Part shown: positions 1 through 64,000 of the stretch, piece by piece | Position numbering within the stretch: the stretch's first letter is position 1 | Layout of the letters: the number at the start of each line of letters is the position of its first letter | DNA from: Candidatus Latescibacterota bacterium | GTDB lineage: Bacteria > Latescibacterota > UBA2968 | Assembly: GCA_965205975.1 (NCBI GenBank) | Contig: OZ242195.1 | Coordinates: 3,030,656-3,094,655, forward strand | Length of the DNA: 64,000 nt | Direction: 5' to 3' | Translations under genes and position numbers: made by a program | The notes under the pieces: generated by a model | The model's input: the letters and a program-made list of their open reading frames with translations, nothing else | Databases searched by the model: none | What the model was told of the DNA's origin: nothing

Positions 1-160
1 GATCTACTGCGTTACCCCGGCGACTTCAAGCGAAAATATTGACCATCCCTCCTCTCTGCGTGAAGCCGGCAGTGTGCAGGCGCCCCTGCACACTACTCAA
101 ATTATCAGTTTTGTAGTACGATATAAACTAATAACTGGGATTAGAAGTTCCCTTTTTTTT

Positions 161-187
161 AGAAGGGCGCGGTTTTGCGCGCCCTTC
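161..187. terminator. GC-rich inverted repeat (GAAGGGCGCGG..CCGCGCCCTTC) preceded by a T9 run. It lies just 3' of the TonB-receptor gene and is a possible terminator or structured element.
   Basis: Perfect 10-bp inverted repeat with a TTTTG loop at 161-187, and a T-run at 150-160. The U-tract is on the wrong side for the minus-strand gene, so terminator function is uncertain. Confidence 0.3.
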
Positions 188-193
188 CGCAAT

Positions 194-2227
194 CTACCAC
201 TTGATGCGCAAGCTGAATTGCATCTCGCGCGGAGAATCCCAATAGTTGCCGATATCGTTGATTTCGGGTGCTTGCAGACCCAGCGCAAGAATATCGACAT
301 TGGTAGGCTCTAAACCCATGATGCCATACTGCTGATAGCGATCAGAATCCCAATCTTCCGGGACCCCACCAAGGGCATTCTGGCGCCAGTCCTTCTGATT
401 AAACAAATTGTATATCTCCACAGCCACGGTTATGTTCACGCCCGACATATTGCCAAATACCTTCTCGGCATTGAAGTCTGCACGCGTATGGAGGGGACCT
501 TGACGGAATCCCTGAATACCGCCCGTGCTATACGTAAACCTGTTACCCGCGTAGAGATAATACACCAGGTTGGAGCGAAGATTGCCCAGAGCTTTGCCAC
601 CAAAAGGACCGTAGTTCGATGGCGTCGCAAACAAGAACGTAATCGAACCATAGCTGCGGCGGTCGGCGGTCAGCGGGGCGCGCTCGCCAGATTCCTGGTT
701 GTGCGCCACTGCCAGCGTACCTTCGCCACTTCCCGGATTGCCGGGATGGTTGCCAGCGCGTTCCCAATATTCCCTGTCTCCATCGTCGTAATGGCCCAGA
801 CTCGATCGGGCTTCATCGGCGACAAACTGCGCGCCTTCTGACGAATAGTGAGAATACCAGGGAATCCACGACCACGCACCACCTGTGCCAGTGAAATTCA
901 CTATTCTGGTATGTTGAGTCCGCAAATAAATATTCGCCTGGTTTCCATACGCCTCAATGTAGTGATTATCGGGCAACCCTTCGCGACGGGCTTTTTCCTG
1001 CAATGACACGGGAATCTCTGCACCCGTCGTGGGATCGACATCCCAGGTGTTCCAATAGTACCCACTGGCTACGAACTGAGAGTCGGGCCATACATCGCGG
1101 CGGTGCGCGCTATTGCGCCCTCCGTCTGCCCACTGCAGGTTGTAGCCTACATTGAACGAGAACATGTTCGAGAATTTCTTGCGCAAATTGATCTCGAAAC
1201 CGCGGACATCGCGCCAGTCGCCCGGTCCAGAACCTTGAACGCCCGTCACATACTGATGGCCTCCTGGATCGATCCACTGCTGTGAGGCGCTTCTGATCCT
1301 ATTGCCCGACGCCTTGTAAAAAGTCGTCAAACCGAGCACATAATCGCTCACAAAGTTCCAGTCTAAGCCTACCTCAAAAGAAGTGGTTTCTTCGGGAGGC
1401 AAATACGGCGTGCCGTGCCGTGATCCCGAGTCATTGAACTCGTTGAACTGTTCGCCGGGATCAATCACGCCATTGCCATTCAGATCTCTATCCACGGCCT
1501 CATTGGACGTGAATTCGTTCATGAACATTTCGTGGAATTGCGGGCGCTGCGTAAACCGACCGTAGAAGAAGCGCACGAGGCTCTTTTCTGTAATCGGATG
1601 CGACACGCCAATGCGAGGCTGAAATGCTTTGATCGTGGGTCCCTTGGTTGTGGGAATATAGGCGGAACGCGTCATGCCATTCCAGGGAGCCTTAGCACCG
1701 TACCAGGCATCGGAGTCTTTGATATAGGTATTCGGGAAGAAAAGCTCGCCCCTTATACCCGCATTCACAATCATCCCCTCAAACTCGATCTTGTCCTGAA
1801 TATAGACACCAAAATCAAGGGGATTGAGGCCCACATTGTCCCCACTGGGCCAGAATGCCGTATCTGTATAGTTCTGGGAGAACCAGCGCAGGCGACGGTG
1901 CGTGGGACCATCTGACCACCGCTGCTGATACCAGTTGTTGTAGCGGATGATTTCCACACCGGCTTTCACAAAGTTCTGCTTGTTCACCTGGCTGGAAAGA
2001 TCTGCCTTAAAGCTCAACCGCTTGTAGCCATACATGCTCCAGTTGTGCGTTTCGCGGTAAATCGTGTAGTGACCTGCCGCATCCTTCACACTCGAAGACG
2101 TCAGTTTGTCACCCACCAAAAAGTGGGGATGAAATCCCGTTGTGTCGCGCGTCGTCGCCGAATACCCCAAATTCACTTCGTAAAAAGTCTTGGGAGACAG
2201 AGAATGCGTCACAGCACCGTAAAACAA
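194..2227 (-). CDS. TonB-dependent receptor, C-terminal beta-barrel portion. Probably the same gene as 2284..3468, split by a frameshift.
   Basis: 677-aa ORF rich in beta-strand Gly/Tyr/Asn motifs and ending ...FSLRIKW, the aromatic C-terminus typical of outer-membrane barrels. The listed start is a TTG. The frame stays open upstream to 2261 and overlaps the end of the upstream ORF. Confidence 0.65.
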   Translation of the reverse strand: MFYGAVTHSLSPKTFYEVNLGYSATTRDTTGFHPHFLVGDKLTSSSVKDAAGHYTIYRETHNWSMYGYKRLSFKADLSSQVNKQNFVKAGVEIIRYNNWYQQRWSDGPTHRRLRWFSQNYTDTAFWPSGDNVGLNPLDFGVYIQDKIEFEGMIVNAGIRGELFFPNTYIKDSDAWYGAKAPWNGMTRSAYIPTTKGPTIKAFQPRIGVSHPITEKSLVRFFYGRFTQRPQFHEMFMNEFTSNEAVDRDLNGNGVIDPGEQFNEFNDSGSRHGTPYLPPEETTSFEVGLDWNFVSDYVLGLTTFYKASGNRIRSASQQWIDPGGHQYVTGVQGSGPGDWRDVRGFEINLRKKFSNMFSFNVGYNLQWADGGRNSAHRRDVWPDSQFVASGYYWNTWDVDPTTGAEIPVSLQEKARREGLPDNHYIEAYGNQANIYLRTQHTRIVNFTGTGGAWSWIPWYSHYSSEGAQFVADEARSSLGHYDDGDREYWERAGNHPGNPGSGEGTLAVAHNQESGERAPLTADRRSYGSITFLFATPSNYGPFGGKALGNLRSNLVYYLYAGNRFTYSTGGIQGFRQGPLHTRADFNAEKVFGNMSGVNITVAVEIYNLFNQKDWRQNALGGVPEDWDSDRYQQYGIMGLEPTNVDILALGLQAPEINDIGNYWDSPREMQFSLRIKW

Positions 2228-2283
2228 GGCATCTGTGGTAACGTAAGTTACCCGTTGGATTTACGACGTGCAAAAAGATATTT

Positions 2284-3468
2284 TTACCGCTGTTGCGCAA
2301 ATCCAATCTGCCGCCTTCGGTCGGGCCACCAAAGGTTTTCACTGCTATTGTAAACCCCCCCTAATCGCAACTTCAAGCTGGGAGAAGCAGAAAACGTCAG
2401 CTTCCCCGTATTCCGCGTATTTGGGGGCGTCGTCAAATTGGCATTCAACAATGCCTGTGGCTCTTTGCGCCAGACCGTACTGGCAAAAAATGTCATGTCC
2501 TGACTCAGCGGACCCGCGATATTGGCATCGATGCGATGTCCCATTTTGCCCGTGTAGTCCAGGCGCTTGTGCGCCTGCACGATGTCATTGGCGCCATCGC
2601 CATCGAGATCAGCGGGGATCTCGACCTGCTCTGCAACCCAGGCGGCATTATCCCACTGGTTGCTACCCCGGTGCATGGGCGAATCGTACACATTCGCACC
2701 CCAGTGCTTCTGTCCGGCAGGTGTGAATCGATAGTCCAGCATACCGCTGTATGACGAACCACCATCGCGCGTCACCATCGAAACCACGCCACCCTGGGCA
2801 TTGCCATACTCGGCGTTGTAACCACCCGTGATCACCTGGAGTTCCTGAACCGCACTCTTGTTCAAGGTGCGTCCAATACCCGTGCGAGAACCATAGGAGT
2901 CGGTCGTTGAAATGCGAACGCCATCCACGATGTATGCCACATCCTCGCGGTCTCCGCCGCGGATCATAAGCTCATCGCCTTCGGCATCGATTGAAACGCC
3001 AGCCTGAAGCTCGATGAACTCGCCCATATCGCGCACGATGGGCACGGCTTCCAGATCCTCGGCACTCATAATATACTTACTCGTCGTCTTATCTGGCTCA
3101 ACGGGCGGGCGCTCTGCAATCACTGTGATTTCGCCCAATTCCAGCGCAGCTTCTCGAATCTGGAAATCAACCGTCGTCGTCAAGTCAACTTGAACCCTGA
3201 TGTTGGTCTGACGCTGTGAATCATAACCCACCAGCGAGGCCGTCATCGAATACGTGCCGGGATCGACGAGCAAAATCACAAAAAATCCATCGCTATCGGT
3301 GACCGCACCGCGCTGTGTGCCTTCAATCACCACATTGGCACCCGGCAATACCTCACCCGTCTGCGCGTCGCGCACTGTACCCTGCATTTTTCCCGTTGTC
3401 GCGGCATGTGAAATACCCGCGCTAACAAGCAAGGACAGCACAACTATTGAAAGTATCTTTTGCATCAA
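2284..3468 (-). CDS. TonB-dependent receptor, N-terminal part: signal peptide, carboxypeptidase-regulatory-like (CarbopepD_reg) domain and plug domain.
   Basis: Signal peptide MMQKILSIVVLSLLVSAGISHA. Motif GTVRDAQTGEVLPGANVVIEGTQRGAVTDSDGFF is typical of the CarbopepD_reg domain that precedes TonB plugs. Plug-like segment ...ELGEITVIAERPP...DGVRIS.... Ends at a TAA 56 nt upstream of the barrel ORF, in a different frame. Confidence 0.7.
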   Translation of the reverse strand: MMQKILSIVVLSLLVSAGISHAATTGKMQGTVRDAQTGEVLPGANVVIEGTQRGAVTDSDGFFVILLVDPGTYSMTASLVGYDSQRQTNIRVQVDLTTTVDFQIREAALELGEITVIAERPPVEPDKTTSKYIMSAEDLEAVPIVRDMGEFIELQAGVSIDAEGDELMIRGGDREDVAYIVDGVRISTTDSYGSRTGIGRTLNKSAVQELQVITGGYNAEYGNAQGGVVSMVTRDGGSSYSGMLDYRFTPAGQKHWGANVYDSPMHRGSNQWDNAAWVAEQVEIPADLDGDGANDIVQAHKRLDYTGKMGHRIDANIAGPLSQDMTFFASTVWRKEPQALLNANLTTPPNTRNTGKLTFSASPSLKLRLGGVYNSSENLWWPDRRRQIGFAQQR

Positions 3469-3480
3469 CTTTTACCTCCT

Positions 3481-4254
3481 TTAGTCCCAAAAATAAAACT
3501 TGAACCCAGCACTCAGATCAAACATCTGAAGCGGAAATGCCTTATCCAGACCCCATGCATCTCGAGGGCGGAGTTCGCCGAGAATAAAATGATACCGCGC
3601 ACGCACATCCAGCGCGATCGTCTGCGTCACATGCGCTTCCAACCCCAACCCCAACACTGCGGTCACGGCCGTGCGCGTATCTTCCTGACGGTCCATCACT
3701 ACCTGGGGCAAAACATCGCCCTGGGCATCTACATTCGTCGCATCTACACCGTTGGCATCGGTCGGACTCTGCCCGGGCCACACGATATTTTCTGCTACGG
3801 TCTTGTGATCGTACACACCGCCACCCGCGACGATATAGGGCGAAAAACTCCCCTCATCCATTGAACGGTCTGCATTAAAAAACCACAATCCGGACAATAG
3901 CACGCTATTAAAGCGATTCGTGTGCGAACTATTCGGGTTGATATCTTTGCTGCTATATTGTTTGGCTGTCAAAGCCTTGGGAGACCAGGTAAACTCACCG
4001 GTTTCCAGAGCACCACCATCCATCTGGGTGTGGTGAAACTCGGCTTCAACGGTCAGACGAGAGCTACTCACACGACTGGCAGTAAGCCCCCATTTATCCA
4101 CACCACTGCCAAACCGCTCACCAAAGGTGAACATGGGATTGGTATAGCTGACAAACCCGCCCAAACCCCATTTGCCGGCAACCTGAGCCGATGACATGCT
4201 TGCCGAAGCCAAAATACCTGCAGCGACAAAACTCAGAACTTTAAACCATCTCAA
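3481..4254 (-). CDS. Outer-membrane beta-barrel protein (OmpA-like / porin-family small barrel).
   Basis: Signal peptide MRWFKVLSFVAAGILASASMSSAQ. Alternating amphipathic beta-strand pattern. C-terminal ...AGFKFYFWD aromatic terminus. Confidence 0.55.
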   Translation of the reverse strand: MRWFKVLSFVAAGILASASMSSAQVAGKWGLGGFVSYTNPMFTFGERFGSGVDKWGLTASRVSSSRLTVEAEFHHTQMDGGALETGEFTWSPKALTAKQYSSKDINPNSSHTNRFNSVLLSGLWFFNADRSMDEGSFSPYIVAGGGVYDHKTVAENIVWPGQSPTDANGVDATNVDAQGDVLPQVVMDRQEDTRTAVTAVLGLGLEAHVTQTIALDVRARYHFILGELRPRDAWGLDKAFPLQMFDLSAGFKFYFWD

Positions 4255-4554
4255 AGTGCTACCTCCTTTCGCAAACTGCGAAAAATGAACGACTTAACAA
4301 CTTTACTATGCAACGCAAAACAAATCTGTACGCTATTCACCACCTCCTTTTGTTTGTTATCACATCTGAAACATATAACCAAAAAATAGCTATCAAGACA
4401 TAATAGATTGAAACTTTGTTTCCAAATTATTTCCAAAAATTCACTTTAATGTAAAAAAAAGTAACACGCTATGCAATCATTTTTTTCAGCAATCATTTAC
4501 AATGCAAACACCGGATCGCGGCTTAAATGACAGGGCGAAGCAGGCCGCGATAAC

Positions 4555-4578
4555 GGGACGGCACAGGGGCCGTCCCTT
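4555..4578 (-). terminator. Hairpin (GGGACGGC..GCCGTCCC) downstream of the cytochrome gene. Putative terminator.
   Basis: 8-bp perfect inverted repeat located about 40 nt 3' of the stop of the minus-strand ORF 4619..5830. Confidence 0.3.
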
Positions 4579-4618
4579 ACGCCGATAACCTAATACCTCC
4601 CCTCTGTGTTCATCCGTG

Positions 4619-5830
4619 TTAATCTGTGGTTGAATTTCTTGCCTCTAACCGCAACCGCTTTGCCTCCGTGCGGATCTTATCCATCTCCATCTTCATCCGC
4701 ACAATACCCTCCCAATGCGTATAATCTGGCGAATGGTGATACGCCGCCTTAAACGTGGTCGCGTGATAAAACTTGAACAACCTGAAAAACGCCTGTTCAA
4801 TCTCCGATGTATTTTCGTACAATTGCTGCCCACCCATTTCAAAAGCGTGCCCAACCACTGGATTCGCCGGACGGTCTTCGGGCATGGGATCCAGCGCATT
4901 TTCGTCGTACAACGCCTTAATCAACGCATAAGACTCCGCAACCAGCGCGTCTGCCTCGCGCTTAATCGCATCTGCACGCTCGAGGCTCTCGCGAGAAAAC
5001 CGATTGGAATGACACGGCGCACACACCTGCAACATCGCATTCCGATTCGCTTCAAACTCCTCTTTCGTCAACCGCTTCATCGCCAGATGCGGCAGAAAAT
5101 CCTCCTCGAGCGCGGCACCCGTAAACACCGCACCCAACCCGATATTGGGCACATGCCCGTGATCGCCATTGGGCATGTGGCACGTCACGCAACTCGGCGA
5201 CTTCTCGGCATCTCTATCATTATAATATAGAACACCGTGAATACTCGTTTTATACGCCTCCATCACGGGATGGTCCGGACCGCCGTGACAAACGGCACAG
5301 GCCTCGGGTTCTCGCGCAAGCGCAGCACTAAATTCATGACTCGGATGACAGGTATTGCACCCCCCCACGCTACCATCGGCAAACCGGGCACCAATGCTGT
5401 GACACCCCATACACCCCTCTTCTTGCATCGCGCGCGACTGCGCCAAAAAACGCGCATCCGACAACGCGGCCAGTTCTGCATCGGCATGCCCGCTCTCTGC
5501 AAATGCCTCGACCTCTTCTGCATGGCATTTACCACACATACCCGCCGACACCTGTCCCCGAACAGCAAAAACCGTCTCGTGGTTCTCCCCATGACAATCC
5601 GCACACCCCACATTGGCTCGAAAATGGGCACTCTCTCGCCACTGTTTGTCCATGCCCGGATCGATATTCCGATGGCATCCTTCGCACGACTGGTCACTCT
5701 GGATACGCCACAAAAAAACCGGATGTTCAACAAACTGAACCGCCTCCTCGGGCTGCAAAAAATAAAACACACCAAAGGCGCAACCCAATACCAGCACGCC
5801 AACACCGACAATTTTCATCCAGACCTTCAC
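4619..5830 (-). CDS. Membrane-anchored octaheme c-type cytochrome (HAO/ONR/OTR-like multiheme family).
   Basis: N-terminal TM helix IVGVGVLVLGCAFGVFYFL. Eight CxxCH motifs (CEGCH, CADCH, CGKCH, CMGCH, CNTCH, CAVCH, CVTCH, CAPCH), followed by a long helical C-terminal region. Confidence 0.7.
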   Translation of the reverse strand: MKVWMKIVGVGVLVLGCAFGVFYFLQPEEAVQFVEHPVFLWRIQSDQSCEGCHRNIDPGMDKQWRESAHFRANVGCADCHGENHETVFAVRGQVSAGMCGKCHAEEVEAFAESGHADAELAALSDARFLAQSRAMQEEGCMGCHSIGARFADGSVGGCNTCHPSHEFSAALAREPEACAVCHGGPDHPVMEAYKTSIHGVLYYNDRDAEKSPSCVTCHMPNGDHGHVPNIGLGAVFTGAALEEDFLPHLAMKRLTKEEFEANRNAMLQVCAPCHSNRFSRESLERADAIKREADALVAESYALIKALYDENALDPMPEDRPANPVVGHAFEMGGQQLYENTSEIEQAFFRLFKFYHATTFKAAYHHSPDYTHWEGIVRMKMEMDKIRTEAKRLRLEARNSTTD

Positions 5831-5982
5831 AATTCACGCCCTTCCAATTAGGCCCCCTTCCTACCCCAAAATGCAACCACCGATGAACACAGATGAACAC
5901 GGATGGACACGCTTCTACTTCGTGTACCTTCGTGTCGTGAACTGCTATCGCAGTTGTACCCCGTTCCGTGAATTAACTGCGT

Positions 5983-8784
5983 CTATTCACTCAATTCGCG
6001 CAACAAATCGCGCGCCTGCACATTGCCCGGCTCTCGCGCAATCACGCGCCGCAAAACCGCAACCGCGCTATCTCGCTGTCCACTTATGGCATAAGCCTGT
6101 CCCATAAACAACTCCAATCCCTGCGCTTCTGGCTCCAGTATCCACGCTTGCCGATATACAGACAGCGCACCTTCTATATCGCCGCGCTCCTGTAAAACCG
6201 TACCCAGCACAGTAAGCGCGGGCACATAAAAAGGATCGACAATCAACGCATCCAGCAAAAGGGATTCCGCAGCCTCTAACTCGCCCAAATCAGCGCGAAT
6301 AAGCCCCTGCATCGCATACACATCAGCGCGGTTGGCATGGTATTTCACCGCAACCTCAAAATGCGGCAACGCATCTGCGAGCGCACCCCGCACATAAACG
6401 CGGTGCCCGGCGTCAAAAGCCGAATCCGATTTTGCTTTCCCCGCTTCTCGCGCCTGCCTGCCCAATCCAAACGATCCCGTACCCGCATCCTCCATTTCCA
6501 ACGCCCTGTGGTATGCCGCGCGCGCCAATGCCCAATCGCCCGACAGCGCGTGTGCAGTCCCTCTTTCCACCCAATCGCCTATCGGCATCTCATCCCACTC
6601 ATAATCATCGCGCACCTCGCCATCCCCAGCCGAAAACGCCAATAACGCGAGTTGTCGAATCGCTGGCACGTATCCCGGCGCAACAGCAAGTGCGCGGCGA
6701 TAGGCTTCAATAGCACCTGCGCGATCCCCACTGCCCCACCGCGCATCCCCCACAGCCGTCTGCAAAACCGGCGAACCATCGCGCACATCGTCAAAAGCCG
6801 TATCTGCATAGCGCCCATGGTGCAACAGCAATGCACCTGTGCGCAACCGGGAAGTCAAATCGCTCTTCCCCTTCAGCAAACCCCTCATCTCCTCAAAACG
6901 CTCCTGTTTTCGCGCCAATCGCGCCAGATCCGCCGCGGTCTCCGGGTGCAGGGGATCTAACTTCGCAACAATCTCAAATTCCCGCCTCGCATCTTCAAAA
7001 AGCCCCTGCGCTTCATAGACCTGCCCCAAACTCTCGTGAAAACCCGGATCATCGCCCTGCACGCCATACACCACATCGCGATGCTCCTCAAGTGCCCTGC
7101 GAAACGCATCGCCCACAGCAGAACCATCCGGCAAATAGCCAATATCCATCAGCGCGAACGGTGCTTGCACCCGCACAATACGCGCCGAATCGGACAACGC
7201 ATTCAAAAGCGCGGGCAAACCGCGCACATCGCCCAAACGCCCCAGCGAAATCGCCGCCTTCATCCGCACCATCGCATGTGAGTCATCCATCGCCTCAACC
7301 AGCGCCGGCACCACACGCGCATCCCCCAAACCGCCCAGCAAAGACGCAGCCGCTGCGCGCCACACCGCACTCTCACCCCCGTCGTTTACCAACCGCGCCA
7401 ACGGCACCACACCACTGCCCTTTTGCCCATTGGCAATCGCTGTTGTACGCGCCACAATTTCGTCCTGATAATCGCCATACCACTGCTTTGCCCACGACGA
7501 AGCCCATTGTGCGGACTTATCGCCGTGACACTGATTGCACGCATTGGGCACGCCATTGACCACCGTATTTTCCGGTGCAGGAGATGCAATGCGATGATCC
7601 GTCAGATTCTCTCCCGTCACATAGTGATACGGCATGTGACACTGCACGCATTGATTGCCCACACTCCCCGCGCGGTGATGCCCATGCGCGACCGGATCGG
7701 CTGCAATGTCTTCATGACACGTCTCGCACAACCCCACGCCATTCCGATCCGCCACCAGATCGACATCGCGCGCTGTTCCGTGCGCGTCGTGGCATGTCGT
7801 ACACGTCAACTCGCCCTGAATATAACACGCACTCATCAAATGCAATGCTGCGGGATACAAATAAACCCTGGGCTGTCCATCGGGATAAAAAATCGCCTCG
7901 TCATCTGGCAACACAAGAGAATAATAATCGTAAAAGTTCTCACCTGGCAAATACCCGGTCGCCACAATTTCCTTGGCCGCATGACACTGGGCACACACCT
8001 CGACAGACCGTTCCTTATCCAGCGACCGCAATAACAGCAAATGCAACGGGGCATTGACCTGTCCGCGCGTCTCATCGTGTTTGCCCGACGGCCCATGGCA
8101 CGCCTCGCAATCAATACTCAGACTACCCACAGTCGTGCGATAAGACTGGGACGCCACATCGTAATGCTTTTGCACCCGGCTGGCATGGCAATCAAAACAG
8201 TGAAAATTCCAGGTGCGTCCCGCATTCGTCCAATAATAATAATCTTCTCTCGCCAAAGGCCGCGACTGAGCCACCACACCTCCTTCTTGAGCATCGACCC
8301 AATCATTTGTCGCGCCATCGTGATACAGAGGCAACACCTGCCAACGCCCATTGGGAAAAGCCGTCAAATAAGCCTGGTGCTGCCGCTTGCCAATCGCGTA
8401 ATCCACGCGGTATGCTCCAACGCGCCCTTCCTCATCTTCAGTCTCCATATAATACGCACCATCCTTGCGAAACATACGCGAACGCACACCGCCATACACA
8501 TGGGACACATTGTCAAAATCGCCCACAATCGTCGAATCACTCGGCACAGTCATCGCGACACTGTGCAAACTCTGCCGCCACTCGGCATACTTGTCGGTAT
8601 GGCAGATCGCGCACCGTTCCAACCCGGTAAACCCCGGCTCAGAAGCGCGCACCAAATTGGGCACCTCGCGCTCCCGGCTGCACGACGCAAACACCAGAAT
8701 CACCCATAAAAAGCAACCACAGATGAACACCGATAAACACCGATAAAAAGCAAGATACAAGATGTGAAATTTTCTGCACCGCAT
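5983..8784 (-). CDS. Multiheme (8x CxxCH) c-type cytochrome lipoprotein fused to PBS-lyase HEAT-like repeats and a C-terminal TPR array.
   Basis: Lipobox LVFASC. CxxCH motifs CAICH, CFDCH, CEACH, CAQCH, CTTCH, CETCH, CVQCH and CNQCH. Then HEAT-like AMVRMKAAISLGRLGDVRGLPALLNALSD repeats, then multiple TPR-like repeats to the C-terminus. 933 aa. Confidence 0.65.
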   Translation of the reverse strand: MRCRKFHILYLAFYRCLSVFICGCFLWVILVFASCSREREVPNLVRASEPGFTGLERCAICHTDKYAEWRQSLHSVAMTVPSDSTIVGDFDNVSHVYGGVRSRMFRKDGAYYMETEDEEGRVGAYRVDYAIGKRQHQAYLTAFPNGRWQVLPLYHDGATNDWVDAQEGGVVAQSRPLAREDYYYWTNAGRTWNFHCFDCHASRVQKHYDVASQSYRTTVGSLSIDCEACHGPSGKHDETRGQVNAPLHLLLLRSLDKERSVEVCAQCHAAKEIVATGYLPGENFYDYYSLVLPDDEAIFYPDGQPRVYLYPAALHLMSACYIQGELTCTTCHDAHGTARDVDLVADRNGVGLCETCHEDIAADPVAHGHHRAGSVGNQCVQCHMPYHYVTGENLTDHRIASPAPENTVVNGVPNACNQCHGDKSAQWASSWAKQWYGDYQDEIVARTTAIANGQKGSGVVPLARLVNDGGESAVWRAAAASLLGGLGDARVVPALVEAMDDSHAMVRMKAAISLGRLGDVRGLPALLNALSDSARIVRVQAPFALMDIGYLPDGSAVGDAFRRALEEHRDVVYGVQGDDPGFHESLGQVYEAQGLFEDARREFEIVAKLDPLHPETAADLARLARKQERFEEMRGLLKGKSDLTSRLRTGALLLHHGRYADTAFDDVRDGSPVLQTAVGDARWGSGDRAGAIEAYRRALAVAPGYVPAIRQLALLAFSAGDGEVRDDYEWDEMPIGDWVERGTAHALSGDWALARAAYHRALEMEDAGTGSFGLGRQAREAGKAKSDSAFDAGHRVYVRGALADALPHFEVAVKYHANRADVYAMQGLIRADLGELEAAESLLLDALIVDPFYVPALTVLGTVLQERGDIEGALSVYRQAWILEPEAQGLELFMGQAYAISGQRDSAVAVLRRVIAREPGNVQARDLLRELSE

Positions 8785-8796
8785 AACACGTCCTGA

Positions 8797-9648
8797 CTAA
8801 CGCGCCTGTACCTCTCCCCGCGCACACCGAAACCCAATATGGGCAAATATTTCGATATCAAAATCGTCGCGCGCCAGAGCTCGCTCTTCCATAATTAAAA
8901 CCGTACTCCGCACAAATACGCGGATACTGGGTTGTGGTGAAAACCAACTCCCACCGCGAAGCGTGCGATCTGGCCCATCTTCCATACCCGAATTTTGCAA
9001 ATTCACCGGATTGTGCCTGGGGCTATTTGCGTAATACGTATGCTGGTATTCATCCACCGTCCACTCCCACACATTGCCCGCCATATCCATCGCGCCATAA
9101 GGACTTGCACCATCTGGATAGCTGCCCACAGGCATGGGACCCGAACTGAAATTGAAATTACACAGCGATTCACTCGCAGGCTCATTGCCCCAGGGAAACA
9201 CGCGCCCATCCGTACCTGCAGCGGCCAACTCCCACTGCGCTTCACTCGGCAATTGCAAACCCGCCCACAGGCAATAATCCCGCGCCTGAGACCACAAAAC
9301 CCCCACCGCTGGCTGATCGGCTTGATCAAACCCCTCTAATCGAAAGTACTGCGGCTCTTCACTTCCCGTAGCCTCCGCATAAGCCAAATACTGCGCGTTG
9401 GTCACCTCGTATTTATCGATATAAAATGCGTCGAGCATCACCTCGTGTGGCGGGCGCTCATTGGAGGGACCATCGCTCGACCCCATCGTAAAAGTGCTGG
9501 CCGGAACAAAAACCTGCACATGCTCCGTACCCGCAGGCGTGGTCACAACAGATTCTTCAACCACATACTCTGGATCGGTGGGCTTGCCACAGGCCATGGC
9601 CAATGCAATACCCAAAACGCCGAACCGATAAATCGTTTTTGGTATCAT
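8797..9648 (-). CDS. Formylglycine-generating enzyme family protein (SUMF1/FGE-sulfatase domain), lipoprotein.
   Basis: Lipobox LAMACG. FGE-domain signatures MGSSDGPSNERPPHEVMLDAFYIDKYEVTNAQYLAY, GNVWEWT and RGGSWFS. Confidence 0.7.
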   Translation of the reverse strand: MIPKTIYRFGVLGIALAMACGKPTDPEYVVEESVVTTPAGTEHVQVFVPASTFTMGSSDGPSNERPPHEVMLDAFYIDKYEVTNAQYLAYAEATGSEEPQYFRLEGFDQADQPAVGVLWSQARDYCLWAGLQLPSEAQWELAAAGTDGRVFPWGNEPASESLCNFNFSSGPMPVGSYPDGASPYGAMDMAGNVWEWTVDEYQHTYYANSPRHNPVNLQNSGMEDGPDRTLRGGSWFSPQPSIRVFVRSTVLIMEERALARDDFDIEIFAHIGFRCARGEVQAR

Positions 9649-9712
9649 TGCATTCTCCTGCGACAGGCGCGAATCAACGAATCTGCGAAAGCATTTGGGT
9701 GGCGGGGTGGGG

Positions 9713-9766
9713 TTCGTCTATTCTCTATTCGTCTATTCGTCTATTCGTCTATTCGTCTATTCGTCC
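9713..9766. repeat. Tandem octamer repeat (TTCGTCTA / CGAATAGA unit, about 6 copies) in the FGE-YcaO intergenic region.
   Basis: Directly visible as ggttcgtctattctctattcgtctattcgtctattcgtctattcgtcc. Same family as the repeats at 26229-26262 and 33379-33402. Confidence 0.9.
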
Positions 9767-9768
9767 TC

Positions 9769-10779
9769 TCACATCCAAACAATATAATTGCCCGAATCCA
9801 CCATAATGCGATGCACATACGTCTCGATCATCGCGTGGTCCCGCTCGTGTTCTGTAGTCTCTAAGCTAAAAGGCCGCAACACCGGAATCTGCATCTCTGG
9901 ATCTGTCCAATCTTGCACATAAACCGAAGATTTCATACCACTCAACACCACCTGAATATCGGTTATCAAATCATCCGTAAAATGATTGGGCAAATCCCAC
10001 AGTGCAATCTCGGCATTAAAAGTCTGCAAATCAGATACAAACCGCGTCTTGTGACTCTGAACAGTCTCATTAAACGCCCGCTGCAACGCGATGCGCCCAT
10101 CCAAATGCGTACACGTACGCACCAGAGGCCCCAAATCTTTGGGACACACCACCGCGTGAACCGTCGTCACCTTCTCATTCTCCCCCGGCACGGCCACAGC
10201 CAGCATCTTTTCTGCAACGCGAGGAGCAAAATCCGTCAAATTTGGATCGATAAACTGCCGGTGTTCCAATCCCGGCCAATAAAAATGCCTCCCCACATCC
10301 AGGTGTTCGTGCATCTCCAGCAAACCGTGAAACACGCACTCCAGCACAGTATTGCCCGCCGAAACGCCATTTGCCGAATCATTCAAATGCGGCACATCCG
10401 AAGCCTTCATATCGGTCGGCACAAGTTCGACATCAGAAGTCAACTCATAAATCGGAGTCTCTCGCCCGCTCGCCAGCGCGTCAAAAAACGAAATGCGCTC
10501 GACCGCCTCTGCCATCGCCCCCGCCAGCACCTGCTGTTTGGAAAGCCCTTTGCCCATCGTGCGAAGCGCGATACCCTCCATCAGCGGCCCTTCGTATTTG
10601 CGAAACAGCGCCGACTGCACGTAATCCGTATAACAATCGGCAATCCACACCGTATCGTAAAACCGCCGCGCGCGCGTTTGAAACCGACACTTCTTGGACA
10701 GCGCCTCCCCGAACCGCTCAATAGTCTCTTCAAACGGAACCGTGCGATCGGCAATAACGATATGATGCGACTCACTCAT
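9769..10779 (-). CDS. YcaO-domain protein (ATP-dependent peptide backbone-modifying / cyclodehydratase superfamily), short standalone form.
   Basis: Contains the canonical YcaO nucleotide-binding signature ...RTMGKGLSKQQVLAGAMAEAVERISFFDA... (GKG...A.AEA.ER). 336 aa. Overlaps the upstream TPR gene by 4 nt (ATGA coupling). Confidence 0.6.
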   Translation of the reverse strand: MSESHHIVIADRTVPFEETIERFGEALSKKCRFQTRARRFYDTVWIADCYTDYVQSALFRKYEGPLMEGIALRTMGKGLSKQQVLAGAMAEAVERISFFDALASGRETPIYELTSDVELVPTDMKASDVPHLNDSANGVSAGNTVLECVFHGLLEMHEHLDVGRHFYWPGLEHRQFIDPNLTDFAPRVAEKMLAVAVPGENEKVTTVHAVVCPKDLGPLVRTCTHLDGRIALQRAFNETVQSHKTRFVSDLQTFNAEIALWDLPNHFTDDLITDIQVVLSGMKSSVYVQDWTDPEMQIPVLRPFSLETTEHERDHAMIETYVHRIMVDSGNYIVWM

Positions 10780-11999
10780 TGCGCCCGTGCCCGATTCATA
10801 TCTTCAACCGCCTCGGCAAACCGTCCCATTTGCCGAAACGTCTCCGCGCGGAGTTCTCGTGCCCATCCATTTTCGGGATCGATATCCAACGCCCGCGTAA
10901 AATCTGAAACCGCTGCCTCATACTGCCCCAGCATCCGTCGGGACTCCCCGCGATTTGCCCAAACCCACGCATCACCATCATCCATCATCACCGCCCGATC
11001 AAAATCGATCAGCGACGCCTCGGGATCATTTTCCATCCGCAACGCGACGCCGCGCCCCATAAGCGCCCACAGATGATCGGGAAAATTCTCCAGCACCCGT
11101 GTAAAATCGCGTATTGCTTCGGCACTTCGCCCCAATTGCCGCAACATATCACCCCGCGCGGCCCACAAATCCGGATCACCAGGCGCGACGACGAGTGCGC
11201 GGTCAAAATCCAAAAGCGCATCCTCCAATTGACCGATCTCCCGCAGCACCTCGCCCCGCCCGATCAACGCGCCCAGATGATCGGGCATAGCCTTCAAAGC
11301 CTCCCCAAACATCTCCATCGCAGCCCCAGCTTCATCAGCCTGTCGATAGACCTCCGCCCGTCCGGCAAACGCATCCGGATGCCCATTGCCCACCGCAATC
11401 GCCCGATCAAAATCGCCCGCCGCCGCATCGAAATGCCCCAACTGCATCAGCACATGCCCGCGGCTGATCAGCGCGCCAAAATAATCTGCATCCAACGCCA
11501 AAACCCGATTGAGATCCCCCAGTGCCTCCTCAAACCGCCCCATCTCGCGCAGGGTCTCCCCCCGGCTGGCAAGTGCCTGCGTATTGTCCGGATCGAGCGC
11601 AACAGCCTTTCCAAAGCTATCTATCGCCGCATCAAAATGCCCCATCAACCCGCAGGCAATCGCGCGATTACTCCACACCCATGGATCGTCTGGCGCCAGA
11701 GCGATTGCGCGGTCAAAATCCGCAATCGCCGCATCAAATTGTCCCAATTGTCCATAAGTAATCCCGCGATGCACAAACACAACGGCATCGCTATCACACG
11801 CCGCAATCGCCGCATCAAAACCCGCAACAGCCGCTTTCAGATCGCCACCATCGCGGTGCGCGATGGCGCGCTGAACCACAGCTTCAAAGTCATTTATAGA
11901 TAGAGGCATAAAAGAAAAAGTGGGAACCGTCAGACACCCAAAACGTAAACACAATGTAGATAAACCAAACCCCAAAATCAAGCGCAAACCCCGTGACAT
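10776..11999 (-). CDS. TPR-repeat protein, translationally coupled to the YcaO gene.
   Basis: About 9 tandem 34-aa TPR units (A..G.....G.....A...F..A). N-terminal hydrophobic segment. Confidence 0.65.
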   Translation of the reverse strand: MSRGLRLILGFGLSTLCLRFGCLTVPTFSFMPLSINDFEAVVQRAIAHRDGGDLKAAVAGFDAAIAACDSDAVVFVHRGITYGQLGQFDAAIADFDRAIALAPDDPWVWSNRAIACGLMGHFDAAIDSFGKAVALDPDNTQALASRGETLREMGRFEEALGDLNRVLALDADYFGALISRGHVLMQLGHFDAAAGDFDRAIAVGNGHPDAFAGRAEVYRQADEAGAAMEMFGEALKAMPDHLGALIGRGEVLREIGQLEDALLDFDRALVVAPGDPDLWAARGDMLRQLGRSAEAIRDFTRVLENFPDHLWALMGRGVALRMENDPEASLIDFDRAVMMDDGDAWVWANRGESRRMLGQYEAAVSDFTRALDIDPENGWARELRAETFRQMGRFAEAVEDMNRARAQ

Positions 12000-12113
12000 T
12001 TTGCACGCGATTTAGTATATTACAGCGGTCAGAGGTGAGACGACCCCACCTTATCCTTCTTGTATCTCAAAACGGGCGAGGCATGCCTCGCCCCTACATT
12101 ATGGAGGAACACC

Positions 12114-13415
12114 ATGAAACATCTGTGTATTTTTTCTATCGCCCTATTTCTGTGCTTATGCACAACAGCTTTTGCCCAGCCCAATGTGGGTGAAAAAGTA
12201 GGTGAATTTCAGCTCCAGGCCCTCGACGGCAGATCTTACGGCGTCAGTCATTCGGCCAATACCGTCTCCGTCCTGTTTTTTGTAGGCTACAACTGAGGAA
12301 CTTGCATAGGGGCGGGTCCCGCCTTTGAAAGAGATGTTCACCAACGGAACAAAGACACAGCCGGCGTACAAGTTCTCACACTCGACAGATACAATGGCAA
12401 CCGCGCACAGGCGCAATCCTATCTGACACAAGCCAGAGTAACGACGCCCATGCTCACCAATGCCTCTGGCGTCTCCGCAACTCTCGGCACTCGCAACGAA
12501 GATATCCTGGTCGTTGACCAGGGAGGTATCCTACGCCTCAGAACCACGGCAATCGCCACCGGCTCTCATCACCTGATCAACGCGCAAATCGATGCACTAC
12601 TCAACAAAACGCCTGTTATTTCTCTATTCCCAAACGAGCTTTACTTTGGCAGAACCCTTGTCGTGGGGCAATCCAAAACCGTAGAGTTTAAGATCGAAAA
12701 CACCGGTGCAGGTCCCCTCGAAATCACCGGATACTCGGCTCCCGAAGGCATCACAATGGAGCCATCCACCCTGACCATAGCGCCCGGCGAAAGCAAAACC
12801 GTACAAATCACCCTGACGCCAACACAGGCCGGCACATTATCGGGTAAAATCACCCTCCAGCACGGCGAACAAAGTGTTGGCACACTGGAAGTCCCTTTTC
12901 TCGACCTCACCATCGAAGCGCCCCAACTCCCGGTCATTTCACTGATTCAGGAAAACTTGAGCCTGGGTGAAATCGAAGTGGGCAAAGACGTCACCACAAC
13001 ATTCACCATCACAAATACTGGCTCGGGTCCACTCACCATCACAGACATCCAATCCAACATCGCGGGCATTGCATTTTCAGAAACCCAATTAACAGTGCCA
13101 CCCGGTCAATCTCAAGACATCACCGTGACTTTCAGTCCGCCAGCCGAAGGGCCTATCACCGGCACCATCGACGTATTTTCAGACGACCCTGAAAAAGCCT
13201 CAATCAGTCTGACCATCACCGGATCGGCCATCTTCATCCCCGCTGATCCACGCACCGACTTCGACGGTTCGCGCACCATTAACTTCGCGGACTTCCTCTT
13301 GTTCGTAAGTGCCTTTGGCACGACCGATGCAACCTTCGATCTCAACGGGTCCGGCACTGTTGACTTTCCCGACTTTCTCATATTCGTCCAGAACTTTGGG
13401 AAAACAATCAACTAA
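12114..13415 (+). CDS. Candidate selenoprotein. Secreted TlpA/redoxin-like thiol-disulfide oxidoreductase with U-G-T-C in place of CxxC, fused to ASH/Ig-like repeats and a C-terminal dockerin.
   Basis: ATG at 12114 with a GGAGGA RBS. Signal peptide MKHLCIFSIALFLCLCTTAFAQ. Redoxin fold ...VLFFVGYN-TGA(12294-12296)-GTCIGAGPAFERDVHQRNKDTAGVQVLTLDRY.... The frame stays open through the single TGA into the listed ORF 12450..13415. A GC hairpin GGCGG-GUC-CCGCC lies about 14 nt downstream of the TGA. Three GxGPLxI Ig-like repeats. Two dockerin Ca-binding repeats DFDGSRTINFADFLLF / DLNGSGTVDFPDFLIF. Confidence 0.55.
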
Positions 13416-13477
13416 AAAAGTAGGGACAACCACTCGGGGTTGTCCCTACCCTCTGTAGTTATCCCGCACTATTTTCC

Positions 13478-14179
13478 ATGTCCCACCGCCAAACGCTCAT
13501 CAACGCATTCAAACGCATCCTCGAAATATCGGATCACGACCATCTCTATTTGCCCTTTCAACGCGACAGCAAATTGCGGGCAAAACACTTTCCCGGCGCA
13601 GGGTCTAAAATCGGGCGAAAAAAACTCATCGACGCATATCTCCTTGAATTTGGCGACACAAACCCCGACGAAAAATTGCTCCAACACGCCACCTATCCCT
13701 GGATTCACGGGTACGACGCCAGCCTCACGCATATTCTCGATGACCTCCGAAAACACGAAAAAAAAGCACCCGCCGAACTTTCTACGGACCGAAGACGCGC
13801 ACTCGAAAAGAAATTTACCCGCACGGGTGCCGAAGAAATCTCTGCCTTCTGGAGCGTATATGCCGCCGCCGACAACAGCTATCGCAAAAGCGTCATAGAA
13901 ATGCTAGCCCGCGTCAAACCACCCGAAACGGCCCCCCCGACCGTTCAGCCTACACAAAAGCCCACAACTCGCGCCCCCTCTCAAATAGAACCCACCACAC
14001 AGTCGGGATATGCTTTGATGGGCGCGCTTATCTTCTTTGTCCCCACCTTTATATTTACTATAATACAATATTGGCGACTCCCAAATGAAAGCCACTATAT
14101 CGCCTTATCAATCGCCGGATTTTTTGGGATAGTCACACTCATCTTCCTCATCGACTACTTGCGTAAACGCAACACATGA
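13478..14179 (+). CDS. Hypothetical membrane protein (two C-terminal TM helices).
   Basis: 233-aa ORF with a Pro/Thr-rich linker and C-terminal hydrophobic helices ALMGALIFFVPTFIFTII and IALSIAGFFGIVTLIFLI. No recognisable family. Confidence 0.4.
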   Translation: MSHRQTLINAFKRILEISDHDHLYLPFQRDSKLRAKHFPGAGSKIGRKKLIDAYLLEFGDTNPDEKLLQHATYPWIHGYDASLTHILDDLRKHEKKAPAELSTDRRRALEKKFTRTGAEEISAFWSVYAAADNSYRKSVIEMLARVKPPETAPPTVQPTQKPTTRAPSQIEPTTQSGYALMGALIFFVPTFIFTIIQYWRLPNESHYIALSIAGFFGIVTLIFLIDYLRKRNT

Positions 14180-14261
14180 CCACAATGAACAAAGGCACCT
14201 ACCCCCGGCCCCTTCCTGAGAGGAAGGGGAGAAAACCTACCATCCCTCGCTTCTTGCCCTT

Positions 14262-14292
14262 CATCTGCGTCCATCTGCGTCATCTGCGGATA
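14262..14292. repeat. Tandem 9/10-mer repeat (CATCTGCGT)n ending in CATCTGCGGATA, immediately 5' of the ATG at 14293.
   Basis: tcatctgcgtccatctgcgtcatctgcggata. The same element recurs at 29235-29270, 36130-36172 and 63014-63052. Confidence 0.9.
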
Positions 14293-16071
14293 ATGATCTC
14301 CACCGTCCTCTTTCTCACCCTCCCGCTTCGCTCCTGGGCAGTTCCCCTTCAGATCGGCGACAGCCTCAATGATTTTGCCCTTGCCGACCTCAACGGCTCG
14401 TCCGTTACCCTCAGTGATTTATCTCAGAACCGCGCACTCGTCATCATCTTCAGTTCCGTCGTCTGCCCCGCCTCGCTAAAATACGACATACACCGCACAC
14501 AAATACACGAACAATATGCCCCCAGAGGTGTACACCTGATATCTGTAAATGCCAATTTTAACGAAACCGACAAAGACATCAAAGAACACTACGCCCAAAA
14601 CCCCGTACCCTTCGCTGTCCTGCGCGACCCGCACAACAAACTCGCCGATCATCTCGGCGCAACACATACCCCCCATGCCTTTCTCTTTGACGCCCAACGC
14701 CGCCTGCGCTACAAGGGCGAAATCGACAACGGCTGGGGCGTACCCGAAGACACGACCTCGCGCGGTTTATGGGACGCCCTCGATGCACTGCTCGCCAACC
14801 GCGAAATTATCAACACCAACCTGCCCAGTTTTGGCTGTGAAATCAGACGCACACCCCGGCCAACAACTGTGGCGAACACCTCTACCCCAACATTTTATCG
14901 CGACATCTTGCCCCTGCTCCAAAACCGCTGCCAGAACTGCCATCGCCCTGGCGGTATCGGTCGCGTACCCTTTTTCGACTACACAGAAGTACTCGCCTGG
15001 GCCTATCAGATGCGCGACTCCATCGAAGCCCGCATCATGCCGCCCTGGAAAGCGCGCCCAGAATACGGCGACTTCAAAAATTCCCGCAGACTCACAGACG
15101 CCGAAATACACACCTTCGCGCAATGGGTCAACAGCGGCCTGCCAGAGGGCGATCCCTCCGACCAGCCCGAACCTCTCACATTTGCCAAAAGCTGGACCCT
15201 GGGCACGCCCGATCTGATCCTCGAACCCGAAGCACCCTATTCACTCGAAGCCGTGGGGCGCGATGAATACCGCTGCTTTGTCTTGCCCACAAAACAGGAC
15301 ACAGGCAACTACGTATCGGCTATTGAAGTCCTGCCCGGAGAACGCGAAGTCGTCCACCACGTCAGCGTGTACATAGACATCTCTGGCAAAGCGCGCCTGC
15401 AACAGAAAAACGCATCATCGCCGGGCTACCCTTGCTTTGGCGGAATTGGCGTGCCCATCTACGAATCCCTGGGCGGTTGGGCACCCGGCAACACCCCCTT
15501 TGTCCTTCCAGATGGCACAGGCCGCGATTTACCGCCCAACAGCGACATCATACTTCAGATCCACTATCACAAAATTGGTCGCGCCGTAAAAGATCACTCC
15601 CGACTGGGAATCTACTTTGCCAAAAAACCCGTCCAGAAACAGCTCAGAGAAGAAGCCATCAACAGCCGTTTGCTCTTCATTCCGCCCAACATCAAACGAC
15701 ACAGAGTAACCGGAGCAATCACCATCACCCGCGACCAGCACCTGCTCGGCATCTTGCCGCACATGCACCTGCTCGGCACAGAAATGAAAATAACCGCAAC
15801 CTATCCCGACGGCACACAACACCCCTTAATATGGGTTAAACCCTATGACTTCAACTGGCAAGAAACCTATGTGTACAAAACACCCGTCGCACTCCCGCGC
15901 GGTACCCGCATCGCGCTCGAAGCCTTTTACGACAACTCTGCCGACAACCCCCGAAATCCCAACAATCCACCCAGGCTGGTGCGATGGGGCGAAAAATCAA
16001 CCGATGAAATGTGTACCGCATTTCTCTATGTCACGCACGATGATGAAAATTTAGAAACAGGTAAGAAATGA
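14293..16071 (+). CDS. Secreted three-part fusion: AhpC/TSA-redoxin-like domain, c-type cytochrome (CxxCH, PSCyt1-like) domain, and PHM/DBH-like copper type II monooxygenase domain.
   Basis: Start chosen at MISTVLFLTLPLRSWA (signal peptide). The listed ORF start 14176 would read through the tandem repeat. Redoxin-like LNDFALADLNGSSVTLSDL...VIIFSSVVCPAS. Heme site CQNCHRPGG...IMPPW. Copper-site-like motifs VHHVSVY (HH), IHYH, LPHMHLLGTEMK (HxH) and STDEMC (Met ligand), arranged as in the PHM CuH/CuM sites. Confidence 0.55.
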   Translation: MISTVLFLTLPLRSWAVPLQIGDSLNDFALADLNGSSVTLSDLSQNRALVIIFSSVVCPASLKYDIHRTQIHEQYAPRGVHLISVNANFNETDKDIKEHYAQNPVPFAVLRDPHNKLADHLGATHTPHAFLFDAQRRLRYKGEIDNGWGVPEDTTSRGLWDALDALLANREIINTNLPSFGCEIRRTPRPTTVANTSTPTFYRDILPLLQNRCQNCHRPGGIGRVPFFDYTEVLAWAYQMRDSIEARIMPPWKARPEYGDFKNSRRLTDAEIHTFAQWVNSGLPEGDPSDQPEPLTFAKSWTLGTPDLILEPEAPYSLEAVGRDEYRCFVLPTKQDTGNYVSAIEVLPGEREVVHHVSVYIDISGKARLQQKNASSPGYPCFGGIGVPIYESLGGWAPGNTPFVLPDGTGRDLPPNSDIILQIHYHKIGRAVKDHSRLGIYFAKKPVQKQLREEAINSRLLFIPPNIKRHRVTGAITITRDQHLLGILPHMHLLGTEMKITATYPDGTQHPLIWVKPYDFNWQETYVYKTPVALPRGTRIALEAFYDNSADNPRNPNNPPRLVRWGEKSTDEMCTAFLYVTHDDENLETGKK

Positions 16072-16072
16072 C

Positions 16073-17668
16073 ATGAAAAAATTCCTCAAGCTCAGCATCC
16101 TGATAACCCTGATCCACGCGCCTATCTACGCCCAATGGAACATCGCCGTATTGCCACATGAAAACACACTGGGCGATCCGCAGTGGAATTGGCTCTCCGC
16201 AGCCATTGTCGAAGGATATATCAACGCCTATTACCATGTACCGAAAATACATGCCGTTGACGAAGAATATCTGCGCCACAAACTCGGAGACACGCCAGTA
16301 AGTTCCTCTGATCTCGCACAAAAATTAGACATCCACCTGATTTTAAGTGGGCGTTACGACATTGCGGGAGGGCGCATCCAAATCGAAACCGACATGCTTC
16401 ATACAACCACAGGCGAAGTCATCGAAACCTTTACAGGTCAGGCATCCACCTCTACGCCGCTCGACGCCATATTGCCCGTACTCTACGCCATTGCAGATCG
16501 GTTAAACGCGACCCTGACACCCCATGAAAAAACCCGCCTGCAAATCCCCATGTTTCACGATCCACAAGCGCTTCACATCGCAACCGAAAGCATGGTGGCA
16601 CTGTATCGGGCACTGCGACAATCTCCCATTGACGACACGCTACTTACACAGGCTGAAGGCGGTCTAAAACGCGCCGTGCAACGCGATGCCAAAAGCGCGA
16701 TGCCCCATTATTATCTCGGGCGCATACACGAAACGCGCAACAAAATATCAGAAGCGGAAAACGCCTATCGCAACGCCCTCAAAATCGACTTTGAACACGT
16801 TGCAGCGCGCTATCGCCTATCTCTGCTCCTCAAAAAGCGCGGACACACAGAAGAAGCCATGAACGAACTCGAACAAGCCCTCCAGCAGTCGCCCATAAAC
16901 CCCGATATTCAGGCAGCCCTATCCAGCATGTTTTTCAATCAATACGCTCAAACCTTTGAAACAATCACCTCACAACTTCGCCAGGCCATCCAGGCCAATC
17001 CCGATGACCCCATTGCCTGTTATGAATTGGCCAATGCCTATAACGAACTCGACCGCATCGACGAAGCCACAAACTATTACCATCAAGCCCTACAACGCGA
17101 TTCCACATTCGCCGATGCACACTTCAAACTCGGCCTGATTGCACACCGCAAAGGGGAACACGAAAAAGCCGTTGACCAACTTCAAAAAGCCGCAGCGCAC
17201 AACACCCAATTCACCCGCGTCCATTTTCGCCTCGGCACCATCCTCTACCTCATCGAGCGCTATGACGCAGCGATCAAAGCCTTTTCAAAAGCCATCGAAG
17301 TCGAACCCAATTACGTCATCCCGCGCTATCACCTCGGCCTGAGCTATCTCGCAAACGCGCAGACAGACAGTGCTTATGAAGCCTTTCAGAAATACGCAGA
17401 ACTCACCTCAGACGATCACCGCCCGTATTTCCAAATGGCCGAGATTGCACGGCAAAAAGGAGAAACCGAACGCGCAATTAACGGATATATGCGCGCAATC
17501 GCCATCAGCCCTGTCCACGTACCGTCACACCTCCGTCTGGGCTATCTCCATGCCGAGCACCAGCGCTTTGACCTCGCTGTCCAGCAACTGCAAACCGCGC
17601 TGCGCCTGCAACCCGATCATCCGGATGCCAAAAAAATCCTCGCCGACATCCAGAAATGGACACCGTGA
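16073..17668 (+). CDS. Secreted TPR-repeat protein.
   Basis: Signal peptide MKKFLKLSILITLIHAPIYAQ. Multiple TPR units (AYRNALKIDFEHVAARYRLSLLLKKRGHTEEA etc.). Confidence 0.6.
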   Translation: MKKFLKLSILITLIHAPIYAQWNIAVLPHENTLGDPQWNWLSAAIVEGYINAYYHVPKIHAVDEEYLRHKLGDTPVSSSDLAQKLDIHLILSGRYDIAGGRIQIETDMLHTTTGEVIETFTGQASTSTPLDAILPVLYAIADRLNATLTPHEKTRLQIPMFHDPQALHIATESMVALYRALRQSPIDDTLLTQAEGGLKRAVQRDAKSAMPHYYLGRIHETRNKISEAENAYRNALKIDFEHVAARYRLSLLLKKRGHTEEAMNELEQALQQSPINPDIQAALSSMFFNQYAQTFETITSQLRQAIQANPDDPIACYELANAYNELDRIDEATNYYHQALQRDSTFADAHFKLGLIAHRKGEHEKAVDQLQKAAAHNTQFTRVHFRLGTILYLIERYDAAIKAFSKAIEVEPNYVIPRYHLGLSYLANAQTDSAYEAFQKYAELTSDDHRPYFQMAEIARQKGETERAINGYMRAIAISPVHVPSHLRLGYLHAEHQRFDLAVQQLQTALRLQPDHPDAKKILADIQKWTP

Positions 17669-18378
17669 ACCTCCTTAAAAAATGCAGTGCCGAATTTATC
17701 GGCGCATTTGCCATCGTCTTTGGCGGATGCGGGGCCATTGCCATCAACCAGCTATCCGAAGGCGCCATCACCCACGTGGGTATTGCAACATCCTTTGGCC
17801 TCATCGTCATGACAATGGTCTATGCCACCGGGCACATCTCGGGCGCGCACTTCAACCCCGCTGTCACCACCGCCTTTGCCTTCACCCGCCACTTTCCCAA
17901 ACGCGAAATTCTGCCCTACATCGCAGCGCAATGTCTCGGAGCCATCGCCGCCAGCGGCATTCACCTCTGGTCTCTCACACCCATCTTAAAAGCAAAACAC
18001 CCGCAGCAAATCCTCAACCTGGGTGTCACACAACCGATGGATAACCTTTTTGCCACAGCTTTCATCTGGGAATTCTTGCTCACCTTCTTCTTAATGCTCG
18101 TCATCATGGCCGTTGCCACAGACTACCGCGCCACGGGTCAAGCCGCCGGCCTGGCCATTGGCGGCACCATCTGGTTTGAAGCCATGTTTGCCGGTCCGCT
18201 CTCTGGTGCCTCCATGAACCCAGCGCGCAGCCTTGGTCCCGCTCTGGCTGCTGGCGATTGGACCCATTTCTCCGCTTACGTACTCGGCCCCATTCTCGGC
18301 GCAACTGCAGGCGCGTTTTTTTACGAATTCATCCGCTGCCATTCCGACCCCGGCACAGACGCCAAAGGTTGTTGTTAA
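17656..18378 (+). CDS. MIP-family channel (aquaporin/aquaglyceroporin). Candidate arsenite channel, given the adjacent arsC.
   Basis: Two NPA boxes (GAHFNPAVT and GASMNPARS), six predicted TM helices, 240 aa. Confidence 0.85.
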   Translation: MDTVNLLKKCSAEFIGAFAIVFGGCGAIAINQLSEGAITHVGIATSFGLIVMTMVYATGHISGAHFNPAVTTAFAFTRHFPKREILPYIAAQCLGAIAASGIHLWSLTPILKAKHPQQILNLGVTQPMDNLFATAFIWEFLLTFFLMLVIMAVATDYRATGQAAGLAIGGTIWFEAMFAGPLSGASMNPARSLGPALAAGDWTHFSAYVLGPILGATAGAFFYEFIRCHSDPGTDAKGCC

Positions 18379-18396
18379 TCCATAGAAAACCATCCC

Positions 18397-18819
18397 ATGA
18401 ACCGCGTACTCATCCTCTGCACGGGCAACTCCTGCCGCAGCCAAATGGCACAAGGGCTATTTAGCCATCTGAGCAATGGCACTTACGACGCCTATAGCGC
18501 AGGCGTCAGCCCCACAACAGTCAACCCACTGGCCATTCGCGCCATGCGTGAAATCGGCATCGACATATCCCACCACACATCCGACAGCATCGACCTCTAT
18601 CTCAATCGAGACTTTGATCTCGTCATCACCGTTTGCGACAATGCCAAAGAAAATTGTCCGATCTTTCCGGGCGCCAAAAACACGCGACATTGGCCCTTTG
18701 AAGACCCCGCTGATGCCCAGGGCACAGAAGAAGAGCGCATGCGCGTATTTCGCAAAGTGCGCGACCAAATACGCGATAAAATCGCAAACTTCCTCCACAT
18801 AAAAAAAGCCTCGAAATAA
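18397..18819 (+). CDS. arsC: Arsenate reductase, LMW-PTPase family (thioredoxin-coupled ArsC).
   Basis: CTGNSCRSQMA P-loop at the N-terminus, then ...VITVCDNAKENCP... and a C-terminal ...WPFEDPA...GTEEE... pattern. These match Bacillus-type ArsC. 140 aa. Confidence 0.8.
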   Translation: MNRVLILCTGNSCRSQMAQGLFSHLSNGTYDAYSAGVSPTTVNPLAIRAMREIGIDISHHTSDSIDLYLNRDFDLVITVCDNAKENCPIFPGAKNTRHWPFEDPADAQGTEEERMRVFRKVRDQIRDKIANFLHIKKASK

Positions 18820-18861
18820 CTCGAGGCTTAAAAAATTTCTGTGTCGGGGTATTATTTACCA

Positions 18862-34861: not shown

Positions 34862-37354
34862 CTAACCATGTGGCAAATAATATTCGTGAAGTTGCTCTTT
34901 CGCTATGCCCTTTGCGATCAGACCATCAACATAATCGCTATCATAACCCAACTCCCCGAGAATCTCCCTCGTATGCGCTCCCTGTTTGGGACAAGCGTAA
35001 AGCAATTGAACAGGCGCATTCTTCAAACGCACATAAGCGGGCGGCGCGAGATCGACAGCACTGCCAGCCGGATGATCTGTAAAACGAACAATAGAAATGG
35101 ATCGCCCATCGTCCCATGTGTCCAACAGATCGTCACACACCTCGTGCAAAAACATCTCGCGAATATCTTCCAGCGAATCAATGCGGTGCCCGGCCAGACC
35201 CACCTCGTTAAAAACTTTAACCCAATGGGCCACATCGCGTTTTTTGATCTCACCCTCTAAAAATTCGCCAGCATCTTCATCGGGTGTATTCTCCAACCCC
35301 GCAACACACCTCAACTTACCCATCTCATGTTCCAACCCACCCAGGAAAACCCAGCCATCGCGCGCGCGATACATGCGGTGAAGCGCGTGTTCACCAACAG
35401 CATCCTGTCCCGCTGGCTCATCGCCCGAGCACCCGGCTTCGCAAGCATACATAAAAGGCGCCTGCACGAGTTGCCCCCCCTGCGCGAGCGACGTCGTCAC
35501 AAAATCGCCGCCATCGGGCACGCCGCTGCGCCTGCGCTTGAGCAACGCCAGCACCGCGCCATAAGTAGCCGAATATCCCGTAATATAATCGATACACGAC
35601 GCCCAACCGTGCAACACCGGTCTCTTGCCCTCACCACCATAGCGCATCTGTATCCCCGTCGATCCCTGAAGCAGAGGATCAAAACCCGGTCGATTCATCC
35701 ACGGTCCCGGGCGCGGACCATTAAACGCCGTCAAATTGAGATACACAATATCGGGTTTACACCGCTTAACAGCATCGTAGTCAATACCCAAACTTTGCGC
35801 AACCCCGGGCCGGAAATTGTGAACAATAACATCGGCTGTCTCAACCAACTTCATAAAAGCCGCCCTGCCAGCCTCGTCTTTCAAATTCAAAATCACACTG
35901 CGCTTCCCGGGACTAACTTCCAGAGGAAACCAACTGGAAATGCGCGGACCAAAATAAGGCTCCGGCGGATCAATCTTAATAACCTCCGCACCGTATTCCG
36001 CCAGCGTACGCGCACTGGCTGGTCCCGCGAGCACATTGGACAAATCCAAAACGCGAATACCTTCCAAAATGGGTTTTGCTGGCGAAGTAGCCTCTGTGGA
36101 TTTTGATTCACCGCCACCTGCAAAAGATCCATCTGCGTTCATCTGCGTCATCTGCGTCATCTGCGGATACGCTTCTAACGGCCTCGACGGCCTGGGAATC
36201 GCGCATTCATCCGGCGTCTTGGCAAGCCACGTCTGCACGCCGAGTTGCCGCATCGGACCATACTCGGGATCATCAACCACAACAGTCAAAGCCGCTTCTT
36301 CGGTCTCGGATTTGTGCAACCACTCCTGTGCCGTACGCTGAATCGTACACGGCACGCCAGCAGCCGTCAAAACATCGACCCAGTGTTGTGCAGGTTCACT
36401 CGCCAGCACACTTTCAATTTTTTCCCGCGCTTTGAGATTCCATTCACGAGACAAATGGGATGAATCGGGAATATTATTCGTCAGATGCAGATTCTCATAC
36501 ACGGGCACATCGACCATACCCTCTGCGATCAAATCATCGTACACCTCCAGCGCCTTGACCAGTGACCGACTATTTCGAGAATGTCCAGCCGCAATAATAT
36601 AAAGCCATTGCCCATCGCCTGCCCGAAACGTGCCACTAAAAGGCGACCCCGCACGACTGCGTTGTTTCTGACGACCAACATTAGACGGGCCGCCATATCG
36701 CGCGGGCTTGTCCGCCACATCCAGCATAATAACCGCCATAGCAGACATCGCCGCACCAACCAGAGAAACCTCGATCACATCGCCGCGCCCGCTCTCTTCA
36801 CGCGCATACAGCGCAAGCGTAACAGCGATAGCACCGTGAATCGCCCCATAAGTCGAACCCAACGGCATCGGCGTATAAACAGGTGGCAAATCCGGTCTTC
36901 TACTTTGAAGATCTGTATATTGACCTATAGCCGCGCTGATAATACCTTCAAATGCGCGAATCGACGCTCTGTCATCCGTCGAAGCAAAACCCGGCAAAGA
37001 GAGATAAATCAACCCCGGATTCAGCGTAGTCATCTCTTCGGCTCCCAAACCCAATCGCTGCATAACGCCCGGGCGGAAATTTTCAATAACCACATCCGCC
37101 GAACGGATTAACTTCACCGCAGTCGCGAGATCATCTGCATTTTTCAGATCGAGCGCGATGCGCTGTTTGCCCCGATTAAAAACGCCATTTGCCGGCGTAT
37201 CCCAATCCGGCTTACCCGGCCGATCCACCTTAATCACCTCGGCACCCTGATCTGCGAGCAACATCCCCGTCAAAGGCCCGGCAATATAATGACCGAAATC
37301 GACAACGCGGATCCCGGTCAACGGCACTTGTTTATCGCGTTCTGGATTCATCAA
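34862..37354 (-). CDS. Tandem (two-domain) CoA-transferase family III (CaiB/BaiF) protein.
   Basis: Two complete family-III CoA-transferase units. Their N-termini are LTGIRVVDFGHYIAGPLTGMLLADQGAEVIKVDRPG and LEGIRVLDLSNVLAGPASARTLAEYGAEVIKIDPP. The inter-domain linker ...AYPQMTQMTQMNADGS... is encoded by the (CATCTGCGT)n tandem repeat at 36130-36172. Confidence 0.8.
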   Translation of the reverse strand: MMNPERDKQVPLTGIRVVDFGHYIAGPLTGMLLADQGAEVIKVDRPGKPDWDTPANGVFNRGKQRIALDLKNADDLATAVKLIRSADVVIENFRPGVMQRLGLGAEEMTTLNPGLIYLSLPGFASTDDRASIRAFEGIISAAIGQYTDLQSRRPDLPPVYTPMPLGSTYGAIHGAIAVTLALYAREESGRGDVIEVSLVGAAMSAMAVIMLDVADKPARYGGPSNVGRQKQRSRAGSPFSGTFRAGDGQWLYIIAAGHSRNSRSLVKALEVYDDLIAEGMVDVPVYENLHLTNNIPDSSHLSREWNLKAREKIESVLASEPAQHWVDVLTAAGVPCTIQRTAQEWLHKSETEEAALTVVVDDPEYGPMRQLGVQTWLAKTPDECAIPRPSRPLEAYPQMTQMTQMNADGSFAGGGESKSTEATSPAKPILEGIRVLDLSNVLAGPASARTLAEYGAEVIKIDPPEPYFGPRISSWFPLEVSPGKRSVILNLKDEAGRAAFMKLVETADVIVHNFRPGVAQSLGIDYDAVKRCKPDIVYLNLTAFNGPRPGPWMNRPGFDPLLQGSTGIQMRYGGEGKRPVLHGWASCIDYITGYSATYGAVLALLKRRRSGVPDGGDFVTTSLAQGGQLVQAPFMYACEAGCSGDEPAGQDAVGEHALHRMYRARDGWVFLGGLEHEMGKLRCVAGLENTPDEDAGEFLEGEIKKRDVAHWVKVFNEVGLAGHRIDSLEDIREMFLHEVCDDLLDTWDDGRSISIVRFTDHPAGSAVDLAPPAYVRLKNAPVQLLYACPKQGAHTREILGELGYDSDYVDGLIAKGIAKEQLHEYYLPHG
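36130..36172. repeat. Tandem 9-mer repeat (CATCTGCGT x4, then CATCTGCGGATAC) lying in-frame inside the CoA-transferase coding sequence.
   Basis: catctgcgttcatctgcgtcatctgcgtcatctgcggatacgc. On the minus strand it is translated as QMTQMTQMN in the inter-domain linker. Confidence 0.9.
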
Positions 37355-37513
37355 CTATCTCCTCAAACAAGGTCCTCTGATAACTCATTAACTGACATTA
37401 CGCATATATCGCCTGTCATCCCCATTTCATAGGCATGACAAGATATAGCGTTGCTGCGTAAGGTCAAATATATATTTTCGGAATCACCGTCGAAAACATG
37501 AGAAGTATAAACC

Positions 37514-37548
37514 AAAAAACCACGCCCAAAGGACGTGGTTTTTTATTT
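37514..37548. terminator. Bidirectional rho-independent terminator (A6-CCACGCCCAAAGGACGTGG-T6).
   Basis: GC stem with one mismatch, flanked by an A-run and a T-run. It sits just outside the left end of the IS element. Confidence 0.5.
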
Positions 37549-37619
37549 ATGAACTTGACCTGTTTTAGTTGATAACAGAATTAAACCCACTGGTCGAGTC
37601 CAAAAAGTTCTGTAAAATA

Positions 37620-38878
37620 GTAGCTCCGTGAAATAGGGGTCAGTGATTTTGTTTTAGGTACGTCATGTCCAGATAGCGTCTGCCTGTGATCCACTCATCA
37701 GACCATTCCATACACAACGCGCCGATGAGACGTTCACAAGCCTTCTGGTTGGGGAAGATCTGCACCACATCGGCACGTCTTTTGATCTCCCGGTTGAGTC
37801 TCTCCAACAGGTTGGTGGTACGAATGCGTCTTTGGTGCTGTTGTGGAAAGTGGAAGCAGGCCAGAGCATGGATAATATCCTGGTCTATCTTGTCCACGAG
37901 CTTGGGCAGTATCTCTTCATAGGTGTCCATCATAGCAGATAGGCGCGCTTGTGCAGTGGCCTGATCGGGGGCATTGAAAACGTCTTTGAGTGCTTGGGCA
38001 ACTTCGCGTTGATACTTAGGCGGTGTAATGCCTTTGACATTTCTGTGAAAATGGGTTTGACAATGCTGCCAAGAAGCCCCTTGAAAGTGTCGTTTGATGG
38101 CGTTTTGTAAGCCTTCGTGGTGGTCAGAGATAACCAGTTGCACACCCTTTAACCCACGCTTTTTAAGGTCTTTAAACAAATCCCCATACGTGGCTTCTGT
38201 CTCGGTGTGCGCCACGTCAATGGCCAAAATGTCGCGGTGCCCACTCTCTGCGATCCCAGAAACGATTAAGACGGCCTCAGAAGCGACCTGTCCTCGACTA
38301 CGGATGTGGAGATAGGTCGCATCAATGATCAGATAAGGGTATCCTTGCTCAAGGGAACGCCCCCGCCAGGCTTTAATATCTGCATCCAGGTCTTGACAAA
38401 GCTGTGAGACTTGGGACTTTGAAAAAGAGGTGCCACACAAGGCTTCTGTGATCTTTGTCACTTTGCGTGTGGAGACCCCTTGCAAATACGCCTCTTGAAG
38501 GGCAAGAATCAGTGCTTTTTCACTGCGTTGAAACCGTGAGAATAACGCACTGCTAAATCGTCCTTCCCGATCTTGAGGCACGCGCAGTTCGATACGGCCT
38601 ACGCGCGTCTTGAGGACACGAGGCTTATATCCGTTACGGTAGCCTGTCCGCTCGCCAGTTCTTTCATAAGGTTCTGCTTGTAAACACGACGTGATCTCGG
38701 CTTCCATAAACTGTTGCAGGAAGCGGGTGATGGCCTGATTGAGAAAATCAGGGTCATTCAAAAGTGCAAATTGCTCTGGCGCGGCAATTTTTATATCTTT
38801 GGGGTAAGTCATCGTAGCCTCCAAGGTTAGGGTTTATATTACTACTCACCCCTATTTTAAGATTTTTCTCGGAGCTAC
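37620..38878 (-). mobile_element. IS256-family insertion sequence (about 1.26 kb) with imperfect terminal inverted repeats.
   Basis: Left end GTAGCTCCGTGAAATAGGGGTCAG (37620-). Right end, as reverse complement, GTAGCTCCGAGAAAAATCTTAAAATAGGGGTGAG (-38878). A single mutator-type transposase ORF lies inside. No matching 8-bp target duplication is visible. Confidence 0.75.
37640..38824 (-). CDS. IS256-family (mutator-type) transposase.
   Basis: 394 aa. The N-terminal LNDPDFLNQAITRFLQQFMEAEITSCLQAEPYERT...YRNGYKPRVLKTRVGRIELRVPQDR and central DATYLHIR...VLIVSGI are characteristic of the IS256 transposase family. Confidence 0.85.
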   Translation of the reverse strand: MEATMTYPKDIKIAAPEQFALLNDPDFLNQAITRFLQQFMEAEITSCLQAEPYERTGERTGYRNGYKPRVLKTRVGRIELRVPQDREGRFSSALFSRFQRSEKALILALQEAYLQGVSTRKVTKITEALCGTSFSKSQVSQLCQDLDADIKAWRGRSLEQGYPYLIIDATYLHIRSRGQVASEAVLIVSGIAESGHRDILAIDVAHTETEATYGDLFKDLKKRGLKGVQLVISDHHEGLQNAIKRHFQGASWQHCQTHFHRNVKGITPPKYQREVAQALKDVFNAPDQATAQARLSAMMDTYEEILPKLVDKIDQDIIHALACFHFPQQHQRRIRTTNLLERLNREIKRRADVVQIFPNQKACERLIGALCMEWSDEWITGRRYLDMTYLKQNH

Positions 38879-39363
38879 GGTGACTTTTTTTCCTTTTTAC
38901 AGAAATTTAAGGACGCTATCTCCACTTCGTTGATCATGCGATAAACCACATCTCCAGATTTGTTGCGATCATAAAAACTCAATGGCAACTGGATCAAGTG
39001 GTCGAAAAGATGGCTCCTTATATCCAGCATCATGCGATTGTTTATCCAAGCAAATAGATAGTTTGAGCAAAAACCAATGATGATATTGCCGACTGTAACG
39101 CCCAGGAGCAGAAGCAAAATAAATATCAACAGCTCATAATCTTCATTTGGAAAAACATCATCAATGATAATTTTCATGATATAGGGAAAAGCCAACGAGC
39201 TAACAGTCCCCAGGATCATGAGAACAAAAACAATGCTTTGGTGTATCCAATAAGGTTTCAGAAATTTCAAGAAATGATAAAAGACATGTCCCTGCTTAGA
39301 GAGATTGAAAATGGCTGATATGACTGGTTGTTTGTTCTTCATATTCACCCGTGATGTAAACAA
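38875..39363 (-). pseudogene. Truncated ABC exporter gene. Only the N-terminal transmembrane domain fragment remains, and the reading frame runs into the IS256 right end.
   Basis: MKNKQPVISAIFNLSKQGHVFYHFLKFLKPYWIHQSIVFVLMILGTVSSLAFPYIMKIIIDDV...LPLSFYDRNKSGDVVYRMINEVE is the first about 150 aa of a type-I ABC exporter TMD. The TAG stop is formed by the IS terminal sequence ...GGAGCTAC. No ATPase domain follows. Confidence 0.7.
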
Positions 39364-39384
39364 CTCAAAGTGTGCGTATGCATA

Positions 39385-39572
39385 AGACGCTCTTTGCTCG
39401 ATAAGCTCAAGTAAACCATTCTCTCAAGCTCATATTCCCAAATGCTTGAGCTTTGAACTGTTGCCTGCCCGCGCCGTCGCACGGCAGGCAGGTCTGCCGC
39501 CAATATTCGACTTGCCAGGGTCTGTCGGCGGCTTTTTATATTTAGAAATCCGGACAAATAGATAACCGCGTA
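39385..39572. repeat. About 190-bp structured repeat, copy 1 of 3 (other copies at 43785-43993 and a shorter one at 51245-51354).
   Basis: Near-identical sequence cttgata(g/a)gctcaagtaaa(a)ccattctctca(a/g)gctca(t/c)attcccaaatgcttgagctttgaactg + ttgcctgcccgcg(c/t)cgtcgcacggcaggcagg + tctgccgccaatattcgacttgccagggtctgtcggcggcttttt. It contains GCTCAAG/CTTGAGC pairing segments, a long GC hairpin and a terminal hairpin followed by a T-run. Confidence 0.85.
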
Positions 39573-42074
39573 TCAATCCTCCCGCAGGGCATCTATTGGG
39601 CTTGCAGAGGCGACCTTCAGCGCGTGTACGAAGCCACCTAACAAGGGAAGTAGAATGCCTGCGAAAATCGCCGCTAAAATCGTCCCAACCCCAAATTGAA
39701 AACGGTAAGCAAATATCGAAAGCCACTCATCCATAAAGAAATAAGACAGCGGTAGCGCGATAACGGCGGCTACAAACCCGGGCACTGCGTAGTTTAGCAC
39801 GATCCCACTGGCTATTTTGGATGGCACAGCACCCATGACCCGTCGAATGGCAATTTCCTTTCGCCTGCGCGCCACTGCCAGAGAGATCATGCCCAGGGCA
39901 CCCATTGACGCGATGAGAACAGCGCACAAAGCCGCCCCTGAGACGATTTTGCTCCAACTGATTTCTCTGGCATAAAATTTTTGTCTTTCATCTTCTATAT
40001 AAGAAAATCTCAAGGGGTGCTCTGTTTTAAGGTCTTCCCATACGCTTGTGAGATACGTACCAAAGGCTTCGGCACTGCCCTCTCGAATCCGAATCAATAT
40101 CTCTGCCGAGAAGGCACGTTGCAAAGTTGCATCCGTGCCTACGGTGATGATCGTCGGTGAAACCTTATGGCTCAAGTCTCTAACGTGAAAATCCTTAACG
40201 ACACCCACGATGCGACCACTGACATCACTGCCAAACACGCGCGATCTTAACTTTTCTTCTGCTGGACTGATCACCTCTCCGATAGGGTCTGACAACCGCA
40301 GATGCTTTTGAAAGACTTCATTTACGATCACATCGCCAGGCATCGGATTGGGATACAATGATCTCCCCTGCAAGAGTTGCAACCCAACCGTCTCGAGAAA
40401 AGGCCCCTTCACTTGATAATAGGTGACCTCATCTATGAGATTACCATGGCTATCTTTTATCAGGACTGAGTTTGACCAACCGAACGGCAAGTTCGTCCGT
40501 GCAGAGGATGCCACGAGCGGAGACGCAGATAAAGACGCTTGCAGGCGCCCCATCTCATTTTCGGTCAACCTACCCGTTTCGAGCCTGACCAGGTTCGCAG
40601 GTTCAAAGCCCGGCTCTGCCGTAAGAACAAAAAAAGTCTGTTCAAAGATGATGATCGTGCAAAAGACAAACACCAATGTCACACCCGATTGAACAGCCAT
40701 CAATACCTTCAAAAAGGGACCAGACCTGACTACCTTTGCTGTTTTGCTCAAAACGATGAGGGCAGATACAGACGACATAAAGGTCGCCGGATAAATGGCT
40801 GTGCCCAGACCAATCAGACAGGCAAGCGAAAGAATAATGGTCGCGGTCTGAACGGGATCTACTAAAGACGTAAAGGGGGTCCGCAAAACACCTTCAAGAG
40901 GACTTGAAGCCAACTCTGCAACCATCAATCCAATAACACAAGCCAACAGGCTGTATCCAAAGCATTCGACCAATAGCTGGTATCTGAGTTGCCGCTGGTT
41001 CGCACCAAAAATTTGCCTGATGCCCAATTCTTTGGTGCGTGAATTGAACCGTGCCACGTAGAGCAACACGTAATTCAGACACGCGACAGACAGAATTAGG
41101 ACACTGATACCGCTGAGAATATATCCATACAAAGGGTTGGTGCCAGGACGCACACCTTGGCTGCCCCCCCCCGACCCACTATGACTATGATGGTGCAACT
41201 CTGTGATGGGTTGAAGTTTGGCCCTTAAGGTCTCCAAATCCCAGAACGGGTTAGCGGGGTAATTTTGGATGATCCGTGTGAGCTTTCTCTCCACTTCCTT
41301 TATGTTGGCTTCGTCTGCCAGACGTATATAATGTGTGGATGTAAAATCCCAGCCCCGTCCACCTTCTTGCTTGTCGAGAAAGGTTGACGACATACTCAAG
41401 GGCAACAGAATCTCAAAATCCAGACTTGAATTTAGGGGAGGCGTTTCCACAATGCCCTCTATTTTTACAGGGACCACTGCTTTTTTTGTCGGGTTAAAAG
41501 ATAAAGACAATTTCGGAGGTGGTTGTATCCATAACACTTGACCTACTAAATTGCCAATATTGTTGGAAAGCGTCTGAGCGAATGCGCGTGTTATTGCGAC
41601 TTGCCCTGGACGTGAGAGGAATGTACCATGAATAAGCGGGAATGAAAAAATCTCCACGAAACTCCTATCTACCAACACGACCTTATCTATATCTCTCAGA
41701 AAATCTTTGTGAGTACCTACGTGCCAAATTCTCATATCAGGATGGGAAAAGGCACCAAGTATACGGGTTGTGGCCTCGATCTCAGGAATCTCGGCAGACA
41801 TCGCCGATGCCAATGAAACTGGAAAACTGGTAGGCTCAGCTCCTGTGCCCGCCAGAGGACCCATACCTATTTGTCTGAACTTTGCCTTCCCAGTAATGCG
41901 GTATATGCGATGATGGTCTTTGTGGAACTTATCAAAGCTCCAATCATACAGGACGTAAAGCACGCAAAGATAGGTGCAGGCAATCCCTATCCCCAAACCC
42001 AGCAGGTTAATGGCGGCATACGTTTTATATTTGAGAGCATTGCGAAACCAGGTTCGGAAATAATTGAAAAGCAT
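39573..42074 (-). CDS. FtsX-like ABC-transporter permease with a MacB-like periplasmic domain, duplicated 8-TM type (paralog 2).
   Basis: 833 aa. Starts directly with TM1 MLFNYFRTWFRNALKYKTYAAINLLGLGIGIAC. There are two FtsX-type 4-TM bundles, each preceded by a large extracytoplasmic domain. About 70-75% identical to 43994..46474. Confidence 0.8.
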   Translation of the reverse strand: MLFNYFRTWFRNALKYKTYAAINLLGLGIGIACTYLCVLYVLYDWSFDKFHKDHHRIYRITGKAKFRQIGMGPLAGTGAEPTSFPVSLASAMSAEIPEIEATTRILGAFSHPDMRIWHVGTHKDFLRDIDKVVLVDRSFVEIFSFPLIHGTFLSRPGQVAITRAFAQTLSNNIGNLVGQVLWIQPPPKLSLSFNPTKKAVVPVKIEGIVETPPLNSSLDFEILLPLSMSSTFLDKQEGGRGWDFTSTHYIRLADEANIKEVERKLTRIIQNYPANPFWDLETLRAKLQPITELHHHSHSGSGGGSQGVRPGTNPLYGYILSGISVLILSVACLNYVLLYVARFNSRTKELGIRQIFGANQRQLRYQLLVECFGYSLLACVIGLMVAELASSPLEGVLRTPFTSLVDPVQTATIILSLACLIGLGTAIYPATFMSSVSALIVLSKTAKVVRSGPFLKVLMAVQSGVTLVFVFCTIIIFEQTFFVLTAEPGFEPANLVRLETGRLTENEMGRLQASLSASPLVASSARTNLPFGWSNSVLIKDSHGNLIDEVTYYQVKGPFLETVGLQLLQGRSLYPNPMPGDVIVNEVFQKHLRLSDPIGEVISPAEEKLRSRVFGSDVSGRIVGVVKDFHVRDLSHKVSPTIITVGTDATLQRAFSAEILIRIREGSAEAFGTYLTSVWEDLKTEHPLRFSYIEDERQKFYAREISWSKIVSGAALCAVLIASMGALGMISLAVARRRKEIAIRRVMGAVPSKIASGIVLNYAVPGFVAAVIALPLSYFFMDEWLSIFAYRFQFGVGTILAAIFAGILLPLLGGFVHALKVASASPIDALRED

Positions 42075-42124
42075 TGGTTACCCTTGGCAATCAAGAGACG
42101 CTTGATCTCAGCTAACTTTCGCCA

Positions 42125-43219
42125 TTAGCTGGTAGGGGTTTCAGGAGGGCCAATAAGACGATATACCCTGATCCTACCATTCGTATTCTCGTTATCTGTC
42201 GGAGATAAATACCTATATACAAACATCCCATAACAATTAAAAACATCGTTTACACCCAGTTCGTTTTTTATTTTTTCTGCATAAGGCTCTCCACTCGGAT
42301 CTGATAGAAGTATCAGAGCTGTGCTATTTGATGAATCATTGAATAGATATCTGAGCAACATATCTCCCGAAGATAAGAGATGCATGCCGTTCAAGCGGCT
42401 GAAATTGTGTATATCACTTGCCAATTCTTTCTGAGTTTTGCTATCGTCCATTTTAAAGCGAATAAACTTAGGCTGACTCATGGTAATGGGCTTAAGAAAA
42501 CGTTGTGTTATCAAATCAATTCGCATAACCTTCTCTTCCCAGGGCAGGACAAAGTGTATGATTTTTCGCGCTTCGTCATAAGCAAGCCCTTGAAAACGCT
42601 GCAACATAAAAAATAGGTCCATGTATTGTGCATCACAGACTTTGAACTTTACGATATCTTTACCTGTTTCAAGTGAGGTGACGCAAAGCATACCGTTTTT
42701 GTCTTTGTCAACGTAAGTATGAATAAAGTTTTGATCTTCAGAAACCATCATGCGATTAATGAAACGTCTCTCCGGCAGTTTCAATTGTCCTAAAAATTCA
42801 CCTTTGATCGAGAATCGAAGAATCTGCCCGGCTCCCGCATCGTAGATCAGCATTTGGTCGGTATTCGGTATCATTGTTGGCTCTCGCGGTATCTTGTACT
42901 GGCCTTCCATACCCCCTCGGTTGCCGATAGACCACTTGTAGTTACCCTCTCTGTCAAAAACTTCGACACTCCTTCTCAAGCCATCTAAAACAATGATATA
43001 GTCCTTCACAACTGTGATAGAACTTACTACCCCAAGTCCTGGCCTCATCTCCGGGAATTCGAGTGTAATCTCGTCAACCAATGAAAGTTGCGTTCCTTGC
43101 GCTTGCTTAAGGACGACCTCTTCTTGCTGGTTTTCAACAGCACTTTTTTCGCAACTTCCAAAGATAAGAAAGAAGAGTGCCATCAATCTCACAGGGGCTA
43201 ATAACTTTTTTCGATTCAT
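42125..43219 (-). CDS. 6-bladed beta-propeller lipoprotein (paralog 2).
   Basis: Lipobox LIFGSC. Repeated about 45-aa blade-like units (VVKDYIIVLD...VFDREGNYKW...). Paralogous to 46525..47652. Confidence 0.6.
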   Translation of the reverse strand: MNRKKLLAPVRLMALFFLIFGSCEKSAVENQQEEVVLKQAQGTQLSLVDEITLEFPEMRPGLGVVSSITVVKDYIIVLDGLRRSVEVFDREGNYKWSIGNRGGMEGQYKIPREPTMIPNTDQMLIYDAGAGQILRFSIKGEFLGQLKLPERRFINRMMVSEDQNFIHTYVDKDKNGMLCVTSLETGKDIVKFKVCDAQYMDLFFMLQRFQGLAYDEARKIIHFVLPWEEKVMRIDLITQRFLKPITMSQPKFIRFKMDDSKTQKELASDIHNFSRLNGMHLLSSGDMLLRYLFNDSSNSTALILLSDPSGEPYAEKIKNELGVNDVFNCYGMFVYRYLSPTDNENTNGRIRVYRLIGPPETPTS

Positions 43220-43556
43220 GAGGATAATCCTTTCTTATCGTTGGCTCGGTGCCCCCAGTCTGTTTACCGAGAACACCAAGCCAATCTTGAGCCTATCAAG
43301 CTCGGTTGCACACTTTTTTCTATGATTAAGATCAGCAATTAAGAGTACACCTAAAGCTCACTCAGAAGAAAGAAGCCAGTCTAAAGTTCATAGAAAAGAA
43401 AAATGATCGAATTCACTTGAGATAGAACTTTTGCCCAGAGATGTGTGGGTATCTGTCAATCCAGGCGACTTCGATTCTTTTTATGAATTAGCAATACCTT
43501 AGACTGAATGATGGGTAGCTAAAGATGCTCTCAAGCATCAGAGATTCCAGCGCTAA

Positions 43557-43766
43557 CTAGCCGCACGTAATAGTCTCCTCGTCATTATAGAAAATGTGAA
43601 GGCAGCTAGTATCGCACGTCACACTTCCCTCACATTGAATACAATCAAAGTAATGTGCTCCGTAAGAGTCTGTAAACCAATAATCAAGGCGGCTTCCACT
43701 GCCCTCATATCCATAGATACGCGGAGAAGACAGCCGAGACTGCACAGGCTTTGTCAAAGTTTTCAT
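43557..43766 (-). CDS. Small Cys-rich peptide (69 aa), putative precursor/bacteriocin-like peptide (paralog 2).
   Basis: MKTLTKPVQSRLSSPRIYGYEGSGSRLDYWFTDSYGAHYFDCIQCEGSVTCDTSCLHIFYNDEETITCG. Strong RBS AAGGAGGTGATA. The N-terminal about 25 residues are conserved with the peptide at 47826..48023, and the C-terminal part is divergent and Cys-rich. Confidence 0.6.
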   Translation of the reverse strand: MKTLTKPVQSRLSSPRIYGYEGSGSRLDYWFTDSYGAHYFDCIQCEGSVTCDTSCLHIFYNDEETITCG

Positions 43767-43784
43767 AGTATCACCTCCTTTCCT

Positions 43785-43993
43785 TATTGAGTCAAGTTAA
43801 AGTGTGCTTGCCCTTACTTGATAGGCTCAAGTAAAACCATTCTCTCAGGCTCACATTCCCAAATGCTTGAGCTTTGAACTGTTGCCTGCCCGCGCTGTCG
43901 CACGGCAGGCAGGTCTGCCGCCAATATTCGACTTGCCAGGGTCTGTCGGCGGCTTTTTATATTTAAAAATTCGGACAAATAGATAACCGCGTA
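43785..43993. repeat. About 190-bp structured repeat, copy 2. It forms the entire intergenic region between FtsX permease paralog 1 and peptide gene 2.
   Basis: See the copy at 39385-39572. About 95% identical. Confidence 0.85.
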
Positions 43994-46474
43994 TCAATCC
44001 TCCCGCAGGGCATCTATTGGGCTTGCAGAGGCGACCTTCAGCGCGTGTACGAAGCCACCTAACAAGGGAAGTAGAATGCCTGCGAAAATCGCCGCTAAAA
44101 TCGTCCCAACCCCGAATTGAAAGCGGTAGGCAAACATCGAGAGCCAATCATCCATAAAGAAGTAGGAGAGAGGGAGTGCGATGATGGCAGCTATAAATCC
44201 GGGTAGTGCGTAGTTCAGCACAATGCCACTGGCTATTTTGGATGGCACAGCACCCATGACCCTTCGGATGGCGATTTCCTTTCGCCTGCGCGCCACTGCC
44301 AGAGAGATCATGCCCAGAGCACCCATTGACGCGATGAGAACCGTGCACAGGGCTGCGCCAGAGACGATTTTGCTCCAACTAATTTCTCTGGCATAAAATT
44401 TTTGTCTGTCATCTTCTACGAAGGAGAACCGCAACAACCCATTGATTTTCTGGTCTTTCCAAAGCTGTTCGAGATACGGGACAAATTCATCTGCACGGCC
44501 TTCTTCGATACGAACCAATATCTCTCCTAAGCTGGCTCGTTGCAAAGTCGCATCCGTACCAACGGTGATGATGGTCGGCGCAACCGTGTGGCTCAAGTCT
44601 CTAACGTGAAAATCTTTTACCACACCCACAATGCGTCCACTGACATCACTCCCAAACACTCGTGATCTTAACTTTTTTTCTGCTGGGCTGATCACCTCTC
44701 CAAGAGGCTCTGAAGACGTTAAGTGCTTTAGGAAGGCTTCATTCACGATTACATCGCCAGGGATAGGGTTTGGGTATAGCGACTTTCCGTGTAAGAGTTG
44801 CAACCCAACGGTATCGAGAAAAGGCCCATCCACTTGATAATAGGTGACCTCATCAATGAGTTTGCCACTGCTGTCTTTCATCAAAACTGTGTTTGACCAT
44901 CCGAAGGGCAGATTCGTCCGCACATAGAAGGTCACGAGTGGAGAGGCTGATAAAGATGCCTGCAGGCGGTTGATCTCATTTTTTTTCAAGCCATCAGTAT
45001 TGAGTTTGACGAGGTTCGTCGGGTCAAAACCTGGATACGTGGTGAGGATAAAAAAAGTCTGTTCAAAGATAATAATGGTGCAAAACACGAACACCAACGT
45101 CACGCCCGATTGGACTGCCATCAATACCTTTAAGAAAGGACCAGACCTGACAGCTTTTGAGGTCTTGCTCAAAACGCTGATGGCAGATATAGATGACATA
45201 AAGGTCACCGGATAAAGGGCTGTTCCTATCCCTATCAGACAAGCTAATATCAAGAGAATAATTGCGGTCTGAAGGGGTGCCACCGAGGACGTGAGTGGGG
45301 TCTGTAAAATACCTTCAAGGGGGGGTGATGCTAACTCTGCAACTGCCAGGCCTATGATGCAAGCCAAAATGCTGTATCCAAAGCCTTCGACCAATAGCTG
45401 GTGCGTGAGGTCCTGGCGGTTCGCGCCGAAGACTTGCCTAATGCCCAATTCTTTGGTGCGTGAATTGAACCGCGCCACGTAGAGCAACACGTAATTCAGA
45501 CAAGCGACGGACAAAATTAGGATACTCATACCACCGAGAATATATCCATATAAGGGACTGGTGATTCGACTCACACCATACACCCGCTGTCGTATCGATC
45601 CAGGATTATGGTGCATATCTGTGATGGGTTGAAGCCTGCTTTTAAAGGTATCTAAATTCCATAATGAGTTAAGAGAAGCCTGCTTTTGGATCAGTCTCGT
45701 AAGTTTTCCATCTAATGCCCCGATATCTGATCCATCTGTCAAACGGATGTAATGTGAGGATTGAAAGCGCCAGTCCCAATCTCCTTCTTCCCTGTCGAGA
45801 AAGGTTGCAGACATACTCAATGGCAAAAGTATCTCAAAATCCAGGCTCGAATTGCGGGGAGGCGTTTCCACAATACCCCCTATTTCAATAGGGGCTACTA
45901 TAGGTTCCAGGTCTTTAAAGAGACTATGAGAAAATCGCAGCCATAAGACTTTGCCAATCAAACTGTCAGTATCATTGGCCAGTGTTCGAGCGAATCTGCG
46001 CGTGATCACGACTTGCTCTGGTCGAGCCAAGAAAGTTCCGCGGATAAGCGGAAAAGAGAACATCTCCTCAAAACTTCTATCGACGAACAGTACCTTTTTG
46101 ATAGGGCGCAGAAAATTTCTGTGGGTACCCACATCCCAATTCGCAAGGTCACTCGTTACGCGGGTCGTAAGTTCAATCTCTGGAAACTCGGCAGACATCA
46201 TGGGTGATAGTGCAACAGGAAAAGACATTGTCTCAGTCCCTGTCCCTGCTTTAGGAGAGCTTCCTATTGTTTCGCTGTACTTTACCTTTCCTGCAACGCG
46301 ATAGATGCGCTGATGGTTTTCGTGAAATCTATCAAAGCTCCAATCGTACAGGATGTATAACACACAGAGATAGCAACACGCGATCCCGATTCCCAAACCC
46401 AGCAGATTAATCGTTGCATAAGCTCTATACTTGAGGATATTGCGAAACCATGTTCGGAAATAATTGAAAAGCAT
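43994..46474 (-). CDS. FtsX-like ABC-transporter permease with a MacB-like periplasmic domain (paralog 1).
   Basis: 826 aa. MLFNYFRTWFRNILKYRAYATINLLGLGIGIAC.... Same architecture as 39573..42074. Confidence 0.8.
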   Translation of the reverse strand: MLFNYFRTWFRNILKYRAYATINLLGLGIGIACCYLCVLYILYDWSFDRFHENHQRIYRVAGKVKYSETIGSSPKAGTGTETMSFPVALSPMMSAEFPEIELTTRVTSDLANWDVGTHRNFLRPIKKVLFVDRSFEEMFSFPLIRGTFLARPEQVVITRRFARTLANDTDSLIGKVLWLRFSHSLFKDLEPIVAPIEIGGIVETPPRNSSLDFEILLPLSMSATFLDREEGDWDWRFQSSHYIRLTDGSDIGALDGKLTRLIQKQASLNSLWNLDTFKSRLQPITDMHHNPGSIRQRVYGVSRITSPLYGYILGGMSILILSVACLNYVLLYVARFNSRTKELGIRQVFGANRQDLTHQLLVEGFGYSILACIIGLAVAELASPPLEGILQTPLTSSVAPLQTAIILLILACLIGIGTALYPVTFMSSISAISVLSKTSKAVRSGPFLKVLMAVQSGVTLVFVFCTIIIFEQTFFILTTYPGFDPTNLVKLNTDGLKKNEINRLQASLSASPLVTFYVRTNLPFGWSNTVLMKDSSGKLIDEVTYYQVDGPFLDTVGLQLLHGKSLYPNPIPGDVIVNEAFLKHLTSSEPLGEVISPAEKKLRSRVFGSDVSGRIVGVVKDFHVRDLSHTVAPTIITVGTDATLQRASLGEILVRIEEGRADEFVPYLEQLWKDQKINGLLRFSFVEDDRQKFYAREISWSKIVSGAALCTVLIASMGALGMISLAVARRRKEIAIRRVMGAVPSKIASGIVLNYALPGFIAAIIALPLSYFFMDDWLSMFAYRFQFGVGTILAAIFAGILLPLLGGFVHALKVASASPIDALRED

Positions 46475-46524
46475 TGGTTCTCCTCAGCAATTAGAGGATG
46501 CTTGAGCACACCTCACTTTTACCA

Positions 46525-47652
46525 CTATTCGGCAGGGTTTGCAGGAGCATCAATAAGACGATAAACACGGATATTACCATTCGTATCCTCGTTATCAGAA
46601 GGAGGCGAGTACTTATAAACAAGCCTGCCTTGACAAGTAAAAATATTTCGTTCCAATTCATTGTTTACTTCTTGTGCAGAAGGTTGCACGCTCAGGTCTG
46701 ATAGAAGTATAAGCGCGGTACTATTTGAGGGATCCCTAAAATCGTACCTGAACAAAATATCTCCCGAAGGGAGGAGATGCATTCCGCTTAATCTACTAAA
46801 CTTACCAAAGTTAGGTGGAGGGGAGAATAATCCTGTTTTATCATCATCTAATTTGAGACTGACGAATTTGGGATGATTTGTGGTTATAGGGGGGAGAAAA
46901 TCTCGTGTCGCCAGATCAATTCTCATCACTTTATCTTCCCAAGATAGGGCAAAATATATGATTTCTCGCGCCTCATCATAAGCAAAGCCGTGAGAACGCT
47001 GGAACATAAAAAAAGCCCTCTCGTATTGAGCCTCGCAGACTTTGAACTTTGCAAGGTCTTCACCCGTATCAAGGGAGGTAACGTAAAGCATACCGTTTCC
47101 TTTTCGGTCACCATAAGGATAAATGAGCTTGCGATCTTCAGAAACCACCAGGGGATTAATAAGGCGTCGTTGGGGCAGTTTTAATCGTCCTAAAAATTCA
47201 CCTTGAACGGAGAAGCGAAGCGTCTGCCCAGTCCCGCCATCGTAGATCAGCATTTGTTCGGTATTCGGTATCATCGTTGGCTTGCTCGGTGATTTGTACT
47301 GGCCTTCTCCCTCTCCTCGACTGCCAATAGGCCACTTATAGTTGCCTGCTCTGTCAAAAACTTCGACACAACTTCTTAGAACATCAAAAATAATGATGTA
47401 GTCATCCATCACCGCAATTGAGCTTACCATCCCAAGTGCGGGACCTGTCTCTGGACGTTCGAGTGTAATGCCATCAATTAAAGATAGATGAGCCCCTTGT
47501 GTTTGCACTTTGAGGACGATGACATCTTGTCGCGATTGAAAACTCGCCATCCCATCTTGCTGGTTTTCAACCGCACTTTTTCCGCAACTCCCGCAGATCA
47601 GACACAGAAGTGTCAGCCCCCCTACTTGAACCCATAGCTTGTTGCGAGTCAT
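46525..47652 (-). CDS. 6-bladed beta-propeller lipoprotein (paralog 1).
   Basis: Lipobox LICGSC. Colinear with 42125..43219 (IIIFDVLRSCVEVFDRAGNYKWPIGSRGEGEGQYK...). Confidence 0.6.
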   Translation of the reverse strand: MTRNKLWVQVGGLTLLCLICGSCGKSAVENQQDGMASFQSRQDVIVLKVQTQGAHLSLIDGITLERPETGPALGMVSSIAVMDDYIIIFDVLRSCVEVFDRAGNYKWPIGSRGEGEGQYKSPSKPTMIPNTEQMLIYDGGTGQTLRFSVQGEFLGRLKLPQRRLINPLVVSEDRKLIYPYGDRKGNGMLYVTSLDTGEDLAKFKVCEAQYERAFFMFQRSHGFAYDEAREIIYFALSWEDKVMRIDLATRDFLPPITTNHPKFVSLKLDDDKTGLFSPPPNFGKFSRLSGMHLLPSGDILFRYDFRDPSNSTALILLSDLSVQPSAQEVNNELERNIFTCQGRLVYKYSPPSDNEDTNGNIRVYRLIDAPANPAE

Positions 47653-47825
47653 GACTTATCACCCTTTCCCTATTGTAAAATCAGTGCTCCTGTAATATTT
47701 TGAGAGCACTGAGTCAATTTTGAGCCTATCAAGCTTGATTGCACACTTTTATTTTTTACTGAACATACTTCATTATGGCAATAAAAAAGATAAAATAGAA
47801 GACAGATCTCTTTAAAAGCCAGCCC

Positions 47826-48023
47826 TTATCCCCAAGACCGAGCACCAGGAGGAAAGCACTGCAAAACGGAACGCCAAACGAACTGGCACTCATACAAATC
47901 AACAGGGTTTCCATCTACAACGCCATCTCCAACGTCTACCCAGGCAAGTCCAACTCCAAACTCGTATCCATATATAGGCGACGCCATATTCTGAATCTTC
48001 ACTGGTTTGGTCAATGTTTTCAT
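47826..48023 (-). CDS. Small peptide (65 aa), putative precursor/bacteriocin-like peptide (paralog 1).
   Basis: MKTLTKPVKIQNMASPIYGYEFGVGLAWVDVGDGVVDGNPVDLYECQFVWRSVLQCFPPGARSWG. Same RBS and 5' leader DNA as peptide 2. The shared N-terminal block is MKTLTKPV...SP.IYGYE.G.G. Confidence 0.55.
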   Translation of the reverse strand: MKTLTKPVKIQNMASPIYGYEFGVGLAWVDVGDGVVDGNPVDLYECQFVWRSVLQCFPPGARSWG

Positions 48024-48111
48024 AATATCACCTCCTTTCCTTATTGCGTCAAATCAAAGTGTGCTTGTCCTTACTTGATAGGCTCAAGTAAAACCGTTCT
48101 GTTCTTAAATA

Positions 48112-48834
48112 TCAATAAATAAATGTAGATAAAGGATCTATATCAAAATCTTTGGCAATAATTTGAGAATAGGGCACTCCTTTAAGATGATCGTTCAGAA
48201 GTGGTTTTTGCAATCGCAAATGTCTTTGAATCACACCAAAAAAGAGGACTGTATTTTGAGGGCGATCTTTTGAGGATAGATGACAATGCGTTATGATATT
48301 CTTTTCATTGACAACAAAGATAGCCGGGGTGCGATGAGTAAGCATTTCATTTTGGAATAGCATGTTCTCCGTATCCGGAAGCAACTCGTAATGGAGGTTA
48401 AAACTCCTTTTGTATCTTTTTAACACGCCCGCAGGAGCATTGGCAAAAGCATAAATTGGAAAGCGTTTTGAGGGATCCTGATTTTGGTACACATGCTCCA
48501 GTAACTTTATCTGGGTGATTAGACATGGCTGACAGTCTTGTGGGCTGAAGACCAGAACCAGTCCTTTTCCTGTTTCGGAAAAGTCTGTTGAAATCCAGTC
48601 GCCATTTATGTTCTTCAATTCCAACTTCGGAAATTCCTGTCCTTGATAATTGGATGCGTAGGTAGAGGCATTTATATGCTCTTTGTAATCGGCATTCTCT
48701 ATTCGGAGTTCTCTGATTGTTTTCCAATGACCAGAGTTCGTATTTCTCAATTTCCATATCCCGAATAACGCAACCAGAAGAAGAACAGATAACAGGATAT
48801 TCAAAATCAGCGACATTTTCCGAATTTCTTGCAT
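48112..48834 (-). CDS. Membrane-anchored thioredoxin-like protein (TlpA/ResA family, CxxC).
   Basis: N-terminal TM LILNILLSVLLLVALFGIW. Redoxin motif LVLVFSPQDCQPCL. 240 aa. Confidence 0.7.
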   Translation of the reverse strand: MQEIRKMSLILNILLSVLLLVALFGIWKLRNTNSGHWKTIRELRIENADYKEHINASTYASNYQGQEFPKLELKNINGDWISTDFSETGKGLVLVFSPQDCQPCLITQIKLLEHVYQNQDPSKRFPIYAFANAPAGVLKRYKRSFNLHYELLPDTENMLFQNEMLTHRTPAIFVVNEKNIITHCHLSSKDRPQNTVLFFGVIQRHLRLQKPLLNDHLKGVPYSQIIAKDFDIDPLSTFIY

Positions 48835-48977
48835 TTACTTTCTCCCCATCACCAAAAGCAACCACAGATAAACCGATGAACACGGATGGTTGCAGGTTTA
48901 GGACCTGCACTGGAGGCCATAATTCAGTGCTACGCTTGTCTCAAATGCGGGCAACCACGAGGGTTGCCCCTACGATT

Positions 48978-50879
48978 TCAAAAAAAATCAACAACAACAT
49001 CGGCCATCTTTTTACGTCCTTCGGCACTAATTATCTCAGTCGCCGGAATGCGATGTGTTGATTCCAAGTTCAATATCGTTTGACAGATTTCCTCTCTACA
49101 AAGCGGTTGACTCACGACTGTGTTGACCGTGTGATTTACAATTTTTTTCTTATCGCTAAAAACGAGCAGAATAACTTTTCCTTTTCCCAGGCTCTCTAAA
49201 ACTCGGATATTTTCCTGTATAAATTCAGGCTCGTCGATAGAATTAACGAGCAAGACATAAGCATCGGGAACGGTTCCAAAAAGCAAGATCAATGAGGGCA
49301 AAGTGTAACTCTGAGATTTTTCGTAAAAGTTATGAGGTATGATACCGGACTGGCCACCAACGACGATGATATCCGGGTCTGATTGTTCGATACCGACCAT
49401 AGCGGAATTTAGAAGTGGAATGTGCAAATCCATGGGAATCTGGATGCTCTGATGCCCGTCATATCCATTTGGAAATGTAAAATCGAAATCAAATAATGCA
49501 GATTGGTGTTCTGTACCCAATTGACCAACTTTATAGCCAATTTTCTGTAATTGTTTTCTGAGTGCCAATTGAGCAGTGAACTTTCCTTGCTGCGGTCCTG
49601 TTCCAAACACGCCCAAGACAGGTTTCTGGCTTCTGCTTCTCCAATCATAAGTTTTGGTCAAAGCCTCATAAGTTGCAAAATCTATGGTCGGTGCTGCATA
49701 ATGCAGATGTTTTTCTTCAAATGCTTTGCTTATGCTTTCGTATTGCTTATTTGCAATGGGGCTCAGACTATACACATTCTTGTTATGCTTCAATGCCAAT
49801 TCCAAAGATTCTTGTAACACATCGCGTTTCTTAATCCGGCTAATTTCATCCAAATAGCCCAGAACGAGCGTATCGCCGTATTGCAGACAATCTTCCAAAT
49901 TTTGTTGTATGATCAAATTAGATTCGGACCCCCCAATAACCTCCCCACAATCTTTGCCTATGGTTCTTTTTCCAATAACATCAACTACCCTTGTAATTCT
50001 AAACGGCAATAACTCCCGAAACCGCACCAACCCATGCATTTCTTTGTTATAGGGGAAAATAACAGCCTCGTCTATCCAGCTTGGCGCGTTTGCCTTATTG
50101 AGATCGCGGATAGAAACATCTGAGCGAGATCTGGGCATCCCGCTCATCGCATAAGTGCTACTATCTACCAGGTCGGGACATTGACTTAAGGAATGTCTCT
50201 GCAAAATTTCTGTCAGATCGTTGAACGAGATACAACCATATTTCTCTATGATCAGAGCAATCAAGCCGGAAATATGCGGAGCCGCAAAGCTCGATCCCCC
50301 AATAAATATCTGTTTGCCTTCCAGCCAATTTAGGCGTTGACGATCACCCCGTGCGACAAACTGTATTTTTTCGTGCGGGTCATAAAAGTAATCAAACTTG
50401 CCATTAACTTTTCCTCCTGCTACGCCAAAGACATTGGGAAAAGACGCGGGAATACTCGGTTGTCCATCATTTGATGTCGCAGCAACAATGAACGTCTGGT
50501 GTTTGTGTGCAAAATCACAGGCCTCCTTCAAAACATCGCTATCTCTCTCATCCAGAGTACCTAAACTCAAATTGACAATGTGACAGTGATGTTCAACACA
50601 CCAGTAAATCGCCTTGCACAAAATGTCCATTTTCGTTATCAGTTCTGACTTAAAAATTTTGACAGGCAAAAATTCAGTATTTGGAGCTTTGGAGTGGATG
50701 ACGCCAATACAGGCTGTGCCGTGGCCTATCATATCTTGGTAATTTGAATCTTGATCGCCATTACAGAAACTGGTACCATTCAACACATGCACATTTTTTT
50801 TACCCGTATTAAAACCGCTATCAATCACGCCTACCCGGGTACCTGTACCTGTCAACCCAGAAAAAAAATGCTCCATCAA
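48978..50879 (-). CDS. S8-family (subtilisin-like) serine peptidase with no signal peptide or propeptide, fused to an about 330-aa C-terminal domain of unknown function.
   Basis: Catalytic triad blocks VGVIDSG (Asp), HGTACIGVI (His) and GGSSFAAPHISG (Ser), starting at residue about 15. The C-terminal domain contains the glycine-rich VLGVFGTGPQQGKFTAQLA. Confidence 0.75.
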   Translation of the reverse strand: MMEHFFSGLTGTGTRVGVIDSGFNTGKKNVHVLNGTSFCNGDQDSNYQDMIGHGTACIGVIHSKAPNTEFLPVKIFKSELITKMDILCKAIYWCVEHHCHIVNLSLGTLDERDSDVLKEACDFAHKHQTFIVAATSNDGQPSIPASFPNVFGVAGGKVNGKFDYFYDPHEKIQFVARGDRQRLNWLEGKQIFIGGSSFAAPHISGLIALIIEKYGCISFNDLTEILQRHSLSQCPDLVDSSTYAMSGMPRSRSDVSIRDLNKANAPSWIDEAVIFPYNKEMHGLVRFRELLPFRITRVVDVIGKRTIGKDCGEVIGGSESNLIIQQNLEDCLQYGDTLVLGYLDEISRIKKRDVLQESLELALKHNKNVYSLSPIANKQYESISKAFEEKHLHYAAPTIDFATYEALTKTYDWRSRSQKPVLGVFGTGPQQGKFTAQLALRKQLQKIGYKVGQLGTEHQSALFDFDFTFPNGYDGHQSIQIPMDLHIPLLNSAMVGIEQSDPDIIVVGGQSGIIPHNFYEKSQSYTLPSLILLFGTVPDAYVLLVNSIDEPEFIQENIRVLESLGKGKVILLVFSDKKKIVNHTVNTVVSQPLCREEICQTILNLESTHRIPATEIISAEGRKKMADVVVDFF

Positions 50880-50913
50880 AAACCTCTCGCAGTGTTTAGT
50901 TCATAACGTTGAT

Positions 50914-51207
50914 CTATTCGGGAATAAGTGAATGTGTATCAGTGGCTAATTTCTCATATATATACTTCGCGACCGAATGTGTCGAAGTTAGCATTTCTTC
51001 TGTGAGTTCTTCGTCCTCTACGATCACATCAAATGCATCCTCTAAGCCTGTCACCAGGGCCAGGGTAGAAATAGAGTCGAGTATAGAATTCAAAGGAAGA
51101 TTGTCCCAATCTATATCATCGGATGTGACTTCACGGTCTAATGCCTTCAGAACCAAATCTTGAATCTGATTCTCAATCTCAGATATTGTTATTGTATTTT
51201 TTGTCAT
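50914..51207 (-). CDS. Acyl/peptidyl carrier protein-like small acidic protein.
   Basis: 97 aa and acidic. LDSISTLALVTGLEDAF resembles the phosphopantetheine-attachment DSL motif and its helix. Confidence 0.45.
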   Translation of the reverse strand: MTKNTITISEIENQIQDLVLKALDREVTSDDIDWDNLPLNSILDSISTLALVTGLEDAFDVIVEDEELTEEMLTSTHSVAKYIYEKLATDTHSLIPE

Positions 51208-51244
51208 AAAATTTTATATCCGATTGCACGATGGTTGACAATCT

Positions 51245-51354
51245 ACCCCTCAAAAGATACCTTACTATCAAGCTCACATTCCCAAATGCTTGAGCTTTGA
51301 ACTGCAGTCTGCCGCCGACACTCGACTTGCCAGGGTCTGTCGGCGGCTTTTTTA
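51245..51354. repeat. About 110-bp shortened copy (copy 3) of the structured repeat. It lacks the central GC hairpin.
   Basis: ctatcaagctcacattcccaaatgcttgagctttgaactgcagtctgccgccgacactcgacttgccagggtctgtcggcggcttttttat. It has a perfect 10-bp stem GCCGCCGACA/TGTCGGCGGC followed by a T-run on the plus strand. Confidence 0.8.
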
Positions 51355-52722
51355 TCAATATGATGTGTTCTTTAACGCTTCTTCAGCCTTTGCCAAGTTT
51401 ATATTCCGAACACATCCTGAACGGCATTCCCAGCCCACACCTTCATAGTCAGCAATAGCAGCGATTTGCTCTCGCAAAGGATCGTTGCATAAATCAAGAA
51501 CGCGCTTGCCCTTCAAGATGGGTAAAATCGGTATATGAAACGAGGAAATGGGATGTGCGATCAACAGTAGGGAACATTCACATAGCGACTTGAGGGATTT
51601 TGTCAATTGTCCCTGCCACATCTTTCGGGCATCACTTTGAATATAAGTCGGCTCCACGTCCAAGAGGCCCAACTCCACTGACGGGTCATATGCGATCACA
51701 TGATACCCTTCTGAGATGAGCATGTTTCCGAGTTTTACGAATGGACTATCCCTCAAGTCGCCTGTATTGGGCTTAAAACTCAAACCCAACATACCCAGTG
51801 TTCCTCGAACGGCAAGCGACCTTACCCTCCTTACCGTGGACCTGATATGAAGATCATTACTGGCGATGATATTGGTCAGCAGAGGTAATTCGGGTTCTTG
51901 TCGTCCGTTAGATAGCCGCAGGAGTGCTGTAAGATCCTTCGGGAGACAGGATCCTCCGAATGCGAATCCCGGCCTCATGTAGGCTTTTGACATATTGAGC
52001 TTGTTGTCTGAGCACACGACCTCCATTACTCTATTGCTGTCTATCCCGAGATATCTGCAAATATTCGATATCTCATTCGTGAAAGTAACCTTCATAGCAT
52101 GAAAAGCATTGCATACATACTTCACCATTTCAGCGATCTCGTATTCGGTAATGTACACCGGCCCAGCTTCACCGTAAATATCTAACACGCGCTGGTAATA
52201 ACCAGTCTTTGGAGCACCAATGATCCGAATCGGAGGATCATTCAGGTCCTCCATTGCGCTTCCCTCTCTCAAGAACTCCGGATAATACCAGACATTGCCA
52301 AAATTCCCGAAGGCTCCAGAGGCGATATTACGCGTCGTACCGGGCGGAACAGTGCTGCGCAAAACTATGTCAAACATGCCTCTTTTCTTTTTCACTATCT
52401 CTACCAGTGACGTTACGGCCTGATAAAGAAAACACAGATTTGGTACTCCGTCTTTCTCACCTCGCGGCGTACCTACACAGATAATCGCTACACTCGCATC
52501 CTCGACAGCTTTGAAGTAGTCAGTCGAAAGCTGGAGCCTCCCACTTCTAAGTGCTGAACTTAGCAGGTCGCTTACGCGGGGTTCTGGTTCAGGTTCACCG
52601 GCAAAAAGATGGTGGATTCTCTCCTGGGAGACATCCAGACCTGTGACGATATGACCTCGTTCAAGCAAGTAGGCAATATTCACAATGCCGACATGGCCCA
52701 AACCAACTACACAAATTTTCAT
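51355..52722 (-). CDS. NDP-sugar dehydrogenase (UDP-glucose / UDP-ManNAc / GDP-mannose dehydrogenase family).
   Basis: N-terminal Rossmann MKICVVGLGHVGIVNIAYLL and catalytic-Cys block FGGSCLPKDL. 455 aa. Confidence 0.8.
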   Translation of the reverse strand: MKICVVGLGHVGIVNIAYLLERGHIVTGLDVSQERIHHLFAGEPEPEPRVSDLLSSALRSGRLQLSTDYFKAVEDASVAIICVGTPRGEKDGVPNLCFLYQAVTSLVEIVKKKRGMFDIVLRSTVPPGTTRNIASGAFGNFGNVWYYPEFLREGSAMEDLNDPPIRIIGAPKTGYYQRVLDIYGEAGPVYITEYEIAEMVKYVCNAFHAMKVTFTNEISNICRYLGIDSNRVMEVVCSDNKLNMSKAYMRPGFAFGGSCLPKDLTALLRLSNGRQEPELPLLTNIIASNDLHIRSTVRRVRSLAVRGTLGMLGLSFKPNTGDLRDSPFVKLGNMLISEGYHVIAYDPSVELGLLDVEPTYIQSDARKMWQGQLTKSLKSLCECSLLLIAHPISSFHIPILPILKGKRVLDLCNDPLREQIAAIADYEGVGWECRSGCVRNINLAKAEEALKNTSY

Positions 52723-52861
52723 CCTGCACCCTTACCTTCCATATGTCTCACTGACCCTAATCCTGATTGATTTCCAATATTTTTAATAGCATCAAATCTA
52801 TATTTACCAGATTGAATTACCATTTACCGGGCAACCCAATATCATCTGATATCGAACAGAA

Positions 52862-53863
52862 CTACTTGGTGAATTTCTGTTGTTCAATACAAGAGACTAT
52901 GACCTCCGTTGTGTCTTCCCACTTTTTATTTTCAGGTTTGACTCGCGGAACTCTATTGCTAAGATTTGCCAATATTTCTTTAGTCACCTTACCAAGATCA
53001 GGGATTATTAATTGTCCACTCTCGACTAATTCTCGGTTTATGCACATTTCCCTTCTTCCAAGATAGATAGTAGGTACTCCTAAGAGAGCCCCTTCCCTTG
53101 CAACAGTATCTCCAGTAGTTACCACCAGGGCTGAATAGTAAATCAGGGAATGGATACTGGGACAAGGTTCAACAACCTTTCGGAAATTGGGGTGTTCAAA
53201 CTCGAGATTTATTCCCCGTTCAAGGGAGGCTATGATGCTCATTCCAGTATTTAAAATCGCATTCGTCGCTTGCATAACTTCTTCCTGACCCAGGCGTCGA
53301 TAGTTCATGCTAATAGGTGCAACATACCTGACGAAAACATACTCTCCTGGCTGAACGCCATAATCACCTAAAATCTTCGGTTGCGGGACGAATCGGTTCA
53401 AGTAAGCCAACTCTTTGAACCCGTTGTATTGAATGATGTTTCTGCCTGCCACTCCGAGTGCTTCAGGTAAGACAAGTTGATGAGCGAATAAAAGACATGG
53501 CCAAAAATTTAGCTTGTATTCGAAGTCGTCATAAAAAATCACAGACCGTACGCGACAAAACCGCGAAACTATGCCCGAATAGAATCCACAACTCGCCAAA
53601 ACATCTGTCTCCATTTCGCATACTATCTTCTTGAGATCAACGACCCTTTCCCATACCCCAAACATCTTTCTAACACCAGTTCTATGAGCACCCATTACAC
53701 GAAAGGAACAAGGGAGGTCTGACTCCGCTATGGCAACAAGGTTACCTCTTTGCCTGACAACAGCCGACACATCGTGTCTCGCCTTCAACGATTTGATGGC
53801 TGAATTAAAAAAATTGAGATGTGCGACGTGAAGAATGTCAAAGAGAATCTTCAAAGGTAGCAT
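52862..53863 (-). CDS. DUF354-family protein (GT-B/epimerase-like fold, common in sugar-modification loci).
   Basis: The N-terminal LKILFDILHVAHLNFF matches the DUF354 (W)IDI.N.PHV.FF pattern. 333 aa. Confidence 0.45.
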   Translation of the reverse strand: MLPLKILFDILHVAHLNFFNSAIKSLKARHDVSAVVRQRGNLVAIAESDLPCSFRVMGAHRTGVRKMFGVWERVVDLKKIVCEMETDVLASCGFYSGIVSRFCRVRSVIFYDDFEYKLNFWPCLLFAHQLVLPEALGVAGRNIIQYNGFKELAYLNRFVPQPKILGDYGVQPGEYVFVRYVAPISMNYRRLGQEEVMQATNAILNTGMSIIASLERGINLEFEHPNFRKVVEPCPSIHSLIYYSALVVTTGDTVAREGALLGVPTIYLGRREMCINRELVESGQLIIPDLGKVTKEILANLSNRVPRVKPENKKWEDTTEVIVSCIEQQKFTK

Positions 53864-53903
53864 CCTAAATTAGCCAAGTGATCTCTGTCCAAGTTCTATT
53901 GAT

Positions 53904-54137
53904 TTAATAGCCGTCATGTGCAAATACATACACATACCAAGAGGCCTGTTCTGGTCCTACCCCATTAGGGGGAGCTTCACAACCCCAAATTTTAGCGAGT
54001 CGAGTCACTTCTTGCTGGGCTTCCCTCTTAGAATTATAATGCGCCACAGTCTTCCAGTTTCTGAAGGAGCGGAACCTGGAACGCCAATATCGCTTTCGCT
54101 CGTCGGGATCCATCGTAATTCCAACTCGACAGGCCAT
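53904..54137 (-). CDS. Small basic hypothetical protein (77 aa) immediately 3' of the radical-SAM gene.
   Basis: ORF only, with reasonable codon usage. No recognisable family. Confidence 0.3.
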   Translation of the reverse strand: MACRVGITMDPDERKRYWRSRFRSFRNWKTVAHYNSKREAQQEVTRLAKIWGCEAPPNGVGPEQASWYVYVFAHDGY

Positions 54138-54154
54138 CTTTATCTCTTTATGGT

Positions 54155-55594
54155 TTACGAGGTTATTTCCAGATTATATCGTCGCTGCAACAAAGACGCA
54201 TCCTCTTCTGCAATCTCCATACACATCTCCATCGCCAGTTCATAGCGATAACGTGTCTGTTCACAAGCAACAGGGTTGGGGTACATCGGGTCCCCCGTCG
54301 TCGTCCGAGCATCCCAAAGACATCCACCACCACACAGATTGCGCGCCCAGCATGTCTTGCACTCTGGGCGATTATTCACATTGAACTGCGCGTCAAAATG
54401 CTGCTGCTTTTCGCGATCAATACCCACAAACACATCACCCATCTTAAACTCGGGTGCATCGGCCAGACTCGAGCAAAAATAAATTGATCCATCTGCTGCA
54501 ATAGCCAGATACTGCTTACCACCCAGGCATCCATGACAGGATTTTGCGCGCGTCAGCAATTTCTGAATCCGCGGATCAAACTCTTCACTCTCTTCACCAT
54601 TCAGAATAGCTTTGAGCGCACGGCGGCTCCGCCTGTAAATTTGTTGTTTCAAAACAGGTATGTGTTCTTCCCGAATGGCATAAGGCGCATCGGGGGAGAC
54701 AACCGCCGGACCGATGAGCGCGTTATCAGTACCCAATGAGCGCAAATCATCGGCAATCTCATCCTCATCCATATCATACGCTGTCATAATAGCTTGCAGG
54801 TACACGCGCTCAGGTGCCTCAGCAGTCAATTTCTGTACATTCTTTGCCACGACATCATAAGTACCAGAACCATTGTGAAACTTGCGAATACGGTCCTGTG
54901 TCTTACGTCCGCCATCCAGGCTGACTTTAATTTGAAACTTTTCATCGATCAAGAACTGCTTCATCTCGTCGGTCAACAGCGTGCCATTGGTCACAATGCC
55001 AAAACCAACCTGCACTCCCAGGCACGCGCCCAGAGATTTGGCAAATGGGACAAGCTCTCTCATCAATGGAAAATTCAGAAGCGGCTCCCCGCCAAAAAAA
55101 TCAATCTGGCACCGCCCCAAAGCCTGAGCTTCGGTGATGATCCAGCGTATCGATTGCTCGGCAACATCGGGTTGCATCAGCATCGCCTTACCGCCATAAT
55201 CCCCGCCATGTGCAAAGCAATAAGCACACTGAATATTGCATGTATGCGAAACGTGCAGCGACACCTGCAAACGATCTGTCTGTGATACCCCACAAGCTGC
55301 CACCCCTTCTGTCGTCGGCACCTGGGACACCAGAAGCAATGCACCATCCGCAATCAACCCCACCTGTGCCAATTCCTCAATAGCCTCGGCAATTTCCTCT
55401 GCCTCGTATTGATCGGCCAACGTCTGGACAACCTGTGAAGCAGATAAGCCCTCGCAACATTCTAAAATTGATTTGAAAAGGGGATCCAGTTCAAAAAACA
55501 GACCTGTCTCAATCTGATAGACAATCGGCTGATTTTGCTCTTCAGTTTGAAAAAGATGTATGTCGCATTTCTGAATGCATAGCATGCCAGGCAC
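54155..55594 (-). CDS. Radical SAM / SPASM-domain enzyme (peptide-modifying maturase or anSME-like).
   Basis: CNIQCAYC (CxxxCxxC) radical-SAM cluster motif. C-terminal SPASM cysteine array CHGCLGGKQY...FCSS...CKTCWARNLCGGGCLWD. 479 aa. Confidence 0.8.
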   Translation of the reverse strand: MPGMLCIQKCDIHLFQTEEQNQPIVYQIETGLFFELDPLFKSILECCEGLSASQVVQTLADQYEAEEIAEAIEELAQVGLIADGALLLVSQVPTTEGVAACGVSQTDRLQVSLHVSHTCNIQCAYCFAHGGDYGGKAMLMQPDVAEQSIRWIITEAQALGRCQIDFFGGEPLLNFPLMRELVPFAKSLGACLGVQVGFGIVTNGTLLTDEMKQFLIDEKFQIKVSLDGGRKTQDRIRKFHNGSGTYDVVAKNVQKLTAEAPERVYLQAIMTAYDMDEDEIADDLRSLGTDNALIGPAVVSPDAPYAIREEHIPVLKQQIYRRSRRALKAILNGEESEEFDPRIQKLLTRAKSCHGCLGGKQYLAIAADGSIYFCSSLADAPEFKMGDVFVGIDREKQQHFDAQFNVNNRPECKTCWARNLCGGGCLWDARTTTGDPMYPNPVACEQTRYRYELAMEMCMEIAEEDASLLQRRYNLEITS

Positions 55595-55613
55595 TCCTCA
55601 GAACAGATACAAT

Positions 55614-55790
55614 TTACTCAGGCTGATCAAAATTGTCCCAATCGTCATCATCAGGGAACGGCATGGGGGGAACAGTAATAGGATAAGGGGTACAGCCAAC
55701 TTCAAAACTATCCGTCGTCTGATATGTGCTAATACCACCCTCTTTATCCATTGTTCCATTGATCAAGATCAACTTGCGTCGAGTCGTCAT
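55614..55790 (-). CDS. Unannotated 58-aa ORF, putative precursor peptide for the adjacent radical-SAM/SPASM enzyme.
   Basis: GGAGGATAAT-ATG RBS. Translation MTTRRKLILINGTMDKEGGISTYQTTDSFEVGCTPYPITVPPMPFPDDDDWDNFDQPE. Ends 20 nt before the rSAM start codon. Below the 60-aa cutoff of the ORF track. Confidence 0.55.
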   Translation of the reverse strand: MTTRRKLILINGTMDKEGGISTYQTTDSFEVGCTPYPITVPPMPFPDDDDWDNFDQPE

Positions 55791-55849
55791 ATTATCCTCC
55801 TTAAATACAAAAATCTAAATGTCGTCATTGTCTTCGCTCCGTTTATATC

Positions 55850-55864
55850 GCAAGATCCGTGCCT
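55850..55864 (-). promoter_or_regulatory. Sigma-54 (-24/-12) promoter upstream of the peptide and rSAM operon.
   Basis: The minus strand reads AGGCACGGATCTTGC, which fits GG-N10-GC with TTGC at -12 (consensus TGGCAC-N5-TTGC). About 60 nt upstream of the peptide ATG. Confidence 0.55.
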
Positions 55865-55880
55865 AATAATGCATTAGCAT

Positions 55881-55920
55881 AAAAAAAAGCACTTAAAAAC
55901 TCTCAAGTGCTTGAAAAAAC
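55881..55920 (-). terminator. Rho-independent terminator downstream of the sigma-54 activator gene.
   Basis: On the minus strand, AAGCACUUGAGAGUUUUUAAGUGCUU followed by U8. Flanked by A/T runs on both sides. Confidence 0.6.
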
Positions 55921-55970
55921 AAGGAAATAAAATTTAAAAATTATTTGTACTGTAAATGCGGCATCCAGAT

Positions 55971-55999
55971 ATATGTGTACCTAATAGATACACATATAA
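55971..55999. promoter_or_regulatory. Palindrome ATATGTGTA-N9-TACACATAT, candidate enhancer (UAS) for the sigma-54 activator.
   Basis: Perfect 9-bp inverted arms about 110-140 bp upstream of the sigma-54 promoter, in an extremely AT-rich region. Confidence 0.4.
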
Positions 56000-56103
56000 C
56001 CGTTCATTTAGATAAAATATGCATAACCGATTGATTAATATAAAAATAAATTAAAGTGCATCTAAATGATACATTATTGTAAAATGATACACCCATTCAA
56101 CAT

Positions 56104-59100
56104 CTATCTCAACCCCAGACGATTCATCTTTCTATACAAGCTGGCGCGCACCAACCCCAGTTCTTCGGCCGTACGCTTAATATTACCCTCGTATTTTTCG
56201 AGCGCATCCATAATCAACCGTTTCTCATACTCCTGCATACTATCTTTTAAATGTCCCTGGTATTCGACAGAGACACCCGACATCGCGTGGCCGACAGCTT
56301 CCGAAAACAAATCGGGCGTAATTGCACCATCTTCTTCTACCAATGCAACCGCACGCCGAATCTCATTCTCCAACTCGCGCACATTACCCGGCCAGTTGTA
56401 ATTTGTAAGTGCCCTGATTGCACCTACTGTCAGCCCGCCAACCGACTTGTTTGCCTCTTCCTTTGCCCGAATGAGCAAATGTTCGGCCAATAACGGCACA
56501 TCTTCCATGCGTTCTCGTAAAGGCGGCATATCGATCTGAATCACGTGCAACCGATAATACAAATCTTCGCGGAAAGAGCCTTTTTCTACTTCTTTTTTTA
56601 AGTCTCGATTGGTCGCTGCAATAATGCGTACATCTACTGCGCGATCCTCTGTTTCTCCCACACGCCTAATCTCTCCTTCTTGCAACACCCGCAACAAACT
56701 CCTTTGCAATGGTGGCGGGGCATCGCCGATTTCATCTAAAAAGACCGTACCCCCATTAGCCGTCTCAAAAACCCCCTTATGATCTTCAGTCGCGCCAGTA
56801 AACGCCCCTTTTTTATGACCAAACAACTCACTCTGCAACAGCTCTGGTGAAAGGGCAGCACAATTTTGCGACAAAAAACGCTGGTCTTTACGTGTACTAT
56901 TGTAGTGTATGGAACGCGCAGCTAATTCTTTGCCAGTACCTGTTTTGCCTTGCACAAGCACGGGAATATCGCTTTTTGCCGCACGTTCTATAAGCCGGTA
57001 GATCGCCTGCATCGCATCACTTTGCCCAAACAGATCGCCAAGCTGGTGCTGTCTTTCGACCTCTTGCTGCAAATATCGCGCTTTCTCTTCCAATTGTTCG
57101 TACATCCTCGCATTGACCAGTGCTACACCCACCAGATTCGCAAATGCTTGTAAAAACGTCTGGTCTGCTTCAGAAAATGCGTTGCCTATGCCGCGATGAT
57201 CCACATATAGGGCACCCATTACACCTTCGCTAACATGAAATAGAGGCACACACAATACAGACCGAATGTTGTAGTCTATCACACTCTGATATTGATTTAG
57301 CCTATCGTCTGTTTGTGCATCAAGGCTCAAAACGGGTTCATTTGTTTCAATAACCCGACGAATAATACCCCCACTCAATTCTTCTGCATCATTCGATTCT
57401 AAATTGTGGTGGCGCACCACATCAACTACAAAGTCTTTTGGAGTCTCATTTTTAATCGCAACAATCACCCGCTCTGCTGAATAGACAGCCAACAAATTGC
57501 CCAAAGTTCCATCCAATAGCACCTTGACATCGTGCTCTGTTGTTAATTCCTGGCTCATATCATAGAGCAAATTCCAACGATCAACAGACAACGCACCAAC
57601 TGGAACCTCAGAACTGGATACGGTATCCTCACCGCGATGGAGCGTTGGAGCGGCATCCCTGCCGCGACCATCTTCGTCGCGAGATAATTGATTTAATAAC
57701 ACCTGTGTTTTCTCCAAAAAATAGGACATTTCCATTTCCTCAAACGCCTGTTTTGCCGCTTCGAGATGTGCTTGCGCTTTTGGCATATCATCGCGCTGGA
57801 GATAAAACTCCCCAGCCATCAGCAATGCCCGCGCCCAGTGGTCGCCTTTGGATTCTCTGCGACATTCAATTGCCTGCTCAAAAGCCTCTTCAGCCTCAGC
57901 AATTCGCCCTGCCTGAGCAAAAGCCGCACCAATACCGCAATATACCAGGGGCAATATGCCTGTGTACATACCCGATATTTGTTGCGTACCTTCTTTGGCT
58001 TTTTCAGCCCATTCAAGTGCTGTTTCACCATTTCCCATTCTCGCAGCAGCCGTTGCCGCAATTGCATAAGCGCGATAGATATAATCTTTTCGCGGTGTTT
58101 CCAAAAATCGCTCTGATGAAATCTCGGCATATTCCAATGCCTCGGCAAAATCATCGCGTTCCAGAGCCAATTCCCCAAGCCATAGGAAATTTGCTGCTTC
58201 CCAATACACACCCCCTCGCTTCTGCCACTCACCAATGACCTCATAACAAACGGCTTCAGCACCATTGAAATCCCCCAAATAAAAATAAATTCTTTGAAGT
58301 GCATTGAGTGCCCAAACGCGATGGTGCTCTAAACCAAGTTGTCTAAAGATCTTTACAACAGTTTCTAAATAGCCCTTAGCTGTCTCAAATCGAAATTCCA
58401 CTAATGCGGCCTGGCCTTCTCGTCCTTGTATAAAAGCCTGGTTTTGTGGATCTCCCGACTCACGGAGTTTCTCTATTTCCCGACGCATATACGCAATTGA
58501 TTCTTCGTGCCGACCAGACACATCACACAAATAAGACAAGCTGCTTAACGCCTGAATTTCGCCATCGAAATCACCGAGTTCACGATAAAGCTGCAATGCC
58601 TCCAGCATATATCCTTCTGCAATTTCACCATGTTGAAGTACGCTGTGAATCTCACCCTGGTCGTTTAAAATACGCGCTTTCAAATCTTTCCGATCAGCGG
58701 GCAATAATGCATTTGCTTCGTCTAAAAGTTTTAGTGCGCAATTGTATTCACTACAATTGCGAAACACATCTGCATAATCGCACAAAAAATCGATAGCATC
58801 TGCAGGTAATTCAAAAACGTCATCCGCTGTCCAGTCCCTCACTGCCTCGAACCGTCTCAATGCCTGGCGATACGCTTGTACCTCCAATGCTTTTTTACCC
58901 GCCAGACACATATATTTCACAGCCTTATCTCGTTCTTCTGCCGCCGCAAAATGATCCGCCAATTCTTCCGTCAATTCTTCTGCATCACCCGTCTCTTCCA
59001 GAGCATTGCCAATTTCTCGATGCAACAGACGCCGCCGCACATCTTGCATGCGGTCATAAATTGCACGCCGACACAAATCCTGTGAAAATCGATAGCGGTC

Positions 59101-60186
59101 TTCATCCTCTCCACAAGCAGCCAAAAGCCCTTCCGCAATCAAGTCATCCAGCATATCCAGCAATTCTAACTCATCACCGCGCCAAACTGCAGCCAATAAT
59201 TCGAAAGAAAAATCACTTAAAAAAACACAGGCGTATTCCAGCACCCGCTGTTGCATAGCAGGCAGGGTTGCTATGCGCCTGTACAAAACCTCTGAAAAGT
59301 CATTGGATAATAATGTTTCGGGAAACTCTCCCCACTGCCAATCGCCAGACACATCTTGCCGAACCACATCGGCATGCACCAGTGTCCTTATCGCCTCCAC
59401 GACAAACAGGGGTTGTCCGCCTGTTTCTCTGAACAGGGTTTGCAATGCATCCGACGGTATGGATCGCTCCCCTAACATCGACGCCGCTAAATATCCCACC
59501 TCTTCTTGTTGTAGATACTCCAACTGCATCTGGGTCGCTTCAGCAAATTCATTACTATGTATAAAATTCTCAATTTCCTCTGAAAGCGGTTCCAGATTAG
59601 ACCATCGGCAAGTCAGACATAACAAAAACGGGCACGGTTCTGGATCGCGCAACACATACTGCAAAAATTCCAGAGTCAATTCATCAAGCCATTGAATATC
59701 TTCCAAACACAACACAATGGGCTGTTTCTGTCGCAGACTTTTTAGTAACTGCAACCAGCGCTCCATAACAGAAAACTTGTCGGTCTCTAATGAATCGGGC
59801 AACTCTGCCATCAAATCCGTCGTCCCTTGAAAAGCCCTGATCAACGCACCGTATATTTGTCCGCCCTCTTCCTGCCCTGCGCCCTTCAAACATAGAAAAT
59901 CGTGGATCAGAGCGTCGCCCAACAGTTCTTCGGCCAGTCTCGATTTACCTACTCCCGCCTCACCCGAGATCAAAACCACGCGCTGCTTGCCAGCCTGTAC
60001 ATCCTGTAACATCGCACTCAGTATCTTCATTTCAGATTCCCGCCCGACAAATTGTGGGCGCACAACTTTTCTATGCACATCGCGCTGCTCGTCCTCCAGC
60101 AGCACAAGCTCCGATGGTAAGGCACGTACCAGTTCCTCTGCCGACTGATAACGATCAACACGCTCCTTTGCCAGCAACTTCAGCAC
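56104..60186 (-). CDS. Sigma-54-dependent transcriptional activator with a giant N-terminal sensor: STAND/AAA ATPase, TPR-like array, GAF, sigma-54 AAA+, Fis-type HTH. It is the C-terminal 1360 aa of a frameshift-split kinase fusion.
   Basis: P-loop VVLISGEAGVGKSRLAEELL. A long TPR-like helical-repeat region. GAF-like segment about residues 880-1030. Sigma-54 interaction domain VLVQGKTGTGKELAARSIHYNS...GAFTGA...GGTVFLDEIGD. C-terminal HTH IKRTAEELGLVRASLYRKMNRLGL. The first residues LKLLAKERVDRYQSAEELVRAL are the end of a protein-kinase domain. Confidence 0.75.
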   Translation of the reverse strand: MLKLLAKERVDRYQSAEELVRALPSELVLLEDEQRDVHRKVVRPQFVGRESEMKILSAMLQDVQAGKQRVVLISGEAGVGKSRLAEELLGDALIHDFLCLKGAGQEEGGQIYGALIRAFQGTTDLMAELPDSLETDKFSVMERWLQLLKSLRQKQPIVLCLEDIQWLDELTLEFLQYVLRDPEPCPFLLCLTCRWSNLEPLSEEIENFIHSNEFAEATQMQLEYLQQEEVGYLAASMLGERSIPSDALQTLFRETGGQPLFVVEAIRTLVHADVVRQDVSGDWQWGEFPETLLSNDFSEVLYRRIATLPAMQQRVLEYACVFLSDFSFELLAAVWRGDELELLDMLDDLIAEGLLAACGEDEDRYRFSQDLCRRAIYDRMQDVRRRLLHREIGNALEETGDAEELTEELADHFAAAEERDKAVKYMCLAGKKALEVQAYRQALRRFEAVRDWTADDVFELPADAIDFLCDYADVFRNCSEYNCALKLLDEANALLPADRKDLKARILNDQGEIHSVLQHGEIAEGYMLEALQLYRELGDFDGEIQALSSLSYLCDVSGRHEESIAYMRREIEKLRESGDPQNQAFIQGREGQAALVEFRFETAKGYLETVVKIFRQLGLEHHRVWALNALQRIYFYLGDFNGAEAVCYEVIGEWQKRGGVYWEAANFLWLGELALERDDFAEALEYAEISSERFLETPRKDYIYRAYAIAATAAARMGNGETALEWAEKAKEGTQQISGMYTGILPLVYCGIGAAFAQAGRIAEAEEAFEQAIECRRESKGDHWARALLMAGEFYLQRDDMPKAQAHLEAAKQAFEEMEMSYFLEKTQVLLNQLSRDEDGRGRDAAPTLHRGEDTVSSSEVPVGALSVDRWNLLYDMSQELTTEHDVKVLLDGTLGNLLAVYSAERVIVAIKNETPKDFVVDVVRHHNLESNDAEELSGGIIRRVIETNEPVLSLDAQTDDRLNQYQSVIDYNIRSVLCVPLFHVSEGVMGALYVDHRGIGNAFSEADQTFLQAFANLVGVALVNARMYEQLEEKARYLQQEVERQHQLGDLFGQSDAMQAIYRLIERAAKSDIPVLVQGKTGTGKELAARSIHYNSTRKDQRFLSQNCAALSPELLQSELFGHKKGAFTGATEDHKGVFETANGGTVFLDEIGDAPPPLQRSLLRVLQEGEIRRVGETEDRAVDVRIIAATNRDLKKEVEKGSFREDLYYRLHVIQIDMPPLRERMEDVPLLAEHLLIRAKEEANKSVGGLTVGAIRALTNYNWPGNVRELENEIRRAVALVEEDGAITPDLFSEAVGHAMSGVSVEYQGHLKDSMQEYEKRLIMDALEKYEGNIKRTAEELGLVRASLYRKMNRLGLR

Positions 60187-60961
60187 AATTTGTTGCGTCT
60201 CTTCGGGAACAGCGATATTGAACTTCGCCTATTGGTGGAGGTGACTCTCGAATATGCTTCATAATAACAGATATGGGATTTTGTCCAGAAAAGGGCGATG
60301 CGTCCGTGAGGACTTCGTATAAAATCACACCCAATGAGTACAAATCTGACCGATGATCCACCCACAACCCCTTACCCTGCTCTGGCGACATATATTCTGC
60401 CGTACCAATCGTTGCACCCGTCTGAGTAATGGAAGCACTGTGCAAATGTCTGAATTTCGCCAATCCCAGGTCCAGAATCGTGGTTTCAATCCCCTCTTTT
60501 GTCTCCAAAACCATAATATTGGATGGCTTGAGATCGCGATGCACTGCACCCTGAGCGTGGACATAAGCCAATCCATCGGCAATTTGTTGTATCAAGTCAA
60601 AAAAGTGAGACGTCCGGAATTGCTCTAACAGTACACGATCGGCAATAATTTTTTCCAATGTCTTTCCGGGCAAATATTCCATTGTAAAATAGGGACGGTC
60701 TTTGGCAAAGCCCCAGGTGTATGTGCGAACCAGACGCGGGTGCTGGAATCGGTTCAACACCTGAAACTCTCTGTGAAAACGACGGCGCACAGCCTGCTCA
60801 TCCATCATTTCATTCAAAATTTTGAGCGCGCAATCCCGATCTTGCTCCAGGTCCAAAACCCGATACACTTCACCCATGCCCCCGGCTCCCAGGTGCGCCT
60901 GGATCTGGTATCTTTTGTCGAGAATTGTGCCAATTTCGAACATACGCGTTATTCTTTGCAA
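60155..60961 (-). CDS. Ser/Thr protein kinase catalytic domain (Hanks-type), N-terminal part of the same gene as 56104..60186, across a frameshift.
   Basis: GAGGMGEVYRV...ALK (ATP-binding Lys), HRDLKPSNIM, DLGLAKF and GTAEYMSPEQ. The last about 20 residues of this frame are non-kinase-like. The kinase C-lobe end (AKFNIAVPEETQQIVLKLLAKERVDRYQSAEEL) continues in the frame of the downstream ORF. Confidence 0.8.
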   Translation of the reverse strand: MQRITRMFEIGTILDKRYQIQAHLGAGGMGEVYRVLDLEQDRDCALKILNEMMDEQAVRRRFHREFQVLNRFQHPRLVRTYTWGFAKDRPYFTMEYLPGKTLEKIIADRVLLEQFRTSHFFDLIQQIADGLAYVHAQGAVHRDLKPSNIMVLETKEGIETTILDLGLAKFRHLHSASITQTGATIGTAEYMSPEQGKGLWVDHRSDLYSLGVILYEVLTDASPFSGQNPISVIMKHIRESPPPIGEVQYRCSRRDATNCAEVAGKGAC

Positions 60962-61070
60962 GTTTTGATTGATATGTGAGATTAATAATGCGTAAGATTC
61001 AGAATTTTTTCAACCTTTTTGGCGACACGGGGCGCAGTTTGTTCTGTTGTATTTTTCAGACCCATCAATT

Positions 61071-62984
61071 CTAATTGAGATGGATAGCCCTGGCCTGTCT
61101 TTGCACCAACACCAGAACGAGAAAAATCGCCATCCCAATGACATGACATACCAGCAAAGGCCAGAGCATCAGAACCGCTGCCACCAGGAATAAGACGCGG
61201 TATAATACACTCAGCGACACCATATGAAAACCCTCAGAAGCCGCCGCAAAAGACAGCAATCCCAGAAGCGTAGCTATCGCAGTCTCAATAACGCGCCAGG
61301 TCTCTCCTTCAAAAAGGATGGGCGTGTAGCAAAAAAGCAGGGGAATAAAATAAATGCCCTTGGCAATGCGCCACGACTCAAAACCCGTACGCAGCGGATT
61401 TGCCCCCGCAATACCCGCAGCAGAATACGCAGCCAGACAAACCGGAGGCGTGACATTGGCATCCTGAGAATACCAGAAAATCAGCAAATGCGCCGCAATC
61501 AGACTCACCCCCAGATTGGTCAGCGCAGGCGCAGCCAGCACCGCGAGCACGATATAAGAAGCCGTCACCGGCAGACCCATGCCCAGAATCAGAGACGCAA
61601 TGGCAATAAGCACAACAGTAATGAGCACACTGCTTCCGGCAATCGCCGAAATGAGCAAAGAAAATTTGATCCCAACGCCAACCATCAGCACCACACCCAC
61701 AATAATACCCGCACACAGCAGAATAATACCCGTGGTAATCATATTGTGAGCACCCAGCGCAAGAGCATCGACAATATCGCGGATATTCATGCGCGTATTC
61801 TTATTCAACCAGCTCGCAACAACAATACTCGCGGTTCCCGTTGCCGCCGCAAACGTGGGTGTAAAACCGTAGATCAGTGTACCCACCAGCACCCCAATGG
61901 GAATCGCAAAATGCCAGCCTTCGCGGATCGTATCGCGGATATCCGGAAGTTCCGAAGCAGGCAAGGGCGCAATCCCCCGTTTTCGCGCGCGAAAATGAAT
62001 AAAAAAAGTAACACTCAAAAAATAGATAAGCGCCGGGATAAAAGACACACCTACAATGGTCAAATACGGAATCTGCGTCCACTGACTCATAATAAACGCA
62101 CCCGCACCCATAATCGGCGGCATGAGTTGACCGCCCGTAGATGCCGCCGCCTCGACCGCGCCTGAAAAAGTAGGCGAAAAACCCGTGCGCTTCATCATCG
62201 GAATCGTAAGCGAACCCGACCCCACCGTATTCGCCACAGCACTCCCCGAAATTGAACCGAGCATACCACTGGCAAAAACCGCCATCTTTGCCGGTCCACC
62301 CACCGTGCGCCCCAGCAGCGCGAGCGCCAGACGAATCATAAAATCGCCCGCACCCGAACGCAGGAGAAACGCGCCAAAAAGCACAAAAAGCGCGACAAAA
62401 GTAGATGAAATAGTCGCAATCGTCCCAAAAATACCATCGGGCGCGAAGTACATGCGGTAGAGCAAACGCGGAAATGACACCCCTGGAAACGCCCATATAC
62501 CCGAAATATATTGCCCCCAAAAAAGCGCGTAAGTGAGAAATACAAGCGCGAGCAGTGGAATAAAAAAACCCGTTGTCCGCCGGGTAATCTCGAGCAAAAG
62601 GAGAATCGCGATACCCGCAAAAATGAGATCAGCCGTATTCGGCACCTCATTGCGGGCGTGCAGTGCATCCTCAAAAAACACGAGATAAAGGGCGACGGCA
62701 ACAGATAGGATGGCGAAAAAATAATCGAGAATCAGCGTGCGCGGGGCATAGCGCGTAGAAACGGGATAAAGCAGATATCCCAAAAAAAGAATAAAGGCAT
62801 AATGAGCGGCATTGCGCTGTAATTCGGGCAAAACACCCAGCGTATTGCTCCACAGGTGAAACAGAGACAGGCAAACCCCCACAACAACGACGAGCACCTG
62901 ATGCCTGCCTGTAAGCACGCGATGCGGCGTACTCACTTCGCCGCCGTGATCCTGTTCAACTATGGTCCTATGAGATTCTGGCAT
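61071..62984 (-). CDS. TRAP transporter fused (DctQM-type) permease, TAXI-associated.
   Basis: 637 aa, highly hydrophobic with about 17 TM segments. Adjacent to a TAXI-family solute receptor gene. Confidence 0.7.
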   Translation of the reverse strand: MPESHRTIVEQDHGGEVSTPHRVLTGRHQVLVVVVGVCLSLFHLWSNTLGVLPELQRNAAHYAFILFLGYLLYPVSTRYAPRTLILDYFFAILSVAVALYLVFFEDALHARNEVPNTADLIFAGIAILLLLEITRRTTGFFIPLLALVFLTYALFWGQYISGIWAFPGVSFPRLLYRMYFAPDGIFGTIATISSTFVALFVLFGAFLLRSGAGDFMIRLALALLGRTVGGPAKMAVFASGMLGSISGSAVANTVGSGSLTIPMMKRTGFSPTFSGAVEAAASTGGQLMPPIMGAGAFIMSQWTQIPYLTIVGVSFIPALIYFLSVTFFIHFRARKRGIAPLPASELPDIRDTIREGWHFAIPIGVLVGTLIYGFTPTFAAATGTASIVVASWLNKNTRMNIRDIVDALALGAHNMITTGIILLCAGIIVGVVLMVGVGIKFSLLISAIAGSSVLITVVLIAIASLILGMGLPVTASYIVLAVLAAPALTNLGVSLIAAHLLIFWYSQDANVTPPVCLAAYSAAGIAGANPLRTGFESWRIAKGIYFIPLLFCYTPILFEGETWRVIETAIATLLGLLSFAAASEGFHMVSLSVLYRVLFLVAAVLMLWPLLVCHVIGMAIFLVLVLVQRQARAIHLN

Positions 62985-63013
62985 ATCAGTGGTCAGTAGT
63001 CAGTCCCTCTTTT

Positions 63014-63090
63014 TCATCTGCGTTCATCTGCGTTCATCTGCGGATACTCGCCTTTCACACTTCAAACTTCTCACTTCAAACTTCTCACTC
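63014..63090. repeat. Intergenic tandem repeats: (CATCTGCGT)x3 ending CGGATACTC, followed by (CACTTCAAACTTCT)x2.
   Basis: tcatctgcgttcatctgcgttcatctgcggatactcgcc tttcacacttcaaacttctcacttcaaacttctcact. Confidence 0.9.
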
Positions 63091-64000
63091 CCCTATCAAA
63101 GACGGCGAAATATCGATACCCTTCTCGCTATAATAGCGCACAGCACCCGCATGCAGGGGAACAGCCAGCCCCATCGTGGCTTTATCGAGAGACATTGCGA
63201 GCGTGGCCTTGTGGATATTTTGAATCTCCTCTAAATTCTCATAAATAGTTTTTGTAATCTCATAGACCACATCCTCAGGCAAATCTGCTCTACACGCCAA
63301 AAAATTGGGTTGTGCAATCGTCTCAATCGCTTCGGACTGCCCGGGATACGTATTGGCCGGAATAATATACCGCGTCCACATGGGAAACGCATTTTGGATT
63401 GCCGCGAGGTGATCATCGCTAAAAGCAAGCACAGAAACCCCGTCTGCACCGAGCTGGGCAAAAGCCTGCGTCACAGCAGCCACGGGCGGACCAGCCGAAA
63501 GCGTCGCCCCAGCAATGCGACCGTCAATCATAGCCTGAGCAGACGGACTATAACCCAAATACTCAGACGTAAAATCCTCATCCGGAGAAATATTAAGCGC
63601 TGCGAGAATCGTTCGCGTCGCGCCTTCTGTACCACTGCCGCGTTTGCCAATAACGTATTTGCGGCCGAGTTTTCTCAAGTCCTCAACAGTACCTGTTTTG
63701 GCATCGGACGCCCGAAGTATAAAATGCTCGACATTCTCCCATAGCAGGGTAATAGACCGGAGATCTCTAACCGCTTGCCCCTGATAAGTCCCCTCTCCGC
63801 GATAAGCCATCGTACCGTACAAACCCAGCAAAATCGCCAGATGTGCCTCTCGATTGACCAGCATCTGAATATTCTCGGCCGACCCTGCAGAATTGATAGC
63901 TGCTACCACAATCTTGGGCTGTAGCTTCTGTGTAATCGTCGTACTCAGCGCAACACCCACCGGATAATACGTACCGCCGGGCGTGGCTGTTGCAATAATC
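63085..64000 (-). CDS. TAXI-family TRAP-transporter solute-binding protein (partial, and the N-terminus continues beyond the window end).
   Basis: The frame is open to position 64000. The upstream translation gives ...TPGGTYYPVGVALSTTITQ, the TAXI signature. The C-terminal part ...VPLHAGAVRYYSEKGI is conserved. Confidence 0.7.
   Translation of the reverse strand, partial: IIATATPGGTYYPVGVALSTTITQKLQPKIVVAAINSAGSAENIQMLVNREAHLAILLGLYGTMAYRGEGTYQGQAVRDLRSITLLWENVEHFILRASDAKTGTVEDLRKLGRKYVIGKRGSGTEGATRTILAALNISPDEDFTSEYLGYSPSAQAMIDGRIAGATLSAGPPVAAVTQAFAQLGADGVSVLAFSDDHLAAIQNAFPMWTRYIIPANTYPGQSEAIETIAQPNFLACRADLPEDVVYEITKTIYENLEEIQNIHKATLAMSLDKATMGLAVPLHAGAVRYYSEKGIDISPSLIGE

What the first reader, a model, noticed from the sequence alone, without database searches (positions are those of the whole stretch)
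3481..8784. Two adjacent octaheme c-type cytochromes (one membrane-anchored, one lipoprotein fused to HEAT+TPR repeats) next to an outer-membrane barrel gene
The two cytochromes each carry exactly eight CxxCH motifs and sit back to back on the minus strand, directly upstream of a small OM beta-barrel gene and a TonB-dependent receptor.

The second cytochrome's C-terminal 500 aa are PBS-lyase HEAT and TPR repeats, which is not a known HAO/ONR/OTR architecture.

The arrangement could represent a nitrogen- or sulfur-oxyanion reductase module, or a periplasm-to-outer-membrane electron conduit.
Basis: partly seen in the sequence, partly recalled or inferred. Interest (0 to 1): 0.55.

Follow-up and report, generated by a model that had tools for sequence, protein, structure and literature searches.

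The report
Paired octaheme cytochromes: Tyr-less HAO plus partner
Two neighbouring eight-heme cytochrome genes in a Latescibacterota genome form a gene pair kept together across several phyla, most likely a periplasmic reductase (a hydroxylamine-oxidoreductase relative built to run in reverse) and its electron-carrying partner, whereas the outer-membrane genes next door are unrelated neighbours.

Summary
Genes 4619-5830 and 5983-8784 lie in tandem on the minus strand, and each encodes exactly eight CxxCH motifs. They are the only multiheme ORFs in the window.

Cyt1 (403 aa) is a true HAO-family octaheme. It has seven invariant distal His and an Asp-His pair. It lacks the cross-linking Tyr: its C-terminus aligns without gaps to the Tyr-less nitrite reductase Kustc0458. 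I therefore predict a reductase, not a nitrifier enzyme.

Cyt2 (933 aa) is a lipoprotein. Its heme domain belongs to the OcwA/MccA/c554 clade (Foldseek: OcwA, E 2e-13), not to HAO, ONR or OTR. The heme domain fused to HEAT and TPR repeats is a very large unnamed family (1218 clusters at E<=1e-30).

Among HAO homologues at 40% identity or more, 29 of 33 loci keep a cyt2-like gene adjacent. These loci span Latescibacterota, Planctomycetota, Myxococcota and Acidobacteria. The pair also moves as a unit into other genomic contexts.

The barrel is an 8-stranded OmpA/OmpX-type protein. It follows a 365-nt gap and has its own conserved upstream region. It travels with the TonB-dependent receptor only inside Latescibacterota. 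I reject the outer-membrane conduit idea.

The substrate is inferred, not shown: probably nitrite, NO or hydroxylamine.

The parts
4619..5830 (-). cyt1: a 403-aa HAO-family octaheme cytochrome c. It has an N-terminal hydrophobic anchor (residues ~7-25), 8 CxxCH motifs and an Asp186-His187 pair. It lacks the cross-link Tyr; the sequence at that position is SPDYTHWEG (residues 367-375).
   Evidence: Pfam PF13447: 79.3 bits against a cut-off of 21.9.
PDB: KsHOX 4n4j 2.2e-31, Kustc0458 6h5l 1.3e-28, HDH 6hif, NeHAO 1fgj.
The C-terminal 104 aa match Tyr-less Kustc0458 best, at 7e-7 and without gaps.
Seven invariant non-motif His in 31 homologues.
Motif count.
5831..5982 (-). 152-nt spacer between cyt2 and cyt1. 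It has no terminator-like site and contains three tandem GTGTYCATCY units.
   Evidence: Sequence and terminator scan. In relatives the spacer shrinks to 45 nt, 17 nt, or a 4-nt overlap.
5983..8784 (-). cyt2: a 933-aa lipoprotein made of an octaheme cytochrome domain, HEAT repeats and TPR repeats.
   Evidence: ORF, Pfam and NCBIfam scans, motif count.
8680..8784 (-). cyt2 signal peptide with lipobox VFAS-C35.
   Evidence: Pattern match, conserved in orthologues P0121 (VFASC) and P0122 (LLSAC).
7435..8679 (-). cyt2 octaheme domain (residues 36-450), with an OcwA/MccA/c554-clade fold. It includes a beta-rich insert between hemes 1 and 2.
   Evidence: AF2 model, pLDDT 76.8.
Foldseek: OcwA 6i5b E 2.2e-13, TM 0.53; MccA 3e-4; NrfA 0.14.
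phmmer: OcwA 3e-10.
Invariant across 40 homologues: 8 CxxCH, only 6 non-motif His, and K206.
7135..7422 (-). cyt2 HEAT / PBS-lyase-type HEAT repeats (residues ~455-550).
   Evidence: PF13646 1e-13 and PF03130 9e-9. Matches to alphaRep HEAT designs.
5995..7047 (-). cyt2 TPR repeat region (residues ~580-930).
   Evidence: TPR_2, TPR_14, TPR_19 and related families, E values 1e-20 to 1e-12.
4555..4576 (-). 8-bp GC hairpin (GGGACGGC..GCCGTCCC) 43 nt after the cyt1 stop codon. It has no U-tract. It may mark the end of the transcription unit.
   Evidence: Fold dG -39.3 kcal/mol for the 89-nt segment, z -2.35. Present in L008 and L016, absent in L006, L011 and L012. It is therefore weak evidence.
8797..9648 (-). 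FGE-sulfatase-family lipoprotein 12 nt upstream of cyt2. It is a possible operon member but not obligatory.
   Evidence: PF03781 2e-48. Adjacent to cyt2 or cyt2 paralogues in most Latescibacterota loci. Absent in L018, L019 and L090.

Best explanation
Cyt1 and cyt2 form one functional unit: a periplasmic, membrane-tethered, two-cytochrome reductive module.

Cyt1 is the enzyme. It is an HAO-family octaheme protein with seven bis-His relay hemes and one five-coordinate catalytic heme (heme 4, CMGCH). It has no Tyr-heme cross-link. Like Kustc0458/HAOr and the epsilon-HAOs, it should therefore run reductively on a small N-oxide (nitrite, NO or hydroxylamine).

Cyt2 is its dedicated partner. It is an eight-heme wire of the c554/MccA/OcwA clade, lipid-anchored to a membrane. 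Its HEAT and TPR tail probably docks it to cyt1 or to an upstream donor complex. It feeds electrons to cyt1, mirroring in reverse the HAO-c554 couple of nitrifiers.

Shown:
- family membership of both proteins
- absence of the cross-link Tyr
- heme and ligand counts
- cross-phylum gene linkage

Inferred:
- a physical complex
- direction of electron flow
- substrate
- the link to the quinone pool (no NapC/NrfH-type gene is nearby)
For: Cyt1 is an HAO-family enzyme:
- Hemes 2-8 align in register with solved HAO, HOX and HDH structures.
- Exactly seven invariant non-motif His for eight hemes.
- GPDHP aligns with GIDH(D226/H227) of KsHOX.

Cyt1 lacks the cross-link Tyr:
- The segment holding the cross-link Tyr in the oxidative enzymes (QTYGNG in 4n4j and 6t5e) is replaced by DYTHWEG. 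This aligns without gaps to DVSWWWG of Kustc0458.
- Kustc0458 lacks the cross-link, reduces nitrite to NO, and cannot oxidise hydroxylamine (PMC8042395).
- Trp at this position is described for reductive HAOs (bioRxiv 10.64898/2026.07.28.741245).

The two genes are linked:
- 29 of 33 loci with an HAO homologue at 40% identity or more, and with adequate flanks, carry a cyt2-like gene on the same strand next to it. Gene order is flipped in Myxococcota and Acidobacteria, and the genes often overlap by 4-17 nt.
- In L090 the pair sits between dnaE and a GFO_IDH gene, with none of the other window neighbours.

Cyt2 looks like a partner cytochrome:
- Its fold is closest to OcwA, then MccA. That clade contains c554, the natural HAO partner (PMC9250108).

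Genomic context:
- One relative (P0030) places the pair between a nosR/D/F/Y-ApbE cluster and nnrS.
Against: - No activity, expression or interaction data exist for any member.
- The substrate is not constrained by sequence. HAO-family clades outside the nitrifier and anammox clade have no assigned function, and a sulfur role has been proposed for some (PMC9213671).
- No quinol dehydrogenase is encoded nearby.
- Most members of the cyt-HEAT-TPR family are orphans with no HAO neighbour, for example in Thiocystis and Rapidithrix. Cyt2-type proteins therefore have a function of their own.
- Two Latescibacterota lineages (L021, L002/L026) have the HAO gene without an adjacent cyt2.
- Tyr370, three residues before the aligned position, is present in this subclade, although it is not conserved across the family.
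- The mapping of literature Tyr numbering onto PDB chain numbering rests on my own offset reasoning.
Confidence: 0.5

Rival explanations
1. The pair is a sulfur-oxyanion reductase module (sulfite, tetrathionate or polysulfide), with cyt1, cyt2 or both acting on sulfur species.
For: - The cyt2 fold matches MccA sulfite reductase at E 3e-4.
- Like MccA, cyt2 has eight hemes rather than the nine of OcwA.
- A sulfur role has been proposed for HAO-family proteins of unknown function (PMC9213671).
- The window is rich in sulfatases and has an FGE-family gene adjacent to cyt2.
Against: - All eight cyt2 motifs are CxxCH. The CX15CH motif of MccA is absent.
- OTR appears in neither the sequence nor the fold hits.
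- Every characterised HAO-family enzyme acts on N compounds.
- The P0030 context is nos and nnrS.
Confidence: 0.15
2. Cyt2 is the catalytic or terminal component. It would be an OcwA-like promiscuous reductase, possibly surface-exposed as a lipoprotein, and cyt1 would be the membrane-anchored electron entry.
For: - OcwA is a terminal reductase with open-coordination hemes (PMC9250108).
- The cyt2 family has only 6 invariant non-motif His for 8 hemes, plus an invariant Lys206 just after heme 2.
- The family is mostly free-standing.
Against: - Cyt1 keeps the full HAO catalytic layout: 7 distal His, a five-coordinate heme 4, and the Asp-His pair. That is not expected of a mere relay.
- The best-scoring alignments to OcwA suggest cyt2 lacks OcwA heme 5, the NrfA-type catalytic heme.
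- Paralogues and partners in other phyla carry inner-membrane-type signal anchors.
Confidence: 0.15
3. It is a periplasm-to-outer-membrane electron conduit, with the barrel or the TonB-dependent receptor acting as a sheath (porin-cytochrome type).
For: - Adjacency in this window and in 18 of 21 Latescibacterota loci.
- Cyt2 is a lipoprotein.
Against: - The barrel has 8 long strands. Its best fold matches are OmpA, Ail, OmpW and OmpX.
- A 365-nt gap with a separately conserved upstream region precedes the barrel gene.
- The barrel is 12 nt from the receptor gene and belongs to a four-gene block (barrel, receptor, 880-aa protein, PorV-like protein).
- That block is absent from all 34 non-Latescibacterota loci and from L015, L018, L019 and L090.
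Confidence: 0.03
4. Cyt1 is an oxidative hydroxylamine oxidoreductase, as automatic 'hao' annotation implies. That would make these bacteria partial nitrifiers.
For: - JGI names homologues 'hydroxylamine dehydrogenase'.
- A paper on sponge-associated Latescibacterota reads its 'hao' genes as hydroxylamine oxidation and nitrification (PMC12993501).
Against: - The cross-link Tyr is absent, and the C-terminus matches the reductive Kustc0458.
- Cross-link-deficient HAOs do not oxidise hydroxylamine (PMC8042395).
- The hydrazine dehydrogenase equivalog scores 101 bits against a cut-off of 900.
- There is no amo gene or c554/cM552-type context in the window.
Confidence: 0.05

Closest known systems
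Kustc0458/Kustc0457 (HAOr) of Kuenenia stuttgartiensis, PDB 6h5l: a Tyr-less HAO that reduces nitrite to NO
   Same: - HAO-family octaheme (1.3e-28).
- No cross-link Tyr.
- The C-terminal helix region aligns without gaps, with a Trp-rich replacement of the Tyr segment.
- It works with a dedicated cytochrome partner encoded next to it.
   Different: - The Kuenenia partner is a small diheme cytochrome. Here the partner is a 933-aa octaheme-HEAT-TPR lipoprotein of another clade.
- Cyt1 carries an N-terminal membrane anchor.
- Overall identity is only about 30%.
Epsilonproteobacterial HAO (epsilon-Hao) and the 'reverse HURM' idea
   Same: A Tyr-less HAO homologue that reduces nitrite and hydroxylamine in vitro (PMC8042395; PMC3701875, listed). 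The concept is an HAO run in reverse with a cytochrome partner.
   Different: It is a different clade. The epsilon-Hao systems have no cyt-HEAT-TPR partner, as far as I know.
HAO-cytochrome c554 couple of ammonia oxidisers
   Same: An HAO-family enzyme encoded next to a partner cytochrome of the c554/MccA/OcwA clade. Cyt2 gives Pfam Cytochrome_C554 hits, and its fold is closest to OcwA and MccA (clade definition in PMC9250108).
   Different: - c554 is a soluble tetraheme protein. Cyt2 has eight hemes, a lipid anchor and about 480 aa of HEAT and TPR repeats.
- Nitrifier HAO has the Tyr cross-link and runs oxidatively.
OcwA of Thermincola potens (PDB 6i5b)
   Same: Best sequence match (3e-10) and best fold match (E 2e-13, TM 0.53) of the cyt2 heme domain.
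   Different: - OcwA has nine hemes and is a cell-surface protein of a Gram-positive bacterium without repeat domains.
- Cyt2 has eight hemes and appears to lack OcwA heme 5.
- Identity is 18-19%.
MccA octaheme sulfite reductase (PDB 4rkm)
   Same: Eight hemes, the same structural clade, and the second-best fold match (3e-4).
   Different: Cyt2 has no CX15CH motif. TM is only 0.32. MccA has no repeat tail. The Cu-site Cys residues were not examined.

Membership tests
HAO family (PF13447; HAO/HOX/HDH/HAOr) | Eight CxxCH motifs in the HAO register | tested here: met
   PF13447 scores 79.3 bits against a cut-off of 21.9. Hemes 2-8 align to 4n4j, 6t5e, 6h5l, 6hif and 1fgj; heme 1 aligns weakly. 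Motif count.
HAO family (PF13447; HAO/HOX/HDH/HAOr) | Seven bis-His hemes and one five-coordinate catalytic heme | tested here: met
   Exactly seven invariant non-motif His (H69, H84, H115, H165, H198, H224, H365) in 31 homologues. This is a count only; the ligation itself was not observed.
HAO family (PF13447; HAO/HOX/HDH/HAOr) | Distal Asp-His pair at the catalytic heme (NeHAO Asp267/His268) | tested here: inconclusive
   D186-H187 (GPDHP) aligns with D-H of KsHOX GIDHD and is conserved as G[PT]D[HN]P. The equivalence to NeHAO 267/268 rests on my own numbering-offset reasoning.
Oxidative HAO (P460-type: NeHAO, KsHOX, HDH) | Cross-linking Tyr (NeHAO Tyr467, BfHAO Tyr449) | tested here: not met
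   The aligned position is H372 or W373 in SPDYTHWEG. The segment aligns without gaps to the WWW segment of Tyr-less Kustc0458.
Oxidative HAO (P460-type: NeHAO, KsHOX, HDH) | Covalently linked homotrimer with a 460-475 nm band | not testable with these tools
   This needs the purified protein.
HAOr (Kustc0458/0457-type) | Adjacent diheme cytochrome partner | tested here: not met
   The neighbour is an octaheme-HEAT-TPR protein. No diheme ORF is present.
NrfA / ONR | CxxCK catalytic heme motif | tested here: not met
   No CxxCK in either protein. NrfA matches only the last two hemes of cyt2. Foldseek E is 0.14.
OTR (octaheme tetrathionate reductase) | Sequence or fold similarity to OTR (1sp3) | tested here: not met
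   OTR is absent from the phmmer and Foldseek hit lists for cyt2 and cyt1.
OcwA family | Nine hemes, including two five-coordinate hemes with HH distal pairs | tested here: not met
   Cyt2 has eight hemes. The first HH pair is not conserved. H367/H370 align near OcwA H351-H354. The fold similarity is real.
MccA | CX15CH eighth heme motif and a heme-copper site | tested here: not met
   All eight motifs are CxxCH. The Cu ligands were not examined.
Porin-cytochrome conduit (MtrAB / PCC type) | A large outer-membrane porin (roughly 20-26 strands) able to enclose a multiheme cytochrome | tested here: not met
   The barrel model (pLDDT 89.6) has 8 long strands. Its best matches are OmpA, Ail, OmpW and OmpX. 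The strand numbers quoted for known conduits come from my own knowledge.
Cytochrome-HEAT-TPR family (unnamed) | N-terminal octaheme domain with 8 invariant CxxCH, followed by HEAT and/or TPR repeats, 700-950 aa in total | tested here: met
   2361 hits at E<=1e-10, mostly 720-790 aa with HEAT and TPR Pfam domains. 1218 cluster representatives at E<=1e-30. Invariant columns.

The most novel reading that the evidence does not exclude
The Tyr-less HAO plus octaheme c554/OcwA-clade partner is a previously unrecognised, cross-phylum respiratory or detoxifying N-oxide reduction module. It may have two catalytic hemes, one in each protein, and it may be the ancestral form of the nitrifier hao-c554 couple, with c554 being a pruned version of such a partner. 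If so, it would give the first functional context both to HAO clades of unknown function and to the cytochrome-HEAT-TPR family of more than 1200 clusters.
Probability: 0.2. Interest if true: 0.65.

Novelty: new variant of a known kind. Interest (0 to 1): 0.42.

Why it matters
1. Genes like cyt1 are auto-annotated as 'hao' and read as evidence of nitrification in sponge-associated Latescibacterota (PMC12993501). The missing cross-link Tyr argues for the opposite direction, reduction. That changes the inferred nitrogen-cycle role of these symbionts.

2. HAO-family proteins outside the nitrifier and anammox clade occur in dozens of phyla with no assigned function (PMC9213671). A conserved, often translationally coupled partner gives a concrete handle for expression and biochemistry.

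3. The partner belongs to a very large cytochrome-HEAT-TPR family that is unnamed and, as far as the papers I could search show, uncharacterised. Linking a subset of it to an HAO enzyme is a first functional clue.

4. Showing that the outer-membrane genes are only lineage-specific neighbours prevents a false 'extracellular electron transfer' annotation.

Tried and rejected
- Outer-membrane conduit. I tested it by structure prediction of the barrel (8 strands) and by synteny. Rejected.

- The first version of the Tyr argument. I initially assumed the cross-link Tyr lay beyond the C-terminus of cyt1. Re-deriving the numbering showed it lies inside the aligned region: the offset between NeHAO and KsHOX chains, and Tyr449/Tyr467. 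I replaced the argument with the direct alignment of the C-terminal segment.

- Literature look-ups. Maalcke 2014 (PMC3894310) is not held. PMC10728637 gave no residue numbers. Searches for a described cytochrome-TPR-HEAT family or an UnbV/ASPIC link found nothing relevant.

- Riboswitch or RNA element in the conserved 220 nt upstream of the barrel gene. There is no Rfam hit and there are no compensatory pairs.

- Intrinsic terminator after cyt1. The hairpin lacks a U-tract, was not called by the scan, and is not conserved in all relatives.

- FG-GAP/UnbV_ASPIC proteins. They recur near the pair in other lineages, but none is encoded in this window.

- Respiratory context. I scanned the rest of the window for respiratory or N-cycle genes and found none. 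It holds sulfatases, amidases, transporters and a transposase.

- Model coordinates are not exposed, so I could not assign distal ligands to individual hemes in cyt2.

Full report
**What is there.** On the minus strand the window carries, in order of transcription:
- a TPR protein (10776-11999);
- a truncated YcaO-like protein (9769-10779);
- an FGE-sulfatase-family lipoprotein (8797-9648);
- cyt2 (5983-8784, 933 aa);
- cyt1 (4619-5830, 403 aa);
- after a 365-nt gap, a 257-aa outer-membrane barrel (3481-4254);
- 12 nt further, a TonB-dependent receptor with CarboxypepD_reg and Plug domains (194-3468).

A motif count gives exactly eight CxxCH and no CxxCK in each cytochrome. No other ORF in the 64 kb has more than one.

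Three corrections apply:
- The two genes are in tandem, with a 152-nt spacer and no terminator-like site.
- The barrel is not 'directly' downstream. It follows a 365-nt gap, and the 220 nt upstream of its start are almost invariant among eight related species.
- The receptor gene is frameshifted here but intact (1091 aa) in relative L006.

**Source organism.** HAO homologues at 92-97% identity come from many Candidatus Latescibacterota MAGs and complete chromosomes. The window is from that phylum.

**Cyt1 is an HAO-family enzyme of the reductive kind.**
- It passes Pfam PF13447 (79.3 bits, cut-off 21.9).
- It matches solved HAO-family structures: KsHOX 4n4j at 2e-31, BfHAO 6t5e, Kustc0458 6h5l at 1e-28, HDH 6hif and NeHAO 1fgj.
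- In an alignment of 31 homologues at 32-95% identity, all eight CxxCH are invariant, and so are exactly seven further His. That matches seven bis-His hemes plus one five-coordinate heme.
- The GPDHP motif aligns with the Asp-His of KsHOX.

The cross-link Tyr defines oxidative, P460-type HAOs. It is Tyr467 in N. europaea and Tyr449 in B. fulgida, and by my offset reasoning it lies in the QTYGNG segment of 4n4j and 6t5e. Cyt1 has SPDYTHWEG there. When only the last 104 residues are searched, the best hit (7e-7) is an ungapped alignment to Kustc0458, where DYTHWEG pairs with DVSWWWG. Kustc0458/HAOr lacks the cross-link, reduces nitrite to NO, and cannot oxidise hydroxylamine or hydrazine. Epsilon-HAOs without the Tyr reduce nitrite and hydroxylamine (PMC8042395). 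A Trp at this position is reported for other reductive HAOs.

Tyr370 occurs three residues earlier in this subclade. Across the family that position is Y, H, I, F or M. I therefore treat the cross-link as absent, with moderate-to-high confidence.

The N-terminus is a Lys-flanked hydrophobic stretch. It is present in all homologues, without a conserved Cys or cleavage motif. A signal anchor is plausible, but I did not test this with a dedicated predictor.

**Cyt2 is not an HAO, ONR or OTR.**
- Its heme domain (residues 36-450) matches OcwA of Thermincola (6i5b) by sequence at 3e-10.
- An AlphaFold2 model built on 40 homologues (pLDDT 76.8) matches OcwA by fold at E 2e-13 and TM 0.53. MccA follows at 3e-4. 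NrfA is insignificant.
- These proteins, together with c554, form 'clade 3' of the NrfA/HAO superfamily (PMC9250108).
- The best-scoring alignments pair cyt2 hemes 1-4 with OcwA hemes 1-4 and cyt2 hemes 5-8 with OcwA hemes 6-9. Cyt2 therefore probably lacks the NrfA-type catalytic heme, as MccA does.
- Only six non-motif His are invariant for eight hemes, plus Lys206 just after heme 2 and a 90%-conserved Met78. One or two hemes may thus have unusual or open ligation. I could not resolve this, because model coordinates are not exposed.
- The lipobox VFAS-C35 is kept in orthologues. Paralogues and distant members use signal anchors, ordinary signal peptides or other lipoboxes. The family is therefore periplasm-facing and usually tethered.
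- The HEAT (~455-550) and TPR (~580-930) regions are confirmed.

This architecture is unnamed but far from rare. A word-indexed search gave 2361 hits at E<=1e-10, mostly 720-790 aa with HEAT and TPR domains. An exhaustive search of 1.84 billion cluster representatives gave 3441 at E<=1e-10 and 1218 at E<=1e-30. Members in Thiocystis and Rapidithrix are orphan genes with unrelated neighbours.

**Which genes belong together.** I searched the window proteins by tblastn against 85 loci fetched around HAO homologues. Among loci with at least 3.5 kb on both sides:

| HAO identity to cyt1 | Loci with a cyt2-like gene adjacent on the same strand | Lineages |
|---|---|---|
| 85% or more | 17 of 18 | Latescibacterota |
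| 55-85% | 1 of 3 | Latescibacterota, plus one MAG labelled Gemmatimonadetes |
| 40-55% | 11 of 12 | Planctomycetota, Myxococcota, Acidobacteria, unclassified |
| below 40% | 0 of 22 | Geobacter, Nitrospirota, Desulfuromonadales, archaea |

Further points on the pair:
- The partner lies upstream in Planctomycetota and downstream in Myxococcota and Acidobacteria. The two genes often overlap by 4-17 nt.
- One locus has a partner on each side of the HAO gene.
- In Latescibacterota chromosome L090 the unit (paralogue, cyt2, HAO) sits between dnaE and a GFO_IDH gene, with none of the other window neighbours.

By contrast, the barrel and the receptor appear next to the HAO gene only in Latescibacterota: 18 of 21 loci there, 0 of 34 elsewhere. 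There they form a block with an 880-aa protein and a PorV-like protein. The block is missing in L015, L018 and L019, which keep cyt2 and cyt1. It is present in L021, L002 and L026, which lack an adjacent cyt2.

The functional unit is therefore the cytochrome pair, not the 'trio'.

**The barrel.** An AlphaFold2 model from 26 homologues (pLDDT 89.6) has eight long strands. Foldseek places it with the OmpA transmembrane domain (6.5e-10), Ail, OmpW, OmpX and NspA. Such barrels have no lumen for a cytochrome. The known porin-cytochrome conduits use porins of roughly 20-26 strands (my own knowledge). I reject the outer-membrane conduit reading.

**How it most likely works (inference).** Cyt1, anchored at the periplasmic face of the membrane, would be the catalytic subunit. 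It would reduce a small N-oxide at its five-coordinate heme 4. Cyt2, lipid-tethered, would be an eight-heme wire that supplies electrons, with its HEAT and TPR solenoid acting as a docking platform. This is the reverse of the HAO-to-c554 flow of nitrifiers, and c554 belongs to the same structural clade as cyt2.

One relative places the pair between a nosR/D/F/Y-SCO1-ApbE cluster and nnrS. That is weak contextual support for N-oxide chemistry.

Several things remain unknown:
- the substrate and the product;
- whether cyt2 has its own catalytic heme;
- how the pair connects to the quinone pool. No NapC/NrfH-type gene is nearby, although a DUF2231 membrane protein recurs next to the pair in Planctomycetota;
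- what the recurrent FG-GAP/UnbV_ASPIC neighbours do. None is in this window.

**Comparison with known systems.** Cyt1 is a member of the HAO family and resembles the reductive HAOr and epsilon-Hao enzymes. It fails the defining test for oxidative P460 HAOs. Cyt2 works like, but is not a member of, the OcwA (nine hemes), MccA (CX15CH motif and Cu site), NrfA/ONR (CxxCK) or c554 (tetraheme) families. A dedicated cytochrome partner next to a Tyr-less HAO is known (Kustc0457), but that partner is a diheme protein.

In the papers I could search, I found no description of a conserved pairing of a Tyr-less HAO with an octaheme-HEAT-TPR protein. I therefore rate this a new variant of a known kind. 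It is of moderate interest, mainly because it corrects a likely mis-annotation ('hao' read as nitrification in sponge Latescibacterota, PMC12993501) and because it offers a testable partner for HAO clades of unknown function (PMC9213671).

Noticed in passing
window 4255-4476 (minus strand): The ~220 nt upstream of the barrel gene are nearly invariant at DNA level across 8 Latescibacterota species. The last 50 nt are 100% identical, which is more conserved than the flanking coding sequence. The region holds a promoter-like TTTACA/AATAAT pair, two AAGGAGG boxes, and a possible 30-codon upstream ORF whose stop overlaps the barrel start codon. There is no Rfam match and no covariation.
   Followed up: partly
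window 2228-2283: The TonB-dependent receptor gene is split by a frameshift near an A/T homopolymer run (ORFs 2284-3468 and 194-2227 are in different frames). The orthologue in L006 is one 1091-aa ORF. This is either a pseudogene or an assembly error.
   Followed up: partly
window 1-36000 versus 38000-52000: GC skew is very strong (-0.2 to -0.3) over the first 36 kb regardless of gene strand. Near 38-52 kb it collapses to about 0 and GC content drops from ~0.53 to 0.41-0.48. A Mutator-family transposase (37640-38824) sits at the boundary, which suggests an inserted island. That island includes duplicated pairs of MacB/FtsX-type permease and beta-propeller genes.
   Followed up: no
window 8797-11999 (minus strand): Upstream of cyt2 lie a TPR protein, a truncated YcaO-like protein (336 aa, overlapping the TPR gene by 4 nt) and an FGE-sulfatase-family lipoprotein. 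The YcaO and FGE genes travel with cyt2 or its paralogues in most close relatives, but not in L018, L019 or L090. FGE-family genes also follow cyt-HEAT-TPR paralogues in P0019 and L026.
   Followed up: partly
window 5893-5922 (minus strand): Three tandem GTGTYCATCY decamers lie in the cyt2-cyt1 spacer. This could be a protein-binding site.
   Followed up: no
window 8680-8784 (cyt2 N-terminus): The window copy has 17 extra residues (YLAFYRCLSVFICGCFL) before the lipobox compared with the 94%-identical orthologue P0121. This may be a small duplication or a mis-placed start codon.
   Followed up: no
window 14176-18378 (+ strand): A fusion of an AhpC/TSA-redoxin domain with a copper type II (PHM/DBH-like) monooxygenase domain (631 aa) is followed by a TPR protein and an aquaporin.
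   Followed up: no
related loci L002, L005, L086, L091, L092; contexts of P0019 and P0030: FG-GAP/UnbV_ASPIC (CRTAC1-like) proteins, often with TPR partners, recur within a few kb of the HAO and cyt-HEAT-TPR genes in several phyla. In Planctomycetota a DUF2231 membrane protein also recurs there. Neither is present in this window.
   Followed up: partly
homologues P0036-P0045 and P0071-P0084: Some HAO homologues are ~600 aa with an extra Cytochrome_C554-type region. Others are fused to PKD domains. These are architectural variants of the same clade.
   Followed up: no

What the first reader, a model, noticed from the sequence alone, without database searches (positions are those of the whole stretch)
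9769..11999. Orphan short YcaO translationally coupled to a TPR protein, with no E1-like, TfuA or dehydrogenase partner
The 336-aa protein carries the diagnostic YcaO ATP-binding signature (GKG...AMAEAVERISF), but it is shorter than typical azoline-forming or TfuA-associated YcaOs. Its only operon partner is a 9-repeat TPR protein (ATGA start/stop overlap).

No precursor-like small ORF is evident within 500 bp. It sits between an FGE gene and the divergently transcribed Sec-TlpA gene. Its substrate is therefore unknown. The substrate could be a protein (thioamidation or amidine formation on a larger protein) and need not be a RiPP peptide.
Basis: partly seen in the sequence, partly recalled or inferred. 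Interest (0 to 1): 0.55.

Follow-up and report, generated by a model that had tools for sequence, protein, structure and literature searches.

The report
Lone YcaO enzyme with TPR partner
A small, strongly conserved ATP-dependent peptide-backbone-modifying enzyme (YcaO) found only in Latescibacterota always sits directly behind a dedicated TPR scaffold protein inside a conserved cluster of exported redox proteins, with no known helper and no precursor peptide, so it probably modifies a still-unidentified protein.

Summary
ORF 9769-10779(-) is a real YcaO: Pfam scores 56 bits against a cut-off of 26, and the AlphaFold model matches solved YcaO structures at TM about 0.62-0.65. It overlaps an upstream all-TPR gene by ATGA.

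Three corrections:
- The TPR protein is probably 377 aa (start at 11909) with 10-11 repeats, not 407 aa with 9.
- The protein is a bare YcaO domain and is only modestly short.
- The TPR gene is not the only conserved neighbour.

In about 30 related loci, nearly all labelled Latescibacterota (YcaO identity 57-99%), one core recurs: [Sec-TlpA-ASH][233-aa membrane protein]<->[TPR][YcaO][FGE-like][multihaem cytochrome-HEAT-TPR]. No TfuA, E1/ThiF or dehydrogenase was found, and no conserved small ORF.

The clade is isolated: it forms a single 50%-identity cluster among 1.84 billion representatives. It is under strong purifying selection (dN/dS about 0.08). It keeps all the Mg/ATP glutamates, has Q195->His and R203->His, and lacks the PxPxP motif.

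Best reading: an active, TfuA-independent YcaO that modifies a protein, most likely by thioamidation, with the TPR protein acting in trans like the TPR domain fused to E. coli YcaO. The substrate and the chemistry are inferred, not shown. This is a new variant of a known kind and is of moderate interest.

The parts
9769..10779 (-). Bare-domain YcaO, 336 aa, cytoplasmic (no signal peptide). It founds an isolated clade seen almost only in Latescibacterota.
   Evidence: Pfam PF02624 at 56.3 bits against 25.7. AF2 plus Foldseek match YcaO structures only. ATP/Mg residues mapped onto E. coli YcaO. dN/dS 0.05-0.13. 27 clusters at 90% identity and one cluster at 50% identity.
10776..11909 (-). All-TPR protein, 377 aa from the conserved start (the ORF is open up to 11999). 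It has 10-11 repeats, is acidic (pI 4.55) and has no signal peptide. It is the proposed docking or scaffold partner.
   Evidence: TPR_1 at 203 bits. Orthologues at 38-75% identity start at M31. It sits immediately upstream of the YcaO gene in every locus that extends that far.
10776..10779 (-). ATGA stop/start overlap between the TPR and YcaO genes (translational coupling).
   Evidence: Read directly. The same 4-bp overlap occurs in L001, L007 and L009. The genes are 54-90 bp apart in the distant clade.
8797..9648 (-). FGE-sulfatase-fold protein, 283 aa, with an N-terminal hydrophobic segment containing Cys (lipoprotein-like). It lacks the catalytic cysteine pair of true formylglycine-generating enzymes.
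   Evidence: PF03781 at 165 bits. The segment RGG[SG]W.S......R contains no Cys in any orthologue (the FGE motif itself is from my own knowledge). Syntenic downstream of the YcaO gene.
5983..8784 (-). Exported multihaem cytochrome c fused to HEAT and TPR repeats, 933 aa. Last gene of the probable operon.
   Evidence: Paired_CXXCH_1, Cytochrome_C7, HEAT_2 and TPR hits. Syntenic in nearly all loci, and it overlaps the YcaO gene by 4 bp in L004.
12114..13415 (+). Divergently transcribed exported TlpA-like thioredoxin with an in-frame TGA at the redox motif (U-G-T-C), fused to two ASH/DUF1573 Ig-like domains.
   Evidence: Translation. Pfam hits. The TGA is conserved at the same position in 21 sequences. 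Syntenic.
13478..14179 (+). Orphan 233-aa protein: an all-helical cytoplasmic domain of about 145 aa, a Pro-rich linker and a two-helix membrane hairpin. It has the same narrow taxonomic range as the YcaO. Candidate anchor or substrate.
   Evidence: No Pfam hit. 60 clusters; every named hit is a Latescibacterota, Gemmatimonadota or unclassified MAG. AF2 pLDDT 83.5. No PDB fold match. Always within the cluster, and adjacent to the TPR gene in the distant clade.

Best explanation
The protein is a catalytically competent, minimal YcaO. It uses ATP and Mg to O-phosphorylate a backbone amide of a genome-encoded protein rather than a RiPP precursor. The activated amide is then most likely attacked by a sulfide equivalent to give a thioamide, without TfuA, as in M. 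kandleri and E. coli YcaO.

The co-translated 377-aa TPR protein supplies in trans what the fused TPR domain supplies in E. coli YcaO, namely oligomerisation and/or substrate docking. It stands in for the E1-like/RRE partner of the azoline-forming enzymes.

The pair is part of a conserved envelope-redox gene cluster seen almost only in Latescibacterota. One of the cluster's products is the most likely substrate: the membrane protein p233, the FGE-like protein, the cytochrome-HEAT-TPR protein, or the Sec-TlpA protein before it is exported.

Shown: YcaO fold and family, retention of the ATP/Mg ligands, purifying selection, obligate TPR adjacency and coupling, conserved cluster, absence of known partners and of a precursor.

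Inferred: enzymatic activity, physical YcaO-TPR interaction, protein substrate, thioamide product.
For: - Fold and family.
- Active site, mapped onto E. coli YcaO: E75/E78->E91/E94, S184->S140, N187->N143, E191->E147, E199/E202->E155/E158, R286/E290->R234/E238. All are invariant in 25 sequences.
- Q195->H151 is also His in the thioamide-forming M. jannaschii enzyme.
- Best structural match is the M. kandleri YcaO. Best NCBIfam partial match is TIGR03266, the McrA thioamidation family.
- No PxPxP motif. The C-terminus is a different conserved motif, Y-[IV]-x-W-[EDN]. PxPxP is associated with azoline formation (PMC12338566).
- The YcaO is the slowest-evolving gene in the cluster: dN/dS about 0.08, and 60% identity where its neighbours are at 33-45%. 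This is the pattern argued for YcaOs that act on a fixed protein substrate (PMC13063428).
- The TPR gene lies immediately upstream in all loci. It overlaps by 4 bp in the window, L001, L007 and L009.
- Gene order within the cluster is rearranged between clades but the gene set is kept.
- No conserved small ORF. No TfuA, ThiF or nitroreductase.
- Precedents: E. coli YcaO carries a 150-residue TPR domain and thioamidates uL16 although E. coli encodes no TfuA homologue (PMC13063428).
Against: - There is no direct evidence of activity, of a YcaO-TPR complex, of a substrate or of a product.
- R203->His159 and S71->Gly87 alter the canonical ATP motif. Both are invariant in the clade.
- All NCBIfam YcaO subfamily models score far below their cut-offs, so kinship with the thioamidases is weak: 39 against 365 bits.
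- TPR377 shows no detectable homology to the E. coli YcaO TPR domain (hhalign probability 0.5%).
- No sulfur-delivery gene is conserved in the core. Cysteine desulfurase, DsrC and a CCG protein lie 5-8 kb upstream only in the distant clade. The window has only a rhodanese about 14 kb away.
- Most neighbours are exported, whereas the YcaO is cytoplasmic.
- Synteny within one phylum could partly reflect shared ancestry.
Confidence: 0.45

Rival explanations
1. It is a standalone RiPP YcaO. It forms an azoline, amidine or macroamidine, or cleaves a peptide, on a short precursor that is encoded elsewhere in the genome or in a small ORF that is too divergent to detect. The TPR protein serves as the leader-binding module.
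For: Standalone and divergent YcaOs with new chemistries keep being found in RiPP clusters (PMC12338566; 10.1101/2020.05.04.076059 was listed but not read). LynD, TruD and MusD are significant structural matches. A separate rSAM-SPASM/PqqD RiPP-like cluster exists in the same window.
Against: No small ORF outside the large genes is conserved in six loci spanning 60-99% YcaO identity. There is no PxPxP motif, E1/RRE partner, dehydrogenase, protease or exporter in the conserved core. The YcaO evolves very slowly and sits in a fixed chromosomal context, which is unlike RiPP enzymes. The rSAM cluster lies in a compositionally foreign island 43 kb away.
Confidence: 0.15
2. It is a YcaO-fold ATPase acting on a non-peptide substrate or in a regulatory role. 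One model is oxyanion or small-molecule activation, as hypothesised for the Desulfovibrio YcaO-TPR protein DVU2210. It could then support the redox or selenium/sulfur chemistry of the neighbouring exported proteins.
For: DVU2210, a YcaO-TPR fusion, affects molybdate sensitivity through its ATP motif (PMC7774982). The neighbours are redox proteins, including a selenoprotein. Two invariant His residues replace Q195 and R203 in the nucleotide motif.
Against: The DVU2210 mechanism is itself only a hypothesis. Every biochemically characterised YcaO acts on a peptide or protein amide. Residues matching the peptide-modifying enzymes are retained.
Confidence: 0.1
3. It is a catalytically impaired YcaO-fold scaffold. 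The protein has lost normal ATP use (R203->H, S71->G) and acts only as a structural subunit with the TPR protein.
For: Two canonical motif positions are substituted. Scores against all curated YcaO subfamily models are low.
Against: All four Mg-binding glutamates, N187, S184, E191 and the R286/E290 equivalents are invariant across 57-99% identity. dN/dS is about 0.08. The substitutions are to His, are invariant, and Q195->His also occurs in the active M. jannaschii enzyme.
Confidence: 0.1
4. The adjacency reflects inherited gene order only. TPR377 and the redox neighbours are functionally unrelated to the YcaO, which acts on a distant housekeeping target such as a ribosomal protein.
For: All loci come from one phylum, and TPR proteins are very common in these genomes: four TPR-containing ORFs lie within 12 kb. 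E. coli YcaO modifies uL16, which is encoded far from ycaO (PMC13063428).
Against: The genes overlap by 4 bp, which suggests translational coupling. The gene set persists even though synonymous sites are saturated (dS not computable) and FGE, the cytochrome gene and p233 have been reordered. p233 shows the same narrow phyletic range as the YcaO.
Confidence: 0.15

Closest known systems
M. kandleri / M. jannaschii YcaO (McrA thioglycine-forming; PDB 6ci7, 6cib, 6pe3, 6peu)
   Same: Single-domain YcaO of similar size acting on a protein. Best structural match (TMq 0.62-0.65). Best NCBIfam partial hit, TIGR03266. His at the Q195 position, as in the M. jannaschii enzyme. From my own knowledge, the M. 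kandleri enzyme works without TfuA.
   Different: About 16-18% identity. TIGR03266 scores 39 against 365 bits. The host is bacterial and has no Mcr. R203->His. The pairing with a TPR partner is obligate. The gene context differs.
E. coli YcaO (uL16 thioamidase; PDB 4q84-4q86; NF040716)
   Same: A YcaO associated with a TPR module. It acts on a folded protein with no TfuA, no precursor peptide and slow evolution (PMC13063428). The Mg/ATP glutamates align.
   Different: In E. coli the TPR is a fused C-terminal domain of about 150 residues. Here it is a separate 377-aa canonical TPR solenoid with no detectable homology. NF040716 scores 16 against 700 bits. pI is 5.2 against 4.4. The gene context differs.
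DVU2210, the YcaO-TPR fusion of Desulfovibrio vulgaris (PMC7774982)
   Same: YcaO domain plus TPR repeats, function unknown, not in a RiPP cluster.
   Different: It is a fusion protein with the canonical ...ELVER motif. It was not recovered as a close relative.
Azoline-forming cyclodehydratases (LynD/TruD, SagD/TOMM; TIGR03604)
   Same: YcaO fold and ATP-dependent amide activation.
   Different: No E1-like/RRE domain or partner, no PxPxP motif, no dehydrogenase and no precursor. TIGR03604 scores 16.5 against 219 bits.

Membership tests
YcaO superfamily (PF02624) | Profile match above the curated threshold | tested here: met
   56.3 bits against a gathering score of 25.7, in two stretches.
YcaO superfamily (PF02624) | YcaO fold | tested here: met
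   AF2 pLDDT 85. The 38 PDB matches at E<=0.001 are all YcaO enzymes, TMq up to 0.65.
YcaO superfamily (PF02624) | ATP/Mg motif Sx6-7Ex3Qx3ExxER, plus E75/E78 (E. coli numbering; Dunbar 2014 as quoted in PMC7774982) | tested here: inconclusive
   S140, E147, E155, E158, E91 and E94 are present and invariant. Q195->H151 and R203->H159 are invariant His, and S71->G87. All the acidic ligands are kept; two positions are substituted.
Azoline-forming YcaO cyclodehydratase (TOMM/SagD, TIGR03604) | Subfamily HMM above cut-off | tested here: not met
   16.5 against 219 bits.
Azoline-forming YcaO cyclodehydratase (TOMM/SagD, TIGR03604) | C-terminal PxPxP motif | tested here: not met
   The C-terminus is ...YV..IM.....YI.W[E/D/N] with no proline, in all 25 sequences.
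Azoline-forming YcaO cyclodehydratase (TOMM/SagD, TIGR03604) | E1-like or Ocin-ThiF-like partner (fused or adjacent) and an adjacent precursor peptide | tested here: not met
   None in the window or within +-10 kb in five Pfam-annotated loci. No conserved small ORF.
TfuA-associated thioamide-forming YcaO (TIGR03266 type) | Equivalog HMM above cut-off | tested here: not met
   39.4 against 365 bits. It is nevertheless the best-scoring subfamily model.
TfuA-associated thioamide-forming YcaO (TIGR03266 type) | Adjacent tfuA gene | tested here: not met
   No TfuA domain in the window or in the annotated related loci. The rest of the genome could not be searched.
E. coli-type YcaO (uL16 thioamidase, NF040716) | Equivalog HMM above cut-off, and a fused C-terminal TPR domain | tested here: not met
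   16.3 against 700 bits. The protein ends after the YcaO domain. The separate TPR protein has no homology to the E. coli domain.
E. coli-type YcaO (uL16 thioamidase, NF040716) | Thioamidation of a protein substrate | not testable with these tools
   Needs mass spectrometry of co-expressed candidates.
Amidine-forming standalone YcaOs (bottromycin/streptamidine type) | Membership of those clades and an adjacent precursor | not tested
   No curated model for these clades was identified in the libraries searched. No precursor was found.

The most novel reading that the evidence does not exclude
TPR377 and YcaO form a two-component protein-modifying system and would be a third case of YcaO acting on a full-length protein, after McrA and uL16. 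It would install a backbone thioamide, or another amide-derived modification, on a component of a Latescibacterota envelope-redox module: p233, the FGE-like protein, the multihaem cytochrome-HEAT-TPR protein, or the exported Sec-TlpA. The modification would be made in the cytoplasm before export or membrane insertion.
Probability: 0.3. Interest if true: 0.75.

Novelty: new variant of a known kind. Interest (0 to 1): 0.5.

Why it matters
YcaO enzymes are best known from RiPP natural-product pathways. Only two protein substrates are established, McrA and, since 2026, ribosomal protein uL16, and the authors of the uL16 study state that further protein substrates remain undiscovered.

This clade is a clean candidate for a third:
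- It is strongly conserved and carries no accessory genes.
- It lacks every known partner and any precursor peptide.
- It has a discrete, co-translated TPR partner.
- Its conserved gene cluster gives a short list of candidate substrates.

The system is small enough to reconstitute: two soluble proteins plus four to five candidates. Success would define a new partner type for YcaO enzymes and might reveal a backbone modification in exported redox proteins or selenoproteins.

Tried and rejected
- Small precursor ORFs. An all-against-all comparison of 20-130-aa ORFs from six loci found only shadow ORFs inside the large genes and the N-terminal fragment of the Sec-interrupted TlpA gene. I rejected these as precursors.
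- Nearest out-of-clade YcaOs (P0032, P0033). Their contigs are 1.4 and 3.1 kb, so their context is uninformative.
- p233. It has no Pfam family and no PDB fold match, so its function is unresolved. The idea that a basic p233 complements the acidic TPR and YcaO was dropped, because the pI of its N-terminal domain ranges from 6.1 to 9.9 among orthologues.
- Homology between TPR377 and the E. coli YcaO TPR domain: none.
- Rfam scan of the window: no hits. The promoter and terminator scan was at background level.
- Literature. No paper held in the library describes this clade or a separate TPR partner for a YcaO. The Chem. Rev. 2017 YcaO review is not held.
- Spatial clustering of the invariant cysteines C49, C148, C212 and C223 could not be checked, because the tool does not return model coordinates.
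- I ran no further search on TPR377, since generic TPR hits would swamp the result.
Full report
**Observation**

The two ORFs are as described. The YcaO-like ORF is 9769-10779(-), 336 aa. The upstream ORF is 10776-11999(-), 407 aa. They overlap as ATGA at 10776-10779.

The 336-aa protein passes Pfam YcaO (PF02624) at 56.3 bits against a gathering score of 25.7. The upstream protein is TPR throughout. All curated NCBIfam YcaO subfamily models score far below their cut-offs: TIGR03266 39 against 365, TIGR00702 37 against 76, NF040716 16 against 700, TIGR03604 16.5 against 219.

An AlphaFold2 model built on 25 family members is confident (pLDDT 85, pTM 0.86). Its 38 significant PDB matches are all YcaO enzymes. 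In order of rank they are M. kandleri YcaO (6ci7/6cib, E about 3e-12, TMq 0.62-0.65), E. coli YcaO, LynD, M. jannaschii YcaO, MusD and TruD. The YcaO assignment is therefore secure.

**Anatomy of the enzyme**

Profile alignments to E. coli YcaO give this residue map:

| E. coli YcaO | This protein |
|---|---|
| G60-K61-G62 | G76-K77-G78 |
| S71 | G87 |
| E75 / E78 / R79 | E91 / E94 / R95 |
| S184 | S140 |
| N187 | N143 |
| E191 | E147 |
| Q195 | H151 |
| E199 / E202 | E155 / E158 |
| R203 | H159 |
| R286 / E290 | R234 / E238 |

All of these positions are invariant in the 25-sequence alignment. Relative to the published ATP motif Sx6-7Ex3Qx3ExxER (Dunbar 2014, as quoted in PMC7774982), every acidic ligand is retained. 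Two positions are invariant histidines. The Q195 position is also His in the thioamide-forming M. jannaschii enzyme.

The C-terminus has no PxPxP motif, which is associated with azoline-forming YcaOs (PMC12338566). It carries a different conserved ending, YV..IM.....Y[IV].W[E/D/N].

Four cysteines (C49, C148, C212, C223) are invariant. Their spatial relation could not be examined.

At 336 aa the protein is essentially a bare YcaO domain. The Pfam model has 325 positions. The M. jannaschii enzyme is 385 aa, and the resolved M. kandleri chains in the PDB are 360-365 residues. Other YcaOs of about 350 aa exist.

**How isolated and how constrained the clade is**

The word-indexed search found only 27 clusters at 90% identity. 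They are 57-94% identical to the query and 271-374 aa long. The few named ones are Latescibacteria/-ota MAGs.

An exhaustive HMM search of 1.84 billion representatives found one full-length 50%-identity cluster plus fragments. The next hit scored only 68 bits, and only 201 proteins reached E<=0.001.

A scan of GTDB species genomes returned 25 loci. Twenty-three are labelled Latescibacterota or Latescibacteria, one Gemmatimonadetes and one 'uncultured bacterium'. Many come from complete chromosomes of 4.7-6.5 Mb. L030 (OZ220741.1) is 99% identical to the window protein.

Nei-Gojobori dN/dS against the window gene is 0.05-0.13. The YcaO is the slowest-evolving gene of its neighbourhood: dN is about 0.33 in the distant clade, against 0.5-0.68 for its neighbours.

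**The partner**

TPR orthologues are 38-75% identical. All start at the residue equivalent to M31 of the window ORF (ATG at 11909), which gives 377-379 aa; one has an extra 34-residue repeat and is 411 aa. The hydrophobic 30-residue extension in the window ORF is not conserved (gene calls). The protein is therefore most likely cytoplasmic. It is acidic (pI 4.4-5.3) and consists of 10 repeats plus a capping helix.

The TPR gene lies immediately upstream of the YcaO gene in every locus that reaches that far. It overlaps the YcaO gene by 4 bp in the window, L001, L007 and L009. In the most distant clade the gap is 54-90 bp.

**The neighbourhood**

A tblastn synteny table over about 35 loci shows a recurrent core. 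On one strand lie a TlpA-like thioredoxin fused to ASH/DUF1573 domains and a 233-aa orphan membrane protein (p233). Diverging from them are TPR377, YcaO, an FGE-sulfatase-fold protein and a multihaem cytochrome c-HEAT-TPR protein.

In the distant clade (YcaO 60-63% identical, synonymous sites saturated) the FGE-like and cytochrome genes have swapped order. There p233 sits directly next to the TPR gene, and in L007 it is part of a longer protein with a CxxCxxCC domain. The gene set has therefore survived rearrangement.

The gaps around the YcaO gene are short:
- YcaO to FGE-like: about 15-18 bp in close relatives and 5 bp in L007.
- YcaO to cytochrome-HEAT-TPR: a 4-bp overlap in L004.
- In the window the gap is 120 bp, inflated by a 53-bp array of an 8-mer.

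The operon is therefore longer than TPR plus YcaO.

Notes on individual neighbours:
- **FGE-like protein.** It lacks the cysteine pair of true formylglycine-generating enzymes in all orthologues (the motif is from my own knowledge).
- **TlpA gene.** It has an in-frame TGA at its redox motif (U-G-T-C), conserved in 21 sequences.
- **p233.** It has no Pfam family and the same narrow taxonomic range as the YcaO. Its model is a confident all-helical N-terminal domain plus a membrane hairpin, with no PDB fold match.

**What is absent**

Every ORF of 150 aa or more in the 64-kb window was scanned against Pfam. None is TfuA, ThiF/E1-like or a nitroreductase. The called genes within +-10 kb in five related loci show none either.

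An all-against-all comparison of 20-130-aa ORFs across six loci found no conserved small ORF outside the large genes. The recurrent 58-67-aa ORFs are the N-terminal part of the TGA-interrupted TlpA gene. There are no Rfam hits.

**Interpretation**

The most economical reading is an active, TfuA-independent YcaO that modifies a protein, with a TPR partner acting in trans. The closest functional precedent is E. coli YcaO. It carries a 150-residue TPR domain that mediates dimerisation and possibly substrate binding. It thioamidates the folded protein uL16 although E. coli encodes no TfuA homologue, and it belongs to a slowly evolving group, unlike RiPP YcaOs (PMC13063428).

TPR377 is an analogue, not a homologue, of that domain (hhalign probability 0.5%).

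Several observations favour thioamidation:
- The best structural match is the M. kandleri enzyme.
- The best subfamily profile hit is TIGR03266.
- His at the Q195 position is shared with the M. jannaschii enzyme.
- PxPxP, an E1 partner and a dehydrogenase are all missing.

Each of these is weak, and no sulfur-delivery gene is part of the conserved core. The substrate is unknown. The cluster products are the obvious candidates.

The rivals cannot be excluded (see Rival explanations). They are a RiPP precursor encoded elsewhere, a non-peptide or regulatory role as hypothesised for the YcaO-TPR fusion DVU2210 (PMC7774982), a catalytically impaired scaffold, and adjacency without function.

**Novelty and score**

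I found no description of this clade, or of a discrete TPR partner for a YcaO, in the held literature. It is a new variant of a known kind: a known enzyme superfamily and a known theme (YcaO plus TPR, protein substrate), but with a new partner architecture, a new conserved context and a divergent nucleotide motif.

Interest is moderate (0.5). The finding is not a surprise to a specialist. It is a well-defined, experimentally tractable candidate for a third protein-directed YcaO.

Noticed in passing
window 4000-37000 and 54000-64000, against 37600-54000: Strand compositional asymmetry is extreme. GC skew on the + strand is -0.2 to -0.35 overall and -0.35 to -0.64 at third codon positions, whichever strand the gene is on. 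This points to a very strong strand-specific, presumably replication-linked, mutational bias. The skew vanishes and G+C falls from about 0.53 to 0.41-0.48 across 37.6-54 kb. That stretch begins at a Mutator-family transposase (37640-38824), so it is probably a recently acquired island.
   Followed up: partly
window 12114-13415 (+); TGA at 12294-12296: An exported TlpA-like thioredoxin has an in-frame TGA in its redox motif (VLFFVGYN-U-GTC). It reads through into two ASH/DUF1573 Ig-like domains and a C-terminal region with a weak EF-hand match. The TGA is conserved at the same position in 21 sequences. It is a candidate exported selenoprotein. No SECIS element was sought.
   Followed up: partly
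window 9713-9765: A tandem array of 6.8 copies of an 8-mer (TTCGTCTA on the + strand) lies between the YcaO stop and the FGE-like start. Close relatives have only about 15-18 bp there, so the array looks like a window-specific expansion.
   Followed up: partly
window 39573-55594 (-): The low-GC island holds two tandem pairs of a MacB/FtsX-type permease with a 6-bladed beta-propeller (DUF5128) protein, an AhpC/TSA protein, an S8 peptidase fused to DUF1611, and a radical-SAM/SPASM enzyme with an N-terminal PqqD (RRE) domain at 54155-55594. This looks like a separate RiPP-type cluster. It is unlikely to be linked to the YcaO.
   Followed up: no
window 14176-16071 (+): A 631-aa exported fusion combines an AhpC/TSA-redoxin domain, a CxxCH motif (CQNCH) and both halves of a copper type II ascorbate-dependent monooxygenase-like fold. 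A 531-aa TPR protein and a MIP channel follow it. It is syntenic with the YcaO cluster only in the closer clades.
   Followed up: no
L002 1-4595 and L007 200-5521: In the distant clade a different gene set lies 5-8 kb upstream of the cluster: a CCG/4Fe-4S protein (HdrD/DsrK-like), a class-V aminotransferase (cysteine desulfurase-like), DsrC, a thioredoxin/AhpC protein and DUF6029. It is a possible sulfur-relay set, but it is not part of the conserved core.
   Followed up: no
L007 6969-8354 (-): In one lineage the p233 homologue is the C-terminal part of a 461-aa protein that also has a weak CxxCxxCC (PF03692) metal-chelating domain hit.
   Followed up: no
window 22793-25103 and 31850-33403 (-): Two sulfatase genes and a rhodanese-domain gene lie 13-24 kb from the FGE-like gene. 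The FGE-like protein lacks the catalytic cysteines, so it is unlikely to be their maturase.
   Followed up: no

What the first reader, a model, noticed from the sequence alone, without database searches (positions are those of the whole stretch)
12114..13415. In-frame TGA at the CxxC position of a secreted TlpA-like redoxin: candidate selenocysteine protein fused to Ig-like repeats and a dockerin
Reading 12114..13415 continuously gives a signal peptide and a complete TlpA/redoxin fold. The only stop, TGA at 12294, falls exactly where the N-terminal active-site Cys belongs (...FFVGYN-U-GTC...). The remainder of the thioredoxin fold and a further 320 aa continue in the same frame.

A GC-rich hairpin with a G-U-containing loop (GGCGG-GUC-CCGCC) begins 14 nt after the TGA, which is compatible with a bacterial SECIS.

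The C-terminus carries two textbook dockerin Ca-binding repeats, preceded by three GxGPLxI Ig-like (ASH/choice-of-anchor-type) repeats. This domain combination is unusual for a thiol-disulfide oxidoreductase.
Basis: partly seen in the sequence, partly recalled or inferred. Interest (0 to 1): 0.8.

Follow-up and report, generated by a model that had tools for sequence, protein, structure and literature searches.

The report
Secreted TlpA-like selenoprotein, mis-annotated as truncated
The in-frame TGA is very probably a real selenocysteine codon in a secreted thiol-disulfide oxidoreductase of uncultured Latescibacterota; this is a familiar kind of selenoprotein with an unusual Ig-like plus dockerin-like tail, and public databases annotate it as a truncated protein.

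Summary
Window 12114..13415 (+) reads as 433 codons with a single stop, TGA at 12294-12296, in the context FFVGYN-TGA-GTC.

- **TGA conservation.** The TGA sits at the same codon in 23 Latescibacterota genome loci and 24 metagenome contigs, down to about 32% protein identity. Both sides evolve as coding sequence in one frame.
- **Cys homologues.** Full-length homologues of about 440 aa with the same architecture carry Cys there (FLGYN-C-APC).
- **SECIS-like hairpin.** The hairpin at 12307-12327 has a 9-bp stem, a GUC loop 19 nt after the UGA, and an energy of -10.7 kcal/mol. It meets all four published bacterial SECIS criteria. It shows compensatory changes across clades, is more stable than synonymous recodings in Sec forms, and is absent from Cys forms.
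- **Fold.** A pLDDT 85 model and PDB matches (2ls5, DsbE, ResA) place the Sec at the first CxxC position of a TlpA/ResA-like fold.

Not shown: selA, selB, selD and tRNA-Sec. None is in the window or in about 2 Mb of related loci, and whole genomes could not be scanned.

Verdict: a genuine but unannotated member of the known UxxC thioredoxin-fold selenoproteins, with a new domain architecture. Interest is moderate.

The parts
12103..12108 (+). Shine-Dalgarno-like GGAGGA, 5 nt upstream of the start codon
   Evidence: Read directly from the sequence. No comparable motif precedes ATG 12450.
12114..13415 (+). Complete selenoprotein gene: 433 codons plus TAA, with one in-frame TGA
   Evidence: Full-length Cys homologues of 439-442 aa share the architecture.
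12114..12176 (+). Signal peptide (aa 1-21, ...CTTAFA|QP)
   Evidence: Hydrophobic N-terminus with an AxA-type site, read from the sequence. pLDDT is below 50 for residues 1-20. It is conserved as a signal-like segment in homologues. The cleavage site is inferred.
12183..12611 (+). TlpA/ResA/DsbE-like thioredoxin-fold domain (aa ~24-166) with the redox motif U61-G-T-C64
   Evidence: Pfam AhpC-TSA E=1.7e-5, 25.2 bits against a cut-off of 26. Profile against PDB: 2ls5 E=7.7e-14, 3kcm, 3hdc and ResA. Foldseek: 2ls5, 3gl3 (DsbE) and 1su9 (ResA), with target TM-scores of 0.77-0.81. hhalign against ResA gives 95.6% probability.
12294..12296 (+). Sec-UGA codon (residue 61)
   Evidence: TGA is conserved at the same codon in 23 genome loci and 24 metagenome contigs. 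TGT or TGC occupies this codon in the four Cys-form loci whose DNA was read here, and Cys is at this position in the fifth (L170 / P0050), seen in its translation.
12307..12327 (+). Bacterial SECIS-like hairpin: 9-bp stem UAGGGGCGG/CCGCCUUUG with apical loop GUC at 12316-12318, 19 nt after the UGA
   Evidence: It meets all four bSECIS model criteria at -10.7 kcal/mol (criteria from PMC13188914). Covariation is shown, and the synonymous-recoding control.
12618..12917 (+). Ig-like domain 1 (ASH / HYDIN-VesB / choice-of-anchor D type, aa ~169-268)
   Evidence: Pfam and NCBIfam matches, a beta-sandwich in the model, and Foldseek matches to ASH-domain proteins.
12930..13232 (+). Ig-like domain 2 (aa ~273-373)
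   Evidence: HYDIN_VesB_CFA65-like_Ig E=9e-27 over aa 273-370. choice_anch_D scores 103.5 bits against a cut-off of 45.
13239..13403 (+). C-terminal dockerin-like paired Ca-binding loop-helix module (aa ~376-430; DFDGSRTINFADFLLF and DLNGSGTVDFPDFLIF)
   Evidence: EF-hand_1 scores 30.3 bits (passes). Dockerin_1 scores 18.5 bits (below 22.9) but covers profile positions 2-51 of 57. The model has helices at 391-399 and 418-427. The same module ends many other Latescibacterota proteins.
13420..13449 (+). 12-bp hairpin just after the TAA stop (GTAGGGACAACC...GGTTGTCCCTAC), a possible terminator without a T-run
   Evidence: Read directly from the sequence. Not tested further.

Best explanation
Window 12114-13415 is a single gene for a 433-residue secreted selenoprotein of a Candidatus Latescibacterota bacterium.

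**Recoding.** UGA-61 is recoded to selenocysteine. The hairpin 10 nt downstream (12307-12327) has its apical GUC loop 19 nt from the UGA. It has the geometry of a bacterial SECIS element, which would recruit SelB-GTP-Sec-tRNASec to the ribosome.

**Active site.** Sec becomes the N-terminal, nucleophilic residue of a U-G-T-C redox motif. The motif sits at the start of helix alpha-1 of a TlpA/ResA/DsbE-like thioredoxin fold.

**Localisation.** After signal-peptide-dependent export, two Ig-like (ASH / choice-of-anchor D) domains act as spacers. A C-terminal Ca-binding dockerin-like module tethers the enzyme to an extracytoplasmic or surface scaffold.

**Activity.** There it acts as a thiol-disulfide (selenylsulfide) oxidoreductase on exported partner proteins. 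The most plausible partners are the redox proteins encoded in the conserved neighbourhood: a redoxin / cytochrome c / Cu-monooxygenase-like fusion and a multihaem cytochrome.

**Shown:** the single reading frame; the Sec/Cys pairing; deep conservation of the TGA; the structure, covariation and Sec-form specificity of the hairpin; the fold and domain architecture; the conserved synteny.

**Inferred:** actual Sec insertion (machinery not seen), the direction of redox chemistry, the docking partner, and the substrates.
For: **One reading frame**
- There is one frame and one stop, with a Shine-Dalgarno sequence at the upstream ATG only.
- Among 16 close orthologues, third-position differences dominate both upstream (662/559/1435) and downstream (833/623/1468) of the TGA. 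Synonymous codon differences collapse when the frame is shifted: 983 in frame against 290 and 299.

**Sec/Cys pairing and conservation**
- Cys homologues P0050, P0057, P0058, P0065, P0067, P0071 and P0072 (439-442 aa, 41-45% identity, same architecture) read FLGYN-C-APC-VGAGP where the window has FVGYN-TGA-GTC-IGAGP.
- TGA is at the same codon in 23 genome loci down to about 32% identity and in 24 of 24 family members recovered by a TGH pattern scan of metagenomes.
- The Cys forms make one clade nested among Sec forms in a neighbour-joining tree.
- A Sec form and a Cys form sit in tandem in L170.

**Hairpin**
- The window hairpin meets all four bSECIS criteria. So do 29 of 44 unique Sec forms and 0 of 4 Cys forms, against 3.5% of background codon positions.
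- Against synonymous recodings, Sec forms average z = -1.9 and 51% have p<0.05, while Cys forms average z = +0.9.
- Compensatory pairs include GC<->UA and AU<->GC. One of them is a synonymous Ala-GCG/Pro-CCC to GCU/CCA double change. The covariation score exceeded 500 of 500 shuffles and all slid controls in both registers.

**Not a reassigned codon**
- TGA is the ordinary stop of 18 of 39 long ORFs in the window.

**Fold**
- The pLDDT 85 model places residue 61 just before helix 63-79.
- PDB relatives are 2ls5, 3gl3 and 1su9.

**Synteny**
- The unk233 gene, the redoxin-Cu fusion, and the TPR, YcaO, FGE and multihaem genes are conserved around the Sec gene, in part even in clades where unk233 is only 31-37% identical.
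Against: - No selA, selB, selD or tRNA-Sec was found in the 64-kb window or in about 2 Mb of related loci. The only SelA-like hit is a DgaE-family lyase. This sample is a small part of 5-6 Mb genomes, so the absence carries little weight, but the machinery remains unshown.
- No other selenoprotein gene was found in the held sequence.
- The window's own hairpin is not individually significant. It scores z = -1.05 against dinucleotide shuffles and p = 0.08 against synonymous recodings. The support comes from the family as a whole.
- Part of the stem is favoured by the conserved G/A-A-G/A-P codons.
- 15 of 44 Sec forms fail the strict perfect-stem version of the criteria.
- The hairpin register differs by 2 nt between clades.
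- There is no expression or protein evidence.
Confidence: 0.85

Rival explanations
1. There are two separate products, as public annotation has it. A 60-residue N-terminal peptide ends at the TGA, and an independent 321-aa 'choice-of-anchor D domain-containing protein' starts at ATG 12450.
For: Gene callers and NCBI annotate the orthologues as 321-322 aa proteins starting at that Met (P0001-P0024; names on P0014 and P0015). The ORF listing gives 12450..13415.
Against: - Codons 62-112 lie between the TGA and Met113. They evolve under the same coding constraint, in the same frame, as the flanks.
- Those codons encode helix alpha-1, strand beta-2 and helix alpha-2 of a thioredoxin fold, which the split would cut in two.
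- Cys homologues are uninterrupted.
- There is no Shine-Dalgarno sequence before ATG 12450.
- In other clades the callers pick different, arbitrary starts just after the TGA: 371-aa products beginning M/V-C-[IL]-GAGP.
Confidence: 0.03
2. The UGA is read through or recoded, but not as selenocysteine. Cys or Trp could be inserted by a suppressor or Sec-like tRNA without canonical selenium incorporation.
For: The Sec machinery was not observed. Recoding of Sec codons to Cys by tRNASec-like tRNAs has been reported in some bacteria; this rests on my own knowledge and was not checked here.
Against: - The hairpin meets the SelB-type bSECIS model.
- The hairpin is maintained by compensatory change specifically in the TGA forms and is lost in the Cys forms.
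- If Cys were the product, a TGY codon would serve, as it does in the Cys clade.
Confidence: 0.08
3. The TGA is a pseudogene-type nonsense mutation, or an assembly or sequencing error.
For: None beyond the presence of a stop codon.
Against: - The TGA is identical in 47 other loci from independent assemblies and several clades.
- Purifying selection acts on both sides of it.
Confidence: 0.01
4. TGA is reassigned genome-wide (genetic code 4 or 25).
For: None.
Against: - 18 of 39 long ORFs in the window end in TGA.
- Several orthologues of this very gene terminate with TGA.
- No other credible in-frame TGA exists in the window.
Confidence: 0.005

Closest known systems
[quoted passage not shown]
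   Same: - Sec replaces the first Cys of a CxxC motif in an AhpC-TSA / Redoxin / TlpA-like fold.
- Cys homologues exist.
- A bSECIS hairpin lies immediately downstream of the UGA.
- The Pfam similarity is weak, as for Prx-like 2 and 3.
   Different: - None of those descriptions includes Ig-like (ASH / choice-of-anchor D) domains or a dockerin-like tail. The Prx-like 3 fusion reported in GOS has a Cys-rich 'Unknown_3' domain with a CxxC motif, which is unlike these Ig domains.
- No NCBIfam selenoprotein model covers the N-terminal domain.
- The host phylum, Latescibacterota, is not mentioned with selenocysteine in the searched literature.
- I could not compare directly with exemplar sequences, because accessions cannot be retrieved with these tools.
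TlpA / ResA / CcmG (DsbE) extracytoplasmic thiol-disulfide reductases; closest solved structures 2ls5 (B. thetaiotaomicron putative PDI), 3gl3 (C. tepidum DsbE) and 1su9 (B. subtilis ResA)
   Same: - The fold matches, with target TM-scores of 0.77-0.81.
- An N-terminal beta-hairpin precedes the thioredoxin core.
- The redox motif sits at the N-terminus of helix alpha-1.
- The protein is exported.
   Different: - Sec takes the place of Cys.
- The near-universal cis-Pro position aligns with Glu129 ('NEDILVVD') in the alignments to 3kcm and ResA. 2ls5 also lacks a Pro in the corresponding stretch.
- The enzyme is tethered by Ig-like and dockerin-like modules rather than by a membrane anchor.
- No CcdA or DsbD gene lies next to it.
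Type I dockerin modules of cellulosomal proteins (PF00404)
   Same: - Two tandem segments of about 22 residues, each a D-x-D/N-x-S/D-G...D Ca-binding loop followed by a helix.
- The module lies at the extreme C-terminus.
- The match covers Dockerin_1 profile positions 2-51 of 57.
   Different: - The scores are below the curated thresholds.
- The cargo is a redox enzyme, not a glycoside hydrolase.
- No cohesin partner was identified.
- The module is a common C-terminal tag in Latescibacterota and Gemmatimonadota proteins.
OS_HP2 family (seleno)protein (NF041425)
   Same: It shares the Ig-like (choice-of-anchor D-like) domain: 61.9 bits over aa 284-371.
   Different: The score is below the cut-off of 100. 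The match covers the Ig domain only, not the Sec site. This is not the same selenoprotein family.

Membership tests
Bacterial selenoprotein gene (SelB/bSECIS-dependent UGA recoding) | An in-frame UGA conserved among orthologues, with coding conservation on both sides | tested here: met
   TGA sits at the same codon in 23 genome loci and 24 metagenome contigs, down to about 32% identity. The third-position bias is the same upstream and downstream, and the synonymous signal is lost when the frame is shifted.
Bacterial selenoprotein gene (SelB/bSECIS-dependent UGA recoding) | Cys-containing homologues whose Cys aligns with the UGA | tested here: met
   Seven full-length Cys proteins plus loci L018, L020, L170, L172 and L173. 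PDB relatives carry CxxC there.
Bacterial selenoprotein gene (SelB/bSECIS-dependent UGA recoding) | A bSECIS hairpin with a 3-9 nt apical loop, G in the first two loop positions, a 4-16 bp stem, 16-37 nt from the UGA, and MFE <= -7.5 kcal/mol (PMC13188914, Fig. 2) | tested here: met
   The window has loop GUC, a 9-bp stem, 19-nt spacing and -10.7 kcal/mol. 29 of 44 Sec forms pass, against 0 of 4 Cys forms and a 3.5% background. Covariation is shown, and the synonymous-recoding control.
Bacterial selenoprotein gene (SelB/bSECIS-dependent UGA recoding) | selA, selB, selD and tRNA-Sec present in the same genome | not testable with these tools
   None is in the window or in about 2 Mb of held loci. 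The SelA-like hit is DgaE family.
Bacterial selenoprotein gene (SelB/bSECIS-dependent UGA recoding) | Selenium demonstrably incorporated (75Se labelling or mass spectrometry) | not testable with these tools
   Needs an experiment; the organisms are uncultured MAGs.
TlpA/ResA/DsbE-like thiol-disulfide oxidoreductase (cd02966; AhpC-TSA/Redoxin clan) | A thioredoxin fold with an N-terminal beta-hairpin and the redox motif at the N-terminus of helix alpha-1 | tested here: met
   The model has strands 33-36, 41-43 and 51-57, residue U61, then helix 63-79 and the rest of the fold. Foldseek matches 2ls5, 3gl3 and 1su9. hhalign against ResA gives 95.6%.
TlpA/ResA/DsbE-like thiol-disulfide oxidoreductase (cd02966; AhpC-TSA/Redoxin clan) | Score above the curated family threshold | tested here: inconclusive
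   AhpC-TSA scores 25.2 bits against 26. Redoxin scores 16.7 against 26.6. NCBIfam ResA scores 13.4 against 170. A family profile reaches 2ls5 at E=7.7e-14.
TlpA/ResA/DsbE-like thiol-disulfide oxidoreductase (cd02966; AhpC-TSA/Redoxin clan) | A conserved cis-proline loop facing the active site | tested here: not met
   By alignment, the Pro of 3kcm (GVPETFVID) and of ResA (LPTTFLI) pairs with Glu129 of 'RNEDILVVD'. The model coordinates were not inspected.
Type I dockerin (PF00404) | Duplicated Ca-binding loop-helix segments at the C-terminus | tested here: met
   Two D-x-D/N-x-S-G...D-F-x-D-F-L-x-F segments, with helices at 391-399 and 418-427.
Type I dockerin (PF00404) | Score above the curated threshold | tested here: not met
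   Dockerin_1 scores 18.5 against 22.9. dockerin_GC scores 23.8 against 29.
Type I dockerin (PF00404) | A cognate cohesin-bearing scaffold in the genome | not tested
   I did not search for cohesins.
Previously catalogued Sec-containing Prx-like/TlpA-like subfamilies (Prx-like 1-3, thiol-disulfide isomerase-like, UGC-containing TlpA) | Sequence-level membership in one of those named subfamilies | not testable with these tools
   - The exemplars (for example MGB1650493.1, HEU0032618.1, MDE0950781.1) cannot be fetched by accession.
- The motif here is U-G-T-C (UxxC), not 'UGC'.
- No NCBIfam selenoprotein model matches the N-terminal domain.

The most novel reading that the evidence does not exclude
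This may be the first surface-docked extracellular selenoenzyme. A Sec-dependent TlpA-like reductase would be displayed through a dockerin-like module as the dedicated redox partner of a conserved Latescibacterota gene cluster whose pathway is unknown. That cluster encodes YcaO, TPR proteins, a multihaem cytochrome, an FGE-like protein, and a redoxin / cytochrome c / Cu-monooxygenase fusion. On this reading, selenium availability would gate an extracytoplasmic oxidative or peptide-modifying process in this uncultured phylum. A further non-excluded twist is that the UGA is decoded without the canonical Sec machinery.
Probability: 0.12. Interest if true: 0.7.

Novelty: new member of a known kind. 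Interest (0 to 1): 0.4.

Why it matters
**Annotation.** Public databases carry dozens of orthologues as 321-322 aa 'choice-of-anchor D domain-containing proteins'. The entire catalytic domain is missing from those records. Recognising the Sec codon restores a redox enzyme and reveals a family that is predominantly Sec-containing: 47 TGA loci beside the window, against a handful of Cys loci.

**Biology.**
- It adds Latescibacterota to the Sec-using lineages, pending the machinery check.
- It shows a selenoprotein built for extracytoplasmic or surface tethering. Related Cys forms in other phyla end in what look like T9SS-type sorting tails.
- It links the gene to a conserved cluster of exported redox proteins.

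**Limits.** It does not change what is known about how Sec is encoded or what UxxC redoxins do.

Tried and rejected
- **tRNA-Sec.** ARAGORN on the window and 60 loci found only tRNA-Met and tRNA-Asn.
- **Sec machinery by tblastn.** The only hits were SelA-like at 26-28% identity in L173, L020 and L018. NCBIfam shows these are DgaE-family PLP lyases (TIGR01437 207 bits; selA 51 bits against 267.9). They are not Sec machinery.
- **Other selenoprotein genes.** Scans for other in-frame TGA or redox-motif genes in the window and all loci found nothing credible beyond this family. The second cluster was a stop-codon read-through artefact at the TPR/MIP gene junction.
- **Metagenome scan with an alignment.** I replaced it with a degenerate DNA pattern, of which 24 of 91 matches were true family members.
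- **Rfam.** The scan of 12000-13500 gave only chance-level matches. That result was expected, because bacterial SECIS elements share structure rather than sequence.
- **Fold search.** Foldseek with the whole model was dominated by ASH/Ig hits. The redoxin matches appear from rank 36.
- **Single-sequence folding.** The 61-nt region gave z = -1.05, which is uninformative on its own.
- **Neighbour annotation.** NCBIfam on the neighbouring genes gave no hit above threshold that names the cluster.
- **Literature.** Searches for Latescibacteria or Latescibacterota with selenocysteine or dockerin found nothing relevant.
Full report
**Observation**

Window 12114..13415 (+) translates as 433 codons with one internal stop, TGA at 12294-12296 (codon 61), in the context ...VSVLFFVGYN*GTCIGAGPAFE.... 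Under the standard code the region splits into a 60-codon ORF and a 321-aa ORF that starts at ATG 12450. A GGAGGA Shine-Dalgarno motif precedes ATG 12114, and nothing comparable precedes ATG 12450. TGA is the ordinary stop of 18 of 39 long ORFs in the window, so the codon is not reassigned genome-wide.

**Domains**

With Cys placed at position 61, Pfam gives:
- a marginal AhpC-TSA match: 25.2 bits against a cut-off of 26, aa 25-136;
- two strong ASH / HYDIN-VesB Ig-like domains;
- EF-hand-type matches at the C-terminus.

NCBIfam gives choice-of-anchor D (103.5 bits) and a sub-threshold GC-type dockerin. No selenoprotein-specific model matches the N-terminal domain. Scanned alone, the C-terminal 64 residues pass EF-hand_1 (30.3 bits). 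They miss Dockerin_1 (18.5 against 22.9), although the match covers profile positions 2-51 of 57.

An AlphaFold model built on 18 sequences (mean pLDDT 85) shows four parts:
- a disordered signal peptide;
- a thioredoxin fold at aa ~27-165, with residue 61 immediately before helix 63-79;
- two beta-sandwich domains, at 169-268 and 275-373;
- two loop-helix units at the C-terminus.

Foldseek matches the N-terminal domain to 2ls5 (a putative PDI of B. thetaiotaomicron), 3gl3 (DsbE) and 1su9 (ResA), with target TM-scores of 0.77-0.81. A family profile reaches 2ls5 at E=7.7e-14, with the Sec column on the first Cys of CGVC.

There are two Ig repeats, not three, and the dockerin is dockerin-like rather than textbook.

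**Homologues and the Sec/Cys pair**

A protein search returned many orthologues at 84-96% identity. All were called as 321-322 aa proteins covering 74% of the query, which means truncation at the same Met. NCBI names them 'choice-of-anchor D domain-containing protein'. A second group of 367-371 aa products starts at or within two residues of the second Cys (M/V-C-[IL]-GAGP or M-AAGP). A third group of 439-442 aa proteins covers the whole query at 41-45% identity and reads FLGYN-C-APC-VGAGP.

The genome scan placed the family in Candidatus Latescibacterota MAGs, many of them closed chromosomes. The window is about 93% identical in protein to OZ244847.1. Reading the DNA shows:
- 23 genome loci carry TGA at exactly this codon, across clades as low as about 32% identity;
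- two loci carry TGT;
- a degenerate pattern that allowed TGA, TGC or TGT recovered 24 further family members from metagenomes, all with TGA.

Every member has a signal peptide, the redoxin domain, one to three Ig-like domains and the dockerin-like tail. In a neighbour-joining tree the Cys forms are a single clade nested among Sec forms. One contig carries a Sec form and a Cys form in tandem.

**Coding constraint across the TGA**

Among 16 close orthologues, differences by codon position are 662/559/1435 upstream of the TGA and 833/623/1468 in the 51 codons between the TGA and Met113. Synonymous codon differences fall from 983 to about 295 when the frame is shifted. This rules out a pseudogene, a sequencing error, and the two-gene annotation.

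**The hairpin**

The stem UAGGGGCGG/CCGCCUUUG (12307-12327) closes a GUC loop 19 nt after the UGA, at -10.7 kcal/mol.

The published bacterial SECIS model requires four things (PMC13188914, Fig. 2):
- a 3-9 nt apical loop and a 4-16 bp stem;
- G in the first two loop positions;
- 16-37 nt of spacing from the UGA;
- MFE <= -7.5 kcal/mol.

The window element meets all four. With a strict perfect-stem test:

| Set | Pass |
|---|---|
| Unique Sec forms | 29 of 44 |
| Cys forms | 0 of 4 |
| Arbitrary codon positions in these genes | 3.5% |

The stem overlaps the conserved G/A-A-G/A-P codons, so I compared each sequence with 500 synonymous recodings. Sec forms average z = -1.9 (51% with p<0.05; mean -11.2 kcal/mol). 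Cys forms average z = +0.9 (mean -5.1 kcal/mol). The window alone gives p = 0.08, so the support is at family level.

Two registers of the hairpin exist, with loop centres 21 and 23 nt from the U of the UGA. Both show compensatory changes:
- GC:11 / UA:5 and AU:9 / GC:8 in one register;
- GC:12 / UA:6 and AU / CG / UA / GC in the other.

One of these is a pair of synonymous third-position changes: Ala GCG to GCU with Pro CCC to CCA. The covariation scores were reached by 0 of 500 shuffles and exceeded all slid controls. Rfam has no match, which is what I expected.

**What could not be shown**

No tRNA-Sec, SelA, SelB or SelD is present in the window or in 2.06 Mb of fetched loci. The SelA-like genes near the Cys forms are DgaE-family lyases. 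No other selenoprotein gene turned up in the held sequence. These samples are a small fraction of 5-6 Mb genomes.

**Context**

The gene is flanked by hairpins and sits in a conserved neighbourhood.
- Upstream and divergent: a TPR protein, a YcaO-domain protein, an FGE-sulfatase-like protein, and a multihaem cytochrome with TPR and HEAT repeats.
- Downstream: a 233-aa protein of no known family with two C-terminal TM helices; a 631-aa fusion of a redoxin domain (VVCPAS), a CxxCH haem motif and a Cu2_monoox_C domain; then another TPR protein.

Much of this neighbourhood (unk233, TPR, YcaO, and in some the multihaem and FGE genes) recurs next to the Sec gene in two more distant clades. In one clade (L017, L111, L170) unk233 is 54-58% identical. 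In the other (L021, L027, L121, L165, L169) it is only 31-37% identical. The redoxin-Cu fusion was detected only in the nearer of the two.

An exhaustive HMMER search with the post-TGA part found only 53 representatives at E<=1e-3. Many of them are truncated calls. Several are Cys-containing relatives from other lineages that end in what look like T9SS-type sorting tails (the tail identification rests on my knowledge of the motif). This suggests the subfamily as a whole works outside the cytoplasm.

In the alignments to 3kcm and ResA, the usual cis-Pro position of the thioredoxin fold pairs with Glu129. 2ls5 likewise has no Pro in the corresponding stretch.

**Mechanism**

The best-supported reading is standard SelB/SECIS-dependent insertion of Sec as the attacking residue of a U-G-T-C motif in an exported TlpA-like oxidoreductase. 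Two Ig-like spacers hold the enzyme, and a Ca-dependent dockerin-like module anchors it. The neighbouring exported redox proteins are its likely clients.

- Shown: the frame, the Sec/Cys pairing, the hairpin, the fold, the architecture and the synteny.
- Inferred: Sec insertion itself, the redox direction, the docking partner and the substrates.

**Comparison with what is known**

UxxC selenoproteins of the Prx-like, TlpA-like and redoxin type are among the commonest bacterial selenoproteins. They have been catalogued since 2005-2008. Domain fusions of such proteins have been noted, but not with Ig-like or dockerin modules. No searched paper links Latescibacteria with selenocysteine.

The finding is therefore a new, currently mis-annotated member, arguably a new subfamily and architecture, of a well-known kind. 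It is real and tidy, but it would not surprise a specialist.

Noticed in passing
window 4000-36000, and 36000-60000: The + strand has a very strong compositional skew: GC skew -0.23 to -0.29 and AT skew +0.11 to +0.18. The skew stays the same although the genes switch strand at about 12 kb. GC content drops from about 0.54 to 0.42-0.47 between 36 and 60 kb.
   Followed up: no
window 5983-11999 (-) and 13478-17668 (+); also L001-L019, L021, L027, L111, L121, L170: A conserved gene cluster surrounds the selenoprotein gene. It comprises a multihaem cytochrome c with TPR and HEAT repeats, an FGE-sulfatase-like protein, a YcaO-domain protein, TPR proteins, an unknown 233-aa protein and a redoxin-Cu-monooxygenase-like fusion. 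Most of the set is retained in more distant clades, where unk233 is 31-58% identical; the redoxin-Cu fusion was seen only in the nearer clade (L017, L111, L170). No curated family names the system.
   Followed up: partly
window 14176-16071 (+): A 631-aa fusion protein combines three parts: a signal or TM segment with a redoxin domain that has a single-Cys C-P-A-S motif, a CxxCH haem-binding motif (CQNCH), and a C-terminal copper type II ascorbate-dependent monooxygenase-like domain.
   Followed up: partly
window 13478-14179 (+): A 233-aa protein has no Pfam or NCBIfam match. It has a soluble N-terminal part, a Pro/Thr-rich linker and two C-terminal TM helices. It is the most faithfully co-conserved neighbour of the selenoprotein gene.
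   Followed up: partly
window aa 125-135 of the selenoprotein (about 12486-12518): In the alignments to 3kcm and ResA, the cis-proline position that is nearly universal in thioredoxin-fold oxidoreductases pairs with Glu ('RNEDILVVD'). The solved relative 2ls5 also has no Pro in the corresponding stretch.
   Followed up: partly
L170 2671-5612: A Sec form, called as separate 62-aa and 371-aa products, and a Cys form (P0050, 440 aa) of the family lie in tandem on one contig, within the same YcaO / redoxin-Cu synteny.
   Followed up: partly
L173 6563-7747; L020 about 5141-5827; L018 about 8207-8752: A SelA-related PLP enzyme (DgaE family, TIGR01437) lies a few kb from the Cys-form paralogues in three loci. 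It is not selenocysteine synthase.
   Followed up: yes
window 34862-47652 (-): Three tandem pairs of a MacB-like FtsX permease (826-833 aa) and a 364-394 aa protein lie in the lower-GC part of the window. One permease (39573-42074) and one partner (42125-43219, a six-bladed beta-propeller, DUF5128) were scanned with Pfam. The other two pairs are inferred from ORF sizes.
   Followed up: partly
P0132, P0139, P0128: Cys-containing relatives of the redoxin domain from other lineages end in tails that look like T9SS C-terminal sorting domains. Some contain two or three redoxin domains in tandem. This suggests the subfamily is generally surface-displayed.
   Followed up: no
Genome-contig scan: The VDFxDFL[TIA]F dockerin-like C-terminal module ends a large number of unrelated proteins in Latescibacterota and Gemmatimonadota MAGs.
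   Followed up: no

What the first reader, a model, noticed from the sequence alone, without database searches (positions are those of the whole stretch)
14293..16071. Secreted fusion of a redoxin-like domain, a heme-c domain and a PHM/DBH-like copper monooxygenase domain
The C-terminal 300 aa carry the paired-copper site pattern of peptidylglycine alpha-hydroxylating monooxygenase (HH ... H, then HxH ... M in an EMC context). That fold is rare in bacteria.

It is fused downstream of a single-Cys redoxin domain (SVVCPAS) and a planctomycete-type c-type cytochrome module (CQNCH...MPPW). In other words, a built-in electron-donor chain for a copper monooxygenase.

Together with the adjacent Sec-TlpA/dockerin protein, this suggests an extracytoplasmic oxidative peptide/protein-modifying or redox-sensing apparatus.
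Basis: partly seen in the sequence, partly recalled or inferred. Interest (0 to 1): 0.65.

Follow-up and report, generated by a model that had tools for sequence, protein, structure and literature searches.

The report
Bacterial heme-wired PHM-like copper monooxygenase
This gene encodes a secreted bacterial relative of the animal copper enzymes that make amidated peptide hormones and noradrenaline, fused to its own heme and thiol-redox modules; the family is large, conserved and apparently unstudied, but it is not rare.

Summary
Window 14293-16071 (+) encodes a 592-aa exported protein with three domains. The first is a thioredoxin-fold redoxin of the PRX_like1 type, with SxxCP plus a second invariant Cys. 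The second is a mono-heme cytochrome c (CQNCH...MPPW). The third is a two-lobed PHM/DBH-type copper monooxygenase.

All six copper ligands align to the PHM ligands and are 97-100% conserved in 273 homologous domains. The AF2 model (pLDDT 92.7) matches PHM and DBH crystal structures.

The claim that the fold is rare in bacteria is wrong. The copper domain alone finds 10,529 cluster representatives and at least 594 places in species-representative genomes. These come from Latescibacterota (the source lineage), Planctomycetota, Armatimonadota, Acidobacteriota and others.

The cytochrome is an almost obligatory partner of the copper domain. The redoxin is fused at either end, encoded as an adjacent gene, or absent.

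The conserved neighbour is the downstream TPR gene, which is fused to the enzyme in some relatives. The selenocysteine redoxin gene upstream is syntenic only in close relatives.

PHM's peptidylglycine-anchoring residues are replaced by hydrophobic ones, so the substrate is not peptidyl-glycine.

Best reading: a self-sufficient periplasmic copper monooxygenase reduced through its own heme. The substrate is unknown.

The parts
14293..16071 (+). Whole gene: 592-aa exported redoxin / cytochrome c / PHM-type copper monooxygenase fusion (TGA stop at 16069-16071)
   Evidence: ORF. Pfam domains. AF2 model with pLDDT 92.7 and pTM 0.88. 96% identical protein in Latescibacterota MAG OZ244847.1.
14293..14340 (+). 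Sec-type signal peptide MISTVLFLTLPLRSWA, with predicted cleavage after SWA
   Evidence: Read directly from the sequence. Homologues begin at the equivalent position with similar hydrophobic N-termini. Export is needed for covalent heme c attachment (established knowledge).
14341..14862 (+). Thioredoxin-fold redoxin domain (residues ~17-190) of the PRX_like1 type. Motif S55-V-V-C58-P59, cis-Pro T126-P127, second invariant Cys C182 in PSFGCEIR.
   Evidence: Pfam AhpC-TSA 48.6 bits and Redoxin 47 bits. PDB sequence hits 3u5r at E 5e-18, 2ywi at 4e-15, 2cvb at 2e-10. Foldseek TM(target) 0.80-0.83 to the same entries. C58 and C182 each present in 180 of 186 domains, with the rest mostly gaps; position 55 is never Cys.
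14881..15192 (+). Mono-heme c-type cytochrome module (residues ~197-300): C213-Q-N-C216-H217 heme-binding site and invariant M249-P-P-W, the candidate axial Met
   Evidence: CxxCH and MPP are conserved in every non-gapped sequence of 255 domains. Only weak Pfam hits: Haem_bd E 0.002, Cytochrome_CBB3 E 0.014, Cytochrom_C E 0.023. Helical in the model.
15193..15627 (+). Copper monooxygenase N lobe (CuH site): H355, H356, H424, plus conserved Y326 and Q422 (equivalent to PHM Y79 and Q170)
   Evidence: Pfam Cu2_monooxygen E 4.6e-5, 24 bits, below the gathering score of 30. Profile alignment to PHM puts vvHHv on TVHHM and vlQvHy on VLQVHY. H355 265/273, H356 267/273, H424 269/273.
15628..16047 (+). 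Copper monooxygenase C lobe (CuM site): H490, H492, M573 in a DEMC context. The positions of PHM R240/N316/Y318 hold L488/T575/F577.
   Evidence: Pfam Cu2_monoox_C 33.5 bits against a gathering score of 23. PHMHLLG aligns to VHTHHLG and DEMC to DEMC. H490 267, H492 266, M573 265 of 273. Position 488 is T/L/M/A/I/F and never Arg among the listed residues; position 575 is I/L/F/V.
16073..17668 (+). Downstream partner gene: exported 531-aa protein with an uncharacterised N-terminal domain (~residues 22-170; a source names one orthologue 'TolB-like') and TPR repeats. It starts 1 nt after the enzyme's stop codon.
   Evidence: TPR Pfam hits. No Pfam hit for the N-terminal 176 aa. The same gene directly follows the enzyme in L001, L008, L009, in the marine relative L002/L003 and beside P0029, in otherwise different contexts. 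The C-terminal TPR tail fused to the enzyme in P0015 aligns to residues 265-529 at E 2e-30. Full-length orthologues are limited to about 26 clusters.

Best explanation
The gene encodes a periplasmic, self-sufficient member of the PHM/DBH class of non-coupled two-copper monooxygenases.

Proposed mechanism:
- O2 is activated at the His2Met CuM site (H490, H492, M573) and a C-H bond of a bound substrate is hydroxylated.
- The second electron is held on the His3 CuH site (H355, H356, H424).
- Animals reduce these enzymes with ascorbate. Here the coppers are re-reduced one electron at a time by the covalently fused His/Met c-type cytochrome (C213xxC216H217, M249).
- The N-terminal PRX_like1 redoxin domain carries two invariant cysteines (C58 and C182). 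It most likely supplies or gates the two electrons needed per turnover as a dithiol/disulfide couple, itself recharged by the envelope's reducing pathways.

Substrate: it is not peptidyl-glycine, because the carboxylate-anchoring residues of PHM are replaced by hydrophobic residues. In the Latescibacterota clade the translationally coupled, sometimes fused, TPR protein is the likely substrate-recruiting or scaffolding partner.

Shown: architecture, fold, ligand identity and conservation, export signal, and the fusion/fission pattern.
Inferred: metal loading, direction of electron flow, the role of the thiols, and the substrate class.
For: Fold and family:
- Pfam domain hits.
- AF2 model with pLDDT 92.7 and pTM 0.88.
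- Foldseek to PHM (1phm, 1opm, 1sdw) and DBH (4zel) at E about 1e-14, TM(target) 0.60-0.70 for PHM.
- Family profile against PDB PHM at E 2.5e-9, with all six ligands in register plus Y79 and Q170 equivalents.

Selection on the sites: the ligands, CxxCH, MPP and both redoxin cysteines are 97-100% conserved in 273, 255 and 186 domains. They are invariant in a 111-sequence alignment down to 39% identity.

The heme is an obligate partner: 134 of 147 diverse representatives have cytochrome c immediately N-terminal to the copper domain. Most of the other 13 look like fragments.

The redoxin is functionally coupled:
- 61 of 147 representatives are N-terminal fusions and 2 are C-terminal fusions.
- 12 loci carry a separate redoxin gene with its own signal peptide next to the cytochrome-copper gene, often with overlapping stop/start.

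Self-sufficiency: no other neighbour is conserved across 87 loci.

TPR link.

Precedents:
- A bacterial c-type cytochrome domain reduces copper LPMOs, with less H2O2 leakage than ascorbate (PMC8981238).
- A cell-envelope peroxiredoxin is among the substrates of the DsbD-type electron transporter ScsB (PMC3322552, abstract).
- The C-terminal Cys of the PRX_like1 structure 2ywi has been read as a resolving cysteine (PMC3091736).
Against: - No experiment and no metal-containing model. The tools return no coordinates, so the heme-CuH distance, Cu-Cu distance and C58-C182 distance could not be measured.
- The redoxin lacks the CxxC dithiol; position -3 is S/G/A/D. Converting a two-electron thiol couple into one-electron heme reduction without a flavin is unusual.
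- About 45% of representatives lack the redoxin domain, so it is not essential to the core chemistry.
- The Pfam N-lobe model scores below its gathering threshold.
- No cytochrome Pfam model reaches its threshold.
- The TPR partner is restricted to one clade.
Confidence: 0.6

Rival explanations
1. O2-dependent periplasmic thiol oxidase. Electrons from substrate or protein thiols enter at the redoxin cysteines, pass through the heme to the two coppers, and are dumped on O2. No organic substrate is hydroxylated. The system would make disulfides or sense thiol redox state.
For: Two invariant cysteines sit in a thioredoxin fold. Thiol to heme c to copper to O2 is thermodynamically downhill (established knowledge). 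No substrate-related gene is conserved nearby. The gene is mostly stand-alone.
Against: About 45% of family representatives have no redoxin domain yet keep heme and both copper sites intact. The complete His2Met CuM site and the Y79 and Q170 equivalents of a C-H-activating enzyme are conserved. A hydrophobic pocket replaces the PHM anchor residues instead of decaying. Paralogue expansion within genomes (tandem copies in L026, L035, L051) fits substrate diversification better.
Confidence: 0.15
2. The redoxin domain is a peroxide-handling (peroxiredoxin-like) guard or gate, not an electron donor. It removes H2O2 leaking from uncoupled copper turnover, or controls a peroxide shunt. The heme receives electrons from a separate soluble periplasmic cytochrome.
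For: The conserved Cys lies at the position of the peroxidatic Cys, followed by Pro, and the best Pfam hit is AhpC-TSA. A C-terminal putative resolving Cys is conserved. Cytochrome-driven LPMO reduction is known to lower H2O2 damage, which shows peroxide is a real hazard for copper monooxygenases.
Against: The peroxiredoxin catalytic context is not kept. Position -3 is S/G/A/D rather than a fixed Thr/Ser, and there is no Pro at -7. The PRX-like subfamily is described as lacking the other residues of the triad and as mechanistically unclear (PMC3514251). A used peroxidase would still need a reductant in the periplasm.
Confidence: 0.15
3. The redoxin domain is a metallation or maturation module in the manner of Sco/TlpA. 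It would hold Cu(I) between C58 and C182 for insertion into CuH/CuM, or keep the CxxCH cysteines reduced for heme attachment.
For: Thioredoxin-fold proteins such as Sco and TlpA serve copper-site assembly, and ResA/CcmG serve heme attachment (established knowledge). The weak NCBIfam hits are to ResA and DsbE. Two invariant cysteines with no CxxC are compatible with a metal site.
Against: Maturation factors are normally separate and substoichiometric, not fused in one polypeptide in most lineages. No His or Met partner typical of Sco or PCuAC is conserved in the domain. The closest structures are PRX_like1 proteins at E 5e-18, not ResA at 7e-7. No Sco model hit was reported.
Confidence: 0.07
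4. The copper-monooxygenase-like region is a non-catalytic beta-sandwich binding module, and the motif match is fortuitous.
For: The PHM/PNGase F beta-sandwich fold also occurs without copper (own knowledge). The Pfam N-lobe score is below threshold.
Against: All six ligand positions are kept in at least 97% of 273 domains spanning many phyla. They are in register with PHM. The domain always travels with a redox cofactor domain.
Confidence: 0.03

Closest known systems
Peptidylglycine alpha-hydroxylating monooxygenase (PHM, catalytic core of PAM; PDB 1PHM/1OPM/1SDW)
   Same: Two beta-sandwich lobes. CuH = His,His,His and CuM = His,His,Met in the same local motifs (VHH, QVHY, HxH-LG, DEMC). The Y79 and Q170 equivalents are kept.
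   Different: About 18% identity. R240/N316/Y318, which hold the peptidyl-glycine carboxylate (own knowledge of the PHM structures), are L/T/F here and hydrophobic family-wide. Only 3 Cys in the copper domain against five disulfides in PHM (own knowledge). Fused to heme c and a redoxin. Bacterial and periplasmic. No PAL partner.
Dopamine beta-hydroxylase, tyramine beta-monooxygenase and MOXD1 (PDB 4ZEL)
   Same: Same catalytic core fold and ligand set (Foldseek E 2e-14). Multidomain enzymes with an accessory N-terminal domain.
   Different: DBH carries a DOMON domain and a dimerisation domain and uses ascorbate (PMC12164859). Here the accessory domains are a cytochrome c and a thioredoxin fold. 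DBH was not reached by the sequence profile.
c-type cytochrome domain CjX183 of Cellvibrio japonicus Cbp2D, which reduces copper LPMOs
   Same: A small bacterial extracytoplasmic c-type cytochrome acts as the one-electron donor to a copper monooxygenase in place of ascorbate (PMC8981238).
   Different: The acceptor there is a mononuclear histidine-brace LPMO on a separate polypeptide. Here the donor is covalently fused to a two-copper PHM-type enzyme. No homology was tested.
PRX_like1 thioredoxin-fold proteins (PDB 3U5R from S. meliloti, 2YWI from G. kaustophilus, 2CVB/2YWO from T. thermophilus)
   Same: Best sequence and structure matches of the N-terminal domain, including the C-P motif and the C-terminal P-x-x-G-C-x-I-[KR] motif. 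3U5R also has SxxC.
   Different: Those are stand-alone proteins of unknown function, and 2CVB and 2YWI keep CxxC. Here the domain is wired to heme and copper domains.
BURP-domain copper peptide cyclases (AhyBURP)
   Same: Another non-animal enzyme with PHM-like paired copper sites acting on peptides (review PMC12164859).
   Different: A plant enzyme with a different fold family and autocatalytic on its own core peptides. There is no heme or redoxin. Not compared here by any tool.

Membership tests
PHM/DBH copper type II monooxygenases (Pfam PF01082 + PF03712) | Two-lobed beta-sandwich catalytic core | tested here: met
   AF2 model. Foldseek to about 35 PHM entries and DBH 4zel at E 1e-12 to 6e-15, TM(target) 0.59-0.70 over about 300 columns.
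PHM/DBH copper type II monooxygenases (Pfam PF01082 + PF03712) | C-lobe HMM (PF03712) above the gathering score | tested here: met
   33.5 bits against 23, E 3.6e-8, residues 461-579.
PHM/DBH copper type II monooxygenases (Pfam PF01082 + PF03712) | N-lobe HMM (PF01082) above the gathering score | tested here: inconclusive
   24 bits against 30, E 4.6e-5. The family profile nevertheless aligns the N lobe to PHM residues 22-201 at E 2e-8, and several homologues carry a precomputed PF01082 hit.
PHM/DBH copper type II monooxygenases (Pfam PF01082 + PF03712) | CuH ligands: three His (PHM H107, H108, H172) | tested here: met
   H355, H356 and H424 align to them and are conserved in 265-269 of 273 domains.
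PHM/DBH copper type II monooxygenases (Pfam PF01082 + PF03712) | CuM ligands: His, His, Met (PHM H242, H244, M314) | tested here: met
   H490, H492 and M573 align to them and are conserved in 265-267 of 273 domains.
PHM/DBH copper type II monooxygenases (Pfam PF01082 + PF03712) | Two copper ions bound about 11 A apart across a solvent cleft | not testable with these tools
   The model has no metals and its coordinates are not returned. Needs a metal-loaded structure or inspection of the model.
PHM/DBH copper type II monooxygenases (Pfam PF01082 + PF03712) | Ascorbate as the physiological reductant | not testable with these tools
   Biochemical property. The obligatory fused cytochrome c argues for a different donor.
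PHM proper (peptidyl-glycine specificity) | Carboxylate and backbone anchor R240, N316, Y318 | tested here: not met
   The aligned positions are L488, T575 and F577. Family-wide they are T/L/M/A/I/F, I/L/F/V and mostly F.
Class I c-type cytochrome | CxxCH heme attachment site, a distal Met and an export signal | tested here: met
   C213xxC216H217 and M249PP are invariant. Signal peptide present. Actual heme ligation is not testable here.
Planctomycete cytochrome C domain PSCyt1 (PF07635) | Match to the Pfam model | tested here: not met
   Residues 190-306 scanned at E<=10 gave only Haem_bd (0.002), Cytochrome_CBB3 (0.014), Cytochrom_C (0.023) and PccH, all below their cut-offs. The motif-level resemblance (CxxCH...MPP...W) is recalled from memory only.
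Thioredoxin-fold redoxins (AhpC-TSA/Redoxin; PRX_like1 subgroup) | Thioredoxin fold with cis-Pro loop | tested here: met
   AhpC-TSA 48.6 bits and Redoxin 47 bits, both above cut-off. TM(target) 0.80-0.83 to 3u5r, 2cvb and 2ywi. T126-P127 conserved.
Thioredoxin-fold redoxins (AhpC-TSA/Redoxin; PRX_like1 subgroup) | CxxC dithiol motif | tested here: not met
   S55-V-V-C58. Position 55 is S/G/A/D/N and never Cys in 186 domains.
Peroxiredoxins | Pxxx(T/S)xxC active-site context with fixed Thr/Ser (and catalytic Arg) | tested here: not met
   Position -3 is variable (S 99, G 60, A 11, D 6). Position -7 is Ile, not Pro (sequence). The Arg was not assessed. PRX-like proteins are described as lacking the other residues of the triad (PMC3514251).
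Thioredoxin-fold redoxins (AhpC-TSA/Redoxin; PRX_like1 subgroup) | Conserved C-terminal Cys (putative resolving Cys) in a P-x-x-G-C-x-I-[KR] motif | tested here: met
   C182 is present in 180 of 186 domains and the other 6 are gaps. The same motif is in 3u5r, 2ywi and 2cvb. It is read as a resolving Cys in PMC3091736. Its proximity to C58 is not testable here.

The most novel reading that the evidence does not exclude
This family is the first ascorbate-independent class of PHM-type enzymes. Two electrons from a cysteine pair would be metered through a covalently attached heme c into CuH/CuM. In the Latescibacterota clade a dedicated TPR partner would present periplasmic peptides or proteins for C-H hydroxylation. 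That would be a bacterial counterpart of eukaryotic peptide-hormone tailoring chemistry, with an internal, triggerable electron-transfer wire.
Probability: 0.2. Interest if true: 0.8.

Novelty: new variant of a known kind. Interest (0 to 1): 0.55.

Why it matters
PHM and DBH are treated in metalloproteome surveys as eukaryote-only cuproenzymes (table in PMC7435645). How the electron crosses from CuH to CuM is still debated (review PMC12164859).

This large bacterial family has a heme donor fused in cis. It should be expressible in bacteria, and its heme gives an optical handle and a way to trigger single-electron delivery. That would make the electron-transfer question more directly testable.

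It also shows how bacteria without ascorbate can run this chemistry. It flags thousands of proteins now labelled only 'redoxin domain-containing protein' or 'peroxiredoxin' as probable copper monooxygenases with unknown, probably hydrophobic, substrates. These occur in Planctomycetota, Armatimonadota, Acidobacteriota, Verrucomicrobiota, Latescibacterota and Poribacteria.

Tried and rejected
Literature: nine searches found no paper on a bacterial PHM/DBH-type enzyme or on this fusion. Several queries were noisy and the library is incomplete, so absence is weak evidence.

Sequence searches that fell short:
- A single-sequence phmmer of the C-terminal 302 aa against the PDB found nothing meaningful. 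Only the family profile reached PHM.
- A Pfam scan of the heme module found no PSCyt1 hit.

Neighbourhood clustering over 87 loci found no conserved partner other than the split redoxin gene and, in one clade, the TPR gene.

Considered and rejected:
- A functional link to the upstream YcaO-like/TPR genes, the FGE-domain gene, the hypothetical 233-aa gene or the selenoprotein gene. They are syntenic only in close relatives.
- An interdomain C328-C574 disulfide. P0058 has C328 but Ala at 574, and P0075 has His at 328 but C574, so the two cysteines occur independently.
- Start at the upstream ATG 14176. Homologues start at the 14293 equivalent.

An Rfam scan around the TGA found no SECIS family.
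Full report
**1. The observation**

The ORF covering the reported coordinates runs 14176-16071.
- It yields a Sec-type signal peptide (MISTVLFLTLPLRSWA|VP).
- Homologues start at the equivalent position.

The 592-aa product has these Pfam hits:
- AhpC-TSA/Redoxin, residues 21-147, E about 1e-12.
- Cu2_monoox_C, residues 461-579, 33.5 bits against a gathering score of 23.
- Cu2_monooxygen (N lobe), residues 324-428, 24 bits, below the gathering score of 30, E 4.6e-5.

Between the redoxin and copper regions lies C213-Q-N-C-H217 ... M249-P-P-W. All motif coordinates were re-read from the DNA.

**2. Is the copper-enzyme resemblance real?**

- An AF2 model built on a 111-sequence alignment is confident: pLDDT 92.7, pTM 0.88.
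- Foldseek against the PDB returns about 35 PHM entries and human DBH (4zel) at E 1e-12 to 6e-15 over about 300 columns. TM-scores on the PHM targets are 0.59-0.70.
- Single-sequence phmmer does not reach PHM.
- A profile of 20 C-terminal regions does, at E 2.5e-9. The alignment puts H355/H356 on H107/H108, H424 on H172, H490/H492 on H242/H244 and M573 on M314.
- The same local contexts are kept (VHH, QVHY, HxH-LG, DEMC). The Y79 and Q170 equivalents are also kept.
- Across 273 homologous copper domains each ligand is present in 265-269, and nearly all the remainder are gaps.

PHM's peptidyl-glycine anchor is not conserved. The identities of R240, N316 and Y318 are from my own knowledge of the PHM structures.
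- The aligned residues here are L488, T575 and F577.
- Family-wide these positions are hydrophobic.
- The enzyme therefore works like PHM/DBH at the metal sites but is not a peptidyl-glycine hydroxylase.

**3. The other two modules**

*Redoxin domain*
- Its best matches are the stand-alone structural-genomics proteins 3u5r, 2ywi and 2cvb. Sequence E values run from 5e-18 to 2e-10, and TM(target) is 0.80-0.83.
- By my recollection of CDD, these are the 'PRX_like1' group.
- The motif is S-x-x-C58-P. The first Cys of the CxxC seen in 2cvb and 2ywi is never present in 186 family domains.
- A second Cys, C182 in P-S-F-G-C-E-I-R, is as conserved as C58. It occurs in the same motif in the PDB relatives.
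- Others have read that C-terminal Cys of 2ywi as a resolving cysteine (PMC3091736).
- The mechanism of PRX-like proteins is described as unclear (PMC3514251).
- So 'single-Cys redoxin' should read 'two conserved cysteines, no CxxC'.

*Heme module*
- It has an invariant CxxCH and an invariant MPP(W).
- It gets only weak generic cytochrome c Pfam hits and no PSCyt1 hit.

**4. How common, and in what forms**

- The source is a Latescibacterota bacterium. The window is about 95% identical in DNA to OZ244847.1.
- The copper domain alone finds 10,529 representatives of 50%-identity clusters at E<=1e-3, 6,346 at E<=1e-10 and 1,888 at E<=1e-30.
They come from Planctomycetota (including cultured Tundrisphaera), Armatimonadota, Poribacteria, Acidobacteriota, Verrucomicrobiota, Rokubacteria/Methylomirabilota and others.
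- Sources label these proteins 'redoxin domain-containing protein' or 'peroxiredoxin/mono/diheme cytochrome c family protein'.
- The fold is therefore not rare in bacteria.

Architectures among the best 147 representatives:

| Architecture | Count |
|---|---|
| cytochrome c - copper | 67 |
| redoxin - cytochrome c - copper | 61 |
| cytochrome c - copper - redoxin (permuted) | 2 |
| duplicated or tandem arrangements | 4 |
| copper only (mostly apparent fragments) | 13 |

In 12 loci the redoxin is a separate gene with its own signal peptide, directly abutting the cytochrome-copper gene. The stop and start often overlap.

The cytochrome is thus essentially obligatory. The redoxin is a recurrent, independently fused or split partner, which is classic evidence of functional coupling. 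It is also dispensable in about half of the family.

**5. Neighbourhood**

*Downstream TPR gene*
- The gene 16073-17668 starts 1 nt after the stop codon. It encodes an exported protein with an unassigned N-terminal domain and TPR repeats.
- The same gene follows the enzyme in the close relatives L001, L008 and L009.
- It also follows the enzyme in the marine relatives L002/L003 (enzyme 57% identical) and beside P0029 (54%). The surroundings there are otherwise different.
- In P0014, P0015, P0022 and P0033 a TPR tail is fused to the enzyme. The P0015 tail aligns to residues 265-529 of the window's TPR protein at E 2e-30, including the non-repeat ends.
- Full-length orthologues of the TPR protein are few, about 26 clusters. 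Several have the same longest-contig length as an enzyme orthologue, which suggests shared contigs.
- Planctomycetota and Armatimonadota homologues lack it and share no other neighbour.

*Upstream 'Sec-TlpA/dockerin' gene*
- It is real: 12114-13415 is one frame with an in-frame TGA in FFVGYN-U-GTC.
- The TGA is conserved in three relatives and is followed by a conserved hairpin.
- With U read as C, the N-terminus passes the AhpC-TSA threshold.
- It is syntenic only within the close Latescibacterota group. A functional link to the target is therefore not supported.

**6. Mechanism**

*Shown*
- An exported protein with a PHM-type two-copper scaffold under strong purifying selection.
- It is always accompanied by a c-type heme site and frequently by a two-Cys thioredoxin fold.

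*Inferred*
- The heme replaces ascorbate as the one-electron reductant of CuH/CuM. The precedent is the bacterial cytochrome domain CjX183, which reduces copper LPMOs (PMC8981238).
- The C58/C182 pair supplies or gates the two electrons needed per turnover.
- The pair would be recharged by envelope reducing systems. A DsbD-type transporter that serves a periplasmic peroxiredoxin is known (PMC3322552, abstract).
- The substrate is a hydrophobic or non-carboxylate C-H donor.
- In this clade the TPR partner recruits the substrate.

*Rivals*
- A thiol oxidase that only reduces O2.
- A peroxide-guard role for the redoxin.
- A metallation or maturation role for the redoxin.
- A non-catalytic beta-sandwich.

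They are weighed in the rival list. None is excluded except, largely, the last.

**7. Novelty and verdict**

- I found no publication on this family in nine searches of the held library. Several queries were noisy.
- A metalloproteome review tabulates PHM and DBM as eukaryote-only cuproproteins (PMC7435645).
- The family is visible in databases under generic names, so this is not a new fold or a new kind of chemistry.
- It is a distinct, uncharacterised, heme-wired bacterial variant of the PHM/DBH class.
- This gene is an ordinary member of that variant family.
- Interest is moderate to good. The main reason is that a bacterial enzyme with an internal heme donor could make the PHM electron-transfer problem experimentally tractable.

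**8. Limits**

- No model coordinates were available, so no metal geometry could be checked.
- The substrate is unknown.
- The direction of electron flow is untested.

Noticed in passing
window 12114-13415 (+), TGA at 12294-12296: The upstream gene is a probable selenoprotein: signal peptide, redoxin domain with a U-G-T-C motif (in-frame TGA), two choice-of-anchor D/HYDIN-type Ig domains and a dockerin-like tail. The TGA, the motif and a GC-rich hairpin starting 13 nt downstream are conserved in L008, L009 and L001. With U read as C the N-terminus scores AhpC-TSA 28 bits against a cut-off of 26. ORF callers split it in two. No tRNA-Sec in the window and no Rfam SECIS hit.
   Followed up: partly
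window 1-36000 (also L008): Extreme strand asymmetry. GC skew is about -0.24 and AT skew about +0.12 over 36 kb, reaching -0.30 in 2-kb bins, across genes on both strands. Amino-acid composition looks visibly different between + strand and - strand genes. The 95%-identical relative L008 shows the same (-0.22), while L001 and L009 show about half as much. Most large ORFs are on the - strand.
   Followed up: partly
window ~36000-56000: Composition break: GC falls from 0.54 to 0.46 and skew falls to about -0.09. At the boundary sits a Mutator-family (IS256-like) transposase (37640-38824, -). It is followed by two tandem copies of a MacB/FtsX-type permease plus 6-bladed beta-propeller gene pair (39573-43219 and 43994-47652, -). 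This is probably an acquired island.
   Followed up: partly
window 5983-11999 (-): A run of extracytoplasmic-looking genes on the opposite strand: a 933-aa multiheme cytochrome (paired CXXCH, c7 and c552-like) fused to HEAT and TPR repeats; an FGE-sulfatase-domain protein (8797-9648); a short YcaO-like protein (9769-10779) overlapping a 407-aa TPR protein (10776-11999). The YcaO/TPR pair is also present in L001, but this block is not linked to the target outside close relatives.
   Followed up: partly
window 17656-18819 (+): A MIP-family channel gene overlaps the 3' end of the TPR gene by 13 nt and is followed by a low-molecular-weight phosphatase/ArsC-like gene. This pair is absent at the equivalent place in L001.
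   Followed up: no
loci L026, L035, L051, L015; proteins P0121, P0125, P0131, P0203: Paralogue expansion and rearrangement in the family: tandem gene copies, internally duplicated proteins (1064 and 1251 aa), and two representatives with the redoxin at the C-terminus instead of the N-terminus.
   Followed up: partly
window residues H426 and C574 of the target (15568-15570, 16012-16014): Two extra conserved residues sit next to copper ligands and have no PHM counterpart role that I know of. The first is a second His in the H424-Y-H426 motif (230 of 273). The second is the Cys after the Met ligand (DEM-C, 178 of 273). Its PHM disulfide partner (C293, from my own knowledge of PHM) has no counterpart among the copper domain's three cysteines, C328, C381 and C574.
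   Followed up: no

What the first reader, a model, noticed from the sequence alone, without database searches (positions are those of the whole stretch)
37355..61000. ~23 kb lower-GC segment bounded on one side by IS256: probable horizontally acquired peptide-modification/export island
Base composition drops visibly from GC-rich coding sequence (before 37.35 kb and after about 61 kb) to AT-rich coding and very AT-rich intergenic regions across 37.4-61 kb.

The segment starts at a bidirectional terminator and an IS256-family element. All of its genes are on the minus strand and are functionally coherent: precursor-like peptides, rSAM, subtilase, carrier protein, sugar-modifying enzymes, thioredoxin, permeases and a dedicated regulator.
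Basis: partly seen in the sequence, partly recalled or inferred. Interest (0 to 1): 0.65.

Follow-up and report, generated by a model that had tools for sequence, protein, structure and literature searches.

The report
Relocated peptide-maturation gene island, partly decayed
A 23.7-kb AT-richer block lies between two conserved genes of an uncultured Latescibacterota bacterium and carries two linked, uncharacterised modified-peptide gene sets; it is a real accessory island, but it comes from the clade's own flexible gene pool and is damaged here.

Summary
GC falls from 0.536 to 0.454 (1-kb windows, p=9e-11). GC3, codon usage, tetranucleotide usage and GC skew all deviate.

In seven related Latescibacterota genomes, homology to the window stops at 37,363 and resumes at 61,097. 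Two of them have the TRAP permease and CoA-transferase genes 20-100 bp apart, so the segment is an insertion at a variable hot spot.

The cargo has two modules.
- Module A: a giant kinase/sigma-54 activator, a conserved sigma-54 promoter, a 58-aa one-Cys acidic precursor, and a CteB/QhpD-like radical SAM/SPASM enzyme.
- Module B: an ACP-like protein, an S8-protease-DUF1611 fusion, a redoxin, two [Cys-rich peptide / beta-propeller lipoprotein / FtsX permease] units, and an ABC exporter.

The two modules occur linked (L091, L092) or apart in relatives, at other loci. Their divergence is about the same as the core genome's, and they are low-GC there too. This favours relocation or exchange within the clade over recent import from a distant donor.

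IS256 is not the vehicle. It truncates the exporter, has no target duplication, and the rhodanese and MauE genes are missing. The activator carries a 1-nt frameshift, and the AraC-type regulator is missing. Functions are inferred, not shown.

The parts
37364..37596 (.). Intergenic segment with a bidirectional terminator (37,513-37,545). It is an alternative upstream 'haplotype' of the CoA-transferase gene, not island cargo.
   Evidence: The terminator was found. Parts of this segment (to about 37,544-37,604) are shared with L004, L008, L009 and L018, but not with L003/5/6/7/10/13/15.
37597..38924 (-). IS256-family insertion sequence, about 1.33 kb, with an intact 394-aa transposase at 37,640-38,824.
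   Evidence: NF033543 scores 374.6 bits (cut-off 150) and PF00872 gives 4e-126. The right end ...GGACGCTATC is the same as in the L009 and L083 copies. Imperfect terminal inverted repeats are present and there is no 8-bp target duplication. The left end is approximate.
38925..39363 (-). 5' remnant of the MsbA/QhpF-type ABC exporter gene (first ~146 of ~589 codons).
   Evidence: PF00664 matches residues 44-148 only. The remnant is 87-91% identical to the N-terminus of the full-length 589-aa exporters in L001, L002, L081 and L088.
39405..39545 (-). Three-hairpin intergenic repeat, copy 1. Copies 2 and 3 are at 43,826-43,965 and 51,249-51,352.
   Evidence: The repeat is island-specific in the window. 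It is also present inside the module-B cassettes of L001, L002 and L081. There is no Rfam match.
39573..42074 (-). FtsX/MacB-type duplicated permease 1 (833 aa, no ATPase domain).
   Evidence: PF02687 and PF12704 match; TIGR03434 (ADOP) scores 203 bits, below its cut-off.
42125..43219 (-). DUF5128 six-bladed (NHL-like) beta-propeller protein 1, a probable lipoprotein (inferred from the signal-like N-terminus ...IFGSC).
   Evidence: PF17170 scores 43 bits. The PDB matches are NHL-repeat propellers. The N-terminus is shown.
43557..43766 (-). pepB1, a 69-aa precursor with a conserved leader (MKTLTKPV...SPRIYGYE) and a Cys-rich variable core.
   Evidence: An 88%-identical orthologue sits in the same position in L088-L090. 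A conserved palindrome and a strong RBS lie upstream.
43994..46474 (-). FtsX/MacB-type permease 2, part of the ~4.4-kb tandem duplicate unit.
   Evidence: Direct repeats at 72-79% identity with 4,400-4,421-nt spacing.
46525..47652 (-). DUF5128 beta-propeller protein 2, a probable lipoprotein.
   Evidence: PF17170 scores 49 bits.
47826..48023 (-). pepB2, a 65-aa precursor with the same leader and a different core (2 Cys).
48112..48834 (-). Redoxin (AhpC/TSA-Redoxin fold, CQPC motif) with a hydrophobic N-terminal segment suggesting a membrane anchor (inferred).
   Evidence: PF00578 and PF08534 match. The CxxC motif is at residue 101.
48978..50879 (-). Cytoplasmic subtilisin (S8, QhpE-like) fused to a full DUF1611 (TM0796-like P-loop) module.
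   Evidence: NF049966 QhpE scores 140.7 bits (cut-off 165); TIGR04066 scores 122.9 (cut-off 200). Triad residues D20, H53 and S197 and the GxxxxxGKxT motif are invariant in 47 homologues. The AF2 model has pLDDT 88 and matches subtilisin plus PDB 2G0T.
50914..51207 (-). ACP-like 97-aa protein (DSI serine motif).
   Evidence: Weak hits to ACP families, all below cut-off. It is always adjacent to S8-DUF1611 in relatives.
51355..52722 (-). NDP-sugar dehydrogenase.
   Evidence: TIGR03026 scores 303 bits (cut-off 190).
52862..53863 (-). DUF354 protein.
   Evidence: PF04007 scores 41 bits. It is paired with the dehydrogenase in L081, L091 and L092.
53885..54154 (-). Junction filler holding orf77 (53,904-54,137). 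It replaces about 2.6 kb (a 302-aa gene, a small ORF and an RR/AraC regulator) that is present in L092, and a larger block in L091.
   Evidence: Collinearity breaks at 53,884 and 54,155-54,167. orf77 has no family hit.
54155..55594 (-). Radical SAM/SPASM peptide maturase with an N-terminal PqqD-like RRE.
   Evidence: CX3CX2C at residue 119 and a C-terminal CX2CX5CX3C. PF04055, PF05402 and PF13186 match. The best PDB match is CteB 5WGG (1.7e-61, full length). SCIFF 266, QhpD 255 and PapB 224 bits are all below cut-off.
55614..55790 (-). pepA, a 58-aa precursor with a conserved leader, one conserved Cys, and the PFPDDDDWDNFD tail.
   Evidence: Only 11 cluster representatives were found among 1.84 billion.
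55850..55864 (-). Sigma-54 (-24/-12) promoter, AGGCACGGATCTTGC.
   Evidence: GGCACG-N4-TTGC lies at the same position upstream of pepA in L082 and L083.
55887..55912 (-). Terminator between the activator gene and the pepA promoter.
   Evidence: conserved in L082 and L083.
56104..60943 (-). Ser/Thr-kinase / AAA_16 (STAND) / TPR / GAF / sigma-54 activator / HTH regulator, split by a 1-nt (T) insertion at about 60,222.
   Evidence: Domains. Orthologues are single ORFs of 1,610-1,622 aa in L082, L083 and L084. The frame change is shown and the inserted base.
61069..61096 (.). Right junction. Island homology with L083 ends at 61,068 and host homology begins at 61,097. The last ~8 codons of the TRAP permease gene are replaced.

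Best explanation
Window 37,364-61,096 is a genuine accessory island. It sits in a hypervariable gap between the TRAP fused-permease gene and the double CoA-transferase gene of a Latescibacterota chromosome. Its cargo is a RiPP-type supercluster from the clade's own flexible gene pool. It arrived at this site by relocation or intra-clade exchange, not by recent import from a distant low-GC donor, and it has since been damaged.

How the cargo most likely works (inferred, not shown):

Module A. The kinase/STAND/GAF/sigma-54 activator binds palindromes upstream of a conserved -24/-12 promoter and switches on pepA plus the radical SAM gene. The CteB/QhpD-like radical SAM/SPASM enzyme holds the pepA leader with its PqqD-like domain. 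It then links the single conserved Cys by a thioether to an acceptor residue, most plausibly in the conserved acidic PFPDDDDWD tail. The product would be ranthipeptide-like.

Module B. The pepB precursors have a conserved leader (MKxLTKP...IYGYE) and hypervariable cores with mostly even numbers of Cys. The cytoplasmic QhpE-like subtilisin domain would trim them. The fused DUF1611 P-loop module and the ACP-like protein would add an unknown nucleotide- or acyl-dependent step. A C39-less ABC exporter would export the peptide. The membrane redoxin, with MauE/DoxX and rhodanese in intact copies, would fold it oxidatively outside the cytoplasm. Each peptide variant comes with its own propeller lipoprotein and FtsX permease, which most likely give variant-specific self-protection or handling.

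State in this genome. An IS256-associated deletion removed most of the exporter gene plus the rhodanese and MauE genes. The AraC-type regulator and a 302-aa gene were deleted. The sigma-54 activator is frameshifted. The island is probably at least partly non-functional.
For: Insertion. Seven relatives (L003, L005, L006, L007, L010, L013, L015) lose homology at 37,363 and regain it at 61,097. L010 and L013 have the two genes 20-100 bp apart.

Hot spot. Relatives carry other cargo at the same gap: an M28 peptidase, TPR/GWxTD proteins, or M16 peptidases with a C39-ABC transporter, HlyD and PpiC.

Composition..

Clade-internal origin. The best homologues of S8-DUF1611 (88-94% aa) and of the radical SAM enzyme (87-90% aa) come from sequence sets that include contigs syntenic with Latescibacterota genomes. 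In genome OZ244847, module B lies at 0.69 Mb and the CoA-transferase gene at 4.8 Mb. Module B there is 89-91% identical to the window and core genes are 91-92% identical. Module B is low in GC in relatives as well.

Supercluster. L092 and L091 are collinear with the window across both modules. Module A occurs alone in L082, L083 and L084. Module B occurs alone in L001, L002, L088-L090 and L093.

Decay..

Module A wiring..

Module B logic. The catalytic triad and P-loop are conserved. The fold is confirmed. A pepB-like leader also occurs in a Melioribacteraceae locus next to a radical SAM gene, S8-DUF1611 and an ACP. The maturation genes are about 88-94% identical between loci, while the propeller is 56-67%, FtsX 66-73%, and the peptide cores are hypervariable.

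Precedent. In the qhp operon, a radical SAM enzyme makes thioethers, a subtilisin removes the leader, and a C39-less ABC transporter exports the product (PMC7876137).
Against: - Nothing shows how the segment moved. There is no integrase, tRNA, att repeat or target duplication.
- The rest of the source genome is unseen, so I cannot tell relocation from a second copy or from exchange with a sister strain.
- No relative closer than about 94-95% nucleotide identity was found, so the insertion cannot be dated.
- The frameshift may be a sequencing error. Related contigs look like long-read assemblies, and the low-coverage L092 also has a split activator.
- All biochemical roles are inferred from homology below curated cut-offs. 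The DUF1611, ACP-like, DUF354, propeller and FtsX roles are guesses.
- pepA has only one Cys, and its acceptor residue is unknown.
Confidence: 0.68

Rival explanations
1. One reading: a recent horizontal import from a distant, lower-GC donor, delivered by or with IS256.
For: Composition deviates strongly. The segment is absent from the orthologous site in relatives. An intact IS256 sits at one edge.
Against: The closest copies of every cargo gene are in the same clade, at core-like divergence and at other loci. The low GC is a stable property of the cassette in those genomes. IS256 interrupts a cargo gene, has no target duplication and lies on one side only. Independent IS256 insertions occur near the same terminator in L009.
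Confidence: 0.12
2. Ancestral segment. The cluster was originally at this site and was lost, independently or once, in the relatives sampled.
For: The gap is variable and holds different cargo in different genomes. The cluster is old in the clade.
Against: Relatives across a range of divergence (80-95% nucleotide identity) share the same breakpoints at 37,363 and 61,097. Two have a nearly empty, intact junction with the normal TRAP C-terminus, whereas only the window has an altered TRAP C-terminus. Module B has a recurrent different home locus, between M16-M16-TPR and a pectate-lyase-like gene, in L001 and L088-L090.
Confidence: 0.12
3. Assembly artefact: two unrelated regions were joined at the repeated IS256 element.
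For: IS elements are common assembly breakpoints. The L009 contig ends inside this IS.
Against: Both outer flanks (TAXI-TRAP on one side; CoA-transferase, SnoaL, GFO and sulfatase on the other) are neighbours in seven relatives, so the two sides of the IS belong to one locus. The right junction has no repeat.
Confidence: 0.04
4. Functional rival for module B: the pepB peptides are signalling or quorum peptides. They would be sensed through the AraC-type response regulator, and FtsX/propeller would act as a sensing or uptake module rather than immunity.
For: A response-regulator/AraC gene heads the cassette in most relatives. A conserved palindrome precedes every pepB gene.
Against: Hypervariable cores together with co-varying propeller and permease 'alleles' fit antagonism and immunity better. 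No sensor kinase is present in the cassette.
Confidence: 0.15

Closest known systems
qhp operon maturation machinery of quinohemoprotein amine dehydrogenase: QhpD radical SAM, QhpE subtilisin, QhpF ABC exporter, QhpR AraC regulator (PMC7876137)
   Same: A radical SAM/SPASM enzyme with high similarity to QhpD (255 bits). A cytoplasmic pro-domain-less subtilisin whose best family is QhpE (141 bits, full model length). A C39-less MsbA-type exporter. An AraC-type regulator in relatives. A small Cys- and Asp/Glu-rich peptide substrate. The order of events would be crosslink, then leader removal, then export.
   Different: All scores are below the equivalog cut-offs. There are no QhpA, QhpB, QhpC or QhpG homologues and no dehydrogenase. 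The subtilisin is fused to DUF1611 and paired with an ACP-like protein. The peptides are hypervariable. Propeller lipoproteins and FtsX permeases are present.
SCIFF/ranthipeptide systems (CteB-thermocellin, PapB-freyrasin)
   Same: Module A's enzyme aligns over its full length with CteB (5WGG, 1.7e-61). It has an RRE, a CX3CX2C motif and a SPASM domain. A short precursor gene lies directly upstream. antiSMASH already reports 'ranthipeptide' and 'RRE' clusters in sponge Latescibacterota MAGs (PMC12993501).
   Different: The precursor has one Cys instead of six (SCIFF) or CX3D repeats. It belongs to a very small new family (11 representatives). The module is controlled by a 1,600-aa kinase/STAND/sigma-54 activator. 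It is below the NCBIfam cut-offs for SCIFF, PapB and QhpD.
TIGR04066 / TIGR04068 (CcpM) peptide maturation cassette, defined in silico in NCBIfam; from my recollection it also includes the ACP-related family TIGR04069
   Same: There is a DUF1611-type TIGR04066-like module next to an ACP-like protein and Cys-rich precursors. In a Melioribacteraceae locus the same trio sits beside a radical SAM enzyme.
   Different: Here the module is fused to an S8 protease. It scores 123 against a cut-off of 200. No hit to any ACP-related peptide-maturation family was returned. The usual Latescibacterota cassette has no radical SAM gene of its own. It adds a redoxin, MauE, rhodanese, a propeller and FtsX.
Genomic islands and IS-mediated adjacent deletion
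   Same: Deviant composition, a strain-specific insertion at a hot spot, and an IS without target duplication next to a truncated gene.
   Different: There is no integrase, tRNA or att site. The cargo is endemic to the clade rather than foreign.

Membership tests
Genomic island (accessory, site-specific insertion) | Base composition and codon usage differ from the flanking chromosome | tested here: met
   (p=9e-11 for GC; p=1e-6 for GC3; tetranucleotide correlation 0.43-0.66 against 0.78-0.94).
Genomic island (accessory, site-specific insertion) | Absent from the orthologous site in related genomes | tested here: met
   No recovered related locus carries it at this site. Seven show TRAP and CoA-transferase adjacent or nearly so, with breakpoints at 37,363 and 61,097.
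Genomic island (accessory, site-specific insertion) | Integration machinery or signature (integrase, tRNA target, flanking direct repeats) | tested here: not met
   No tRNA. No flanking direct repeats. No integrase among the ORFs. The only mobility gene is one internal-edge IS256.
Recently acquired foreign DNA | Closest relatives lie in another lineage, or divergence is far lower than that of the core genome | tested here: not met
   The closest copies are in Latescibacterota, at 84-94% nucleotide identity. That is similar to the core (about 91-92% for the same genome, OZ244847).
IS256 family insertion sequence | DDE 'Mutator'-type transposase above the family cut-off | tested here: met
   NF033543 374.6 bits (cut-off 150); PF00872 421 bits.
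IS256 family insertion sequence | Terminal inverted repeats and an 8-bp target-site duplication | tested here: inconclusive
   Imperfect inverted repeats with indels were found. The right terminus is fixed by comparison with L009 and L083. No target duplication is present, which fits deletion or recombination after insertion.
Ranthipeptide/SCIFF-type radical SAM RiPP | Radical SAM CX3CX2C, a SPASM auxiliary-cluster domain and an RRE | tested here: met
   motifs; PF04055, PF13186, PF05402; CteB, 1.7e-61.
Ranthipeptide/SCIFF-type radical SAM RiPP | Score above the curated equivalog cut-off (SCIFF, PapB, QhpD) | tested here: not met
   266/425, 224/340 and 255/453 bits.
Ranthipeptide/SCIFF-type radical SAM RiPP | Thioether crosslink formed on the adjacent precursor | not testable with these tools
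   The only support is a conserved Cys and acidic tail in 11 of 12 family members.
TIGR04066-type peptide maturation cassette | TIGR04066 protein above cut-off, with ACP-related partner and Cys-rich precursor families | tested here: not met
   TIGR04066 scores 122.9 bits (cut-off 200) over positions 3-245 of 361. The ACP-like protein and the pepB peptides hit no peptide-maturation family model. The gene neighbourhood is analogous.
qhp (QHNDH) system | QhpA/B/C structural genes and QhpG, together with QhpD/E/F | tested here: not met
   Only QhpD-like, QhpE-like and MsbA-type (QhpF-like) components are present, and the QhpD-like and QhpE-like scores are below cut-off. No dehydrogenase subunits are present.

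The most novel reading that the evidence does not exclude
Module B may not be a bacteriocin system. It could be a maturation pathway for a crosslinked or disulfide-locked small subunit that docks into its cognate beta-propeller lipoprotein. That would be a periplasmic peptide/propeller holo-protein, analogous to the gamma/beta subunits of quinohemoprotein amine dehydrogenase or the small/large subunits of methylamine dehydrogenase.

The parts list parallels the Qhp and Mau machineries: a QhpE-like protease, a QhpF-like exporter, an AraC-type regulator like QhpR, a MauE membrane protein with a MauD-like redoxin, a propeller partner, and a Cys/Asp/Trp/Tyr-rich peptide. The DUF1611/ACP pair would add a new cofactor-forming or acylation step.
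Probability: 0.08. Interest if true: 0.8.

Novelty: new variant of a known kind. Interest (0 to 1): 0.42.

Why it matters
As an island, it is ordinary: a flexible-genome block at a hot spot, reshaped by an IS.

The value lies in the cargo and in the comparative frame.
- It defines a recurrent ~25-kb supercluster in Latescibacterota. This phylum includes sponge-associated members flagged as rich in unexplored biosynthetic clusters (PMC9426513, PMC12993501).
- It links a rare one-Cys precursor family and a CteB/QhpD-like radical SAM enzyme, under a giant kinase/sigma-54 activator, to a widespread S8-DUF1611/ACP system for which I found no experimental characterisation.
- That second system was found in Latescibacterota and in a Melioribacteraceae (Ignavibacteriota) genome.
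- Its peptide, propeller and permease units behave like swappable alleles.

The result gives concrete, testable precursor/enzyme pairs and intact reference copies (L092, L088) for expression work. It also cautions that low GC plus an IS does not by itself mean recent foreign acquisition.

Tried and rejected
- Rfam scan of 36.5-61.5 kb at E<=0.1 gave no match, so the hairpin repeat is not a known RNA.
- tRNA scan of the whole window found none.
- Search for flanking direct repeats or att sites and for an IS256 target duplication found none.
- Pfam and NCBIfam on pepA, pepB1, pepB2 and orf77 gave no family above noise.
- Literature searches for 'DUF1611 + radical SAM + peptide', for 'DUF5128' and for 'DgcN/DUF1611' found nothing usable. 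The idea that DUF1611 is an acyltransferase rests only on my recollection and is not used as evidence.
- A fold search of the S8-DUF1611 model returned subtilisins and the uncharacterised TM0796 (2G0T). It confirms the architecture but adds no function.
- I first read the module A/module B junction as unique to the window. I withdrew this after L091 and L092 showed the same linkage.
- None of the three island proteins searched (S8-DUF1611, radical SAM enzyme, pepB1) has an identical copy in the protein collection; best identities are 94%, 90% and 88%. The source genome is apparently not in it, so I could not test for a second copy in that genome.
- A relaxed sigma-54 consensus scan of the whole window is not enriched over chance (66 found, 70 expected). 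Only the site upstream of pepA is supported, and that support comes from its positional conservation.

Full report
OBSERVATION

The compositional drop is real and large. GC is 0.538 for 1-37,354, 0.454 for 37,355-61,000 and 0.513 for 61,001-64,000. One-kb windows give 0.454 +/- 0.026 for the island against 0.536 +/- 0.022 for the flanks (Mann-Whitney p=9e-11).

Other measures agree.
- Island genes have GC3 of 0.39-0.52, against 0.51-0.66 in the flanks (p=1e-6).
- Their codon usage correlates poorly with pooled flank genes (r from -0.02 to 0.81, against 0.71-0.88 for the flank's minus-strand genes).
- The tetranucleotide-usage-deviation correlation with the left flank falls from 0.78-0.94 to 0.43-0.66 across 40-56 kb.
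- The host's strong GC skew (-0.2 to -0.34) collapses to about 0 in 38-51 kb, although the coding strand does not change.

All credible genes are on the minus strand.

HOST AND BOUNDARIES

A scan of species-representative genomes with the flanking double CoA-transferase protein returned Candidatus Latescibacterota MAGs at 80-95% protein identity. Nucleotide and protein synteny show the following.
- In L003, L005, L006, L007, L010, L013 and L015, homology to the window stops at 37,363 and resumes at 61,097.
- In L010 and L013 the TRAP permease stop codon and the CoA-transferase start are only about 20-100 bp apart.
- L003, L005, L006 and L015 have one M28-peptidase gene in the gap. L007 and L004 have TPR/GWxTD proteins. 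L008 has M16 peptidases, a C39-ABC transporter, HlyD and PpiC.

So the gap is a hot spot of gene-content variation, and the 23.7-kb block is specific to the window. The last ~8 codons of the window's TRAP permease differ from those of all relatives. Island homology (to L083) ends at 61,068.

Because both outer flanks are neighbours in relatives, an assembly chimera at the IS is unlikely.

CARGO

Two modules are present.

Module A (54,155-60,943).
- It begins with a regulator of about 1,600 aa: Ser/Thr kinase, AAA_16/STAND, TPR, GAF, sigma-54 activator and HTH domains.
- A terminator follows, then palindromic upstream sites, then a -24/-12 promoter, AGGCACGGATCTTGC. The core GGCACG-N4-TTGC lies at the same position in L082 and L083.
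- Next comes the 58-aa pepA gene, then a radical SAM/SPASM enzyme with a PqqD-like RRE, CX3CX2C and CX2CX5CX3C motifs.
- The enzyme aligns over its full length with the SCIFF maturase CteB (5WGG, 1.7e-61). It scores 266 bits on the SCIFF model, 255 on QhpD and 224 on PapB, all below the curated cut-offs.
- pepA belongs to a very small family: 11 cluster representatives among 1.84 billion. Members share a conserved leader, one nearly invariant Cys and a conserved PFPDDDDWD(D/N)(F/Y)(D/E) tail.
- The regulator/pepA/radical SAM trio is conserved in other Latescibacterota (84-85% nucleotide identity). The regulator and radical SAM enzyme (54% aa) are also conserved in Gemmatimonadota, with a divergent peptide between them.

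Module B (38,925-51,207).
- It encodes an ACP-like protein, then a fusion of a pro-domain-less subtilisin with a complete DUF1611 module.
- The subtilisin's best family is QhpE (141 bits, cut-off 165). The catalytic residues D20, H53 and S197 are invariant.
- The DUF1611 module scores 123 bits on TIGR04066 (cut-off 200) and has an invariant P-loop-like GxxxxxGKxT.
- The AF2 model has pLDDT 88 and matches subtilisin plus TM0796 (2G0T).
- A CxxC redoxin follows, then two tandem ~4.4-kb units, each of [pepB peptide / DUF5128 NHL-like propeller lipoprotein / FtsX-MacB permease]. The two units are 72-79% identical.
- Last comes the first ~146 codons of an MsbA-type ABC exporter.

An NDP-sugar dehydrogenase and a DUF354 protein lie between the modules.

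The pepB peptides share the leader MKxLTKP...(S)P.IYGYE. They have hypervariable Cys-containing cores, mostly with two or four Cys. A conserved palindrome and a very strong RBS precede each pepB gene. The same leader type heads a 127-aa Cys-rich ORF in a Melioribacteraceae locus, beside a radical SAM gene, S8-DUF1611 and an ACP. This supports pepB as the true substrate class.

WHERE ELSE THE MODULES OCCUR

Module B alone has a recurrent home locus in relatives: M16-M16-TPR, RR/AraC, module B, rhodanese, MauE, then a pectate-lyase-like gene. This is seen in L001 and L088-L090, with a variant in L093. In genome OZ244847 it lies at 0.69 Mb, while that genome's CoA-transferase gene is at 4.8 Mb.

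Module A occurs alone in L082, L083 and L084.

The two modules are linked, collinear with the window, in L092 and L091 (and probably L081). The gene order there is: activator, pepA, radical SAM, a 302-aa gene, (...), RR/AraC, (a second dehydrogenase), DUF354, dehydrogenase, ACP, S8-DUF1611, redoxin, pepB, propeller, (FtsX), ABC, rhodanese, MauE.

ORIGIN

Against OZ244847, the conserved part of module B is 89-91% identical at nucleotide level and core genes are 91-92%. The cassette is low in GC (0.42-0.44) in every genome examined.

These two facts argue that the cluster has been resident in the clade for a long time and keeps its own composition. The window's copy therefore reflects relocation or intra-clade exchange into the hot spot, not recent import from a distant donor. 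No integrase, tRNA or att repeat explains the movement.

DECAY IN THE WINDOW

1. IS256 abuts codon ~146 of the exporter and has no target duplication. The rest of the exporter gene and the rhodanese and MauE genes are absent. A related contig (L009) has an independent, inverted IS256 about 23 bp from the same terminator. Deletion by recombination between two IS copies, or IS-mediated adjacent deletion, is therefore plausible.
2. About 2.6 kb present in L092 (the 302-aa gene, a small ORF and RR/AraC) is replaced by 270 bp holding the orphan orf77.
3. The activator is split by one extra T at about 60,222, relative to L082 and L083. This could be a sequencing error; low-coverage L092 also shows a split.
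4. On the gain side, the peptide/propeller/permease unit is duplicated. Unit 1 is 87% identical at nucleotide level to L088, and unit 2 only 74%. Between loci the maturation genes are 88-94% identical at protein level, the propellers 56-67% and the permeases 66-73%. The units therefore behave like swappable alleles.

MECHANISM (INFERRED)

Module A is a sigma-54-controlled, ranthipeptide-like system. The single Cys of pepA is probably crosslinked to an acceptor in the acidic tail.

Module B follows the logic documented for the qhp operon: cytoplasmic modification, leader removal by a dedicated subtilisin, then export through a C39-less ABC transporter (PMC7876137). It adds extracytoplasmic thiol chemistry (redoxin, MauE/DoxX, rhodanese). 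The variant-specific propeller/FtsX pairs I interpret as immunity or handling factors.

The roles of DUF1611, the ACP-like protein, DUF354 and the sugar dehydrogenase remain open.

COMPARISON AND NOVELTY

The island as such is a known kind of thing. The radical SAM module would probably be labelled 'ranthipeptide/RRE' by standard tools, as already reported for sponge Latescibacterota (PMC12993501). Its precursor family and regulator architecture are new variants.

The S8-DUF1611/ACP system is related to the in-silico TIGR04066 cassette but fails its cut-offs, and I found no characterised member. It is not a member of the qhp, SCIFF or PapB families by curated thresholds.

VERDICT

Interest is moderate, and it lies in the cargo and the comparative frame rather than in the island itself.

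Noticed in passing
window 39405-39545, 43826-43965, 51249-51352: A 110-135-nt intergenic repeat folds into three stacked hairpins (z about -2.3 to -2.7). It lies just downstream of genes and occurs only inside the island in this window. Several copies also occur inside module-B cassettes of L001, L002 and L081. There is no Rfam match.
   Followed up: partly
window 53904-54137: orf77 (MACRVGITMDPDERKRYW...WYVYVFAHDGY) sits exactly in the 270-bp filler that replaces about 2.6 kb present in L092. It has no Pfam or NCBIfam hit. It may be a small selfish or junction gene.
   Followed up: partly
window 43767-43860 and 48024-48115; also upstream of pepB genes in L001, L002, L081, L088: A conserved palindrome (TTTTACTTGAGCCTATCAAGTAAGG) and an unusually strong RBS (AAAGGAGGTGATA) precede every pepB gene. 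The palindrome is a candidate operator for the AraC-type response regulator, which is missing from the window.
   Followed up: partly
TRAP-to-CoA-transferase gap in L003-L015 (window equivalents 37363/61097): The gap is a hot spot with at least five alternative contents across related genomes: empty, an M28 peptidase, TPR/GWxTD proteins, FtsX plus TPR, or M16 peptidases with C39-ABC, HlyD and PpiC.
   Followed up: partly
L083 4508-20700: In another Latescibacterota contig, module A lies in a separate low-GC island (GC 0.38 downstream of it). That island carries two GmrSD-type genes, a ParE/PhdYeFM pair and an IS256 end remnant, and is flanked by TPP-enzyme gene fragments.
   Followed up: no
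L009 1-160: An independent IS256 insertion in the opposite orientation lies about 23 bp from the same terminator upstream of the CoA-transferase gene. The IS family is active in the clade and repeatedly hits this spot.
   Followed up: partly
window 61071-61096: The TRAP fused-permease gene ends ...LVQRQARAIHLN* in the window but ...LVQKRVAT* in all relatives. The island junction rewrote the last codons.
   Followed up: yes
window 9900-18400 and 25370-30170, plus strand: Long plus-strand ORFs here have poor codon-usage correlation with the other flank genes (r 0.26-0.42), while the local GC skew stays like that of minus-strand coding. They may be shadow ORFs of minus-strand genes. This was not examined.
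   Followed up: no
L086 (Melioribacteraceae) 17960-18314 and 21205-21381: Three small Gly-rich peptides (MKELT.../MKTLTG...) with GG-like motifs lie near MauE/thioredoxin and ABC genes in the same neighbourhood as the S8-DUF1611 system. They may be additional bacteriocin-type precursors.
   Followed up: no
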